Source of the DNA: Protoeuglena noctilucae
Lineage: Eukaryota
Length of the DNA stretch: 64,000 nucleotides
Assembly: GCA_958009085.1 (NCBI GenBank)
Contig: OY253679.1
Location: 186,001-250,000, forward strand
Direction of reading: 5' to 3'
The stretch's first letter is position 1. Each line of letters starts with the position of its first letter. The notes under the pieces are model-generated. The model was not told where the DNA came from. It saw only the letters and a program-made list of their open reading frames with translations, and did not search any database. Made by a program: the position numbers and the translations under genes. Below are positions 1 through 64,000 of the stretch, piece after piece.

Positions 1-3000
1 CCACCCCTCCACCCACTGCCTCTCTCACTCCCCACCTCCCTCCCTCTCAATCCCATCACCCCACCCCACCCCACCCCACCCCCCCTCACTCCCCCCCCTC
101 CCTCTCCCCCCTCCTCTCCCCCCTCCCCACCCTCTCCAGCCACATTGGCTTCCCCCCCACATCCGAGTGACCCCCCACCCCTCTCTTCCCAATCGCTGAC
201 AAACTCTCCTCCAATTGCCGAGCAAACTGCTGCGTGGCGCTGCTCTGGTGGTCGTGGCTGGGGGGGATGACCTGGGGTAGACAGGGATGTGTGTGGATGG
301 AATGAAACCATACTGTTAATTTGAAGTCAGTAACACTGCAGTGGCTAAGACAACCACCCCCACCCCCACCCTCCCTCACCATGCCCCCCAGGTTCATCGC
401 GTTTGCCGCCTTCGCCTTGCTCTTCTTCTGTTCCGATAGCCTCGACTGGGCATAACTGCGAATATTCTCCGTCTCAAATGCGATGCGGAATCTCTGGCGG
501 GCCTCGCGGGTGCAGGAGATGGCGCCGGTAGTGAGGTCGACGCGGGAGGGGGTGAGCTGGGGAGGGGCGAGAGATGGGGGGCATTGATGCTATATACAAT
601 GTAACCGATCATACCAGTCACTCATTCTATTACCAGTATTACTATCATTAGCAGTCCACCACTCACCACCACCTCCGTGAGATGCGACACCTTGAAGCCC
701 CGGTCGGACATCAGCCACCCATCACATCATCACCATAACCACTATAATTTATCATCATAATTATCATTATCACCACCCCTCCATCCCCACTCACCACCAC
801 CTCCGTCCGATGCGACACCTTGAAGCCCCGGTCCGACAGGACGTCGATCAACACCTCGCACGCCAGCGGCTGGTCGTCCCAGAACGGGGCCGTGCTGGTG
901 TATTCGAAAAACCCGGCCAGCGACGATTTCAAAACCCCCGGCAGCACCTCCTCTTCAATGACAGACACCACTTGGTCCAGCAAAGGGCGGTGGTCGGTGT
1001 AGTAGCGGTCCAGCCGCTGCACCAGGCTCTGGCGGGACTGCATTGGGGAAAGTAAGCAATATCTTTGAGTGTAATAGATATTATATGTTTGAAATGTTTA
1101 ATAGCAATAGCGGTCCAAGCGCTGCAACAGGCTCCGAGAGGACTGGGAGGGAGGGGGGGACAGGGAGGAAGAGATTAGGTTATACTATGATTATAATTAC
1201 TATAATGGTTAACACAAAAGATCTACATTACTAAATATTTTATATTTATACAATATTTATAACATTTATTGTTTAGGTTATGATACTATGATAGCACCCC
1301 CCACTTCCTTGGCCAGCGGCAGGTGCGCCAGCGCTCAGTAGGTCCGTTGTAAGTGACAACCATTACATATGACAGTATAATAACATACATTCACTATAAA
1401 TATAACACCCTCACCTTGGTGACCACTTCCTTGGCCAGCGGCAGGTGCGCCAGCGCTCGGTAGGTCCCCTCTAAGAGATCCAGGGAGCTCTGGTATCGTA
1501 GCTCTTGCGCAATTTGCTGTTGGCACGACTCCAGGGATCCCATGGCGTCGATCAGGCAGAAGGGGAAGTGCTGGGGGGTTGGGACAGGGGTAACAGGTGA
1601 TACGTCATAGCTATAACATCTAAAATTAAGTGATAGTAAAAGTAAATCAGTAACAAACGATAATGACATAAAATAACAAAGTAAAGTGATACGTGACCAA
1701 TAGATACCACCGCGTCTCGCCTGCATGAGCCTCAGCAGCGTGCCGTAGTGCTGCTCGAATATCAGGCACCAAACAGTCACATGATTCATAGATAACATGA
1801 CCCATACATACAACACCGTTCTCTCGCCTGCATGAGACGTAGCAGTGTCCCGTAGTGTTGTTTGAATATCAGGTACCGCTGCTGGGCCTTCTCTATGTCC
1901 ACGTCCGTAGCACGAACCTCCTCTGAGGAACAAAGCACGATAGTAAATGGTGTCAAGAAGAATGTTCTTATAAGAAAGAAGGCAACCAAGCATCATTGGA
2001 CAGACATCCACACGCAGCTTGTTAGGTATTATTTTAATTATCACCCACTCTTACCCCACCCCACTTCACACCCACTCACCCGCCCTCCCCACCCCCGCAT
2101 CCAATATGCGCCGGTTGCGTTCGCTCGCCGACTGTGCCCTGGCCGTCTGCCGCTTGATCGATTCCTGTTCATCAATATACAACACAACCACTTTGAAGAG
2201 CGGGCGGGGGTAGCGACTCAGGTCGGGGAGGCGCTTGTGTTGCTGGGGGGAGAGGGATGGATGGGGTGGGGTTGTGGGTGAGGTGGGTGGGGTTGGTTGT
2301 GTTGATGAAGAGTAGTGGGGTAGTGGGTGGGTTAAGTGCGACTGCACGGCAGCTTCATCAGGTCTGCCAAGAAATTCATCATCATAACACACATTGACAT
2401 CTCGTCGTCTCACCTCGTGCACCTCCATCATGCGGTCGTAGAGCAGCTTCAGCAGGTCGGCCTGGAAGCTGGTGCGTGGGTACCCGTCGACAATCAGGCC
2501 GATGTTGTCGGCGTCGGGGGCGGCAAAGATGGCGTCCAGGAGCACGTCCAGGACCAGCTGGTCGGGGATCTGCGAGTGATGATGTGGAATGAGAAGGAAG
2601 CATCACTATCTGTGCTCAAGATCATCATGCTTACTCGTACAGCACACACCTGTGCGCACGCGCACACCTGGACACCCCCCCTCTGCGCAAGCAACCCTGA
2701 ACCACCACCAAACGTCACCGCCACCCCCACTGCCACCCTTCCTCTCATCCCCACCCTCAACGCGCCACCCTTCCTCGGTCCCCCCATCATCACCCCCTCT
2801 CACCAGTCCCCCCGAGTCCTTAATCGCCTTCAATTGATCGCTCCCGTCCAGCAGATCGCTCATCACGACCGCCCGCGACAGGCCGCGGATCTGCAGCACG
2901 TACGACGTGTGCGTGCCCTTGCCCGCACCCGGCGCCCCGTTCAGCCACACCACCTCCCGCGGAAACACCAGGCGGTCCCGGCCGTGGCGGTCCTGCAGCC

Positions 3001-3570
3001 GCTGCCACGCGGCCTCGAAGAGAGAGACCGCCTTGGGGTCTGCGAGCAGTGCGATGGTTGCAAGTGATAAGGGCGAGGAGGGACGGTCATGGTGAGCGTG
3101 ACTGCGACTCATAGCGGCTTTGATTGCCGTGATAAAGCAGGTGGGAACGACAATCGATTAATGATGAAACGATATCCATTGCGGGGCGGCGGGGGACGCG
3201 CGCGCTGCGCCGGGCGCGGGCCCTGACCTACGTCTGGGGCATGGCGCTTGGCGTCCGCCTCCGGAGGGCCGATGAACTCCGCGGGCACGCTCTGGAAGGT
3301 CACGCCGGAACCTGATGAATACGCGCGTGAGAGCTGCGCGCCGGATGGGCCGGCGGCCGCGGCGGGCGGGCGGGAAGCGAGGGCGGCGTCGACCGCCGCG
3401 CGCGCGGACGCGGCGCCGCGCGGGAGCGAGTTGGAAGAGACGCTCTCGAAAGGATGCCGCGCTTGGGTCGCGTGAAGCGAGCACGGCGCGCCCGGAGACC
3501 CAAACACTGCGCCGGACTCGGTGTCTCGGATCCCATGCGCCGGACCCTCCGCGCGTCGCGCTCCGGCCAT
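1..3570 (-). CDS. Atypical adenylate/nucleoside monophosphate kinase with C-terminal extension, multi-exon; 3' end probably runs off the window
   Basis: Spliced exons give P-loop VWLNGAPGAGKGT (about 2910-2955), LIVDGYPRTSFQA (about 2460-2500), FKVVVLYIDEQESIKRQ, LIDAMGSL and ELRYQSSLDL. Approximate exons: 3570-3227, 3039-2806, 2569-2414, 2243-2091, 1924-1828, 1571-1415, 1037-795, 557-380, 272-180. First exon is Ala/Arg/Ser-rich like an organellar transit peptide. Confidence 0.85.
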
Positions 3571-4199
3571 CCCGGGCCTCAGAGCCGATCCCCACGCAGT
3601 CTGTTTCGCATACACCTCACTACATTCCGCATGACAGAGTCTCTCGGCCGGCGGGTCTCGCGCGCCGCTCGCGTTCCCCTGCGGTCACGAGCAGCCTTGC
3701 CTCCGTCGCTCCCCGCCGGCGTGCGAGCGCGCATCGCGGCGCCAGCGCTGCGGCTGTCGTCTCTGCGCACCGCACGCGCCAGTCGCGACGCCAAGCTCCG
3801 GGCCAGCCTCCCCCGCATGTCGCAGCTGCAAAGTTGGGAGGGCTCGGTAGCGGCGGGCGGGCGCCCCTAACGCCGGAAAACGCAAGCTGATGCTGAGAAC
3901 GTGCGGAAGCAAGCTGGCACCGGCGCAGCTATCCCACAAAGGCCACGGGTGCACACGCAGCGACGAAGCAAACCGCTGCGGCAAGGATCTTCTCTCCTGC
4001 GAGCCGCGCCGCCGTGCGATGCGCCAAGACAAAAAGCGCACTGATGCTTTCTCTGATCACGCCATCGACGGATTCAATCAAGCAAAGAGAAGGCGGGGAG
4101 AGCCCTCGCAAGGTCACATGCGTTGCACTTCAAGCCAGACACAAACCAACGACACAGCGTGCCTAACACCTTCGCAACATCCTCCAATCTACCCCCGCG

Positions 4200-4999
4200 T
4201 CAGCCCCCACTAGCGCCGACAGCGATGGCGATGATGATGAGGATGAGGAGGGCGATGGAGCAGGCGATCGACCCCGCGCGCTCCCTCGGGTCCCTCGTGC
4301 ACACTGCGCGTGCCAGAAAATAGGAGGAAATATGGAACTCGCATTCTCCAATATGAGATATGCTCAAATGTGCCCAGCCCGGCTTGGCCCATCGCTCGCC
4401 CCACACAACGCAACAACACAACTCCTACCCATCGCAGCTTCACTCACGACCGACGAAGCTGCCCACGAGCCAAATGATGGGGAAGAAGAAACCGACGATA
4501 AAGCAGACCCAGGCCGCGCCGCAGCCGCACACGAGGGGGCTCGACTGCTGCACGACGGGCTGGCCGTCCGCGCCCACCGTATACCGCCGGCCGTCTGCGA
4601 GGGGCGAGAGCGCGTCACCGGCTTCGCACGCCACCGCTTCACAACGCACCCCGCGAGCGGCGCGACAAGATGAGCGAAACTGGACTCGCCTGGACCGATG
4701 AAGGCAGTGCCGGGTGGCAGGGGCTGCCCATCCGGCCCCAGCGCCACCACCGCGGGCCGCCCCGTCGGCTGCACGTACGAAGTGGGATAGCCCACCGGCA
4801 CGCCAGTCACCGTCCCTGGGGGCAAACCCTGCTGCCCATTCTGCTGCCCGTAGGGCTGCTGCCCGTACTGTTGTGAGCCGTACTGGTACTGCCCCCCTGG
4901 GCCCGCCTGGGCCCCGGCGGAGCCCTGCGTGCCATAAGCGTCGCTGTTAGGCGCCCCGGAGCTTGAACCGAACATGGGCGGAGGCACTTTCATCATCAC
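4200..4999 (-). CDS. Small Gln/Gly/Pro-rich membrane protein of the plant family usually labelled '60S ribosomal protein L18a-like' (not a true ribosomal protein)
   Basis: Three exons (4999-4690, 4594-4449, about 4315-4200) give ...VCGCGAAWVCFIVGFFFPIIWLVGSFV...RDPRERAGSIACSIALLILIII. The CGxGW-F-GF-FP-W and DPRERAG motifs are recalled as typical of that family. Confidence 0.7.
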
Positions 5000-5847
5000 G
5001 ACGATTTCCTCCCAGGGCGCAGGGTCAGCGCAACAGCCGCGCCCGTCCGGCGACTCGACAAGCTCGCTCCTGCGAGCCCACCGTCCACATGCATGCTTGA
5101 CTCGTCAGAAAGGGAAGAGCACATGCAGGCGACGGGGCGCACGCTCCGCTACGCACGGAGGGGCGGCCCTTCCGCACGACACCCACAGTCCTAACCAGCG
5201 CGCAGAACCGCGTACGTTCGCCCAATTCGCTGCCCGCGCGCGTTACAGATCCAAACAACGAGGCATGCGACCTGACGTGGGCGGAAATTCGCGCTCCTGC
5301 GCTTGGCAGGGACGCCGCGGGCCAAGTCATCGCTCCCGCGCCCCCTTTCCCCAGCCGCACCTCCTCGCGCTGGTCCTCTCGCTTCATACGCTAAAAGGCC
5401 TTTGTGCCGAGCGTGCAGAGAGGCGTGCAGGGGTCGCGGCGACAAAAAAAGGGTTTTCGGTTGCAGAGGGAGCGCAGCAAGTAACGATCTGCAATGACGT
5501 GAGCGACGGATCGCTGTTCTGTCCTTGACCCACGCGCCGAGGCCCCTTTTCGACCCCGCGGTCTGCCCTTCGTGCCGGAAACAGGTCGGGGTTTACCCCG
5601 GATGGTGACGCGGACGCTCATCGAGCCCTCGGACGCTGCGCCTGCTTCACCTGTGCAATGCTCGTCCGTGGGCAGTGAGGCTCGGCGACGAGGCTGCGAT
5701 GCCGGGCGGTGTGAAGACCAAGCGAGCGTCGGGGGCCATGCGGACCCCTCCGCGCGTGGGTGAGGCGCTTCAGCAAGGCCGTCTGCCTTGATATCGCTTC
5801 AACATGGTACTGGGGGCACCCAGCGCGGTCCTGTCGCTCACGCAGGG

Positions 5848-6980
5848 TGGGGCGACCTGCCTGGGGAGCTGCATCGTGAGGTCTTGCGGCTGGTGCCCCT
5901 GCGCGACGCCACGGCGGCGCGGGGGGTGTTGCGGGAGATGCGCGACGAGATGGACGAGGTGTGGAGGGCGTGGGGCATCTGGGCGACGTCGCAGGACAAG
6001 CGATGCGCTGTCTACCGCTGATGACGTACTGCGCGATGCGGGGCTGCTTGGAGGCGGTGAAGGCGTGCCTGGCAGCAGGGGCACAGGTGGATTTGGCGAG
6101 TTGCTACGAGTTTGATGGGTGGCATACGGCGGTGGTGCATGCGACACGATGGGGTCACGAGGCGGTGGTGGAGGCGCTGCTGGAGGCGGGGGCGTCGGCC
6201 AAGGTCGGGCGACGTCATGGCCAGGATCACACGTTGGTAGCGGTGTGCGGGGGTCATCCGACGCCGGGCATCGTGAAGCGGCTGGTGGAGGCGGGGGCGG
6301 ACGTCCACTCTCGTGTTTTCGTTCGGACGGCTTTCACTTGTGCGGCAGGTCGTGGCAATCTGGCGGTGATGGAGGTGCTGGTGGAGCTGGGGGCCGACGT
6401 GGCTACTGCTGACGAGCTGGGGCGGAATGCCATGCACTGGGCGGCGACCGGGGAGGTGGTGCGGTGGCTGTTGGCGCACGGGGCGAGCGTCCAGGGCGAC
6501 GGAGGCTACCAGTCCCCGCTTTGCGAGGCTTGTGAAGAGGGTCGGGTTGACACCGTCCGCGCCCTGATCGAGTTGGGTGCGGACGTCAACTACAAGGACA
6601 GGGATGGTCAGACGGCTCTGCATCACGCGGCTTCTTTCTCCAAAGAGCAAGAGGCCGTGGAGATGACGGGGCTGCTGGTGGCGGCGGGGGCGGACGTCAA
6701 CGCTGTTAATGAGAGCGGCACGGCTCCACTGCACTTCGCCCAACACGCGGCGTGCGTGGACCTGCTGGTGGACGCAGGGGCAGACCTGGAGGTGCGGGAC
6801 GGGGAGGGCTGTATGCCGATCTACCCAGCCGCGACGGGCGAGGATAACGACAGGCCCGAGGTCGTGCTGCGGCTGGCCGACCGCGGCGCGAACCTGGTCA
6901 ACACGGGCGGGGAGCCGGGGCTGGTGAAGCGCCGGGTGGAGGAGCTGAGAGCCGAGCGCAGCCGCGGCCAGGCCATCTGA
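5848..6980 (+). pseudogene. Intronless F-box-like plus ankyrin-repeat gene with a frameshift between the domains; the ankyrin ORF 5961-6980 is itself intact
   Basis: ORF 5961-6980 has about 8 ankyrin repeats (GHEAVVEALLEAGA, GNLAVMEVLVELGADV, GQTALHHAA, GTAPLHFA). An F-box-like segment, WGDLPGELHREVLRLVPLRDATAARGVLREMR, lies in a different frame (ORF 5788-6021) with no usable intron between them. Confidence 0.65.
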
Positions 6981-7470
6981 CCCGGCTGGGGACGGTGGCT
7001 GCGACTTTGGTCGGTGTGTGCGGGGACAAGAGGGTGAGGCATGTGGTCTTTCTCCATGTTGATGTCCAGTCGCTGCGTGCTCTGCAGCTCGTCCACCTGG
7101 TGCTTCAGCTCCACCTGCAGCGTCTTGATGTCCTGCCCCAGCTGGCTCTGTCCGCACGGCACCTGGCCCAGCTGGCTCATCGCGTCTGCCTCATGCACCT
7201 CAACGCGCGCCAACACGTTGCGGCCCTCCAGGTCGACCAGCGCGAGCTACAGCGATGCCATCTGCACGGGCGCAGTGTGCGGTTGCAGCTGCAGGGTGGG
7301 ACCGTGCACGGTGGTTGGGAGAGCGGCTGCCGATGCGCGGGGCGAGAGCGTGCTTTGGTTGTGCTGCATGCTGCCTGCATGTCGCTGCTGGCGACGTTGA
7401 AGGGCAGCGGAAGAGGCTGGGGGCTCGTGTGCGGGACCAACAGCGGTTCGGCCGTTTTCTTCAAGCATTA

Positions 7471-9451
<1,981 letters not shown>

Positions 9452-9889
9452 GCTCGAGGAGCCGCGGGGCGCAGGACCCCGCCTGCCCGGCCGATGTCCT
9501 CCGCAGATCAATCACGCGCGTCTACGCAAATTTCTCGCTGTGCGGCTTCGACCAGCTGCCCGAAAAGAGCTTCAGCAGGCGCAGGGCGTGCGGGATGCGT
9601 GACGGACGATGCGATGGGCGTGGCAAAAGCTGTGCGGGCCGAATCCACGCGGGCGTCAGGCAGCTGCAAGTGAGCAGCGATGAGGCGCGAATAGCGGCAG
9701 GCAAGAATCGAGCGGAGCTTTGCAAGCACCCGTCGCAACCTCTGGCTGTTGCGCTGACACGCAGGCTTGGATCGGCGAAGAGGGCGATTGGGACATGTGC
9801 ATCGCCATTTCGTCGCTGGGGCGGCGGCTGCAGCCCAAGGGCGGGGAGGAGGGTGCCGGGCCCCGGGCGCAGCGAACCGTGCGCGAGAG

Positions 9890-12800
9890 ATGTCGATGAA
9901 CCTGACCCCTTCACCTCGGCTATCAGCCACAGAGACGACGTTCACGATCGTCAATGTCGCCATGGGAGCGGGTGCGTTGCTTTGCTGCAGGGCGCGTCGC
10001 TGCGCGTCACTGGCGCGTACCGAACACCGAGGCCGCGCTCCCCGGGTCGCTGCGACGCGAGACGGAGCCATTAAATGCGACGCATCTTCCATCCCATTCC
10101 AATTCTCCGTCCGATCCCCCCGCGGCCGCATCGACGCCCTGGTGTACGTGCGTGACTTGCGAACGTTTCCGAAAAACACAACCGCCGCGCTTCGTCCCCC
10201 GCAGGGGTCCTCGGATTCCCCTTCTGCTACCGCACGTCGGGATGGGTGCTGGCCTCGGCGATGCTCCTGGCCGTGTTCGTGGCTACGATGTGGTCGCTCG
10301 ACTTGCTGCTGCGGTGCTGGAAGTGGACGGGCGGGCGCGCGCAGAGTTTCGAGGAGGTGGCGCACGCGGTGCTGGGGCCCAGGGGAGACCTCGTCGTGCG
10401 CGTCTGCGTCGCGCTGCAGAACACAGGTGAGTAAGGGGCGGGGGGCAGCGAGGGGCGAGGGGTGACTTGGGGCACACCCCACCAACCACAGTGGCTGTCC
10501 TGGTCGCCTACCTCACCATCGGCGCTATCATCCCCAGTCCTCACTCTATGCATCCACCATTACCACCCCCAGGTGCCCTCGTGGCCTATCTCACCATCCC
10601 CACCCCTCACTCCCATGTGATACACAATCGTAATACACAATCGCGATAACCACCCCCAGGTGTCCTCGTCGCCTACCTCACCATCGTGGCCGACATCCTC
10701 TCCGCCGTCGCCGGCACCGTCGTCCCGCCCGGCGCCGAGCCCTCCCGCAACCTGCTGATGGCAGGGGTCGTGTTTCTGGCAGTCATGCCCCTGTGCGTCG
10801 CCGTGGGCAGGGACGGCGCGGAGCTGCTGGGGGCCGTGTCGCGGGCCAGCGTCATTGCCGCCCTCGCCTTTGCGGGGGTGGTGGGGGCATACGGGCTGAT
10901 GGGTGAGGGAGGGGGCGAATACGACTGAGGGTTCCATGATTGCTTTGCTTGTGATGTCTGTTGTCATGCCGATGTCGGTGGGTGATGATGGTATTTTCAG
11001 CGTCATTGCTGCCCTCGCCTTTGCGGGGGTGGTGGCGGCCCACGGGCTGATGGGTGAGGGGTGAGGAAAGAGAGATGGGAATGGAATGATGTGTTGTCTA
11101 TCGCTTATTGTTATCCTTTCTTGTTCTGTCCGTGTCGTGTCATGACCCCTTCACTGCTCTCCTTTACGCCTGCACATCGGTATTGTCACTGTTACTAATA
11201 ACCAATAACTGATATCAGCAACTACATCATCACCCCGAACGACACCCCAACACTACCCCCCGTTCTCTCTCCCTCTCCCCAGGCCCGGAGAAGGGCGGGG
11301 GTCCCATGGTCGCCTTCGATGCGGACGGCATCGGTGTCACGTTTAGCGTGATGGGGTTCGCCTTCGCCTGTCACCCCGGCATCATTCAAATCATGCACGA
11401 TCTCGACAGGAACACGCCGCAGAGGATGGCAAAAGTGCTGTCGAGGGCACTGGTGAGGGGAAAGGGGTTGCAAGTTAGACGATAAGAGAGTGCAACCAGT
11501 TACTGGTGAAGTAATTTGATTACTGTGATTTCCTATTTTTCTATCAACCCCCCTCTCATCCCACTCAGTCCCTCTGCGCCGTCATCTACGCCCTCGTCGG
11601 CCTGGCCGGCTATGCCCTCACTCCTCCCCTCAATCACGCTACCAACACTAATCGCCAACCCCTCACTCCCCCTTCCCACTCAGTCCCTCTGTGCTGTCCT
11701 CTACGCACTGACCCCCATCCTTACCATTACCAGCACTCTTACCAACACTATTACCACCCCCCCCCCCCCCTTTCCCACCCCAGTCCCTCTGTGCTGGCCT
11801 CTACGCCCTGGTGGGCCTGGCCGGCTACGCCCGCTTCCGCGACCGCACGGGCGGCGACATCCTCCGCAACTTCGGGTCCCCCGGCTCCCCCCCGGGCGTT
11901 CGTGCTTTCGAGCACGGACTGAAAACGTGCTTCGGGATGACGGTCGTCGCCAGCGCGCCGTCGTTGCTGATTCCACTGCACGACACCCTCGCCCCCGCTT
12001 TCTTCAAAAAGAGGCCGCCCACACGCCGGCAGTCGCGGATGCTGATTGCTGCTATCGTGCTGGCGTGCTTCGGTGAGGGGCACGGGGGGAGGTTTTTGGG
12101 GGGAGATGTGGGGTGTGTATGAGTGGTCTGGTAATGATAAAAATGTATTTAACATGTATATTTTATAATATGGTTATATTTACAATAATTGTACAGTAGA
12201 TATTATGTATAATATAATACTATATTATCAACACTCTTTTATCCTCCAGGCATCGCGGTGGTGGTCCCGAACGTGGAGTTGATATTCAGCCTGACGGGGT
12301 CGACGGCCAGCGTGGCCATTAGCTACCTCTTGCCCAGCCTGCTGTTCCTGCGCATGTCGAGGAGGAAGGGGGACGCGGGTGAGAGTTACAGTTGTAGTAT
12401 TAATAGTGATACTTATAGTAATAGTAATACTTATACTTGAGGGAGGGGGTGTTGTAGGGTGGCAGTGGGGGTGATTGTAAGGGTGGCAGTGGGGGTGGTA
12501 GTGAGGGTGGCAGGGGGGGTGGTGAGGGTGGCGGTGGGGTTGGCACTCAGAGCATCAACACCCCACACCCCTCTCACCCACACCAACACCCCACACCCAC
12601 ACACCCACACCCCTCGCCCCCCACCAACCATCCCAGGCAAGATGACGGCTTTGACCAAGGACCACGAGAGCGGCCCCATCGACGACTCGAATTCAAATTT
12701 CAGTAACTCCAATTCGAATTCAAACACCCTCCCCGTCACCCCCTCGGCAAGCCTGCACGCGTGGGACACAGTGCCTCGCCTGCGTTTGAAAGCGAGGGCA

Positions 12801-15797
12801 TTGCTGCTGTTCGGGGCACTGGCGGGGATCCTGTGCTCGCGGGCGACGTTGGAGGTGAGGGAGTTACTGATCTATAAATGGATGTTATGAGGGATGTCAT
12901 TAAGTGGGCAATTTTTCTGTATTTGCAAAATTTTACAATTCATATTATCGAAAAATGCATTATTATGATAATTTTTATACAAAATTATTAATATTTTACG
13001 TACATTTTATGTAATTAACATCACATAACTCAACCCGCACCCGCAGCGCATCCGCGACGAGAAGGTCTTTGCGTTGGTGGTGACGGAGTTGGCGCGGCAT
13101 CGGTCGCAAGTGGTGAGGGCAGACGCACTGACTGAGAAAGCGAGGAGAGATGCGGCAGCGGCGTTGGGGATCGAGGGTGGTGCGGTTATGGGGGGTGGTA
13201 TTGTGGGTGGCAGTGGGGGTGGTGGTGTGGGTGGCAGTGGGGTTGGTGGTGTGGGTGGTGTTAAGGGTGGCAGTGGGGTTGGTGGTAATGGGGGTGGCAG
13301 TGGGGGCATTGGGAGTAGTAGTAATGGTGGTGTGGATGGGAGTGACAGGGCTATCGGTAGGGATGTGGCGGTGGGGAGGGGAGGGGAGGGAGTTGTTGAG
13401 GGAAGCGGGGGTGCAGGGGTGGCGGTGAGGGTGGGGGATTTGGAGAGCAATGGTGGGGGTGGGGTTGATGGGGTGCGGGGTGGGGCGGGGGGCTTGGGAG
13501 GGGGAGAGGGGTTGAGGGGAGTTGAGGGTGAGGTACGGAGCTGGGGGGTGGGTGAGGCGGCGGTGGGTGGGGATAAGGGAGGGGGTGAAAGGGGGGATAA
13601 GGGAGCGGATAAGGGGGTGCCTGTGGGAGCATCTGAGGCGGGGGATGGGGCAATTGCTAGGAAGGGCGGCAATGGGGGCGGTGGTGGGCGTGGGAGTGGT
13701 GGGGGTAACAGTGGTGATGGGGGTGGCAGCGGTGGCAGTGGTGGTGGCAGTGGGGGTGGTGAGAGGGGTGGTGATAAGGGTGGCAGTGAGAGTGGCAGTG
13801 GCAGCGGCAGTGGTGGTGGTGAGGTGCGTGTGGGGGATGAGGGGCAGCCGGGTTTGGCAGAGGGAGCGGTGGGTGGGGAGTCGACAACGGTTGCAGGGAG
13901 GGAGAAGGAGAGCGGTCAAGCAGCGGAGTCATTGTTGGGTGAGAGGGGGGTGGGTGGGGGTGTGGGGGTGGGGGTGGCAGTGAGGGTGTGGGTTGTGTGG
14001 GGGGTTGGGCGGTTGCAGGTACAGAGTGAGGGTGCAGGTGTCAGCTGTGGCCGATAGACATGGTTGCAGTGATAGTAGATATGTATGTAATGTTAACTCA
14101 ATCACGCAATGTCCCTCCACCATCCCAGCCGTGTCTGCGTCGGCCCTCTCCGACATGCAACGTGCTGCGGAGAGCATGAGAGAGGCGGTGGCAAAGCACG
14201 ATCCCCGCTTGCGCGCGGAGGCGAGGGTGGATGCCACCACTGCGATGGCGGCGGCACTGGCGGGGGCGGCGGCGGCGGTGGGGGGGGCGGAGGGGGCGGA
14301 GGGGGAGGCGAGGGTGAGGGGTGGGAATTGGGCAGTGGGGTGGTAAGAGTGATGTGGGGCTAGTGGGTGATGAGGGACAACAGGCATGTAGCACTCTCAA
14401 CACCGCACGTCACATTCGCATCTCACCATCACGCGTCTTGTGTCTCAAGTGATATCAATCAACTGCTTTGAGCATGCCCATGCTATAGACTTATTCACAT
14501 CTTGTAATCTAGAACTAATCATCTCATCATCTCTCCCATATCGCAGTCGTCCGCATTAATCATGCTGAGCCATATGGGAGCGGTCTTGGATGATGCAGTG
14601 GTGACCTACCTCTCCGGCAGCGCGGAGGGGGAGATGTCAGCCAGGCAGGCGGCAGTGCGAGCGCAGGTAACGGGGGGTGGGGATGGGGTGTGGGTGGGTA
14701 GTGGTAGCGATGTGGGGGTTGGTGAGTGCGGGCGCAGGTGGGCGGGTGGGGGTGGCATGGGTGTGATAGAGGACAGGGTTTGGTAACACGGTTAAAGTCT
14801 GGGTATGTTATGTCCTAATTAATGATTGATTGTACTTCTTGACTATTACACTGTTACACTGTCTTGTTCTGGCACGCAGGTGGCCACTCTGCGCGCGGAC
14901 GTGGCAGCGCTGAGCGGCGATGCAGGGAGTGGGGTGACGGATGCAAGGGGGGGTGTTGATAAGGGTGGCAGTGGCGGTTGCAGTGGGGGTGGTGATAAGG
15001 GAGGTGTTGAGGGTGGCAGCGGGGGTGGCAGTGCGAGTGGCAGTGGGGGTGGTGCTGCGGAGAGTGGCGGTGCGATTGCGGGGTCCGACGATGACCGTAG
15101 GCGCGGGCAGCTGTCGCGGGTGGTGGAAGAGGCGAGTCAATTCATAATAATACTATTCATAATACTATTAATCAATGGATATCTTGCTTTCAATATCAAT
15201 AACCTCTCTGCCGACCCCCACTCAGCTCACCCCCACTGAAGGGCTACCCATTCCTTCAGCTTGCCACCACCCAGCTACCCCCCTCCATCACTATCAACTC
15301 ACCCCACCCCTCACACCATACCTCCCCAACCCCCACAGATCGCTGCCCTTTCTGTTGCAATCGAGGCAATGGCCACTGAGGATTATGCCGCTTATAAGAG
15401 CATGCTGTTGGTGCGATCGGGATTGGAGGATGAGGCGATGGATAGGGCGGATAAGGCAGCGGCAGAGCTGGCGGCGGTGGGGGGGGTTGGGAGTGAGAGG
15501 GGGGTGGGGGGCGATGGGGGGTTGGGGAGTGAGGGGGGTGTGGAGGTGGGGGTGGGGGAGAGCAGGGGTGGGAGTGGTGGGGATGAGGGAGGGGGGCAAG
15601 GGGGGGATGGGGAGAGGGGAGAGAGTGGGAGTGGGGATGGTGGTGCGGGTGCGGGTGGGGGTAGCAGTGGGGGTGGTCCGGGTGGGGGTGCAGATGGCAG
15701 TGCGGGTGCGGGTGGGGGTGCAGATGGCAGTGCGGGTGCGGGTGGTGTGGGTGGGGATGGAGGTGCGAAGGGAAGTGGGGCGGCAGTGGGTGCGTGA
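9890..15797 (+). CDS. Amino acid/auxin permease-family transporter (SLC38/AVT6-like) with a long Gly-rich and helical C-terminal tail
   Basis: TFTIVNVAMGA|GVLGFPFCY, SFEEVAHAVLG, LVAYLTIVADIL, MGFAFACHPG, GLAGYARF...GDILRNF, VPNVELIFSLTGST...YLLPSLLFL. About 11 exons; the tail exons splice in frame to TGA at 15795-15797. Confidence 0.85.
13190..13830 (+). repeat. Coding G-rich degenerate minisatellite (GGTGGCAGTGGGGGT-type) encoding Gly/Ser runs
   Basis: Repeated ggtggcagtgggggtggt and gataagggtggcagtg units inside the transporter tail exon. Confidence 0.7.
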
Positions 15798-16220
15798 GGG
15801 CGTGGACGGCTGTGCTTTGTGTGGCGGAGCTGTGGTGCGGCTCCTTAACAACTGACTATATTAATATAATCACAAGTTATTTACTTATCGCTGTCTATCT
15901 CCCATAGAGTCGCCCCTTAGGTTTTCAAAGATGGGTGTCTGAACAGGCACGGAGAGGGCCATGGAGGGGCTACGGTCGACATGACCAATCGATTTGAAAA
16001 TCGGAACAGAATGTCGACATAAAACACGTATGCTTTACACAGCAGTGTGTTGAGGTGGTGAAAAGAAGTCACAAGGCGACAAGGCGGGTGGCAGGGCATG
16101 GCACATTGCCCATCTCCCTCCCTCGCCACAGCACAAAACAGTCTCTCAATCAGCTCTTATTAGCAGCTAAGCAGAGGCAGTACCTCACTTAGCTGTAATG
16201 CATTGTATTGGAGAAGTCTC

Positions 16221-18821
16221 TCAGTCAGCCCCTGCCCCGATGGGTGTGCCCACAGGCAGCCCCGCAGTCGCATCTCCAACTATGGTCTTGCTCACCCCCA
16301 CACCGCCACCCACGCCGCCACCCCCGCTCTCATCGCCACTGCCACCCACCAAGCTACCCTCACCCTCCTTGCCACCCTCAGCAACGCCACCCTCCCCACC
16401 CTCCCCAGCGCTGCCGGCCCCATCACCCCCGGCCGCCTCCACCCCCTCACCGAATGCATCCGCACCCTCACCACCGCCCCGCCCACTGCAGCCAACACCA
16501 TCCCCAATCGACCCTCCCAACGACACCTCAGCCACGGCCCCAGTGACTGCCTCAGTTGCCGCCTCGCCCACTGCCGTCGCCACCCTCTCTGCAGCCGCCC
16601 GCGCACCAACCCCATCGCCATCACCATCACTGCCACCCTCGCTACCACCCCCATCGCCACCCCCGCTGCCACCCTCAACCCCACCCCCACCGCCACCCTC
16701 CCTGCCGCCCTCGTCCCCCCCACTCTCGGTGTCGATGATGGTGAGCCTATGAGCCCTCACCGTGCCCATCAGAGACCGGCAGAGTTTCTCGAGCGTCGCT
16801 GCGAGTAGGGAGAGCAGATAGGGGAGCAATGGACATAGATAGTAACCATTTTATACCAAACAATGGTCACTACATCAAACCAATCATTGCAATCGCCATT
16901 CCATCCCATCCCATCGCTCACCGTTCCTGGCCTGCACCTTGGCCATCGATTGCAGGGCACTCGCCGCCGCCGCCAGCTGCCCCGTCATCGCCTGCTTCTC
17001 CTCCAAAGCAGCCAGCAGCGCGCGGCGGGCCTCGGCCACCTGGCGGTCCTGCGATGAAGGGAACGCGATAACGCGTTTGATATCATATAAAATGTCAATT
17101 TCGCTTCTTTGTGATTGGCTGTTGAAGCGAGGGAGAGCGGCCGAGAGAGCGGTGCGCAGTGCAGAGACCAACCCATCCAAGACGCCCGCTGACCCAGCCC
17201 CGTCCACTCCCAACTACTGCTACTCACACACTCGCGTGTCTTCATTCGTAACAATGATGACAATTTGAAATTCGAATCCCAACCCCCCCCTCGCCTTCTC
17301 CTCGGCCACTTTGGCCGCCGCCGCCCTTCCTTTCCGCAGCACCCGGGCCTCCTCGGCCAGGGCCTCCGCGAGCTCCTGGTACTTTTGAATCCCGCCGCGC
17401 ACGTCCTCGAACTGTTTCAAACGCCCCTGGATCTCCTCGACCCACTTGGCGCGCTGAGCCTCGGCCTCTCCCACGCGGGCGCTGAGGGTGGGGGTGGTGG
17501 GGTAAGTGAGATTAGAATTATTGACATGTATAGCTAAATGCTTATTGTATGTATGTATATGATCGGGGGCATGGACGGGGGTGCGGAAGAGATGCAGTTA
17601 TTACAACCAAGGCGCTCGTGCTTCTTGCATCATCATCCACCCACCCACTTACCGTAATCACGTCATCATTCAAATTCAAACACCAACGCATCCCCTGAGT
17701 GACTCACATGAGGGCCTCGTTCCTCTGCCGCTCGGCCTCCACCTCCGCCGCCACGTCCCGCAGCTGACGCTCGTGCAGAGCCTTCTCGTCCGCAATCACC
17801 TTCTTCTGCGACGTGAAAAGGAGAGCGAAAGACTTTATAATTATTACAATAACTGTAATACATAACTGTAATACTTTTTATCTATACTATATATTTAGGT
17901 CCATCGGCGCGAATCCACCAGCCCCTGCACCTCATCTCTCTCCCGCTGCACATTGCACTGCATATCCCATCTATATCCTCGCCTGCAGCTCCACGAGCTC
18001 CTGCATCTTCTGGACCCTCTCCGCGAAACGCTCCAGCTGCTCGCGGCACACGGCGCGCTCCCGCACCAGCTCCTCGTTGCGGCCCAGCGCGTCCTCCAGG
18101 CTCTGCCGCACCGCCTCGATCTGACCGCGAATTTCCGCCATCCCGTCCGCCTGCGCCGCGTGAAGCGCGGCCGCGGCGGCCTCGGCCCGCTCCTTCAGCG
18201 CGCGGTTCTGCGCCTGCAGCTCGCGCGTCACGTTCTGCAGCCGGTCGTTCGCGTCCGATATCTTGTGGAATTTCTCCTCCATCCGCAACTTGTCGCGCTT
18301 CGCCGACGCCTCCCGGCGCTCCGCGGCCTTCAGCGCCCGCTGCAGGGCCCGCACGTCCGAAGCCAAATCTGCCGCCGCGGAGAGCGCCCGCGCCAGCTTG
18401 GCGTCCGCATCGTGGTCCCCGGAGGACGCGCACGTCACCAAATCGCGCAGCTCCCGCTTCCGCTGCGCGAGAGACTCGGCGAGCTCGGACGGACCCGCGG
18501 CCGCGTCCAGCTCCTGCGTGCGAGGCGGGGAGCCGGGCGCGGGTCACGCGCGCGAAGCAGGACCTCGAGGAGATGGCGCGGCCGGACGCGCGGGGCTCCC
18601 CGGCCGGAGCCGAGCGCGCGGATGCCGCCCACGCATTCGAAAGGGCGGTTGAGAGGGACGGGCCGCGCGGTGGCGGAGATCGGTCCCGGGCTTCACCAAG
18701 ACGAAGAGGAAGGCAAAGAAGTCCCATCGGAGCGCCCGGGTTTTCCACTCGCCTGCACCCTCTGCTTCAGCACCGTCACGGTCGCGGAGAGCGTGGGTCC
18801 CTGCATCACGTCCGGCGCCAT
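16221..18821 (-). CDS. Taxilin-family coiled-coil protein with Gly/Glu-rich tail
   Basis: Exons 18821-18753, about 18513-17983, 17805-17708, 17481-17295, 17048-16922 and 16798-16221 give ANDRLQNVTRELQAQNRALKE, RLKQFEDV, ALLAALEEK and TLEKLCRSL, resembling taxilin motifs (KLESLCRELQ..N..LKE, KFEEFQ, LEKLCRALQ). Confidence 0.75.
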
Positions 18822-19300
18822 CGGCCTCCGGGGCTCGGCGACAAGTGTGTGCTTTCTGCCCCAAGCGCGCCTCGGCTCCTCGCGGGCGCTGGGCGGAGAT
18901 GCAACAGAGATCAGCGCACGGTCAACTTCTTGGAGTCCGCGACGCTAAATGCTTCGCTTCGATGTCACCGTGCACAGGAGGAGGACGACGCGGCCGGATG
19001 TGCTCGCGATGCCGCCGGGACGTTGCGGATGAGGAAAACACGACACGTCAGTGGGCACGCCGCACCCGATGTTGCTCCAACGCACAGATGGACATGTGCA
19101 TGCGACCTTCATCTTCATTCGATCCCTCAGCTTCAGTCCTCAGCAACGAGAGACGAGAAGAAGTCTCACAGAGGGACCACGCACGTTGCCTTGCCCAGCG
19201 CACGCATGCGATGACTATCGCAGCGCGACAGTGGCAGCTCCATGCGTGCCTGACGCTCCGGTCGCTGTTGTCGACGCGGCAGCCCCGCCGGGCGTGCGCC

Positions 19301-21330
19301 ATGGCCGCGCTGCCCGTGTCACGGCGCATCCGTGCCACGGACGACCCCGTCATCGTCGCGACGAAGGCGATGATCGCTGCGGCCCCGCGCGATGTGCTCT
19401 CTCTGGCCCAGGGGATCGTGCACTGGGCCCCGCCTGACCAGGCGGTCCGCGACGCGCTCGCTGCGATGGCCGACCCGGCGACCCGCGTGCATCAATACGG
19501 CCCGGACGAGGGTCTGCCGCAGGCGCGTGTGCGAAGACGCGATGAGCGGCTCGCCACGCGCGTTAAAAGTCACTTTTCCGCGTCACAGCGACATGGCCGC
19601 GCTCCCACGCTCCGTGTTACCAAGAGTCCCTTGTTGCTTCGCCACGCCGCAGCTGCGGGAGGCCCTTCGCCGCAAAGTGGAGGCGGAGAACGGTTTGCCG
19701 GGCCACGAGGTGATGGTGACGGCGGGGGCCAACCAGGCGTTCGCCAACGTCGTGTTGGGACTGGTCGACGAGAGCGATCGAGTGGTGTTGTTCAGGCCTT
19801 ATTACTTCAACCACCTGATGTGCCTGCAAATGACGGGGGGTGCCGAGCGGGTCGTGTTCGGGAAGCGAGACCCTGTGACCATGGTGAGTTGCCAAAGTGA
19901 GAGCCTGAGCGCTGACTATCAGTGGGGACGTGAGGTGTGATGGCTGGTGCACTGCACGTGCCCCAACTCCTCTAACAACTGCCCCCCAACTACACCCCCA
20001 ACTGCACTTGCTTGCATCAACTCGAGTCCCCATCACCCCCGCAGCACCCTGACTTGGATTGGCTAGCATCAGTCCTGTCGGGCCCCAGCCCCCCACGGAT
20101 GGTGGTAATCTGCAACCCCTGCAACCCCACTGGCACGCTGCTGTCAGAAGAGGAGTGTCAGAGGGCCGCGGAGCTGTGTCAGAGGGCGGGGGCGTGGTTG
20201 GTGATGGATAACACCTACGAGCACTTCGCCTTTGCGGACGATGCGGGTGAGCGTGAGCCCTCTGTGGGCACAGATGGCGTGTATGTACAGTACAGTTAAC
20301 ATGGTTGCCATACACATGGTGCACTTGGCATATATGCACAGTTGGCGTAGCTGGCGTACATGAGCGATGGCCGGGGTGACGGTATGGTCGTTCCCACCCC
20401 TGTCCCTTCCCCCTTCTCCCACAGGCACCCCCCGTCGTCACATGTGCAAGGCCGCCCCTCATGTCATCCACCTCTTCAGCTTCAGCAAGGCATTCGGCAT
20501 GATGGGGTGGCGTGTGGGGTACATCGCGTACCCGAAAGAGAATCCAGGTCAGGGAGTGAGTGACGGGTATGGGATCATCTATTGTTTCACATTCTTGCCT
20601 TATGATTGCTTGTAATGGAAACCATCTGCCAACTTCACCCCCCCTGCGCCACCCATGTGCATACCTTCCCCCACCTCATCGTCTCTTCCGTCCCCCGCAG
20701 ATCTGTCATCAGCCTTCTTGAAAGTGCAGGACACCGTCCCCATCTGCCCCACGCAACTGAGTCAGGTGGTGGCGCTCGGGGCGGTGCATGCGGGGCGGGC
20801 GTGGGTGCAAGAGAGGGTGGAGGGACTGACAGAGCAAAAGGCGGCGGTGATGCGCGCGTTGCAACCGCTGGGGAAGTGGGGCGAGGGTGTGTTTGGGGGG
20901 GAGGGGGCCATTTACGTGTTTGCGAAACTGCCAGAGGGGTGCGAGGACGACGCGGCTGTGGCGAAGGTAAGAGGGGTGGGTGGGTGTGTACGTGTGTGTT
21001 GCTGTGCCTGTGTGCATATGTGCGTGGGTGGTTGCTGAGGCTGCGACTGCGTGCGGCTGCTGTGGCTGTGTGCGTGTGGCTGCACCTGTGCATTTCGCTT
21101 GCCTCAACGCTTACAGCACCCACACACCCCACTCTCACCCACCGCAGTGGCTGGTGGACGTGCACGGCGTGTGCGTCATCCCCGGCTCGGCATGCGGCGC
21201 TCCCGGGCACATCCGCGTGGCTTACGCCAACCTGCCACGCGAGATGTGCCTCGAGGCAGCTGCGCGACTTCATAAGGGATTGCGCGAGCTCGCCGACAAG
21301 GGGGCGGCGGCCATGGATGCCGGGTCGTGA
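19301..21330 (+). CDS. ISS1: Aromatic aminotransferase, ISS1/VAS1-like (class I/II PLP enzyme)
   Basis: SRRIRATDDPV, LSLAQGIVHWAPP, YGPDEGLPQ|LREAL, VMVTAGANQAF, FRPYYFNH, NPCNPTG, MDNTYEHF, LFSFSKAFGMMGWRVGYI, KVQDTVPIC, GEGAIYVFAKLP, HGVCVIPGSACGAPGHIRVAY. TGA at 21328-21330. Confidence 0.88.
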
Positions 21331-21545
21331 CTAGATATTGTTCTTAGCACCTGTACAAATGCCTGTGGTGGCTCGGGCAGCAGAGCGGCGGAAAGGATCG
21401 AGACGAGCTGTACCACCCTGTCAGCCGTGGCGGCCTGCAGGCCCAGCACGTGCTCTTCCACAATCCGCTTCAATCATGGTCCAGCTCCATGCATCTGAGC
21501 TCCTGTTTCCCATTGCCATCCACCAACACCTCGTCAGGCTGAGGT

Positions 21546-21550
21546 TGTAA
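21546..21550 (+). promoter_or_regulatory. Candidate chlorophyte-type polyadenylation signal TGTAA of the ISS1-like gene
   Basis: TGTAA about 215 nt after the stop. Similar 3'-located TGTAA motifs occur at 16194, 29864, 32120 and 51066. UGUAA is the known Chlamydomonas signal. Confidence 0.45.
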
Positions 21551-22062
21551 CCCTAGCCGTCATCTCTTTGAATCCTCATTGGCAAAAAAAATAAAATTCT
21601 GCATGAGTGGCTGTCGAGATCGTGGAGTCGGCTGCTACGTGCAGCCCGACACTCCCACCCCGCACCGGGCGAGGCGACACGTTGAAGCGAGAGGGTGCGA
21701 GGTGGGATGCGATCTGTATGAATAGCAGCGTGCGAGGCGGCTGGGGCGCGGTCGGCAAGGCAACCATGCGATGCGCACGGCCCTTCTGCCCATTCAGGGC
21801 CTGCGCTCGCAGCGACGGTCCGTGCAGGTAGAAATCGAGCGCATCATGTCGAGTATCGAATCAGCACACTCTGTTCAAATCGTGGGGCCGTCGGACGAGG
21901 CGATGGCGGGGTGCGTGGCAGTGGTCCGGGCCGGACGCGCCGGAGAGTCGCGGAGGGGCGGGCGGCGGTGCGCTGCATGCAAGTAACATGTGAAGAACGA
22001 TTGCGAGCGAGGATATTCCGCTGCCGGACGCAGGGGCGTGGGCGGGGACGGGAGGAAAGAGG

Positions 22063-23146
22063 GTGCAAGCGGTGCGTGGCGTGCAGGGGCGTGCAGTGTC
22101 AAGGCGGGCGCGGATCATGGGAAGCGGGAGGGCGGGCGACATAGGCGGTGTGTGGTTGCGGGCGACGGCGGTCGGGGTAGATGCAACTGAGGAGGACGGG
22201 GAAGAGGCACAGCTCACCTCGCGCGTGGCCACAGCCACCGATAGCAATGAGTGAGTGGGGCATGCGTGGTGCAGGGAGGCGGGCGTGTATGCGGTCGGTT
22301 GTATGCAAGAGATTGACCGCGTGGTCTTTGTTGGTCTCGGGCGCCGGCATGGTTTGACAAGAACGCCAAGGTGCGGGTGCTGGCGACACACTTTAGGGGA
22401 GAAGCACCGGCCAGTGCAGAGGTGGTGTGGGTGCGAGGGGACGGGAGCCTTGGGGAGGAGGGGGAGGAGGGGGCGGTGGAGTTTAGGGTGGGCCGGTTCC
22501 TGAACAAAATTCGCGGGAACTTTGTGGAGGGCAGGGACGCTGACACCACACTGACCGTTGAGCAGGTGGAGCTGCTGCGCAGGGAGTGCCAGTGGCTGCT
22601 GCTGTGGGAGCGGCGGTGGCAACGGGAAACCATGCGCAAGCAAGAGCTGCACGTGTGGTCGGTGGCGGAGAGGGTGGAGCTGCTGGTGCAGCTGTGCCGT
22701 GAAACGAAGCCAAAAAATTGCGAGAAGGTGTCTGTGCCGGAGCACCTTGTCCCAGAGGGCAAGGTGGGTGAGGATTTTATGGCAGATCGTTTTCGTAGCC
22801 ATATCATCGACAATTTTCTACCCTCTGCAAGTGTCCACACCACGCTCGGCAACACGTGTTTCGGCCCGGCAAGGACTTGCAGGTTGCGCTTCTGTGCGAG
22901 CGCTACCGCGATCCCCGACCTTCGGAGAGGGTTGTGGTACCGGACAGCCTGCTGCCGGCCGGGTGCACGGAGGGGTCGTTTCGTTTGTCGACCTTCCTCA
23001 AATGCGTCAGGCTCAACTGGGCAGTAACTGACCGACGGCCTAGCTTTCGGCTGACTAGGGAGCAGATGGCAGCGCTGGAGGAGCTTGCGTGGATGCAGGC
23101 TGAGGTTGCGAGGTGGAGGTCTGGGGGCAGCGTCCGTAGTGGGTAG
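22063..23146 (+). pseudogene. Degraded intronless ORF with three helicase-associated (HA)-like repeat units
   Basis: Overlapping ORFs 22063-22254, 22255-22503, 22371-23027 and 22856-23146 are joined by a stop and frameshifts. Recurring unit: V.LL...R..P...E.V.V...F....F...I..N[FW]...LT.EQ...L...W. Confidence 0.5.
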
Positions 23147-23426
23147 GAGGGAGGTGGATGGTTAGCTGGATAGGGATGGTGGTTGGCGTTTGGCGCAGTT
23201 GCGCACTCGCTGCCCTGGGATGTTGCCCGTTTCGAGGCTCTCCCCGTCACTCAGGCCCTCTTCGCCACCTTTGCTCCTCCGAGACCGCCGTCGTCTCCAC
23301 GTTGAGCCGGGCTAGGGGGTTCGTTGGGGTAGGTTCTCTCCTTCCCTTTCTCCGTCCTTCTGCCCGTCAGCAGGGGGGGTCTTGAGGGCCCTGCCCATCT
23401 TCAATCCTCCGAAAAAAAGGGCTGCA

Positions 23427-26400
23427 ATGGCTATTAGCGGCAATAGCTTCGTGACCAAACACCTCTCGCCGGGCGCGGCGTCGTCAGCGCTCGCGCGAGC
23501 CCTCGCGCGCAGCATGGCGGTCCCGGAGGACCCCCCGCCCGCCGCGACGCTGGCCGGGAGCTACTCCCCGAGCACGCCGAAAGCAAACGTCGATAATCCG
23601 GTCCTCGCGGACGTGGCGGGGGCGGGGGAGGCTGTCGGGGATGGGAAAGCGGCCAAGCGCGTGCAGATGCGGGGTCCCTCCGGAGCCATCTTCGTCCTGC
23701 AAGTCGACCGCTTTGGACGTAAGCATTACCACCTCCAGTCCGCGGAGCCCCGCAATGTCAAGCTCCCGGACACGGTCCGCGCGCTCGTGAATGCCGCCCA
23801 CTTCATCGCCGGCACGACGGGGTCCCGCCCGGGCCTCGTCGATGAGGGTGAGGGGCCCCGACGCGCGTCTAGGTACCCATCTCCCTGTGCCTGCGTTATG
23901 CAGCGCAGCAGATACCGCGCCTGTCCCAAAGGCTTCGACCTAGCCCCGAGCACATGCGGGGTGGCCGCTCCGCGCTTTCCCGGCTGGCGATGGATGTGCA
24001 GCGAGGTCCACATCGATTTCATTGCGATAACCTATCCAAGCAAAAGCATTTGCATGGTCTTCGCTGCCTGTGGCCGCGCTCACAAGGAGCAGATGTTGCA
24101 GTGTTGTTCCCCGGCGCCGCTAGCGCCTCTGCGAAGGCGCCGACATCCATGCCGCGTCCTTCATATGCAGATTCTGAAGAAGCCAAGGACGGCGTCCCCG
24201 AGACGGGCCCCCCCGGCGGCTCCCGGCCTCGCGACCGTGCGGGGCGCAAGATGTCGCCGCCCGGCGCGCGTCCGGCCAGCGCGCGCCAGTTGTCCGCACG
24301 GCCAACGAGCGCAGGCGTGCTGTCTCTGGCTCACGGCGTCCCCGACGAGCCCGGCGCGGCTGCGGGCCTGGGTGACATCCTGGAGTCGTCCGAATCAGAG
24401 CGCGGCGCGGACCGGGGATCGGAAACCGAAGAGGAGCGGGCAGTGATGGAAGAGGCGATGCGGCGCGCTGCGGAGCGGGAGGCGCGGCGGGCGCGAATCA
24501 TGAGGTTCGTGGGAGCTGCCAGCGCGGCCTTCGCGACCTTGCAGGCCCTCCGTGCGCCTCATCGCCGCTCCGAGCGCTCCCCGACGCCCGCAGGCTGTAT
24601 CCGAGCGACATGCCGTACGTAGCTGCGCCCGTGGCCGGCCGCGACCTCGTCCGGCGCCCTCGCAGCGCCGCGCACCCTCACAACGGACCCTCCCCTCGGG
24701 TCCCTGCGGCCGCGGCTGCGGCTGCGGCGCCGGCAGGCACGTGGAGCGATCGAAGAGCGCATCCCTCCAGGTCCCCTGACGAAGCCCACCCCTTAGAGGG
24801 CGTCATTGACGAGGTTCGTGCGCGTCTTCCGCACCAGCACTCATCTGCGCACACGACACCACGCGGATTCAAACCCTTTCGTTATGCATTGTTGATATTT
24901 ACAAACCACATCAAAAATTGATCTTCTCCATTGCTCTCCGGGACCCACACGCAGGCGCCCTTTGAGATGTCGAATGTGGATGAGGCCGCGGCGGGAGCAG
25001 CGCAGCGCGGGCCGAGGCTGGACGCGAGTGAAGCTAACGGCACCCCCGCCGGGAGCGCCAACGAAGCCGGCGCGCGTGCCAACGCGGGCGGGGCGGCTGC
25101 GTTCCGGCTCTATGACTCCCCGGCTGGTCCCGCTGGCCCTGCCCCAATGCCTGGCGATGACTGGGACGGTGCTGCGGGGGCAGAGGAGGGCTCGGAGGGT
25201 GGGAAGGTGGCGGACTGGCTTCAACGCCACGTGTCGTCCGTGCCACCCAGCGTGGCACCCTCGGGGTTGTCTATGGGGCCGTCGTTGGGGCATGAGGGGC
25301 CCTCGGGGCACGAGTCGTCACTGGCGCTTGAAACGAGGGGCGAGGGCGGGCAGAGGTCGCTGCATGAAGCGACGCGCAGCGTGGCGACGGGAGGGAGCAT
25401 AGGGGACGCGGGCGGGGCTTCAGTGGGTGCGGGGGGCGTGGGGAGCGAGACGGTGGGTGGGGGCGAGGCGTCTTCACGCAGCCAGGCGAGGGAGGGGGAT
25501 GTGTGGGAGCGGCGACGGGCGCGTAGGCGCAGCCGGCAGACGGGGCAAGCTGCGCAGGAGGGCGGAGAGGGGGGAGAGGGCGAGGGTGAGGGTGCGGGGG
25601 GCGTGGGCGGGGCGGGGGCGGGGTGGGAGATGGCGAGGGGCGGGACGGCACCGGCGGCGCTGGGGTCGGTGACTGCGGGGCTCCATGGAACGCGGGCGGG
25701 GCTGGGAACGGGATCGCCGGAGCGCGGGAGGGGCGTTGGGGTGGGCACGTGGCTGGGGCGAGGGGCGGGGAGTCCCCAGGGGGCCAGGGTCACCATCCGC
25801 CCCGCGAGCGCGACACTGCAGCAGCGCGCGAGGCGACCCTTCTCTGCGGTAAGCCGCGCGGATGCGATGATGATGTGGCTGCACTGGCACACGCTGCTTC
25901 TTGCGCAATGCATGGACAATGTTGCAGCACACCCCGCGGGTCGTGTGCTTTGCTCGGTGCTGTCACAGACGCTACGGTGTTGTCACAGACGCTATCTGAA
26001 TCGCAACATGTTCGCAATGCATCAACTCAACCGATGGTATCGCAGGTGACGGGCATGACGATGGCCTCGACTCTCACGGCCAGCACGGTGGAGAATTTGA
26101 ACCGCGCAAGGCAGGAGAGGTGAGGGCAGGCTGTTGATTGCAAAAGGGACATGCGTAGTCGTCGACCACAGCGTTAGCTACTGGCATCTGTTTTGCTGGT
26201 TGATACCAGCGCCGCTGGCTACACACTGTTTGTAACAGTGTACCCAGCACAGCGCCCAGACACCCACCCGCTCTCGGCCCTTCTCCCCCGCAGCCCCCCG
26301 CCCCTGGCCGTCCTGTTCCGCTGGTTCGCGCGCCTGTCCCCCCCGGTCGTGGATCGATACCCGCCGGGGAATGCAAAAAGCGCCCCGCCGGGCCACGGGC

Positions 26401-29400
26401 CCCACGGCCGCAACGTGCTGTGGCCCCGCCCGCCGGTACAGCTGTACCCGTCCGGCCACAGCCCCGCGCATCTGCGTGTGGAGACGGCTTTGGAGAAAGA
26501 GGAGAGGGCGAGGGAGGAGGAGCGGCGGCGGGTGCTGGCAGCGGGGAGCGCGGTGGTCCCTCGCGCCCGTGCGCTATCCCGTGGGCCCAGGCGGCCCCTG
26601 TCGAGCGCGAGCCAGTGAGTGGGGGTGTGGGGAGGGTAGTGGTAGGGTGGTGGGGAGAGGGGATGTGCAAAGGGTGGCGAATGCGATCGCATTGACATGG
26701 AGTGAGCACCGTGAGTGTCCGGCGTAACTCTTGTAGTGAGACCATTTTGTATCGTCACTGCCTTTCTTCTCCTCACCCCCCGCAGTGCCTCGGTCAGCAG
26801 CAAGAGCCGGGCCGACCTGGGCAAGGCGAGGAGCTTAGCAGGCGACCACGCATCGAGAGTCGACAAGGGCGATAAGGTCGATAAGACCAAGAGCCAGAAG
26901 GTGGTGGCGCCGGTGGCAGTGGCAGTGGCTGCGGCGGAGGATGCGCCTGGGCTGAGGGAGGTGCGGGGGGGGCAGCGGGGGGCTCATGCGGAGGCGGAGG
27001 CGGCGAGGGGGGCGGTGGTGCGGCTGGGGGCGTGGAGGGCAGGTGAGAGGGTGCGAGGAGGGTGGTGGGGGAGTGGCTGGGCAGTTGTGAAGGTGGGGGT
27101 GAGGGTGTGGGGGGTGGCAGTAGGGGGGCTGGGCAAATGTGAGGGCGCTGGGGTTGCAATGCAGGTTACACAACACTCGTATGCAAACCCCTTTCACGCA
27201 GACCCTCCGCCACCCAGCACCGACGCGGCCCCTGGGGCTGCGGAGGAGTCTTCACGGCGCCCGTCGCTGTGGCAGCCCCGCCACCCCTACTGGCGGGACA
27301 CACTGCGGGGGCTCAACTGGGACGACGAGCCGCGCATCACGCCCGGGGCGATGGTCGAGGTGAGATGCGGTGATGATCCTGTGTGGCAAACGCATGCCCC
27401 GCCATCTCGGCACCACACATCTCGTGCTTCACAACTCACCCCCAGCCGCCTCATGTCTCATGTGCAGTCTGCATGATAGATCAACAATTAATTCCTGCCC
27501 TCCCCCAGCGCTGCGAATTTCTGGACCTGGTCCCCAGTCACGTCATCTCTCATATACCATGACTATAACAGAACAACAACCAGTATACTCCCTCCCCCCA
27601 GTGCTGCGAGTTCCTGGGCCTCGTCCCCAGTCACCTGGGCGTGCGCGACGTGAGTGCGTGCTTCCACGCCGCCGCGCGCCACCTCCGCGGCCGCGCGTCG
27701 CGGGGGGTGCCCTGCGCGACCAGCCCCGCGGGACCGGTCCTCGACTACGGGGGATTCCTGGACTGCCTGGGGAGGTGCTTCGTGTGCGCCATGGTGAGCG
27801 TGTGAATGACTGTTATAACACACTTGGGACTCATCGCCGTGTCACTTTTGTTGTATTCATCCACACGTTCCCACGCACCCACTGACCAGCACCCCTCTCT
27901 TCTCTCCCTCTCTCCCCCTCCCCCTCCCCCACCACTCACCGACCCCCATCCCACACCTCACTCTCTCCCTCTCTCCAACTCCCCATCCCTTACCTCTCTC
28001 CCCCACCCACCCACCCACGCAGGCCCCCACGGACCCCTTTCTGAGTTTTTTCCTCCTCGGTGGCGACTGCCCCCTCCCGGGCGCACTGAGCGACGCTTTA
28101 GAGACCCAACTCACCGCCGCCATGCGACGATCCGCACCCAAGCGACCTGCCACCACCGCCACCTGTGGGGCCAGGGACCGACCGAACGGGCCCGGGGCTG
28201 CGCTGGCGATGCGCCGCGCCAACGAAAGAGCCGAGAGGGTGGCGCCGGGGGCTGGCAGGGGGGGCGGGACCGACGCGGGGGGACACGCCGCCGCACGGCG
28301 CAGCGTCGGGTCTGTGGGGAGGTGAGGAGCTGTGCGTGCGTGCGTGTAGGGCGAAGCGGGGCTGACCATTATACTTTCACATGTCTCCTTGTATCGCCAT
28401 CTGACTATTGCACTTGCTTGGTGTACGCCTGAGCTCCCCACATCACAACCCCATCCCTGCACTTGCCCGGCGTCCCCCGCAGTCGCCTGGGCTCCCTCCC
28501 CGAGGCCGAGGCGGTGCGTGCTCTGGCCAAGGACCTCCACGATCAGTGGGACGCGGTGACCAAGCCGGGGGGCAGGAAGGACCCCATCTTCGTCGATCAC
28601 ACGGCGGAGAGGGTGTTGCGGGAAGAGTACATGCCACAGGTGAGTGATAGAGAGCAGGGGTGAGGGATGGAGTAGCATGTGTGGTGCGGAAAGAATACAA
28701 CTCTTTCACAGAGTATTTGCTCCCACCCTCACCTGCGCTTCCACTCCCGCCTCAGCCCCCTCCACTCCACTCACACCCCCACTGACCCTGCCACCTTAAC
28801 CTCACTTCCATACCCACTCCCATGCCCCTTTCAGAAGCCCCAACCCACAGGCACCACCCCCACTCAACCAACCACATTAATCTTCCCTTCACTCCCCTCT
28901 CTCCCCTCAGAAGCCCCAGCCCACGGGCGCCACGACCTGGGGCACCTTCGGGGGCATCGTGCCCGGCATGCGCCCTCAGGAGGAGACCTTCCTGGTGTGG
29001 GTCAAGGACGAGTGGAAGAACCTGGGAGACGACCCGGAGTTTCGCATACAAAACGGAATGTGGGTCGAGGACCCCTCGTTCAAGTGAGATGAGAGCGTGG
29101 CGAGCGGACGGGAGCGTGTGGCTGGCACCGCGTAGCTGGGTCGTTGGGGTCGCGCCGGGCGCGTCGTGCAGGTTGTATTCTTGCATTTTTTGCGCAGCTG
29201 GGCGCGAATGTGCCGATCCGCGCGCGCAGGGTGGGGGGCAAGGAGCTGCCGGGCCGGCGGGCGCAGCTGCTTCGTGGCTTCGAGGAGGCGGTGCGGAAGG
29301 CGGTGCGGTCGGCGATGGACCTCACAGGGCTGGGATCGGAGGCGGCGTACGATCTCTGGGGCGCCCTGGAGAAGCACTCGAGGGACGGGAAGGCGCACGC

Positions 29401-29786
29401 CACGCTGCGCCAGTTCCGGCCCCTGCTGGGTGAGAAGCGGCGGGATAGCTGAGCATGCATGTGCGCTTGGTTACTGTTATCACGTTGGGAGTGCTGGAGT
29501 GTCTCAGGAAGGATGAGAGTGAAACAGGTTTGGATGGACGATGGTTGACGTATGTGTAGTACATATGTGTACTATCGATTCGATTTTCGTCTCTGCAGAG
29601 GAGCGCGAGGCGCGTCGGCACTTCAACTCGCGGCACCTGAGTCAGGCGGCGCTGAAGATGCAGCGGGGAGGCATGGAGTCTGCCGTGGCTGCGGCGGTGG
29701 GGGAGAGCGCGGACGGGATATGGCACCCGCTCGGGGCCAGGCCGCTGCCTCCTGCGGCTCTGGAGCCTCTCCAGGGCGCCGCCTGA
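23427..29786 (+). CDS. Large multi-exon protein of unknown function with long low-complexity middle
   Basis: A chain of GC3-rich, GT-AG-bounded exons from MAISGNSF (23427) through GAIFVLQVDRFGRKHYHL, SLWQPRHPYWRDTLRG, CCEFLGLVPSHL, LDYGGFLDCLGRC and ETFLVWVKDEWKNLG to PLQGAA-TGA (29784-29786). It may be more than one gene. Confidence 0.55.
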
Positions 29787-29863
29787 CGCACGCATAGCCG
29801 CCGTTTGCAATCGCCAGCAGCGCGTGCGCTGCGTTGGGTGAATGTCGATTCGTGGGTCTGGTC

Positions 29864-29868
29864 TGTAA
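29864..29868 (+). promoter_or_regulatory. Candidate TGTAA polyadenylation signal of the large unknown gene
   Basis: About 78 nt downstream of the TGA at 29786 and upstream of the SirB start. Confidence 0.5.
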
Positions 29869-30075
29869 CTTGACCTTGTTTGAATCTGCTCCCATCACTG
29901 CAACCAGGCCCTCGTTCTGCATCGTCCCTTGTGCCAGCTGGCAGCGCCAGTGCTGAGCGACAGCTGTTCCAGCGCCAGCCAGAACCTGCACCAGGAGGGT
30001 CTCCCCTGCCCCTCCCGCTCCCAAAAGCATCGAATGCCCCGACAAGAGTGTAATTCGGCAACACAGCGTGACTTG

Positions 30076-31034
30076 ATGGCGCTCGCTTGCGCCAAGCCCG
30101 GCTGTATCGCGGCGACGGCCCCGCGCGGGGGCCCTGCGTGTTCCAGGGCGCCTCCGCTCGGGACTTTGCGGGAATTGCGTGGAAGCCCGTCGCAGCGATG
30201 TAATACGTCTGAAGTGCGCCGTGGGTATCGATGGCGACGCAGCCGGCTGTCTGCCGCGCAGGTGGGAATGCTTTTCTACTGATGCATCCGTGCGTGGCAA
30301 TCCAGCGGAGCTAGCAAAGTCAGCGATGCGCGATGCCGCTTTTCGCTGCACTGCAGGGCAACGCGGCGTCGGGGAAGGGCATGGCGGCAGGGGACGAGCC
30401 GTTGGCAGTGCTCATTGTCGACCACGGCAGCCGGAGGAAGGAGAGGTGCGGGCCCGCTCAGCAGTCGCGCAGGATGAGCCTGGGGAGTGCGACCGCTCAT
30501 CGCGAGTGCCGCTCGCCCGCGACGCAGCAACGACATGCTCCTGAAGTTCGTCGAGCTCTATCACGAGGCCACGGGCATGGCCATTGTGGAAGGGGCCCAC
30601 ATGGAGCTGGCGGAACCCACGATTAGTCAGGCGTTCGACGCATGCGTGCGCCGGGGGGCGCGGCGCGTGGCGGGTGAGGGTGCTTTCGACTGCGCGCACT
30701 GCGGCGAGCCAACAAAGCCTTCGTTCTGCCCATATTGTGACTTCCACGCCCCGACGGGCCACCGCAGTGGCGCCCTACTTCTTCTTTCCGGGGAAACACA
30801 TTCAGGAGGACATCCCGCGGCTCGTCGAGGAAGCAGCGGCGTCGCATCCCGGGTGAGGAGGGACGGTCACGCGGGTCGCCTTACAGTCCGTGCGCGTCTT
30901 CGCGCGCCACAAACGGCGGGTGGCGACCTGCACGCAGCGTCGAATGGGTGATTGCCGAGCCCATCGGTCTCGACGTGCGGATGGCGGACGTGGTGCACAG
31001 CCGGGTGCAGGCAAGCCTGGTTCGGGCGGACTAG
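30076..31034 (+). CDS. SIRB: Sirohydrochlorin ferrochelatase (SirB/CbiX family), plastid-targeted
   Basis: AVLIVDHGSRRKE|SNDML, AHMELAEPTISQAFDACV, APYFFFPGKHIQEDIPRL, VIAEPIG. Five exons; TAG at 31032-31034. Confidence 0.93.
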
Positions 31035-31440
31035 AGCGCGCCAGGAGGTCCGTTGGAGAAGGATCGCAAGTGTGCCGTCCCATCGGCGGGTACGACCCTC
31101 GGGCTCGCGGGCCGGGCGTCGGGGCTGCCCTGCCAGGACACGGCCCTCGGAGAGCGCCCGGGCGCTGTCAAGGGCGCGCGCGAGTTTGTCGATGCGTGTT
31201 AATCGATGTGTTTGGTAGCGTGCGCCCACGCGAGCCGCAGATAGCTTGTCCACGGAGGAGCGCGGGCCGGAACACTCGCTTGCATTTCAAGGCAGTTTCG
31301 CGTGGAGCACGGGAAGTAAACATGGTGAATGCGCGGCCGATGCATCCTTTGTCGTGTCGATAATCGACGGCGGCGCGCGCGAGGCCGTCGAGGGCCTGTA
31401 CGGGCAGGATACGCGTGGGCCGTCCCCGCGCAGACACGCG

Positions 31441-32112
31441 ATGGTGGAGATTAAGATCAACCTCCGGGGCAAGCTGCTCTGCTGGCTGCTCTATGCCGTG
31501 TACATGGTCTTCTTCGTCGTGGCCATCGCGGGCATCGGGTCGCTGCACCACGACTGCCGCGCCGTGCGGACGATGGACACGTGCGAAATGATCTTCAGGT
31601 GGGAGCATGCGAGTGTCATCTTATACATTCTCAGACTGACATGCGTCGACGGTAGCTGCGCGACAGCTAGCTGCCCGTCCAACACCGCCTCTCCACACCA
31701 AGCCCCATGTTGCCACGAGCGCCGTCCTTTCCTACTGTCGCAGGAATACGTAGTTCATGACCATTTTCGCTGCGGTCCTCGTGACCGTCTTCCTCGCCGT
31801 CTTCCTCGCGCTGGAATGGCTTCAAGATGCCGAGTTCCGGGCCCTGTCAGGCGAGCCAAGGAGGCAGAGCACGTGCAAGTGCGTGGGGCTTGCTCGGCAG
31901 CTACCCACCAAAGCCCCCCCCCTCACCCCGCAGTGGCCATGCTAGTGGTGGCCAACATCCTGCTCATCCTCATGTGCATGGACTTCACGGACTCGACAGG
32001 CTCGGGCCTCAGCAAGGAGAACGCCGTGATGGCGGGGTCGGTGGGGTCGTGCATCGCGTCGTTCGCGCTGGTGGTGGCCGTGTGCCTGTACGGGAAGGTC
32101 GCGGAGAAGTGA
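31441..32112 (+). pseudogene. Four-TM membrane protein (LCI1-like), paralog 1, with an in-frame TAG at 31751-31753
   Basis: Exons 31441-31598, 31744-31850 and 31934-32112 give TM1-GIGSLHHDC...CEMIFRNT*FMTIF...TM2-4. Collinear with the paralog at 33635. Confidence 0.6.
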
Positions 32113-33634
32113 TGGGGCGTGTAACTTAGGGCTTAAGTGATGAGGCCTTTGAACCCAGGGTTCACCCGGAGAGGGCTCTGTCCCCGCTCGCACGCGCGCC
32201 CATTTAAGCTGCCGGCACGCTCCAGCTGGTACATTTCCGACGTTTGAGCTCTCTGGCCCTCGACAGTCTCCCTCGGCCCTTTAGCTCCACTCCCTGCCTA
32301 AGGCACAGCTTCCTGGATGTGGAAATCTTGCAATTAAATCTTGCAATGAAATGCCATGTGTTTTGACAGTCACCGCCTGTCCATTGCTATTTACGTCCGG
32401 TTTATCGCGAAGTTTATGCGCGTTGGCAGCTTGGTACTCACTCAACGTTCCGTGATGGAGGAGATCGCGTTGGCGAGGCGGCCTAGCGTGGGCAACCAGG
32501 GCGCATGCAAACCCATTGATGCGTTCATCTGGGAGGATGCGAGGCTGAGCGGGGAGGCTTGCTGTGTCTATTAATTATATGTATATTTAACAAGCCGTCT
32601 CTGCAGTCCTGCTTCTTTAATTCGCCTCGAGTCTTGTGGGACATGCGTGTTGCAAACGTGCATTCTCATACACGTCTTGCAGGTGCATTTGAACCAGAAG
32701 CTCGTTCAGGCTAGGGGCAAGATTATGATGGTTTCCTTGCGAGCGGCAAAAGCAGCGATAGTGCCCACCAGCACTCCTTGTGCGTTCTCGCAGGACCAAC
32801 ATTTTAGGCAAAGGAGCGACTGCCAGCACGCATAGGATGTCTAATATCTTCGGTCGTATTAACTGACTCGCCGGAGTGCCAGTGAGACGTGCTGGGGCGA
32901 ACTAGGATGGACATCCCGCATCCGGACATATTATGGCAGTGCTGCCCATCTTGGCGACCCGCGCACGGAGCAACCGATGCTGCCGGACCTAATGTCTAAG
33001 CTGAGTGCCCACGACTGAAGCACGAGCGGCAGCGACGAAGAGAGTCGCTGGAAACAGGTGGGTGTCAGGACCTGCCGAGGGTAAACCAGGAATGGGAGAG
33101 CATTTGTGCGGCAGATTGACAGGGCGGCCCTCAAAAGTGCACGTCCGTCTCACGATTTATCGACGACAGTGTCGCTTACGCTGTGATCCCGCCTGGGCTT
33201 CAAGCAGGTGACTCGGCTCGCATAATCTCGCTCGCAAAAGCCAAATTTTCCAAAATGTGCGACGCCACTCAATTTCATTTGCGCCACATGAGTTGCCTCT
33301 GCGCGCTGCGGCCGTTTTGAGCCGCCGGGCGGGTGTAGCGGCGGGGTGTGGGCCAGCCCCCAGTCGGTAGCCGCCATCCACATTTGGGGCCCTCGACCGA
33401 GGCGCCGGTGGCATGCCCCGTTAGATCGCCTCCGTTTCCACGCGGCAGCGCGGCGTGGGCCGCCGAGACGGCCTGTCGACGCCGACGTGGCGGCCTGCCA
33501 CCACAACGGCTCGGCTCGGCTCCTCCGCCTATCGGCGCTCGCGGCGGCCCGCACGCCACGGTGTGCGCGTGTAATACACTCGTTAGCGACGAAATCCGTC
33601 CTCTGCTTGCAGGTATAACGCCTGCTCCGTCAAG

Positions 33635-34456
33635 ATGGCGTCCGTGCTGGGTGAGTGCATGCCGGGATGCCGCCGCATGCGACGGCGCCTCGGCTGTGGG
33701 CGGGCGCCGCGCCGTCGGGTAGGCGTGGCAGAGGCCTCCGCGCTGCGGCGGGGTCTGCGGCCGACGCTGCCACCACCGGGCGGACTCGTCTTAGTAAGTT
33801 TCACCACCGCATGCCCCCCTCGCAGCAATCGTGTGGTCGTGGATTTCGGTCCTGCTCTACATCGCGGGGGCAGCCGTCTGTTACGGCGGTCTGGGCCACC
33901 AGAACAAGCAGTGCAGGTGCGGTGGGGGCCGGGGATGACCTACCTGTCGCAGCCGCCCAAATGCCAATCGCCACCTCCCCATAACACCAAGGCGTTTCAT
34001 CCCCTTCTCCTCCGCAGGGACAACTCCAGCCAGAAGGACTGCGAGAAGCTGTACCGCAATGACTGGTTCCTGGTAAGCAGCTCGCAGCACGCTATTCTGG
34101 GCTGGCGATGCTGACGTGGCTGCTTGCCAAGACGCAACCCCTCTCTGCTCCCCCACCCACCCCCGCAGATCCTCTTCAGCTTCGCGCTCATGACCGTGTT
34201 CTTCGCGCTGCCCCTGGCGTTCGGCATGTTCAAGAAAGCGTGCTACCGCACCATGTCGGCCTCGATGATGGCCATCGCCACGGTGCTCCTGATCATGCTC
34301 GGCATGAACTTCAGCATGGCCGACAACGCCAACACCCGCGCCATTGTCGCCGGCGCCGTGGCGGACGCCATCGTTGGCTTCGACATGATTATCTGCGCCA
34401 CCGTGCTGCACGACGATGCCGCCACCAAGGGCAAGGAGGACGACTCGCGGGTCTGA
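33635..34456 (+). CDS. Four-TM membrane protein (LCI1-like), paralog 2, intact
   Basis: Exons 33635-33650, 33826-33916, 34018-34072 and 34169-34456 give MASVLAIVWSWISVLLYIAGAAVCYGGLGHQNKQCRDNSSQKDCEKLYRNDWFLILFSF... The TM-GL..Q..C...C...[FY]R..W pattern is recalled from Chlamydomonas LCI1-type proteins; the family call is tentative. Confidence 0.65.
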
Positions 34457-35864
34457 GACTCGCCGGGCCGATGCCGATGCCGATGCCAACGCCCGTTTCA
34501 GGCGTATTGGCACGCAACACGCAACACGCGCGCGCTTGCGGCAGCTCCCTGCGCGGCAGCCCGTGCTTGTGCCCCGCTCGCGATTTGAACGATCCGTGAG
34601 CCCCAACTGGACTGTCTGTGACAAAGACAATTGATGCGAAGCACACTTGGCAGTCATGTGTCGTGATACCATATTCGAATTCAAAGGGCAGAGGACGAGA
34701 GCGCAAGCGGGCGAGTGTGCTGCGACGGGACGTGCGATGCATGCAGGGCTGCGCGTGCCACAACGATGCGTACTCTGCGCGTGGTTTGACCACGCGCCTC
34801 GTCGCCACGAGGTGGGAAAGGGGTGAGAAAGAGAGAGTGGGAAATCAACTCTGCAGAGCGCGCACGGTCAGGCGTGGCAAGATCGGAAGCCATGCGTACC
34901 GACACACGCGATAGTGTGGGACCGAAGGGGCAGTACAAACGAAGCGGCAGGCAGCCGGGCGGAGGGCGTAACGAGCGACTCTCCCTGCTGCCTCCGGCAC
35001 CGCCAACCGAGGCCGAACCGATGCCTATCCTAGAGCCCTGCGCGACTGGCAGCGCGGCGGGCCTGCCTGGGCAGCAAAGCGAAGCGAAGCAAAGCAAACG
35101 CTCGAGAAGTAACGCTAAGGTCGCCTAATCCGCGAGCTCGCGGTGGAGAGAAACAGGGGACCGGGGTATTGGGAAGGAGTGGCGAGGCATGCGTGTCGTA
35201 TTACACGCCCGGCAAGGAGAGGGCCAGGCACGAGCAGCAAGGGGCGATGACTGGCACATGGTCGAGCAAACGGTCTTCGCCAAATCCCCTCCACGCTCTC
35301 CCCCACCGCGCCGGTGTGGCGGACGCCGGTGTGGCAAGTGCCAGTGCAGCGTGTGACTGGTAGGCACCAACGCAGTGGGTGGAGGCCACGAGGAGAAGAG
35401 TCCACTCCCAAGGGTCAGGGAGCTGTCAGGGAGCTTTCCAGGGAAGCTGGGCGAGAGTGGCGGGGAACAAGGCGGGAAGCAAAGCACGGGAGAGGCGGAG
35501 AGCGGGGGTCATCAATTGCAGTTTGGAAGGGAGGCAAATGGTCAGGGAAGGAAGCAGGGAAACGTGCCATGCGTGGGATGCCAGCACGCCACACTGGAGC
35601 GACGGTGGCTCTGGTGGTAGTAGCTGGGGTGGCTGGGGCGTTGGGGGCTGGGCGATGGGTGCGGGGAGGCCGCAAGCATCGCACCCCCCACCGCACCCGC
35701 CCCAACCACAGTCACCAGCCCAGAGCTGAGATCACCCACATCAGCCCCACTGGACGGCCTGGGTGCGGCCGTTGATCGAGAGGCTGTAGCCGTTGCCGTT
35801 GCCGTGGCCCATGAACACTGTACCGCCCGCCAGGCTACTGCGGGGGGCAAGGCGAGCACAGGGA

Positions 35865-38800
35865 TCACGAAACGTCCCTAGGACCATACAATTGCTTTTG
35901 TATGCATCTCCGCAATGCACACAGCGCTCATCGTGCAGCAACGATTCCAGCCCCGCACCCAGCGTTGCACCGAACACCCCACACCCAACATGCGCCTCGC
36001 CTTTTCCCGTGCACGCTCCGCTCCTCCCTGTCCCCCTCCCCCAGCGCCCCCTCGCCCCTCGTGGACCCTCCCAGCCCCTCCAGCACGCTCCCAGGCCCCA
36101 CGGGGGGCCGGCCCAAGTACATCGCATCCTCGCCCTCCACATCGCTCTCCCCCAGCCCCGCCCCGGCGGGCGGGTTGCCCAGGCTCTCGAGCAAGCTGGG
36201 CCTCCCGAAGGGGAACCGAGACGCGAAGTCGCCGCGGCCCAGGGCGCCCCGGACCCTGGGACCGTCGGCGTCGTCTTCATCCATCGGAGACACTGCGGGG
36301 TTGTTCGCGGGCGGCATGGGACCCCCCGCGAGGCTGGGGTCGTAGCGGTCGTGCGATCGAGTCTCGTCGGTGTCCCCCAGCGCCTGCATGAGGCGCGGGA
36401 TCGAGTCCACGGCCATGAGGAGGCGGGAATCGAAAGACGACACGCGAGGGAAGCTCTCGCCGGGCACCGCGGGGGTGCCGTTGCGAGAGGGGGCGGCGGC
36501 GTCCGCGCGGCCATTGTGCAGCGCCTGCGGGGGTGGGGGTGGGGTGGGGTGGGATTGGTGGGAGTGTTGGGGGTGGTGGGAGGGGTGGAGCTCGTGGGGG
36601 TGGCAGAGGTGGTAAGGGTGGCAGGGGTGCGGCATGAGTGGCAGAGGTAGTGAGGATAGCGGAAGTGCATGATGGGGCTGCAACGTATGTTGGACAGCGC
36701 AGCCAAGGCATGTCGTGTGCAACAAAGAGGCGCAACGCCAGGCCAGCCCCCATGCCATGCATCCACCACCGCCACTCAGCCACTCCGCCACGCACCCTGG
36801 GCCGCCTCGAGTCGCCGCCCTCGTCGTCCGCCCCATCCGCCCCCTGCAGCGACGCCTCCCCGTGCCCATGCCCCTGTCGCATATGTGGGTCCCTTGCCAT
36901 CGCCATCCTCTCAGCCCTCGCGTCCTGCCTGGGGCTCGAGGTGTCCCGCATGCCCATGCCATCCATCAGCCGCTCCGTGCGGCTGCCCCCGTGCAGCGAC
37001 GGCAGGCTGAGGCAGGAGCCCGGGCGGCTGCGCGACAACCCCGGGCCAAACGCTTCGTCAAAGAGACCGCTGCGGATAGGAGAGAGAGAGAGAGAGAGAT
37101 GCAGGTGGGTGAGAGGATGAGAGGGTGAAAGGCAGAGGAATCCCAATCATCGATAGCATCGATAGCATCTGGCTTAGCTCACTCCAGTACATCAGCCATC
37201 AAAAGTGACCATGCTCCGCCCTCTCGACCCGACCAATCCCTACGCCAGCACCCACCAACCCCAATCCCCCATTTCACTCACCTCCGCATGCTCCCCGCTC
37301 GGAAAAAGTCGGCCCCGGTGCCAAACCCCCCCGGCGCCTGCACCGCCCCCAGCACCAGAGCCGGGGTCGCCGACGACGGCGCAAGCATCGACAGGCGGTG
37401 GCCCCCGCGGCCCCGCCCCGTGAGCCCCGCCCCGTTCGGCCAGACGGACCCCCGCGCCCCGCCCTCGCCTCCGCTCGCCGGCATCCCCGCACCCACGCTC
37501 GCCCCCAGCGCCCCCAGGCCGTACCCCATCGCCGCGCCCAGGCTAGACCCGTTCAGACCCCCCAACGGCGGCGTGCCAGCCCCGCCCAGCCGCTGCCGGA
37601 ACATGTCAAGGCCAGGTGACCCCCCCGCGATGCGCTCGCGCGCCCACCCTTCGTCGCCCTCCGCATCTCCGGCCCCCTCCGCGCCGCCCTCGTGCCACGA
37701 TCCCCGTTCCAGCGCCCCGGGCGCGAGGAGGTCCAGCCCCGGCCCCGCCAGGGACCAGGGACCCTCCGCCCACGCCCGCGGCCGGTCCCGCACCCGCGAC
37801 AGCACGTTGGCCGCCACGCCGGGCCGCGCCGAGGGGCCGGGCCGCGGTGGCGGGGACTCCTTCGCGGATCCCATGTCCATGGCGCGGCCCAGGTCGAACG
37901 GCTGGCCCGGGTGGGGTGCCGCGATGCGCCTCGCCCCCGAGGGCCGCCTCGGAGGCATGCCCCCGTCTTGCGAGGTGTCCAGGGCCTCCATGTACAGCCC
38001 GCTTTCGGACTTCGGGCCGGCGTCGGCGGTTGCCGGGGGCGGGCGGCCGCGCGAGGTGTTCTTGGCTGCCTTGGAGGGCGCAGCGGCGGCGGCGGTTGAG
38101 GCGCGCTTGCGCTTCCCACCCCGGCGTGAGCCCTGCGGGGGTCGGACCGAGCTAATCGAGCTGGTGAGCTTCGCGCGTCCAGCCGGTGGGTGGATGAAGG
38201 GAAAGCATGGCAACAACACGTTTCGCAGAGAAGTAGCGGCGCTCGCCTTTGACCCCGACCCCGCCCCGCCCCGGCTGCGCGAGTGGTTGGAGCCGTGGTG
38301 GTCACCCGGCGGGGACTCCCGGGGCCCAGACCCCGACGCCGTCTCGTCCGTCTCCTTGGCGGAAGTGCCAGTACCCGTGCCAGTGCCCGTGCCAGTCCCG
38401 GTGCCAGTGGCAGCCGACCCCGACCCAAGGCCTGCGACGGGCAGCGGAGGGCGCGGGTGTGCGGAGCGAGCGGCGCGGCGGCTGCGGCGAGGTGTCTGGC
38501 CCGGGGCGGGTGCGCCGCTCACCGATGCCGCGGCTGGCGGGGTCACGTGCCAAGAGCGCTTGCAAGGACGGCTGGCCGATGAGGAAGTCATTGTCCAGGT
38601 CCCCCGCCTGGTACTTGCGCCGCAGCGTGGAGTTCCAGTGGTTCTTCACGGCGTTGTCCGTGCGCCCGGGGAGGGCCTTGGCGATCTGCGGGGCGACGAC
38701 GACGACGGGGGTCGCTGTCACACGGGGGCGGTCACGCTGCCCATCCAAGTGGCAGCACGGCACAGCGGGACAGGCCACAGGCGTAGATGTCAAGCCGCGG

Positions 38801-39210
38801 TCGCGACGCACGGCACGCAGCGCGTGTGCCTCTGCCTCAACAGCCTCACCTGCGCCCACCGGTTCCCGAGCTCGCGCTGTGCCGTGATGATGACGGCGTC
38901 CTCGTAGCTCGTGAACGGGGACTTCTTGACGTCCGGGTTGAGCTGATTGCACCACCTGCGGAGCGGATTCGAGCGCCGCGTCGCCTGAGCACCAGGCAGG
39001 GGCCGGCATCTCTCAAAGGCGCATGCCCGGTGTTGAGTCGCGCGGTCTGCCTCACCTGAGCCGGCACGACTTGCCGCTCCGGCCAGGGATGCTGGCGGCG
39101 ATCGTGGTGCTCCAGTTCTTGGCTCCATACGCGCAGACGAGCCTGCGCAGCAGCTGGTCCTCCTCCGGAGTCCAGGCGCCCTTCTTGAGGGCCTCGGTGT
39201 GGGCCACCAT
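35865..39210 (-). CDS. R2R3-MYB transcription factor with long low-complexity C-terminus
   Basis: KKGAWTPEEDQLL...[83 protein letters not shown]. Stop uncertain (35928, or 35865 via a further GC-AG intron). Confidence 0.93.
37080..37099. repeat. (GA)n microsatellite in a MYB intron (polypyrimidine tract on the minus strand)
   Basis: gagagagagagagagagaga read directly. Confidence 0.9.
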
Positions 39211-40341
39211 AGCCCCGGCACACGAAGCGGCGTCCTGCGCGGGGAAGAGCTCACGTCGACGTCGAGACCGCGAGGCCACAGGGACGCAGCGAGGCGCCGG
39301 GGACAGCGCGGGGGGTCTGCTCCCGCGCAAAGCCCCGGGGCGCGCGCGCCGGACGGGAGCCGATTTCGACCTCGCGACGGAAAAGGAGGCGACGGCAGGG
39401 CGACTCGGGCCGTGGGACGCGGGAGGGGCGAGGGAGCCCGGCGGGATGTGTCGGCGAAAATATCACCGGGACCGCGCGAAAAGGGCGCCCGCAAGGCGAC
39501 GCCGCGGCCTCCGACAGCGACCTCGACATTGGTCGCGGTAATTTCCGGCCGAGAGAGGCGTGTCGGAGGCCGCCTCGGCGCGCCCGAGAGCGGGGGGGGA
39601 ATTGAGCCCGGGCGAGTACAACGGGCGCGCGAGGGGGCAGCGTATGACCAAACCGGCGTCGAGGAGCCCCTCGGGACGCTCCGGCGGGCCTTGCGCCCCG
39701 GGGAAAATCTGCGCGAGTGCCTCGCTGGCGCGCGCGTGCGCCCGCGGCGCCCCATGCGCCAGCGAGCGGGCGCGATGGCCGAAACACGCTCCGCGAACGT
39801 CCAGACGCAAGCCAGGGGGCGTGACGAGGACGGGGGCGGGTCCCGGGCGGGTCCTCGCCACGCCGAGGCTTGACCAGGCCCCGCCCGGGACCCGGGACCG
39901 TGCGAGGACCCCGCATCGGGAGCCACGGCAATGATGCGCCATCGTTGCGGGCGGATTTCGCGGGCGCGGGGGCGTGGCGAGTCGATCGACGCGGACCATC
40001 GCGCGGAAGCTCACCTCCCCCTCCTGCTGTCTCTTCTTCGACGAAAAAGGCCACGGGGACGATCGGCAAGCGCAAGCGCCCCCTCAGGAAGGGGCAAGCG
40101 CGGGTCAATTGCAGGAAGACGCCCCGGTACGAATCTCTCCGCTTCTCTGGGACAACGTTATGTCGCAATGAGGTCTGGAGGCGACGCGCGGGGGGATTGG
40201 GGCCGCGAGCTCGCTGTCGGACGCGCGGACCCTACTTGCTGTTTATGCACGCCTTCATTCGCGCTGCTGCCCCCTCAACCGCTCTAGATGACCCATCGAC
40301 CCCCACAGCTTCTGCTCATTGAAGGACAGCGGGGAGATCCC

Positions 40342-42420
40342 TCAGGGTGCCGCCGCGGCCGAGCCCGACAGCGAGATGCCGTGCCTCGCTGCTTCCTCGG
40401 CGGGGTCGGTGTGCACGACCCGCACGCGCCCGCTGGAGACAGTTCTGGGCATGGAGGCTCCCCGTGCCGGCGCCTCGCCCGGATCGCCAGGGTCGCTGGC
40501 GGGGGCAGACGCGCGGGCCAGCGGCGCGCGGGGCGCCCCCGCCCCGGCCACGAGCGGGCGCGACTCCAGCTCCTTCGGGGCCGTAGTTCTGCCGGAACCG
40601 CCTGGCTTGGCCAGCTTCCCGCGCTGGACAGCGAAGCCGCGCTGGAGGACGTCGCGCAGGCGCGGAGGCAGGCTGGCGAGGAGGGCGCCCGACACGCGCG
40701 CCCCCGCAGCCTCCTGCTGGTCCGTCTCGTCCAATATCTCCTCCTGCAGCAGCTCCTCGATCACGTCCTCCATCGTGATTACCCCCACCACCTGCCCCGT
40801 GCGCAAGTGCGCCGTCAATGCGTCCCGGAGGTCCTCTGCAATGTCGTGCACCGTCCCCCTGCAAGCGAGGCAGCGTCAGCTGCACGCACCCGATGTCTTC
40901 TACTCATTCTATCGTGACAAACGCTTCGCTCGGCCTCACCCTGACGCTGCCTCGTCCTCCGGCACGTGCGCCAGCCGCCCGCCCCCGTTGCCCGCGCTCC
41001 CCTGCGGGGCCAGGCCCGCCGACGCTCCCTTAAGCGCCGCCGGCGACGGCCTGTCGACCAGCATAACCATGTGCGAGCGCCCCGTCTGAAAGAGGTCCAG
41101 CAGGTCCTGCAGGGACGTGTCGTCAAACACGCGCGGCGCACTGCGCAACACCATGTCCGCCACCGGCGTCGCCCGGCAGGGGTCCACCAGCGCCAGCTCC
41201 TTCACCATCAGCAGCCCCACGATGTCCCCGCGCGACCCGGGCACATGAATGGGGATCCTGCGAGGTGGGGCGGCGGGGGCAGTGGGCGGTGACGGGTGTT
41301 GTGTTTGCCACGCTTGGTGCAGCACCACCCATGGGCCACTGCCCGTCCGCCCGCGTCACCTCGAGAACCCCGACTCGACGATGCGGGACAGCGTCGCATG
41401 GTCGAGCACGGCGTTTGTGTCAAGCATAAACACACGGCCCAGGGGCGTCATAGCACGGTTCGCAGCCTTGTGCGCCAAATCCAGGGCACCCTTCAGCACG
41501 TTCAGCTCTCCCTGCGACAAATAAACAGGGGACCCTGCGCTTCCCGCGACTGCCTTGTAAATGCCACGAGCCATCTGCAGTTCAGCAATGACAACGCGTC
41601 ATGCGCCTTCTCACCAGAGAGAACTCTGCGTTGTTGTGGCCCTCCTGTGCGTGCGTCTCGTGGTAGATTTCCATAAGGGACCTCAACTCCGCACGCCTGT
41701 GAGGGCAGGGGTGTCACCAGCCGTGCACGGACGGTCTTCACAGCAACACCGTCCTTGCACAACCCAGCCCCGATGGGTTGCCTGCACGCACCTGTAGAGC
41801 GTGTTGTGGGTGCTGCCGATGACGAAGTCGAGGAGCTTGGCGACCGGCCATGTGATGGGGAATAGTAGGATCAGGAGGGCGCGAACAATGTGCTGCGTGT
41901 AGTACCCGACTGCGAGGCCGTAGCGGGAGCACACGGCCTGGGGAATGATCTCGCCGAACAGCAGCACGACGGTGACGGAGAGGACGAGGGACAGTACAGG
42001 GCTGGTGAGGCGGTCCACGACCAACGGCAGCGCCTCCATCGCTGCAGCGTTCGCGACCACGAGCGTGACCAGCAGCCGGTGCGGGTTCCGCATCAGGGGC
42101 TGGATGCCACGTGCGTACTTCTTCTGACGGCTCTCCGGGCCCCGCAGAATCATCTCCAGGTCCACCGTGTCGAGCGAAAGAAGGCCCAGCGTGAGCCCGG
42201 ACATCAGGCCCGCCGTCGCGACCAGCAAGCAGGCGATCACCACGTACAGCACGAATGTCGATCCCGAGAGGGAGCTTCCAGAGCTGCTCGACAGCAGCCG
42301 GCGGAAGCCATCGCGCGCCCTGGGTGGGCGAGGTGCGGAGGGGCATGAGAACCAGCCGCGTGCCTGCTCGAATGGCATCCATGCTGACGCACTGACACTC
42401 TCACCCGACAAGTAAGTCAT
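40342..42420 (-). CDS. CNNM/DUF21 transmembrane plus CBS-pair protein (Mg2+/metal homeostasis), tandem copy B
   Basis: AGLMSGLTLGLLSLD, HRLLVTLVVANAAAMEALP, LSVTVVLLFGEIIPQAVCSRYGLAVG, LKGALDL...AMTPL, SGFSRIPI, LFQTGRSHM, VGVITMEDVIEELLQEEILDETD. Confidence 0.92.
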
Positions 42421-42861
42421 TTATGCGCACTCGGTTTGGCGCTGGCCGGAGCCCGCGCATGGGAGCCTGGCCGAAGTGGGTCGAACTTTGTTGGGCCCCA
42501 ATTCACCCCGCCCTGCGATATCAGGTCCTCGGAACCGCGTCTGCTGAACGTGGATACTACTCAGTACGCGCACTCTCTTTCAGCGCCGGCTAATCGAACC
42601 CTCGATGCGGGATGTCCAAATGCCGCGATGGACCAGGCACCGCCGTCGACAAGCTCTCGCTTTTCCACCGCCAGGACGCAATTCTCGTCGCGTTGGTCCT
42701 TCTGAGCATGCTGGCCAGCCCTGTCGTCCTCATCAGGGCGTCTTTGACGTTGCATTTGACCTTGCAAGCCTTCGCGTTGCAAGCTCGTCCATGTGCGACT
42801 CAGCCGGCCCCCCCGGCGTGATATAACAACGAGGATTGAAACCGGTACCCCAGTGCCCGCT

Positions 42862-45800
42862 CTACGAAAGCCCGCCCGAGCCCCCGCCCGCCCCATGCCG
42901 CCCCCGCCCCTTGGCACCCCTTCGCTTCCCTGCCTTGCCCCGGCCTCTGCCCCCGCCGTCACTGGGCGCATCACTGCGCTCCTCCGACGCAGAAGGCCCG
43001 TCCCCTGTGGTGCTACCCTCCGCCGCTGCCACCGATGAGGCCGCCACCGGTGACCGCGCCCCCTCCAGGTTTTGCCTCATCGCGCCTGACACAGATGCCG
43101 GCGGGCTGCAGCACGCCGACGACCGATCCACGCACTCCGTCGCCGACGACGCCCCGTGCACCCCTGCGACGCCCTGCCCGCTCAGCCGCCGCCCCCGCGC
43201 CGGGAGCGCAACCGCCGACGATGACGACGGTGTGAGCAGGCCGTGCCGCGCCGCCGTCTCCACTGCGGGTGGCAGCGCGGCGTGGTTTTGGCTTTAATGT
43301 CATCGGGCTCGTGACTGAGGTCGCTGGGCGTGAACACGCAGCGCCTGTCCATGCACAGCCTCTCCCCATCGACAGCCCAAGCACAGCCGCGCTCGCCATT
43401 GCATTGCAATCTGTCACACCCTCACCCGGGTCGTTGTGGACGACCAGCCTCGGCGGTCGCCGGCTGGCCCGGGACCCCTCCCGAGAGATCTCGGCATTAA
43501 TTCCCGTGAGCGGCCGGTCGGAGACGCACGCGTCGCCCGATTCCAGGAGCACCGGCGTCGACGCCGTGGGGCCGTTGAGCGCCGTCTTGGTCAGCAGGCG
43601 GTTCCGGTAAAACATCTGCTGCTGCGGGCGGGGCATAAGCGGGGGCAAGGGCTTGGCGGCACCAGGGGCAGCGCCGGTAACAGGATACTTAATATGAGCA
43701 TCGGCATCGTCGTCATCATTATCATGTTCGAATTCGCCTCCCACCTCGATCTCCAGGTCCGTGGTCGCCTCAATGTTTTCGTTGCGCGCCACGCTCCGCG
43801 CCAGCCGCCCCTTTCGCACCACGAAGCTCTTCTGCAGAGCGTCGCGCAGCCTGGGCGGCACCAGCGTGGCCAGCACGGCAGCCGTGACCTTTGTCTCTGC
43901 AAATGTCACGTGAGCGTGGCGTGAGAGTGGCATGAGCGATGTGTGCATATCCACCTTGTCCACCAGTACCACCTCCATCAATGTTTACTACCAGTAAACA
44001 TCGCTACTCCACCCATGCTCTCACCCGCGTTGTTATCCAGATACTGGTCCGTCTCGTCCAATATCTCCTCCTGCAGCAACTCCTCAATCACGTCCTCCAT
44101 TGTGATCACCCCCACCACCTGCCCCGTGCGCAGCAGCTCTAACGCCCGCGTGTCTGTGATGTCCTCCGCGATGTCGCACACCGAGCAGCTGCTGTCGCTG
44201 CGGGAGACGAGGGGCACTCCAATCGACGGGGCACTCATTGCAGGGGGCGCGTGCTGGTGTGGCAACACAAGTGCAAGCGAATGTGTTGATGTAAACGAAA
44301 CGGGGACAGGCGCACGCGTCGATGTGCACGAGTCGGACACAAGTGTCGCCACAGCATGCGCCGTAGCAGCAGCCCTACCGAGCCAAGCGCGCACCTGGCC
44401 GCGCCACGAGGCGAGTGGTTGCGGTGCTTGCGGTAGTGCCCCTGGCCGTTACTGCGACCCTGCCCGACGTCCTTCGGCTCAAAACTCCGCTTCCGCACCT
44501 GCAAGCGACGCCACGAGGCCACACCGCTTGCTGAGCCTGCCACCCTCGTGAACACGACACAGCAGTCCCCGACACATCTTGTCCCCCTCCATCTCTTAAT
44601 CACGTTTCCTTTACATAGCACGAATCGCTATGCTTAGTAATATAGCTGCCCTCACCAGGGGCGCCTCGATGTCGCCCTCCATCTCTGGCGTCCGCGGCGT
44701 GGCGTCGTTGCCAGAATCATAGTCAGACGAAAACCCGTCGCCGTTCAGGGAAAAGCGCTGCACGAGGAGCGCCATGTGCGAGCGCCCCGTCTGAAAGAGG
44801 TCCAGCAGGTCCTGCAGGGACGTGTCGTCAAACACGCGCGGCGCACTGCGCAACACCATGTCCGCCACCGGCGTCGCCCGGCAGGGGTCCACCAGCGCCA
44901 GCTCCTTCACCATCAGCAGCCCCACGATGTCCCCGCGCGACCCGGGCACATGAATGGGGATCCTGCGAGGTGGGGCGGCGGGGGCAGTGGGCGGTGACGG
45001 GTGTTGTGTTTGCCACGCTTGGTGCAGCACCACCCATGGGCCACTGCCCGTCCGCCCGCGTCACCTCGAGAACCCCGACTCGACGATGCGGGACAGCGTC
45101 GCATGGTCGAGCACGGCGTTGGTGTCGAGCATGAACACACGGCCCAGAGGGGTCATGGCACGATGGGCGGGCTTGTGGGCCAAGTCCAGCGCACCCTTTA
45201 GCACGTTCAACTCTCCCTGCGAGTTAACATAAGTAACGATTTGTTTGCGTCGTCATACTGAACACCCAGGCGCAGCGCTCGACCGCCTGGCACGACTGGC
45301 GACACGCGGCACCCTTTCACACAGCGGTGTTGGCGTGGTGTAGGTGCAGGCTGCGACCCCCACCTCGGAAAACTCGGCGCGGCCCGCGCCGTCGCGCGCC
45401 GTGGAGTCGCGATAGATGTCCATCAGAGACCTCAACTCGGCGCGCCTGCGAGCATGCAAACAATGCCCAGCGTCATCACAGCTGCACACCCCAACTCGCT
45501 GACATCTAACCTCTGAACTGCAGTGCAGCGGACGCGATGCTGCGCCCAGTTGTCGACTTGTAAGCGTCGTGGTCAGCTGTCAGCTGTGCAAGCGTGGTCG
45601 CATCGTCACCTGTAGAGGCTCCCGTGGGTGCCGCCAATGACGGCGTTGAGGACTTGGGAGATGGGCCAGGAGATGGGGAATGTGACGAAAAGCATGATGC
45701 GCACGAACCATGCCGAGTAGTAACCCACGGCGAGGCCGTAGCGAGAGCAGACAGCTGCGGGTGGGGAGACGGTGGGCGCGTTATGGGCGCGTGACGGTGC

Positions 45801-46520
45801 GTCTGCGCTTGTGCGAGGGGTCGTGGTGCGGGCCGCTGCGCTAGCGAGGCTAGCGTGGCACCTTGGGGCATGATCTCGCCGAACAGCAGCACGACGGTGA
45901 CGGAGAGTATCAGGGAGATGAGGGGACTGGTGAGGCGGTCGACGAGCATCGGCAGCGCCTCCATCGCCGCTGCGTTGCAGAGGACGAGCGTGACCAGCAG
46001 GCGATGCGAGTCCTTCATCAAGGGTTGGATACCACGCGCATACTTCTTCTGACGGCTCTCCGGGCCCCGTAGAATCATCTCCAGGTCCACCGTGTCGAGC
46101 GAAAGGAGGCCCAGCGTCAGCCCGGACATCAGGCCCGCCACGGCGACCAGCACGCAAGATCCCGCAATGTAAAACCTGCGCGGACGCACGGGCTGCGCAT
46201 CGCACGGGGCTCCGGGCGCGGGCGGCGAGGGCCAGTTGTGCCGCGGGCCGCACGACCCACCAGAAGTCGAAGGAGCCGGGGACAGCGTCGGGCGGGTTCC
46301 CTAAAAGGGAGCTCTGAGAGCCCACGCGACCACTGCGGGCAAGGCGAGCCAAACCGCTTCGGGATGGCGAGAGAAGGTGGCCCTTGCCGTCCCTTGCAAC
46401 CGACACCCTGTCGCGACCCTATCCGCCGCGAAAGCGTGGCGCGGCAGCATCAGCAGTTCCCCCGGAACACCTCGACACCGACGCAGAGGCGCGTGAGCGG
46501 CGAGACGCTGCTCCATGGCG
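42862..46520 (-). CDS. CNNM/DUF21 plus CBS-pair protein, tandem copy A (longer C-terminus; start and stop approximate)
   Basis: Same motifs as copy B (AGLMSGLTLGLLSLD at 46100-46140, GEIMPQ, TGRSHM, ITMEDVIEELLQEEILDETD at 44050-44110), with additional introns. Confidence 0.88.
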
Positions 46521-47079
46521 GGCGGCGCAGGACAGCAGCATACGGAGCCCCCGCCGCCGACCGAAGCCGCACATGGCGCGGAGGAGTCGGGACACCAGCT
46601 CGTCATCACGACGCGCAGGAGACCGTGACCCCGCGTCGTGATGATTCCGGCCCACAATGCTCACCTTGCCCAACTCGGCCCAACGGCCGCCCCCAGGCCC
46701 GCTGTCCCGCCCGCTGCGTCTGGAAGCAGCCTCATGGTCCACCTCTTCACCAAAAAGACGCAAAATATCCAGGATTACGGGTGTCAACGCACGGTTGCGC
46801 TGGTTAACTACTCTGCGGTGTGCATCAGCCTTCAATCGTCGACCTTACACTTCGCCAGTGCACGGCAATCCGTGCGTGACCTGCTTGACGGAGAGAGGAG
46901 CCCCGAGGACTGGCTCGTGGTGACAGCAGCCGCCGCCGTCTGACGCAAGGACGTCAGTGTGTGGCGTTCTTCTGATGAAAAAGTCAGCAGACCAACGGAT
47001 GGTGCAACTCGTCCACCATCCGAGCCGCGTCCCCTTCCCACGGTCGGCCCCTCAGGCCCGCCACACACAGAGTTGCAGC

Positions 47080-50000
47080 ATGGCCCTCGCCGCGGCCTGC
47101 TCCCGCGCGTACGTGCAGGTGATCATTCACTCCACATAGACTTATCTGCTGCCGGGGCCCACGCTGATCACGCCTCCGTGCCCGCACGGCTGCTCAGCAA
47201 TGCCGTTTCTCCACGCGAGGGGGCGGTGCATCTCCGGACGATACGCATTCACACCAAATGGGTGCCGCTCGGATGTCATGGTTTCGTTTGCGGAGGGGAG
47301 AGTGTTTTGGAGATGCAGCATTCGCTCCCGGCGCTGCTGGGCTCTGGAGGCCATGCACGTGCGAGCGCCGCGATCGGAGCCCAAACGGAGCTTTCTGGTG
47401 GCTTCCTTGATTGCGACTTGTATCTACAGCGACATTTTTGATTGCATGGAGCTCCTGGAATGCGCACGCCGCCTTCCGCGCCCACCACAGCGGCAGATAT
47501 CTCGCCAAACATCTGAAGGGCCCCCGGCGCCCCCAGTCCGGCGGATCAGCTCGCATTGCGTCTCAATTTCAGCTGCCGCTGTTTCTCGCAGGAGCGCGTC
47601 GGCGCCCGCCGCCGAGCGCTGCCTACCGTGGTCGGGGCGCGCCTGCCGTCCCCACCAGGCACTGCCCTTTTCGCCGCGCCGCGCGCCGGGCGCCCTTCCT
47701 CGCGGCGCCACGCTGCGGCCGAGCAGCTCGTGACCGAAAATGAGCGCACGACGGCAGGGGCAGGCGAGAGCGCGCGGCCCCGCGGCGCGCGTCTGTGGTG
47801 CGTCTCCACCCACATTTGCGTCGCTGCCGCGCGCCCGCTGGACGCTCCTCTCCGCGCCTCCGTCGCACGCAGAGCCCAGCGGCGATCCCTGGCGCGACGC
47901 CCCGTGGAGCGGCATGCAGTGGACGGTCTACCGCGGCAAGGCCTACGACCTCACCGGCTACCTCGCTTCGGGCCGACACCCGGGCGGCCAGTGGCTGCTG
48001 CGCCTGGCGATCAAGCGCGAGGCGACGGCTCTGTTCGAGTCCTACCACCTGCGCCCCGAGGTCGCGGCCGCCCACCTCCGCCGGCTGCCTGAGATCCAGG
48101 GCTTCCCCATCAACGCCGTGCCCCCGTCCCCTCGCCCCAACGACTCGGAGCTCTACAACGCCATCCGCGAGCGGTGAGGACGAACGAAACGCATGTGTTG
48201 CAATGTAACTGTTGACAGCGAGAACGGTCATGGGCGTGAGGCGCCGCGAGGTGGCGGGAAGGGAGGGGATGCGGGTTGACATGCGGCGGGGTGTGGGTGC
48301 TCGCCAGCGGTGTTGAGAGCGCGCCCCTGAGGCCGCGTTGCGATCTCCGCGCCGCAGGGTGAGGCGGGAGGTGTTCAAGGGGGAAGACGCGAGCGGGGTG
48401 CACCGGTCCGGGACCGAGGGCGCTGCTCTGGCGGTGCTGGGGTACGCGGCGCTGGCGTGGGCGGCCTACTACGCCTCGCCCAACGTGCTCACGGGCGCCG
48501 CGCTGGGGCTGGCGGGGGCCTGGATCGGGTGAGGCGCGGGGTGGGGGGGAGCGGCCGGGGTGCGGGTCGTGTGGGAGGGTGGCAGTGGTCTCCATACCAT
48601 AAGGCAGGATGGAGGGCGTCGGTTCAATGTGTCAACTTTCTCTTAGCCACCCTTCCTGTGATGCTTTGCATAGACCCTTAGAGTACGCTCACCGTTACCA
48701 CGCACCCCCCCCTGCTCCTCCTCCCCCAGCCTGACGGTGCAGCACTGCGGCAACCACGGCGCCATGTCGACCAACGCGACCCTGAACGCCTTCTACGGCC
48801 TCTGCGCTGACTTGACGGGGGGCTCCGCGCTCATGTGGCGCTACCACCACCAGGTCTCGCACCACATCCACTGCAACGACGAGGCGTTCGACGAGGACGT
48901 CTTCTCGGGTGAGTTGTGTTCTTACAATGTATGACTCGAGTCATCCAAACCCGACATGCACGGCTCGTGGAGTGCTGAAGTGCTGGGGCTAAGACACTCG
49001 CACCCTTGCATTGACCACTTCCACCCACTCTCCTGCTGCACACTCGCACTCTCGCACTCCCCCTGTCACTCACCTCACCCCCTTCATCTGTCATCCCTTG
49101 GTGCCACCCGCAGCCCTGCCCTTCTTACGTTTCGACCCCCGCCTCGAGCGCAAGTGGTTCCACCGCTACCAGCACCTCTACATGTGGCTGATGTACCCCT
49201 TCCTGCAAGTCGTCTTCCAGATCGGGGACTGGAAGGCGAGCAGGCCTGGCTCGGAGCGTGCTGTGTGTTACAGCTGCAGGCATGCCGATGTTGCCGATAC
49301 AAATACGCCGGTGTTACAACCACAAGTATGTTTCTGCCAAAAACATTAGCGTGCTGGTGCAACAATCGCAAGCATGACTTGCCATTAACATGACACTACC
49401 AGTACCACCGTCACATCCTCCTGCACGCAGGGCCTGCTGACGGGCCGCACCCCGGGCGCCACGCTGTACGGCGCCAGCCAGGGCGAGCGGTGGTCGGTGG
49501 TGTTCGGCAAGCTGGCCCACTACGCGCTCCTGTGGGTGCTGCCCGTGGTGGCACACGGCTTCGGGGCAGTGCTGCCCGCTGCCCTCGCTTACACGGCCAT
49601 GCAGGCGAGTGGGGCGGTGGCTGTGCATGTGTGCGTGAGCACGACATGCTCACAAGCGGGAGTCGGGCGGCAGCTGTGTATGCGTTTGTGAGCAGATGAG
49701 AGGGCGCGTGGGCGGTGGCTGTGCATGTGTGTGTGAGGGCTGATCGCGCTCCTGTGGGTGCAGCATTAATAAGGGTTTGGCACGACACGCATACCAAGTC
49801 AAGTTCGCAGGGCGTCATGCTCAGCACCGTTCGCCGTGTCCCATGTCACGTGTGCTGTGCTGTGTATGCAGGGCATCGTGCTGAGCACCACCTTCGCCGT
49901 CTCGCACAATCTGGAGGAGAACAAGCCCAGCCAGGGCAGGGCGGGGAGCGTGCTGGACCAGGAGTACATGGAGAGGGACTGGTGCCTGCAGCAGGTGAGG

Positions 50001-50659
50001 GTTGATGATGATGGTCAGTGGCATGGCTTGTTATATGAACAGTGCATGGAGAGGGGTTGGTGCCTGCAGCAGGTGGGAAGCGTGGTGGATGAAAGTTACA
50101 TGGAGACGAGTTGAATCAACTGACCCACTCACTGCTGATTGGTACAGAAAAAGGCTCTAAGGCCCTCCTTCAACTGAACATTCTCCACTTACTGTTAACC
50201 ACAACTACCACACATGCCTCGCCCGCAGATCCAGACGTCGTCCAACTGGGGCGGCGTGGTGGGCAACTTCTTCACCGGGGGCCTGAACCTGCAGATCGAG
50301 CACCACCTCTTCCCCGCCATTGCCTTCGTGCACTACCCCGCCATCGCCCGCATCGTCCGCGACGAGTGCAAGAAGCGGGGGGTCGAGTACGCCCACTACG
50401 ACACGCTGCCGGAGATCCTGGGGCGCTACGTGAGGTACATGCGGGACGTGGGGACCCAGGACGTTCCCGAGGGGTGGAGGCGCATGGAGGACGGGGCCTG
50501 GGGGACGCGGCAGGTGACTGGCTTGGCTGGGGGGCTGTGCTTGGCTTGGTTTGAATGTATGAGAAATGCAGTAGGTGATTGGCGACTGGCCTTAAATTGT
50601 TACGTGGCTTGATCGCGTATAGTCCCCCTTTCTCGCAGACCGCCCTGAGCAAGCTCTGA
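47080..50659 (+). CDS. Cytochrome b5-fused front-end fatty acid desaturase, most like the plastid MGDG Delta-4 desaturase of Chlamydomonas
   Basis: HPGG heme motif, His boxes QHCGNH, WRYHHQVSHH and QIEHHLFP, plus AVPPSPRPNDSELYNAIRER and TFAVSHN. Transit-peptide-like exons 47080-47118 and 47592-47763; last exon TALSKL-TGA ends at 50659. Confidence 0.9.
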
Positions 50660-51076
50660 GGTTTCTGAGGCTTTGGAGGTTCACCGTCGCGATGCCAGTG
50701 ATGAGCTCGTGATGAGCGGGAGCTGATGACTCGATTGAGGAGGTGCGAGGCCCGCTTTATGTCCACCAGTGGGCGACAAGGCCCAGTAAGTGTGTCTGCA
50801 TGACGTGGTCACAGCATTCGGCGTCAGCAAGATCTGAAACAGTCTGCTTGACCCTGTATGCCGTGGCGGGTGACCGGATGCTCCTACGGGGCAACGCTAG
50901 CTTAAGCGCTTTAGGATTGAACAGACAGATGCATTTATATGATGCACAGACGGCCGCAAGCCGCACAGCCACCTTCCTTGTTTGACAGCGACTATGCAGC
51001 CACCCCTGTGCTTCACAGCCACCCTCACTGCAGCGCCGCAAGCAGTTCCGCTGCCCTCTATGCCATGTAACCACCA

Positions 51077-54000
51077 TCACTGCAGCGTGGCGAGCAGCTC
51101 CGCGGCCCTGTGCTCGACCGCGGCCATCGCCTCCATCGCTCGCACCACGCCACTGTCCATCGCGTCATCCGCGCCCGCCTCCTCCTCCTCCCCAGCAGCC
51201 ACCTGGGGGTCGAAATGACATGCAATATGTTCATTAACGAACATACTTACAACTGGCAGGTGTTCAGAAGCGGCATTGGCTGTGCACCAGCGCGCGACAC
51301 ACGCAGTGGGGCTCTGCTACTATTGCTGGCTGTGCCCCTCCACCCCTCACCCACCCTCGCCCCCTTTCACCTGCACCCCATTCCCCATCCACCCCCTACC
51401 CCTCACCTGCACCCCATTCTCCTCCGCCCCCCAGCCGTCCCCCGCCAGCCCCAGCCGGCCCGACACGGGCGCTGGGGCCGCCTCCACCGCCGCCCGCGCC
51501 GCCCCCACCGCCGCCTCGAGGTTTCTGGCAGCGGCGTCCACGTCGCCTGTCTCAAGCAGCGTCTCCCCCAGCAGCAGCCGCGCCTGGGGGTCCTCCCGGG
51601 CCCGCAGCGCCCTCCGCAGGGCAGAGGCCGCTTCTTCATAGAGCCCCATCGCGATGTACTGCCTGGCCACCTCCACCAGCACCGAGGCGTCGGAGAGGCC
51701 ATACTTGAGGGCAAACCTGGGGGGTGGGGGTGGGGTTTGGGGGTTGGGGTTGGGGTTGATTGACACTCATACAGTCACAGTCCAGTGCTTATCTTAAACA
51801 CTCCATGCCGCTGATCATCTAAAACACGTGAATCGCATGCCACTGCCCACCCCTCGTGTCACCTGAGGCACTCCCGTTGCCACCACCCATTGCCACCCCA
51901 CCCCGCATGTCACCGCCATCACTCCCATTGCTACTTCCGATTTACAACACGCTCATCGCATCCCACTGCCCACCCCTCATGTCACCTGAGGCACCCCTCT
52001 GCCTCGTCCCTCCTCCCCTGCCGCAGATGCACCGCCACCATCCACCCCCACGCCACCGCGTTGCGATCGTCCATGATGTTCGCCTGGGCCAGCGCCATGT
52101 CTGCCTTGTCACAGGCCCCGGCCAGGTAATGACCTACACCCACGCGCTGCCAGACCGTGCTGCACGGGGCGACCTTGCAGGCCTGCAGGGATGTGAGTTG
52201 TTGTTTTATGCGAGGTGGAGTGTGTGAGGGGGACTGGGTGAGATGGTGGCGCTGGGTGCTACCACTGAGGCAAAAAGGTGGTGCCTTCTGCAGCACGTTA
52301 GCATTCTTTATCCAACCACAACACCCCATCTAACAACACCACCCTCTCTCGCCTTCTGCAGCACCGTGAGCGCCCCACATCTATCCAACACCCCCCAGCA
52401 TGCAACCCCTTACTTATCACCCACTCGCACCTTCTGCAGCACCGTGGAGGTTCTCTACTATGCACTTACTTACTCTCTGCTTACTATTTACCACCCACTC
52501 GCACCTTTTGCAGCACTGTCAGCGCCCCCTCCTTGGACCCCATGGCTTCCATGGCGTCGGCCAGTCGCAGGAACACCGTCAGAGAGCAAGCGGACGCATC
52601 ACGGTTGACGGCCACCAGGTACTGCTGGCACGCGCGGCGCATGTGGCCGGCGCTGTGGTACACGTGGCCCTTTAAGATGTTGGGGCGGACGTCAGACGGC
52701 TGCGGGGAGGGGGTGTGGAGAGGGAGGCGTGTGATGTCGAGGAGCGTGATGTGAGAGGGGTGTGATGTTGGGGGGTGGGAGAGGGGTGTGATGTGGGAGG
52801 GAGATGATGTTAGGGGTGCAAGAGGGGTGTGATGTTAGGAGGGGGTGTGGCGGTATGCAAGGTGTGCTGATTACTCTTGTACATACTATCAATCGAGTTA
52901 TCCGATCTCATAGTCTACCAGTCCCCAATCGACTGCCCCCACCCCCCAACCATCCAGTCCCCCACCACCTCACCATCGCCCCCCATCCACACACCCCCCC
53001 ACATACCCCACCCCCCCCCTCACCTCCGCCATCTGCCCCGCGCGCCTCGCCGCCGCCAGCGCCTCCTCCCGCGCCCCCCGCAGCAGATACGCCTCCGCCA
53101 GGCACAGGTTGGCCGCCACCACCGTCGACCTACCAACCGGCTCCCCCGTGCCAAGCACCGTGTTCTTCGACCCCCCCACCGGCCGCTCCGCCTCCCCCTC
53201 CACCCCGTGCCACTCCGCGCCCTTCCGTTTCGCCGCGCCGAGCAGCCCCAGCGCCACAGTGGCAAGCGCGAAGTCGAGCGCCTCTTGCGCCGAACGCACA
53301 AACGGGTCGCGCTCCGCCTGGGCTGCCTGGGCGTTCGAATTCGAACTCGCATCCGGGTTTTTGGAATCGGGGTTCGAATTTGCGACGTTCCCGGCGCTCT
53401 CCTTGGCCAGTCGCTTTGCCTCGTAGACGGCGTTGCGAGCCTCGCGATCGCGGGAGGGGCCCTGGGCCACGAGGATGGCAGCCAGCACCGCCCAGTCACT
53501 CGCGAGGGGTTGAGAAGTGGTGGTGGTGTTAATGGATGTCTTCTTGTTAGATGGTGCGTGGCTGGGGTTGAGGAGCTGGTGGGCGATGGCCTCCGCGTGA
53601 CTGCGGGGAGGGGCGGGGTGGGGGTAAGGGTGATGAGGGGCGGTGTGGGTGGCGGGGGGTGCATGGTGATATCGGAGTGTGGCATGTTAGCAAGCGGATG
53701 CCAGCACAGTGCACAGCTTGCAAGCAGAGGGTGCAAATTGTAACCAAACTGCCGTAAAACAATACCACATTCCCACCCCATGCACTGCCCCGTCTCACGT
53801 GAAGCGGAGGGGGTCCGTGGAGTGCCCCAGGTCCATCAGCACGAAGCACAGAGCACGGAGCGCGTCCTCACGGCCCGGGGAGATCTCCAGGACCTTTTTG
53901 AGGGCCTCGGAGGCGCGGCGGCTGAGGTTGTTGCGCGCGCTGCGATGAGGGGCAAGAGGAAAATATTTAGAGGAATCTTGATGGCCGATTAACGTCGCGA

Positions 54001-56804
54001 TATCTATCTACCATACATATTATCATATCATCGACTCAACCGTACTGATACCATACATCTGCATGTAACACCCCCTCTCACCAGAACCTGGCGTACTGCA
54101 TCCACGTCTCCGCGTCCTCGCACCCCGCCAGTCGATCCAGGTGCAGCTGCTCTGCGCGGTCCGTGGCCCCCACGGCCTCGCACTCATCGGCCAATCGCAG
54201 CATCCGGGCGCGGTCCTCGGAGGTGGGGGCGGGGTGGTCCGGGGCGGGCTGGGGGGGGTGGGGTGGGGGGTGGGTGGGGGTGAGGTGTGAGCATGGGTAT
54301 GGTGGTTACTGTGGTCTGAGATGGGTTGAAGGGGGTGGTACTCGTAGTGGCGGGGGGAGCGGGGTGTATTAGATAGTAGTATTGCAATCAACAGTATCAC
54401 CCATGTAGTGCCCATCACCCCTTAGAATCTCCCCTCACCTGCGGGTGGTACTCGTCCCGGAGCGCCCCCCTCATCTCGTCGCACAGCGTCATGTATAAAT
54501 CATTGTACACGTCCGCCATCTCCTTGGGGGCCAGCTCGCCCCCCCGGTGGTACTTCTCAGACACCACCGCCTGCGGGGAACGGAACAGTGCAGATAGTCA
54601 GACAATCGAGGGTGCTAGTATAGAAGAGAGGGCTGCGATGGGTGAGCGATCATTAGGCCTGCACATGTCACCACCCTCCACTCCCAATACCCCAACCACA
54701 ACACAAGACGTCCCACCCCACCCCACCAGTACCACATCCATATCATCCCAACCAACACTCCACACCCCCCTCTTCCATCACCTGCACGTGTGCCTTGAGC
54801 GCCGCCCGCACCGCCAGGAACTTCCCCGATCGGTTGAGGTCGTACTTCAGGGCCTTCTGCCGGGCCTGCCAGAGCGCCGCGGAGGTCACGCCGACCTCCG
54901 GGGACGCCTCCGCCACCGCCCAGTAGTCCGCCGCCACCTCCCGGGCCAGTCTCCGGCACTCGGATCGGAACCTCGCCAGCGCCGACACGCGCGGGGGCGG
55001 CGGGGGCGCCGGGCGGGGCGGCAGGACGTCCGAGACGGCCACGGCGGGCTGCAGCGGCCGCTCCCAGGGCGGCAGGAGCGGGCGGGAGAGCGCCAGGCGG
55101 AGCACGGCCACCGTGCCCGCTTCGACGAACGGGCAGCGGCCCTGGCTGTCGTCGTCGATCTTAGCGACGTCCTTGCCGTCCTGGGGACCCCGGCGGGGCC
55201 CGAGGGTCGACTCCTTGAAGAAGGGGCCCAGGCATGTGAGGGCGTCGGGCACCGTCATGGTCGCCGGGCAGTGCAGCACCACCTCGGCGCGCCCGGGCTC
55301 GAGGAGCGCCGAGACGTCGACGGCGGACACGGCGCGGTAGGCCATTTCCCCGATATCGTCGACTTTGACGGCGGGGGAGAAGGCGCGGGCCATCTCCACT
55401 GCGATGCGGGACCCGTCGTCGAGGTTTCGCTGGAGATAGGAGACGTCGGGGAGCAGGTAGCGCACGGGGCGGTCGGGGAAGCGCATGCTGCGGGACTCGG
55501 GGTCCAGGGAGGAGCCCTCGACCTGGGGGGAGGGGTGGGGGGGTGGTGGTGGGGGCGATCGGGAGAGGTGGGGGTTACAGGTAGTGGTGGGGGTGAGGTA
55601 GGTAGGGCAGGAGCAAAGATGGTATGCTAAGGAGCAGCGTAGCGCATTGATAGCCAGGGCAGCAGGTCTCAAAAGCACCAAGCACGTTGTCGGCACCTGG
55701 AGGGCGAGCCGCTGGGTGAGGCCCAGGGGCAGGACCGCGGAGATGCGCGCGATCACGTTCCCCTCCCCGACCTTGGCCTGCGCGGTGACGAAGCTCTCCG
55801 GAAGCGGACCCATTGACTCTCCGTACACGCTCAGCACCGTGCACGCCTCGCCCGCCTCAGGTGTCATCACCGACGACGGCTGCAGCGCGCCGCCCTCGCC
55901 ACCCGACTCCTCCCACTGCGAAGGATGTATATTTGCGAATTCCGGACGGCGTATGGCAAAGGATGAAGCGGGGAGTGCGAATTGCTGCAAAAAATGTCAT
56001 TGCAGGCCAAGGGATGCTCTGCGCGCGCGAATCCTGGCCACGCGGATCCCGCAGCTCACCACGGAGACGCTAAGTCCGAACAGAGACATCTCCTTGACCC
56101 ACGGGCCGTCGACCTTGGCCCCCGGGAGGGCCTGCTGCGCAAGGTCGATCTCCCTCTGCTTGCCGAGGACCACGTCGAGCAAGTCGATGTCCAGGGAGCA
56201 CGCCTTGAACTCCCGTTTCTCCATCCCGATGGCCACGATGAGCGGCGTGTTCACCAGGCGGTGCAGGTTGGCCGGCGTCACCTCCATGCGCACGCGGTGC
56301 TCAAAGTTGAGGTTGTAGTGCTCCTTCACGTCGCCGGAAGCCGGCGTGAAAGGCACGGAGGGACCCTGCAAATATCGCGCGATGTGCGGACTGCGGTTAC
56401 GGCCGCGCTGGGTCTCTGCACCCGTGCCCATGCGAGCATGCCCAGCTTTGTGCGCCCCCGCACCTTGACCTTGTCCACGCCGGGAAACGTGAGCTCCACG
56501 AACGTTTGAGGGATCTCCTTAGGCACGTCCGACGTCTGCGCGAGGCAAGGGCGACCGCAGACGGTGCATGGCGCGCGCGCATTTCAAGCATGCGCCACCC
56601 GCGCGGCGCAGGAAGCGATTGGGGAGCCATAGATGCGGCACACGCGGTCATAATTGATCCTATGCTCGCAAGGACGCATCCCCAGACGGAACTGGCCGCG
56701 CATGCGGATGCGCTGCGCCTCACCGTAACCCTCGAGCATTTGGCCAGCTTAACCTGGAACACCACGGTGCGGTGCCCGCCGCCATCTCCCGCGCTTTCCG
56801 TCAT
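51077..56804 (-). CDS. CFAP70: Cilia- and flagella-associated protein 70 (TTC18/FAP70), TPR-containing
   Basis: C2-like N-terminus (LNFEHRVRM...LVNTPLIV), LRLALSRPLLPP, LKYDLNRSGKFLAVRAALKAHVQAVVSEKY, LADECEAVG, and C-terminal TPRs (VWQRVGVGHY...ALAQANIMDDRNAVAWGWM). TGA at 51077-51079. Confidence 0.8.
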
Positions 56805-57199
56805 GGTCGTGTGGCAAGCCCACGCAGCGCAGCGGTGGCTCCGCCGACGGGCGGGAGTCCCCGGTCCGGGTTGCGCCTTTTGGGCCACAGGTCTCGCGCC
56901 CTTCCACTAGCCCGGTACCCTGGGATCGCACGGATGCGACGTTTCTCACGACGCGTCCGCCGACTGCTGCAAACGACGACGAGCGACGAATCCGGCGCGC
57001 CAGAGGCCCCGCATGTGAGCGACGTTTCGCTTGGCCAGCGAGGGCTTTCTTCGCAGGTGCTATCGAGTATTCAAATCGCAGAGGAAACCATGAGCGCTGC
57101 CGTCAATCCCACCGGCAGCGCAGATGGGTGGTGGTGGGCTGATTGGGCGAGCCCGCACATCACTGTCAATCCTAACCAGAGCCTCGGCACCGCTCCTCA

Positions 57200-58828
57200 T
57201 CACTGAGCACCCGAATAAATCTCTGCGGCCTGCGTCTGGTCCCCGTGCCCCGCGGCCATGCCCCCGTTCACGAGCACATTGTCGCCCCGGGTCCCCTCCT
57301 TCCCCGGCCCCATCCCCATCGCCCACGTGTCCCGTTTGCGCGCGCCCTGCCCCTCCAGCGCCCCGTGCGTCTTGGGTGCGGGGCGCAAGTCGGCACTGTC
57401 GCTGGTCATGTTCGCCAGCCTGCGCACACGATCCGGAAACTTGCGAGGTCGCACGGCCCCGGCCCTCGCCCAGCTCATACAGCCCCTCGCGGCACACAGC
57501 AACCAACACTCGCCCCCGCACAACACCCAAACCCTCTCTCACCGGTGCGGCCCCTGACCGTGCGCGTGCGAGTTGCCCGCCGACGCGCCTCCGTCGCTCG
57601 GACCTGCGGCCTCCCCCGTCGAGATGGCGCGGCCTCGGTCCACCACGACATCCTCCCCGCCCCGCGCGCTGCGGACCCCCCCGATCCCCGCGCCGGGGGT
57701 GTCGACGTTCTGGGACCCCCCGCCCGCCACCGCCAGCGAGCTCGCGTCGAGGTGCTGGCCGCCCGCGGCCGCCGAGTGCGCCGCGCCCTGACCCGTGCCG
57801 CTTGACCCGCCGCCCGTGCCGCTCGCCTCCGGCTTGGGCCCGGCCCCCGTGGGCGCCTTGGGAGGCATCGACTCGGTCGCAACCAGCTCCCCGTTGCCCG
57901 ACGTCGACGTGTCACGCTTGGCGGCCGCGGCCGCGCGCGCGTTTGCGTTCGACATGCGCAGGTCCTTCAGGCCCTGCGCCAGCATCTGCTGCAGCTGCTG
58001 CTGCTGGCGCTTGATGTGCCTTGAGATCTTTCGCAGCTCCCGGAGCCTGCGGGGGGCGAGGGGAGCGAGGTGCGTGGATCGCAGATACGTCCATGGTCGT
58101 GGACACATCCAAGCAACCCGGGCCCGGCCCGACATGCGCTGTTTGATAGCGACACCGCGGGCTACCAACGCACCTCTTGAGCAGGACGGTCTGGGCGTCG
58201 GCGTCGGTCGTGATAACACTCACGTCCTTCGGCTCTCGCATGGCCAGCAGCCGGGCCCCGTTGAGCTGCTGCGGGGCGGCGGAGGGGCGGAGCGGATCCG
58301 GAGCGTGAACTCCGACTCGCAAACCGGCCCATTCGCTGCCAGGCACACCGCGCGTTGCATCGGTCGCGTCGACACGCATTGTGCCTCACCTTCACGACAT
58401 CCAGGTTCGGCCGGACTTGCCAGCTCTCGAACCACGCCTCGACGTCAAGCTGCGTCCACTCGGAAGGGTCGCGGATCGACCACTTGCGGTGGCTGATGCG
58501 CTGTTGGAAGACCTGCACGAGGTTCACGCCCGCATCCGCCTGCTGCTGGAGCATCTGGTAGACGGGCGTGGCTTGGTTCTGCTGCTGCGGGAAGAGAAAA
58601 AAAGCAGTTCGGTGAGATCCGGGGCGCCGGCGGGGCGGGAGCGCGCGGCGCGCGGGCCACATTTTTGGAAAACCCGGCGCCGCGCCAAAAGCGGCCGGGG
58701 CGCGCGCTCTCGCGGCGCAAAGCGAGGCGCAGATCGGGGGATGAGTCGACAACGCGTCGACGTGCCGCACGCGCCTTAGGGTCGACGGGAGCCCCCTGCT
58801 CCATGGGCACCGATGCGCCACAGCCCAT
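57200..58828 (-). CDS. N-terminally acylated (MGCGAS) protein with a SAM/Pointed-like domain and a short coiled coil
   Basis: Exon 1 is MGCGASVPMEQGAPVDPK. The following exons give DPSEWTQLDVEAWF...QLNGARLLAM...LLKRLRELR (SAM-like), then poly-Q and a low-complexity tail. Confidence 0.6.
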
Positions 58829-60049
58829 GCTCTCCCCCTGCGTCGCCCGGGTGGCGTACGTGGGGCGGTTCGACGGGTGCAGGTGATCCTGTCCGGGAAT
58901 CGGAGGACTCAGCATTGAAAACGTGAATCCTCAGACCCTTCCCCGCGCAAGCCTGCGACCACTCTGCGGGCGGGGGGACTGGGGGGCGCCGTCGCCCGCA
59001 GAGGACCCTCACGCGCTCCGTTCACGCAACAGCGGGTCTGAAGTCGCCGGTGGTTGACGAGATGGGCGAAAGGAGCGGCGCGCAGGCCCGGTCGGAGCTG
59101 GACAGGGGGGGTAGAGGAGAAACGCCGCTGTGGGCCCGAAAAGGACGGGGTGGACGCTGGGTCGTCCCGTCTCCGAACACGACGGCGAAGACGGAACCAC
59201 GCGCGGCGCGGGAGGGGGCGAGGCGGGGGAGCGGGGCCCCGAAACCCATCCGGAGTTCGGGACGGGCACCGGGCGGGGCATACGCCACTGCAGCCGCTCC
59301 GTTCGCCACAAATACACAGCGACGGAAAAAGTTTCGGGGCCGGGACGGCCTGGCCATGCTCCGCCACGGGGCCGGCAGTAGAAACTCGCCTGACGACGCG
59401 TGGAACCCCACGCCTGCGTCCCTAGCGCTGAGAGCAGCAATCCATTCACGAGGAGCGCGCGGGGAGAGCCACGGTGAGGGGGAGGGGTCGGCCTGGTGAC
59501 GGTCGCGGGCCCAGATTCGCCGGGAAACCGATGAGCGCGAATGTCGTTTGTGACATGAACTGGCGACGGCCCTGTTTGAGCTGGCGCTCAACGACCCCCC
59601 CCCGAAACGCCAGTTGGGTTTGGCTGTTGACGACATTGCCCAAAACGGCGCTCGGCGCGTGATTTACGCGCACCCCCACATCGCCAGGCGCAGCGTCGGG
59701 ACGCGAGGGGAGGGGCCAGGTGGCCATTCGCTGCATCAGCAGCTGACGCCCTGAGCCCCGTTGAAAGCCCAGCGCGCAGCGGGGCCTAGCGGACCTGCAG
59801 GGCGCGCTTGCAAATCGATAGGATCACCAGGCGTCGTCTGGCTGCCAATCCGGTCGCGCAGGTGCGGCTGGGGAATGCTGTTGCATGTTGCGGTAGCGTC
59901 CTTCCTGTTCCCGATAAGTGCCGCGCGTGGCCGGGACCCGCTCGACTCGCAACTCATCAAACTTCCCCCTCCGTCTCTCGGGTGGACCGCAGGTCCTCCC
60001 TCGCGACGTCGTTGTGGAGTCTTTTCTCGGCCTGACCGCGCGCCACCGC

Positions 60050-63000
60050 ATGGCCTCCGAGGCCGCGCCATCGCCACGCCATCGAGGTTCGAAGGGCCGA
60101 GTGATACCGTTTTGCGACCGCGCTGGATCCCCGCGCAGCGCCCGGAGGGATGGACGCCACGTCGGGCGCGGGCCGACCGCTTTCGGCCAAACCGTCCACC
60201 AAGGAGCTCGCGCTGATGGAGGACAAGCATGCTGAGCACACGAGTTTCCTCTTCCGCCAAACCGCGCCGGGCGTGCCCCCCTCCGTCGCCTGCCTCGGGC
60301 AAGTGCAGCGATGCACCAGCTGCGCCTGTTGGCCGTTATGCTTGGCCGTGCTTAGACACCTGCCTACGCGAGCTCGCGCGTTGCTTCCGCAGATCGGCGG
60401 AGGACCACCGGAAGCTGGGTTTGCAGCCCATGCGAACCCTCAAGCTGGTGAGTTGTGACACGGCAGTGGGCATGCATTGATACGTGACGTGCCCCTGCAC
60501 TCCTAGCCACATCCTTATGACGCTGTGACAATCCGCATAGCTGCTCCCCGTTGGTGCTCCCAATCGGTACTGCCAATTTTTGCCTCCCAATCAATGCCCC
60601 ACATCGTTGTTCCCAGGGCGTGCAGTATGCCGGCGTGGCCAACCGGGTGGTGAGGGCGGCCTTCCGCGACGCGGGTTTTCGAGTGGTCAAGGGCAACAAC
60701 TGGAACGTGCTGTGGGGAGCCGCCATGGCACCCGACGAGTACAAGGCGAGGGCCGGGTGTTGGGGGACAGCGAGCGTGTTGTTGTTGCCTCTGTGAGTGT
60801 TGGCGACCTAGCACCTGCAACCAAATTACAAGAGCGCGTCGCCACCGCACCTACTTCACCCCCAACCCTCCCTCGCTCACCACCCCACCGCCCCTCTCTC
60901 GCCACCCCCCTGCAGTCCGTCGGCCTCTTGCCCTACCAGCGCCTCAACCACTTCCCGGGCACCTGGGAGCTGGGCCGCAAGGACAAGCTCTACCGGAACA
61001 TCGCCAAGTTTCGACGCCTCCGTGGCGCCGACTTCGATTTCGTGCCGCGCTTTTTCGTGCTCCCGGACGACTGGGACTCGTTCCGCAACCACGTGTCGCG
61101 CCACCCCAACGCCATGTACATCCGGTGAGGATGCTGCGGCGCGAGATGCGGCATTGAACACTGCGATGCAGCTCCCCGTTGCAGCGGGGGCTGTGGTGAT
61201 GGGAGCGACCCCAGTCTATCACCCTCTACTTTCAAAAGCAGCATCAGATCCTGGGAAAATGCAATAAAATATAAATTGTCAGTTATTTCTTAACTCGATC
61301 TCGCCCTTCGCGCCCCGCAGCAAGCCCCTGGCTTCGTCCCGTGGGCGCGGCGTTCGTATGGTCACGCGCCCGCTGTCCCTGCCGAAGGGAAAGGAGATGT
61401 TGGTGCAGGAGTACGTCGCGGATCCTTTGCTGATACACGGTCACAAGTTCGATCTCCGCATCTACGTCGCCGTCGTGTGCCTCGACCCCTTACGGTGACC
61501 GCCACTGCCACTGGCTATTAACATCGTGCTGTCATGTCCACACCCCAGGACCGTACCCTGATTTACCTCCATGCCACGCCGTGCATTCTTCACAGCGCAC
61601 GCACCCTTCACCCATCCCTACACCCACCCCTTCATACACCTACCCTCAACACACCCACCCACCTCCCGCCCCCCTCCCCCCCACCCCCGCAGCATCTACG
61701 TCTATCGGGAGGGCCTGTGCCGCCTGGCCAGCGAGCGCTATTCGAAAGACCCAAAGGACCTTCGCAAGAGGGGCGTGCATGTGACCAACTTTTCCATCAA
61801 CAGCAAGCTGGTGGGCGAGAGGGTCGGTGGGGCGGCAGCAGAGGGTGCGGCCTTCACGCTGCTCACGCGGGGCGGGCCCGCGGGCGAGGCGTCTATTAAT
61901 GCTCGGAGTAAGCTGGGAAGGGAGCGGAGTGGGAGCGAGGGGTCGACAGCAACACGGTCGTCATCAGCTACCGTGGCGGTGGGTCATGGTGGGGGTCGGA
62001 GTGGGGGCTTGGGTGGGGCCGGGGGTGCGTCCGGGCGGCGGGGGTGGTCGCGCGGGGCCGCGGGGCGTCTCGCGGGGTTAGACGAGGGTGATGAAAGCGA
62101 GAGTGGCGAGAGCGACGGTGATGACGACGAGGGTGTCAGTTTGGACAGCGAGGATGAGGGGGGCAGTATCGGGAGCGAGGGGGAGGGGAGTGACGGAGAG
62201 GGGGGGTGGGAGGAGGTGGGGGGTGCGCATGGGGAGGTGGGGGCAGGCGGGGTGGCGAGAGGTTGCGAGGAGCGCACTACGCCCGACCAGCCAGGCGTGA
62301 CGGACCTCAAATGGTCCCTGGGGGAGCTGAAGGGGTACCTGAGCAAGCAGGGGTACGACTGGGAGCCCGTGTGGGAGGGCATACTGGATGTGGTGGTGCG
62401 TACGGTGCAGGCTGCCGAGCCTCGCATGAACGCACTCAACCACGTGCACCTGCCGAGCCGGCTCAGTTGCTTCGAGTTGTTTGGGTTCGATATCATGCTC
62501 GATTCTCGGCTCAAGCCGTGGCTCATCGAGGTCAACACCGGGCCCAGCCTGGCCGCCACCGCGCCCCTGGACCGCGCCATCAAGTTCCCGCTCCTGAGGT
62601 GAGAGTCATATGCGATATGCATCCTGTTATCACAAATGCTGATACTCATATCAAGTTCCCGCTCCTGATGTGAGGGGAAGGGGTGATGGGCAATCTATTA
62701 TCTACTACATTGCAATGGGCCATATTTCCAAATAATATCGAGCTCCCACTCCTCAAAATGTGCTGTGTTCGTGATCAACAAAACGTGTTCCGTTCCCATG
62801 CAGGGACCTCCTCCACCTGGTGGGCGTGCCGGCGACCAACAAAGCACGATACGTGGCGGCACAGAAGGCCGAGCAAGAAGCACGTCTCACGGGCATCACC
62901 CGAGCGGTCAGCGCGCGTGGTGCGGTCGGCCGGGGGGGTGACGCACCGGGCTCTAGCGCCGCGGGGCAGGGGTCGCGCCGCGAGCGGCCAGTGCTGGTGC

Positions 63001-64000
63001 AGGCGGCGTCGTCGCGCATCAACCGCCGCACGGTGGGGGAGGCCAGCGCCACGGACTTCCGGGGCGTGTTGCCGGAGGACCTGCCACTGTCCATCAGGTG
63101 AGGGATTAGTGATGTTAGTCACCGTCTGATGCTAGTCATGCTTGTGACTTCCGGGGGGTGCTACCGGAGGACCTGCCTTTGTCTATTAGGTGAGGGATGC
63201 GTAAGATTTGTGATGCTATGCTCATGAAGAGCAACCTGCTTCGTAGGACACTGACATGCCACTCCCGCAATCATTGCCAACCTCCGTCCCGCCCTATCGA
63301 CACCAGTGCTCAGCACACTCATACCACCCTTCACCCCACCCCCTCGCAGGGAGACGGAGGCCGAGCACGCCCGCCGCGGCGACTTCGTCCGCGCATTCCC
63401 CAGGGAGGACGACCCCGACCGCAACCATGACCTCTTCGACACGCCGCGGTACGAGAACGAGCTGGTCCGCGCGTGGCTGCACCACAAGCGGGGCCTGCTA
63501 ATGCGGTATGGCACGGTCGACCCACGGGAGCTGCCCAGGGGGCACCCGGACCGGGTGGCCACGAGGAGGGCGATAGGTGAGGTGCTGTGTACGAGTGGAG
63601 ATGAGAGAGGGGTGGCGATGTGCAGGGCGCTTGGTGAGGGTTGCGTGCACTGGGTTGAGATGTGCTAAGAGTGAGTTTACATGTGAGGGGCGCAGGGCGA
63701 CCAACTCATCACTGACTCATGTCACTACACCTAAGTGTTCTCATTTAATATACAACGTGCATGCTCTCCTCATGCCTGCAGGCTGCCCCCCCAGCCCAGG
63801 CGCCCCCGCCTCCCCGTCCCGAGCATCCAGCACCACACACGGCCCATCATCGACCGCCACGACCCTCGCGGCGCCCATGCCAGCGCCCGCCAGCGCCGAC
63901 GGCACCGCCCGGAGTCGCCAGGCATCAATCACAACGCCGAGCGTCGCACGTGACAGCGCAGACCACATCGGCATAACACCGCCGTCAGAACCCCAACCAC
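60050..64000 (+). CDS. Tubulin-tyrosine ligase-like polyglutamylase (TTLL4/5-like); start approximate, runs off the window
   Basis: [123 protein letters not shown]. Confidence 0.93.

What the first reader, a model, noticed from the sequence alone, without database searches (positions are those of the whole stretch)
661..63198. Window-wide 'exon echoes': intronic copies of exon ends plus splice site that keep the encoded peptide
Seen: at least 6 unrelated genes (adenylate kinase, transporter, large unknown gene, desaturase, CFAP70, TTLL) carry 20-60 nt direct copies of the first or last codons of an exon, usually with its AG or GT/GC splice site, 70-220 nt away in the adjoining intron. I count about 15 junctions, some with 2-3 copies. 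Exon-start echoes lie upstream and exon-end echoes downstream. The echoes normally lack the second splice site or the frame needed to act as cassette exons, yet many differ from the real exon mostly at synonymous sites while the flanking intron is far more diverged. Established: a neutrally decaying copy should mostly accumulate amino-acid-changing differences. Inference: junction-spanning tandem duplications may keep exchanging with the live exon by unequal crossover or gene conversion, so every copy feels coding selection. Alternatives are copying from a divergent allele during repair, or use through non-canonical splicing or DNA-level deletion between the repeats. I do not know a described system with this signature; it could be a route to intron elongation, sliding or gain.
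Basis: partly seen in the sequence, partly recalled or inferred. Interest (0 to 1): 0.85.

Follow-up and report, generated by a model that had tools for sequence, protein, structure and literature searches.

The report
Decaying junction-spanning tandem duplications in introns
About one splice junction in ten in this GC-rich marine alga has a nearby intronic copy of the exon end plus its splice site; these copies are most likely leftovers of small tandem duplications that lengthened the introns and are now decaying, not a new selected system.

Summary
Short direct copies (20-63 nt) of exon starts or ends, usually with the AG or GT/GC site, lie 52-222 nt away in the adjoining intron at about 15 junctions of 6 genes. 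At score 20 or more, 16 of 178 junction ends have one, against 0.2 expected by chance. The echo-bearing stretches laid are letter-identical in DNA contigs of a cultured organism and, where covered, of an ocean metagenome, so no assembly artefact. RNA contigs splice at the exon-proximal sites and skip the two echoes they cover.

In 7 of 14 testable pairs the spacer is also homologous to the sequence beyond the echo, so whole 50-220-nt units were duplicated head to tail. Echo-bearing introns are about one unit longer.

The "peptide-keeping" reading is not supported. One copy is a live exon that accepts only synonymous changes, so the neutral expectation is dN/dS about 0.5, not 1. I observe 0.34 (32/374 non-degenerate against 32/127 fourfold sites), not significantly below 0.5 (P=0.09). 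Echoes also carry a stop codon, frameshifts and 30 replacement codons.

Verdict: ordinary decaying junction-spanning tandem duplications, unusually frequent here. A minor role for gene conversion is not excluded.

The parts
787..838 (-). Adenylate-kinase-like gene: exon end plus GT donor (exon ends at 795), source copy
   Evidence: ADK Pfam hit on neighbouring exon 2411-2578
659..710 (-). Echo of that exon end plus donor, 128 nt downstream in the intron, 49/52 identical; spacer homologous to the flank beyond the echo
   Evidence: 0 of 113 null windows reach the score
1108..1145 (-). Echo of the AG acceptor plus exon start at 1037 (source 1003-1040), 105 nt upstream; 2 synonymous and 3 replacement codons
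1301..1356 (-). Intronic copy of exon-interior piece 1423-1478, without a splice site; 4 replacement codons including an in-frame TGA
1691..1770 (-). Echo of exon end plus GC donor (source 1795-1877, exon ends at 1828), offset 104-107; 5 synonymous and 2 replacement codons; the echo has G/C at third positions where the exon has A/T
10481..10598 (+). Two echoes (10481-10533, 10562-10598) of the AG acceptor plus exon start at 10660 of the amino-acid transporter gene; a three-unit array with periods of about 78-87 nt
   Evidence: (family D11)
10998..11060 (+). Echo of exon end plus GT donor (source 10847-10909, exon ends at 10902), offset 151, 59/63 identical; has an AG in front and a GT behind, making a 53-nt frame-shifting pseudo-exon that my gene finder mis-called as an exon
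   Evidence: (D14)
11559..11710 (+). Two echoes (11559-11617, 11673-11710) of the AG acceptor plus exon start at 11784
   Evidence: (D8); Aa_trans Pfam hit
27498..27541 (+). Echo of the acceptor plus exon start at 27602 (large unnamed gene), period about 92 nt; whole unit about 73% identical
28831..28857 (+). Echo of the acceptor plus exon start at 28911, period 76-81 nt
49807..49843 (+). Echo of the acceptor plus exon start at 49872 (front-end desaturase), with a 2-nt deletion; lies inside the RNA-confirmed GC-AG intron 49605-49871
50041..50075 (+). Echo of exon end plus GT donor at 49994; lies inside the RNA-confirmed intron 49995-50228 and is absent from the mRNA contigs
51019..51057 (-).
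51817..51921 (-). Echo of exon end plus donor at 51986; mostly the intronic part of the unit, with several indels
   Evidence: (D18)
52341..52445 (-). Two echoes (52419-52445, 52341-52376) of exon end plus donor at 52505; both echoes share G where the exon has A at two third positions
   Evidence: (D12)
62650..62674 (+). Echo of exon end plus donor at 62598 (TTL-family gene), offset 71
   Evidence: TTL Pfam hit
63146..63198 (+). Echo of exon end plus donor at 63097, offset 92; 6 synonymous and 0 replacement codons, the most 'peptide-keeping' case
   Evidence: (D15)

Best explanation
The echoes are relics of small head-to-tail duplications (units of about 50-220 nt, two or three copies) that happened to span an existing exon-intron junction. 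Such a duplication is harmless. The copy that stays contiguous with the exon body keeps its own splice site, the spliceosome goes on using that exon-proximal site, and the second copy (exon piece, splice site and intron piece) simply becomes extra intron. The intron grows by one unit per event. Afterwards the intronic copy decays neutrally by substitutions, and the purely intronic part of the unit also by many indels. The live exon copy changes only synonymously. That asymmetry alone produces 'mostly synonymous' differences and makes the exon-derived part of the unit the longest-recognisable part. Shown here: the repeats, their excess over chance, their presence in the DNA contigs of two separate sources over the stretches laid, whole-unit homology, use of the exon-proximal sites in RNA at two junctions, and the length excess of echo-bearing introns. 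Inferred: the mutational mechanism (replication slippage or unequal exchange), neutrality of the echoes, and the reason for the high frequency (a genome rich in short tandem repeats with short introns, so that a 100-nt duplication often spans a junction, while duplications inside exons are removed by selection).
For: Direct repeats only: 29 local direct pairs and 0 inverted. 16 of 178 junction ends carry an echo at score 20 or more, against 0.2 expected. Arrays of three units at 10481/10562/10649, 11559/11673/11772 and 52341/52419/52493. The spacer between copies is homologous to the sequence beyond the echo, on the side the tandem model predicts. In 7 of 14 testable pairs, 0 of about 100-170 same-gene intronic windows reach the observed score; 2 more reach P 0.025-0.031. 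In the alignable spacer pieces identity is 66-92%, overlapping the 81-96% of the exon-derived parts. The rest of the spacer is lost to indels. Divergence is 32/374 at non-degenerate sites and 32/127 at fourfold sites, a ratio of 2.94. That fits the expected 2 (P=0.09) and rejects 1. G/C and A/T sites at codon positions 1-2 diverge equally (20/218 against 17/186). Of the 19 third positions where the exon has A/T, 11 differ, 10 of them with G/C in the echo, as expected if many synonymous differences arose in the exon lineage. Disabling changes in echoes: a TGA stop, a 2-nt deletion and indels. RNA contigs of two runs join 49604 to 49872 and 49994 to 50229, skipping the echoes. Echo-bearing introns have a median of 268 nt against 174 nt (12 against 58 introns, P=4e-5), a difference of about one unit. 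Tandem genomic duplication within genes is an established class (passages of PMC3443670 and PMC2891723).
Against: The fourfold/non-degenerate ratio (2.94) lies above 2. The codon-count test gives P=0.003-0.014 without a GC-to-AT mutation bias and 0.10-0.21 only with a 2-3-fold bias, and one search shows no such bias at positions 1-2. So a modest residual deficit of replacement changes in echoes cannot be dismissed. A few pairs are strikingly synonymous: 63097 has 6:0, and 51081, 52505 and 63097 together have 13:1 (chosen after the fact). All 18 echoes that reach the junction keep GT/GC (10 of 10) or AG (8 of 8). At 8.6% per-site divergence I calculate that this has a chance of about 0.04. No pair shows a young whole unit: the most similar exon-derived parts (94-96%) sit beside spacers that align only in pieces. 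In 5 of 14 pairs spacer homology is not significant, though those spacers are short (24-50 nt). Exon bounds outside 47.5-50.7 kb come from my own crude gene finder, not from RNA. The intron-length comparison is biased, because longer introns leave more room to detect an echo. Only one 64-kb window was available.
Confidence: 0.72

Rival explanations
1. The duplicated exon piece keeps exchanging with the live exon by short-tract gene conversion or unequal exchange. The echoes are therefore homogenised and indirectly exposed to coding selection.
For: The exon-derived part is 81-96% identical, while most of the spacer is unalignable. The ratio of 2.94 is above the neutral 2. The codon test gives P=0.003-0.014 without mutation bias. 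18 of 18 echo splice dinucleotides are intact. In pair 1423/1301 a 36-nt identical block abuts a diverged block.
Against: The deficit of replacement changes is not significant against the proper null (P=0.09). Echoes carry 30 replacement codons, a stop and frameshifts. The most synonymous pairs are also strongly diverged at synonymous sites (7 differences in 42 nt at 63097). Conversion frequent enough to pass selection on to the echo would erase that divergence; this step is inference from population genetics, not computed here. Alignable spacer pieces are about as similar as the exon parts, so indels rather than homogenisation can explain the contrast.
Confidence: 0.17
2. Some echoes are not tandem duplications. 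They are long target-site duplications made when a staggered double-strand break near the junction was filled in and joined with filler DNA (X-filler-X').
For: In 5 of 14 pairs the spacer shows no significant likeness to the flank beyond the echo.
Against: Those 5 spacers are only 24-50 nt long, so power is low. 7-9 of 14 pairs do show the homology that tandem duplication predicts. The spacers are not related to one another, and only short 13-18-nt matches to other parts of the window were found.
Confidence: 0.08
3. The echoes are kept because their splice sites are used: as decoys, as poison exons that trigger mRNA decay, or as recursive splice sites of the AG|GT type.
For: All 18 echo splice dinucleotides are intact. 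Echo 10998-11060 has both an AG and a GT and would add 53 nt. Several exon ends finish in AG before GT, so their echoes look like ratchet points.
Against: The RNA contigs covering two echo-bearing introns show only the exon-proximal junctions, although contigs drop rare isoforms. Offsets show no preference for multiples of three (6 of 19, my count). There is no conservation evidence beyond the marginal dinucleotide count.
Confidence: 0.03
4. Assembly artefact: two haplotypes merged into one sequence.
For: The copies differ mainly at third codon positions, as alleles would.
Against: Contigs built separately from a culture (X4, one 36-kb contig) and from an ocean metagenome sample (X6) carry the echo regions with 0 differences and 0 gaps; one of the two may be the source of the window. 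Spacers are unique sequence. Synonymous divergence of about 25% is far beyond allelic levels.
Confidence: 0.01

Closest known systems
Internal (intragenic) tandem genomic duplications that include exon-intron junctions. Class reviewed by Yenerall and Zhou 2012, PMC3443670 (passages read). The primary survey, Gao and Lynch 2009, is not held and is only recalled.
   Same: Head-to-tail local duplication inside a gene. Splice-site sequences are duplicated. The coding sequence is unchanged because splicing removes the extra copy. Unspliced or mis-spliced forms would carry premature stops.
   Different: Here no new intron is made. An existing intron is lengthened and the duplicated splice site lies idle. 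The frequency (about 1 junction end in 10 in this window) and the multi-copy arrays are higher than I know from those reports (recalled, not checked).
Intron gain by tandem duplication of an exonic AGGT proto-splice site. Rogers model; Hellsten et al. 2011; Lehmann et al. 2010, PMC2891723 (passages read).
   Same: Same mutational event class and the same size range. The same reliance on duplicated splice signals, with mRNA decay as a backstop.
   Different: In that model both copies are exonic and the new intron runs from one AGGT to the other, so the intron ends echo the flanking exons. Here the duplicated unit already contained an intron boundary and intron sequence.
Tandemly duplicated mutually exclusive or cassette exons
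   Same: Similar sequence blocks in tandem that keep the peptide.
   Different: Echoes are partial exons with one splice site. They are not in frame as insertions and are absent from the RNA contigs.
Introner or transposon insertions with target-site duplication, and break-repair insertions with long target duplication
   Same: Direct repeats of exon/junction sequence flank extra intronic DNA.
   Different: The spacers form no element family and show no terminal repeats. In most testable cases the spacer is itself part of the duplicated unit.

Membership tests
Junction-spanning tandem genomic duplication | Copies in direct orientation and close together | tested here: met
   29 direct and 0 inverted local pairs; offsets 52-222 nt
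Junction-spanning tandem genomic duplication | The whole unit is duplicated head to tail (the spacer is homologous to the flank beyond the second copy) | tested here: met
   7 of 14 testable pairs exceed every same-gene intronic null window; 2 more at P 0.025-0.031; 5 not significant with short spacers
Junction-spanning tandem genomic duplication | The mRNA is unchanged because the exon-proximal splice site is used | tested here: met
   RNA contigs of two runs at 2 echo-bearing junctions; the other 13 junctions were not covered or not shown
Junction-spanning tandem genomic duplication | The extra copy evolves without coding constraint | tested here: inconclusive
   Fourfold/non-degenerate ratio 2.94 against an expected 2 (P=0.09); stop and frameshifts present; codon test P=0.003-0.2 depending on mutation model
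Mutually exclusive or cassette exon duplication | Each copy is bounded by both an acceptor and a donor and is included in mRNA | tested here: not met
   Echoes carry one junction only, except 10998-11060. RNA contigs skip the two echoes covered
Introner or transposon-derived intron sequence | The inserted sequences belong to a repeated element family with terminal structure and short target duplications | tested here: not met
   19 spacers share at most 8-11-nt words with one another and only 13-18-nt matches elsewhere in the window. Genome-wide copies could not be searched because no genome is held
Intron gain by duplication of an exonic AGGT | The new intron is bounded by the two copies of one exonic proto-splice site | tested here: not met
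   The duplicated units contain pre-existing polypyrimidine-AG or GTGAG/GCGAG intron sequence, and the echo sites are not the sites used

The most novel reading that the evidence does not exclude
The exon-derived parts of the echoes are not free. Short-tract gene conversion with the live exon, or weak selection on idle splice sites, keeps them and their GT/GC or AG intact long after the rest of the duplicated unit has dissolved. Introns of this alga would then hold a standing reserve of near-functional exon ends and splice sites that can feed intron sliding or new isoforms.
Probability: 0.15. Interest if true: 0.6.

Novelty: new member of a known kind. Interest (0 to 1): 0.25.

Why it matters
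It gives a measured picture of how introns grow in a GC-rich marine alga. Small tandem duplications across splice junctions are recognisable at about 10% of junction ends, and echo-bearing introns are about 94 nt longer at the median, roughly one unit. It corrects a tempting inference: when one of two copies is a working exon, mostly synonymous differences are expected, and the right neutral benchmark is dN/dS of about 0.5. It also flags an annotation hazard. Echoes look like coding sequence with good splice sites, and my own gene finder called one as an exon.

Tried and rejected
Whole genome: not held, so the genome-wide test could not be run.

Orthologous loci for polarising changes: two metagenome-contig scans. 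The transporter exon found no relative. The desaturase exon found 80 loci, the best at 68% amino-acid identity, so none from the same species. As a rough control, 70 of those 80 loci had no local direct repeat at score 20 or more, and the other 10 had 20 pairs between them. Most are probably prokaryotic, so this says little.

Transcript-derived proteins, to see which copy is in the mRNA of the kinase gene: two searches found no hit.

Tandem Repeats Finder: 240 rows. All 150 rows shown have periods of 57 nt or less; 90 rows were not shown, so the tool was uninformative for the echo units.

Spacers as a mobile-element family: rejected.

A simple GC3 segment scan and longest-ORF frame assignment were too noisy and were replaced by a small dynamic-programming gene finder. 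Its first alignment run gave self-matches where the flanks overlapped and was redone. One row (pair 1795) had a wrong register and was corrected.

GC-to-AT mutation bias as the explanation for the third-position excess: not supported, because G/C and A/T sites at positions 1-2 diverge equally.

Earlier notes for this genome: none.

RNA cover of the echo sites in the 51-59 kb gene and the TTL gene was too thin, or was not among the rows shown.
Full report
WHAT THE WINDOW IS. The window is GC-rich: 52-72% in 2-kb bins. It is packed with short exons and short introns. Pfam finds adenylate kinase, an Aa_trans transporter, an aminotransferase, ankyrin repeats, a cytochrome-b5/fatty-acid desaturase and a TTL-family ligase. 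No whole genome is held.

Public runs of a cultured 'organism A' hold the test stretch completely. Ocean metagenomes hold 0.93-0.97 of its words, and metatranscriptomes about a third, as expected for exons only. RNA contigs laid on 44001-64000 define the desaturase gene. Its exons have GC3 of 0.93-0.98, its introns are 59% GC, and 3 of the 9 spliced junctions are GC-AG. This resembles what is reported for the haptophyte Emiliania huxleyi: 65% GC and a majority of GC donors (PMC4028052, passages read). I did not test that identity.

- Local direct repeats outside low-complexity sequence, at score 20 or more: 29 at offsets of 40-400 nt. Six control offsets gave 7, 2, 3, 1, 1 and 1, and there were no inverted pairs.
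- To test junctions without hand-picking, I wrote a small gene finder trained on the RNA-confirmed exons. It recovers those exons.
- I then aligned 178 junction ends (60 exon nt plus 12 intron nt) to their adjoining intron. 16 reach score 20 (0.2 expected from permuted pairings), 20 reach 16 (1.2 expected) and 23 reach 14 (2.0 expected).
- Of the 27 printed alignments I dropped 10 as G-rich low complexity, very short, or indel-ridden. That leaves 15 junctions in 6 genes, four of them with two echoes, plus three copies of exon-interior pieces.

It is not an assembly artefact. One 36-kb contig from the culture run, and four contigs from a separate metagenome sample, carry the echo regions they cover between 48.5 and 64 kb with no difference and no gap. 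Echoes in 1-30 kb were not checked this way.

HOW THE ECHOES AROSE. Orientation is always direct. Several sites hold three units in register. The decisive point is whether only the exon piece was copied or a whole unit.

For each pair I compared the spacer between the copies with the sequence just beyond the echo, on the side a head-to-tail duplication predicts. The null was all intronic windows of the same gene.
- In 7 of 14 testable pairs, no null window reaches the observed score.
- Two more pairs are at 0.025-0.031.
- Five pairs, all with spacers of 24-50 nt, are not significant.

So whole units of about 50-220 nt were duplicated. The spacers are not a repeated element family.

RNA contigs from two runs join 49604 to 49872 and 49994 to 50229. 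These are the exon-proximal sites, and the echoes at 49807-49843 and 50041-50075 stay inside the excised introns. Echo-bearing introns have a median of 268 nt against 174 nt for the rest (12 against 58 introns, one-sided P=4e-5). The difference is about one unit. One caveat applies: longer introns leave more room to find an echo.

DO THE ECHOES 'KEEP THE PEPTIDE'? The raw pattern exists. In 21 in-frame comparisons (648 nt) there are 44 synonymous and 30 replacement codon differences, and 49 of 87 differing bases are at third positions.

One copy is a working exon that can fix only synonymous changes. A neutral echo therefore predicts twice as much divergence at fourfold sites as at non-degenerate sites, a dN/dS of about 0.5.

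In 19 independent comparisons, 32 of 374 non-degenerate sites and 32 of 127 fourfold sites differ. The ratio is 2.94. A ratio of 1 is rejected (chi2 20.9), a ratio of 2 is not (P=0.09), and my rough 95% interval for dN/dS is 0.22-0.53.

A codon-count simulation gives P=0.003-0.014 with no mutation bias and 0.10-0.21 with a 2-3-fold GC-to-AT bias. G/C and A/T sites at positions 1-2 diverge equally (20/218 against 17/186), so I cannot lean on that bias. A small residual deficit of replacement changes therefore remains possible.

Where the exon has A/T at a third position, 11 of 19 sites differ from the echo, 10 of them with G/C in the echo. That is what exon-lineage synonymous change predicts.

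Echoes are plainly not protected reading frames:
- The copy at 1301-1356 has four replacement codons including TGA.
- The echo at 49807 has a 2-nt deletion.
- The echoes at 10481 and 51921 have indels.

THE 'FAR MORE DIVERGED FLANKING INTRON'. This is true to the eye. The exon-derived parts are 81-96% identical, while global alignments of the spacers look about 50-65% identical. But the alignable spacer pieces are 66-92% identical. Most of the contrast therefore comes from indels, which the live exon cannot accept and which end the detectable echo when they hit it.

WHAT REMAINS UNEXPLAINED.
- A few pairs are strikingly synonymous: 6:0 at 63097, and 13:1 for the three donor echoes at 51081, 52505 and 63097. 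These were chosen after the fact.
- At 1715-1770 and 52341-52445 the echo has the G/C-ending codons and the exon the A/T-ending ones.
- All 18 echoes that reach the junction keep GT/GC or AG. I estimate a chance of about 0.04 at 8.6% divergence, uncorrected and favoured by how the alignments were found.
- No pair shows a young unit that is similar over its whole length.

These points keep occasional short-tract gene conversion alive as a minor contributor. I doubt the stronger claim that conversion transmits coding selection to the echoes. Exchange frequent enough to do that should also erase the roughly 25% divergence seen at fourfold sites. That step is inference, not computation.

COMPARISON WITH WHAT IS KNOWN. 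Tandem genomic duplication inside genes, duplicated splice sites and mRNA decay as a safety net are established themes in work on intron gain (PMC3443670; PMC2891723; PMC2809761; passages read). The primary survey by Gao and Lynch (2009) is not held, and I cite it from memory only.

The present case differs from the classical AGGT model. No new intron is created; an existing intron is extended and the extra splice site lies idle. It is not exon duplication of the mutually exclusive kind, and it is not introner-like.

That break-repair route may account for the pairs without spacer homology.

My four literature searches found no paper describing such echoes at this frequency in a haptophyte. 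The searches were narrow, and subscription papers and supplements were not seen.

VERDICT.

Noticed in passing
47764-47872, 49236-49430, 49605-49871: Three of the nine RNA-supported introns of the desaturase gene use GC-AG, with donor consensus G|G[T/C]GAG. This is an unusually high share of GC donors, like that reported for Emiliania huxleyi (PMC4028052).
   Followed up: partly
10966-11053: My gene finder called the echo at 10998-11060 as an exon: it has a coding-like composition, an AG in front and a GT behind, and a 53-nt core. Echoes are a likely source of false exons and false alternative splice sites in annotations of this organism.
   Followed up: partly
12400-16750: About 4 kb of strand-asymmetric low-complexity sequence. 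It is G-rich with 12-, 24- and 36-nt periods (GGTGGCAGTGGG-like) up to about 15.8 kb, then C-rich from 16.3 kb. It is open in several frames. Whether it codes for a repetitive protein or is intronic or intergenic satellite is unknown.
   Followed up: no
41360-42320 and 45065-46300 (minus strand): Two neighbouring gene segments encode near-identical peptides, for example the same 13-residue stretch at 41359-41397 and within 45064-45138. They look like a local gene duplication. DNA contigs show alternative joins (44132 to 44772; 46156 back to 44001). RNA contigs over 45121-45184 and 45908-46025 carry many differences, as if they come from a paralogue.
   Followed up: no
1-2400: The first 2 kb is much less GC-rich (52%) than the rest. 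Introns of the kinase gene are only 27-39% GC, and one of its exons (about 1828-1929) has many A/T-ending codons, unlike the GC3 of 0.93-0.98 in the desaturase gene.
   Followed up: no
49612-49639 and 49710-49737: A 28-nt intron-intron direct repeat (27/28 identical) inside the same intron that also holds an acceptor echo and a copy of an exon-interior piece (49745-49764). This one 267-nt intron has been hit by several local duplications.
   Followed up: partly

Follow-up and report, generated by a model that had tools for sequence, protein, structure and literature searches.

Why should an intron carry a nearly exact copy of the end of the preceding exon, complete with its 5' splice site, and why should every difference between copy and source be synonymous in the frame of the exon? 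The question is raised by a TTL-family gene in the 64-kb stretch of DNA analysed here (the window), where the copy, which we call an echo, lies well inside the intron and beside an exon that is expressed and spliced.

An exon end repeated within the adjacent intron

The window is GC-rich and eukaryotic in character, with GT-AG and some GC-AG introns; its GC content ranges from about 0.52 to 0.72 in 2-kb steps, and its sequence occurs in marine metagenome and metatranscriptome runs. Positions 1-2000 are markedly less GC-rich (0.52) than the remainder. Translations of four exons upstream of the site match PF03133 (TTL/ATP-grasp) at 25.5-79.4 bits, above the cut-off of 20.1, and the TTLL label attached to the gene in the preliminary description is therefore correct. 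The exon that ends in the duplicated stretch occupies 62804..63097 on the plus strand and is delimited by the RNA joints 62596>62802 (cut shifted by +2) and 63094>63347 (cut shifted by +3), within a frame that is open over 62775..63101. It is followed by a GT..AG intron of 252 nt (63098..63349, plus strand, from the same joint), which begins with GTGAGGGAT and ends with CCTCGCAG, and then by the next exon (63350..63576, plus strand, between joints 63094>63347 and 63574>63780), which starts G|GAG ACG and is translated as ETEAEH onward. Neither the echo-bearing exon nor the next exon matched a Pfam family. The one protein that a homologue search with the former brought up was the window's own ORF, with no match in a further 1051 longer candidates, a Protein Data Bank sequence search with the latter returned no hits at E <= 1, and none of 501 pattern matches to the latter in metagenome contigs was confirmed as a related locus.

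The source of the echo is the last 44 nt of the exon (63054..63097), comprising 14 codons for DFRGVLPEDLPLSI and the AG of a split Arg codon, together with the authentic 5' splice site GTGAGGGAT at 63098..63106, the donor used in the RNA contig described below. After a spacer of 39 nt (63107..63145) the exon end recurs at 63146..63189 and is joined to an identical GTGAGGGAT at 63190..63198, whose GT lies at 63190-63191; all of these features are on the plus strand. The two copies are spaced 92 nt from start to start. Compared over their full extent (63054-63106 against 63146-63198), they are identical at 46 of 53 positions, including all nine bases of the donor, and the longest identical block is about 14 nt. 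The seven differing bases are spread over six codons; five occupy third positions, the remaining two are first bases of Leu codons, and either copy translates as DFRGVLPEDLPLSI(R). Codon comparison thus bears out the preliminary description in its central observation, that all seven differences, a Leu codon swap among them, are synonymous; the ranges given there for the copies are accurate to within a base or two, and the echo donor does lie at 63190. That description also pointed out that reading on from the first copy leads to a stop, and that an in-frame acceptor would require an intron of only about 38 nt. Both points hold: the ORF 62775..63101 terminates at a TGA at 63099-63101, and an AG at 63134-63135 delimits a possible 38-nt intron (63098-63135) that would restore the frame (92-38 = 54 nt).

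Similarity stops abruptly at the 5' side of the repeat, where the 12 bases preceding each copy are unrelated, and the resemblance of the spacer to the sequence following the echo is weak, being confined to a local alignment of 16 columns (p = 0.016-0.019 against shuffles). No second copy of the intron or the spacer was found by blastn within the 64-kb window. Rfam gave no matches at E <= 1 over 62000-64000, and the predicted RNA fold of 63040-63360 is unremarkable (z = +0.57). Chance resemblance does not account for the repeat, since a blastn comparison of the intron with the 64-kb window returned the echo at E = 1.3e-8, and since the window contains 25 short-range direct repeats (at least 22 nt long, spaced 52-393 nt), against none in three Markov-shuffled versions of it, which also yielded no inverted ones.

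The echo in transcripts and in genomic DNA

Positions 49000-64000 were compared with three metatranscriptome runs and one metagenome run, drawn from at most three samples and all in the form of assembled contigs, a form in which rare isoforms and intermediates are lost; 15 of 27 splice joints were listed. One RNA contig (X8, depth 17.3) carries the joints 62596>62802, 63094>63347 and 63574>63780, which, once the shifts are applied, correspond to GT..AG introns at 62599-62803, 63098-63349 and 63577-63781. In this single contig, from one run, the first donor is joined straight to the acceptor of intron 63098-63349, and the echo lies within the 252 nt that are skipped. The remaining RNA pieces over the site (X11, 63014-63219; X10, 62744-63120) are unspliced. 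The echo is therefore spliced out; the intronic status assigned to it earlier agrees with its absence from the one spliced transcript contig seen. The comparison of RNA across 63000-63360 that the preliminary description had suggested accordingly shows, at the level of contigs, that the echo bases are skipped and that the donor at 63190 goes unused among the listed joints, no joint starting at 63190 being present among the 15 listed of 27. In the same region, an X10 RNA contig ends in an A run at 50933, likely the polyadenylation site of a plus-strand gene at 49.1-50.9 kb.

These observations bear directly on whether the echo might itself be a small exon. In that case the 38-nt micro-intron 63098-63135 would be removed and the donor at 63190 used, to give a minor isoform longer by 18 codons, in which the 14-residue peptide would appear a second time. 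The sequence would accommodate such an event, with an AG in place, an insert of 54 nt that keeps the frame, no stop in that frame over 63136-63189, an intact donor and differences that are all synonymous. However, the sole spliced contig runs from 63097 to 63350 and shows neither a micro-intron nor a duplicated peptide, the outcome that the preliminary description had named as contrary to its own reading. An intron of 38 nt would also be much shorter than any recorded, the shortest of the 15 listed joints skipping 94 nt and the longest 426 nt. Nor would the explanation extend to several similar echoes elsewhere in the window whose differences are likewise mostly synonymous but which cannot be spliced in. 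Thus one of acceptor type, at 11569-11616, is not followed by a donor, and the reading frame would be shifted to a stop if the echo at 10998-11060 were included. We regard a minor isoform of this kind as quite improbable. A conventional cassette or duplicated exon was rejected as a description of the locus, the spliced contig lacking the echo and the listed introns spanning 94-426 nt.

A role of the echo in the RNA itself, as a recursive splice site or as a spare or decoy site for U1, was also weighed. Recursive splice sites, or ratchet points, occur in long animal introns of tens of kilobases and consist of a pyrimidine tract followed by AG|GT. The echo resembles them in juxtaposing acceptor-like and donor-like signals inside an intron: a pyrimidine-rich tract precedes AG|GTGAGGGAT, and splicing from the first donor to that point would regenerate exactly the exon|GTGAGGGAT junction, ready for a second step. 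The last four of the seven changes (in the Pro, Leu, Ser and Ile codons) each place a T within the 14 bases before the AG|GT of the echo, and the donor is conserved at nine of nine positions. On the other hand, an intron of 252 nt needs no stepwise removal, and the juxtaposition of signals is explained by copying alone. Other donor-type echoes, such as those at 667-708 and 10999-11052, lack either the AG or the pyrimidine tract, the sister echo at 62650, in the intron before this one, has lost its AG, and selection acting at the level of RNA would ignore codon positions. No intermediate appears among the listed joints, although contigs cannot show rare intermediates. A function of this sort seems to us very improbable.

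It could finally be supposed that the two copies are alleles or strain variants set in tandem by an assembly error, for which synonymous-only differences would be just what is expected between alleles of a constrained exon. The DNA evidence speaks against this. A contig from an independent sample (X6, 62416-64000) matches the window exactly, with no other letters and no gaps, and carries the copies in tandem; the same arrangement is present, again without differences, in the unspliced X11 and X10 pieces, which come from two other RNA libraries, and all sampled words of the stretch occur in runs X1-X4. Diversity across 49000-64000 is very low, with one variant place listed in 15 kb over the four runs (61482 T>C, in one low-depth contig), and the 16% divergence of the exon copies lies far above it. 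With the tandem arrangement thus reproduced without a difference in independent DNA, the copies are neither alleles nor an assembly error, contrary to the second outcome that the preliminary description had held against its reading, and this explanation is refuted for practical purposes.

Synonymous differences between exon and echo

If the echo is intronic, does its codon pattern nevertheless betray some constraint? Many exon/echo differences will be synonymous whatever the echo does, because the real exon fixes synonymous changes only. Our null model therefore let the exon fix only such changes while the echo drifts; differences were counted by the Nei-Gojobori method in the frame of the exon, with one echo per exon (13 pairs in the window), over a grid of mutation models with transition weights of 1-8 and G/C mutabilities of 1-5. 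Under this null the expected synonymous share for the TTL-family echo is 0.44-0.62, and the probability that seven of seven differences are synonymous ranges from 0.003 with uniform mutation to 0.037 with strong transition and G/C bias. Corrected for the 12 pairs in the window that show any difference, it becomes 0.005-0.10. In the TTL-family echo none of about 30 non-synonymous sites and none of the nine intron bases is changed, whereas differences are present at 7 of about 12 synonymous sites. Taken singly, the other 11 pairs show nothing significant (P between 0.07 and 1.0).

Pooling the 13 pairs gives 36 synonymous and 19 non-synonymous differences over 120.7 and 338.3 sites, respectively, and hence pS of 0.298, pN of 0.056 and a pN/pS of 0.19, below the 0.5 expected with uniform mutation and freely drifting echoes. 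By codon position the differences number 12, 10 and 33. The pooled probability of at least 36 synonymous differences among 55 lies between 0.0003, for uniform mutation, and 0.21, where transition and G/C bias are strong; with the TTL-family pair removed, the corresponding value for at least 29 of 48 is 0.005-0.46. The pattern is only suggestive because the mutation spectrum cannot be fixed from the window, and on these codon counts a codon-level constraint on the echo is suggestive at most. The preliminary description had called this the clearest case of coding constraint on a non-coding copy; the all-synonymous pattern stands and is unusual, but with a corrected P of 0.005-0.10 the constraint itself is not established.

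The direction of the differences adds detail. G/C occupies 10 of 14 third positions in the TTL-family echo and 13 of 14 in the exon copy; exons have a GC3 of 0.84-0.92 and introns a GC content of 0.44-0.64, and the third positions of the echo have thus shifted towards the composition of introns. CpG deamination was discarded by inspection as a source of these third-position changes, none of the seven differences being a CpG transition. Over all pairs, third-position differences from exon to echo are symmetric (12 G/C>A/T, 10 A/T>G/C and 10 C<>G). At non-synonymous sites our own tally of transitions from exon to echo gives eight A/T>G/C against four G/C>A/T, an excess that is the opposite of simple decay of the echo. 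In two pairs, 1828-1875 and 52505-52528, it is the echo that has G/C-ending codons and the exon that has A/T-ending ones, so that to judge from the sequences the change there seems to have been largely on the side of the exon. The first of these lies in the low-GC gene of positions 1-2000, where the exon looks as if GC3 had been lost after copying.

Taken together, these features might be read as those of an echo kept true to its codons, either by gene conversion with the exon, such that harmful changes in the echo would be selected against in a very large population, or because it was copied not from the adjacent exon but from a diverged functional homologue, be it a paralogue or a distant allele. 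All seven differences are synonymous with no change at about 30 non-synonymous sites, the pooled pN/pS of 0.19 is a value typical of coding sequence, third-position differences are symmetric as between two coding copies, the echoes at 1828-1875 and 52505-52528 keep G/C-ending codons opposite A/T-ending exons, and echo boundaries are sharp. Against this, conversion frequent enough for selection to be effective would be expected to remove the synonymous differences as well, and these stand here at about 0.6 per site; the longest identical block, moreover, is of only about 14 nt. Shallow searches of proteins, of metagenome contigs and of the 64-kb window found no such homologue, and under realistic mutation spectra the synonymous excess is not significant. 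We consider it unlikely that the echo has been kept codon-true in either way. The broader proposition, that exon-edge echoes as a class keep their codon sense though they are spliced out, through exchange with the exon (by gene conversion or repeat collapse in a huge population) or through rare translated isoforms, is in our view equally doubtful.

The account that we favour, as the probable one although with appreciable room for error, is that the echo is what a small local duplication across the exon-intron junction left behind, a neutral relic with a silent pseudo-donor. A direct duplication of some 50-90 bp would have copied the last 44 bases of the exon and the start of the intron to a point 92 nt downstream in the same intron. 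The spliceosome uses the upstream, authentic donor, and the echo leaves with the 252-nt intron, its pseudo-donor intact; were the second donor used instead, the retained stretch would begin with a TGA in frame. Since the upstream donor is the one in use, the echo would therefore be a tolerated, non-coding relic that never enters the main mRNA, and we infer from this that it is neutral; what the data show directly is the duplication, its place in the intron, the use of the first donor and the tandem order of the copies in DNA. Of the seven differences, some would be synonymous substitutions fixed in the exon and the rest drift in the echo that happened to land on third positions. Like duplications would have given rise to echoes at many other exon edges, and within introns, of this genome.

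Small duplications at other exon edges and their counterparts in known systems

The short-range direct repeats of the window supply the context for this account. Three of the 25 are protein-level repeats in one gene (6281-6400), and in at least 13 the adjacent intron contains a copy of an exon edge together with the splice signal; these occur on both strands and at donors as well as acceptors. The echoes are 25-63 nt long and lie 52-215 nt away from the stretch they copy, and some exons have two or three copies. Besides the present locus, they are found in the regions 659-838, 1003-1134, 1301-1467, 1715-1877, 10496-10685, 10847-11060, 11559-11832, 27502-27634, 28831-28933, 49963-50075, 52282-52530 and 62579-62674. 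Donor-type source exon ends are located at 795-836, 1828-1875 (with a GC donor), 10848-10901, 49965-49994, 52505-52528 (up to three echoes), 62579-62598 and 63054-63097, and acceptor-type source exons at 1005-1037, 10662-10685 (two echoes), 11784-11831 (two echoes), 27602-27634 and 28911-28931. Multiple copies are seen at 11569/11684/11784 and as four donor copies at 52285-52507, and one echo has a source internal to its exon (1424-1465). Looser scans (24-33 nt windows, 70-83% identity) added few candidates (2346, 18192, 49664, 49802 and 55023).

The sister echo mentioned above lies in the preceding intron of the TTL-family gene (62579..62674, plus strand), where the exon end 62579-62598 and its GTGAG recur 71 nt downstream; 24 of 25 positions are identical, AG|GT having become AT|GT, and the copy is removed with intron 62599-62803. 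At least one other repeat, 49612/49710, appears to be wholly intronic when the ambiguous joint 49598>49866 is read as intron 49604-49870. The youngest echo is the exon-internal one on the minus strand (1301-1345 against 1423-1467), in which 44 of 45 positions are identical and the sole difference turns CGA into TGA; it stops 11 nt before the donor, and its flanks cannot be aligned with those of the exon copy.

A consistent geometry underlies the class. In donor-type echoes the exon is always the upstream copy and in acceptor-type echoes the downstream copy, which is the sole arrangement that leaves the mRNA unchanged. All three echo-bearing introns with a listed joint (49995-50228, 62599-62803 and 63098-63349) use the upstream donor and skip the echo. 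The genome is thus steadily supplied with small direct duplications, of which those straddling a junction survive.

The form of the duplicating event is less clear. If whole units had been duplicated in tandem and had decayed uniformly, the sequences flanking the copies on the intron side should align. They do so at p <= 0.05 in 6 of 10 pairs and give p > 0.25 in 4 of 10, compared with 0 of 9 exon-side controls. The whole-unit tandem model fits poorly because the intron-derived flanks of young echoes, namely those at 1424-1465 (44/45 identical) and 10847-10909 (59/63), hardly align; on this sequence comparison whole-unit tandem duplication with uniform decay is doubtful. A short patch-like copy, or a tandem unit followed by fast turnover of the intron, are equally possible. 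Templated insertion of the polymerase-theta type was set aside, there being no inverted repeats (22 nt or longer, spaced 30-450 nt) against the 25 direct ones, although inverted copies could also be removed by selection against hairpins.

Several other features of the window were recorded in passing. GC-AG introns seem common (58585-58774 and 58964-59389 on the minus strand; 49604-49870), one minus-strand gene has five listed joints, two of which read CT..GC, and GCGAG opens several of the duplicated donors, with echo donors at 1822-1827 and 52347-52352. The introns 49995-50228, 62599-62803, 63098-63349 and 63577-63781 look strand-asymmetric by eye, with 5' halves that are G/T-rich and contain TGATG-like words and 3' ends that are C/A-rich before CAG. 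A periodic repeat of 9-15 nt extends over 12441-16729, G-rich on the plus strand at 12.4-15.8 kb and C-rich at 16.3-16.7 kb; these stretches are possibly low-complexity coding sequence or an intronic satellite. At 6274-6789 a protein-level repeat with a period of about 96 nt has units containing LVEAGADV-like stretches and may be of ankyrin type.

Taken alone, the echo would be an ordinary by-product of small duplications, its pseudo-donor ignored by the spliceosome. It nonetheless amounts to a natural experiment on the choice of 5' splice sites, in which a 9-nt donor occurs twice in identical form, 92 nt apart and each time in a near-identical upstream exon context, and only the first is seen in use (in one contig). 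Echoes occur at a notable share of introns, with at least 13 exons involved in 64 kb and all copies direct, and a census of them could measure the rate of small duplications, the decay of pseudo-sites and the neutrality of non-coding copies beside their coding source. Were the synonymous bias true genome-wide, it would imply a surprising form of indirect selection, which the present data do not show; echoes would then record an undescribed interplay of small duplications, splice-site choice and purifying selection.

A full-text literature search returned no report of exon-edge echoes on a genome-wide scale, and only single-locus analogues. Among systems with which the echoes may be compared, introner transposons, as treated by Gozashti et al. 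2022 (PMC9860276), form multi-copy families and generate target-site duplications of 3-9 bp. They share with the present case an occurrence in marine protists, intron-associated direct repeats and splice sites possibly recruited from a duplicated target. The repeat here, in contrast, is 53 nt long (25-63 nt in the other echoes), and intron and spacer are single-copy within 64 kb. On these grounds, and as far as the 64 kb allow a judgement, an introner or transposon origin was rejected.

A related class is the creation or alteration of introns through tandem genomic duplication (Hellsten et al. 2011, PMC3265369), with cases in the potato RdRp gene (PMC4974935) and in Drosophila (PMC2891723). 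As there, small intragenic duplications that include splice signals are tolerated as splicing restores the original mRNA; in those accounts duplication of an exonic AGGT makes a new intron, whereas here an existing intron has gained a copy.

The closest described case is the minisatellite in intron 7 of the human F7 gene. According to Borensztajn et al. 2006 (PMC1557585), the first 37-bp unit spans the exon-intron boundary, identical pseudo-donors follow, and the most upstream donor is used while the others remain silent. Both loci thus have a direct repeat across an exon-intron boundary, and at ours too it is the first of two identical GTGAGGGAT donors that is used (as seen in one contig). 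They differ in that the F7 repeat, as presented there, is a head-to-tail array of 37-bp units in a mammal, while the echo, found in a marine protist, is one additional 53-nt copy set off by a spacer of 39 nt. The alignability expected of a head-to-tail array is limited here to the 16 columns shared by the spacer and the sequence after the echo. A further difference is that echoes recur in this window at many introns, acceptors included.
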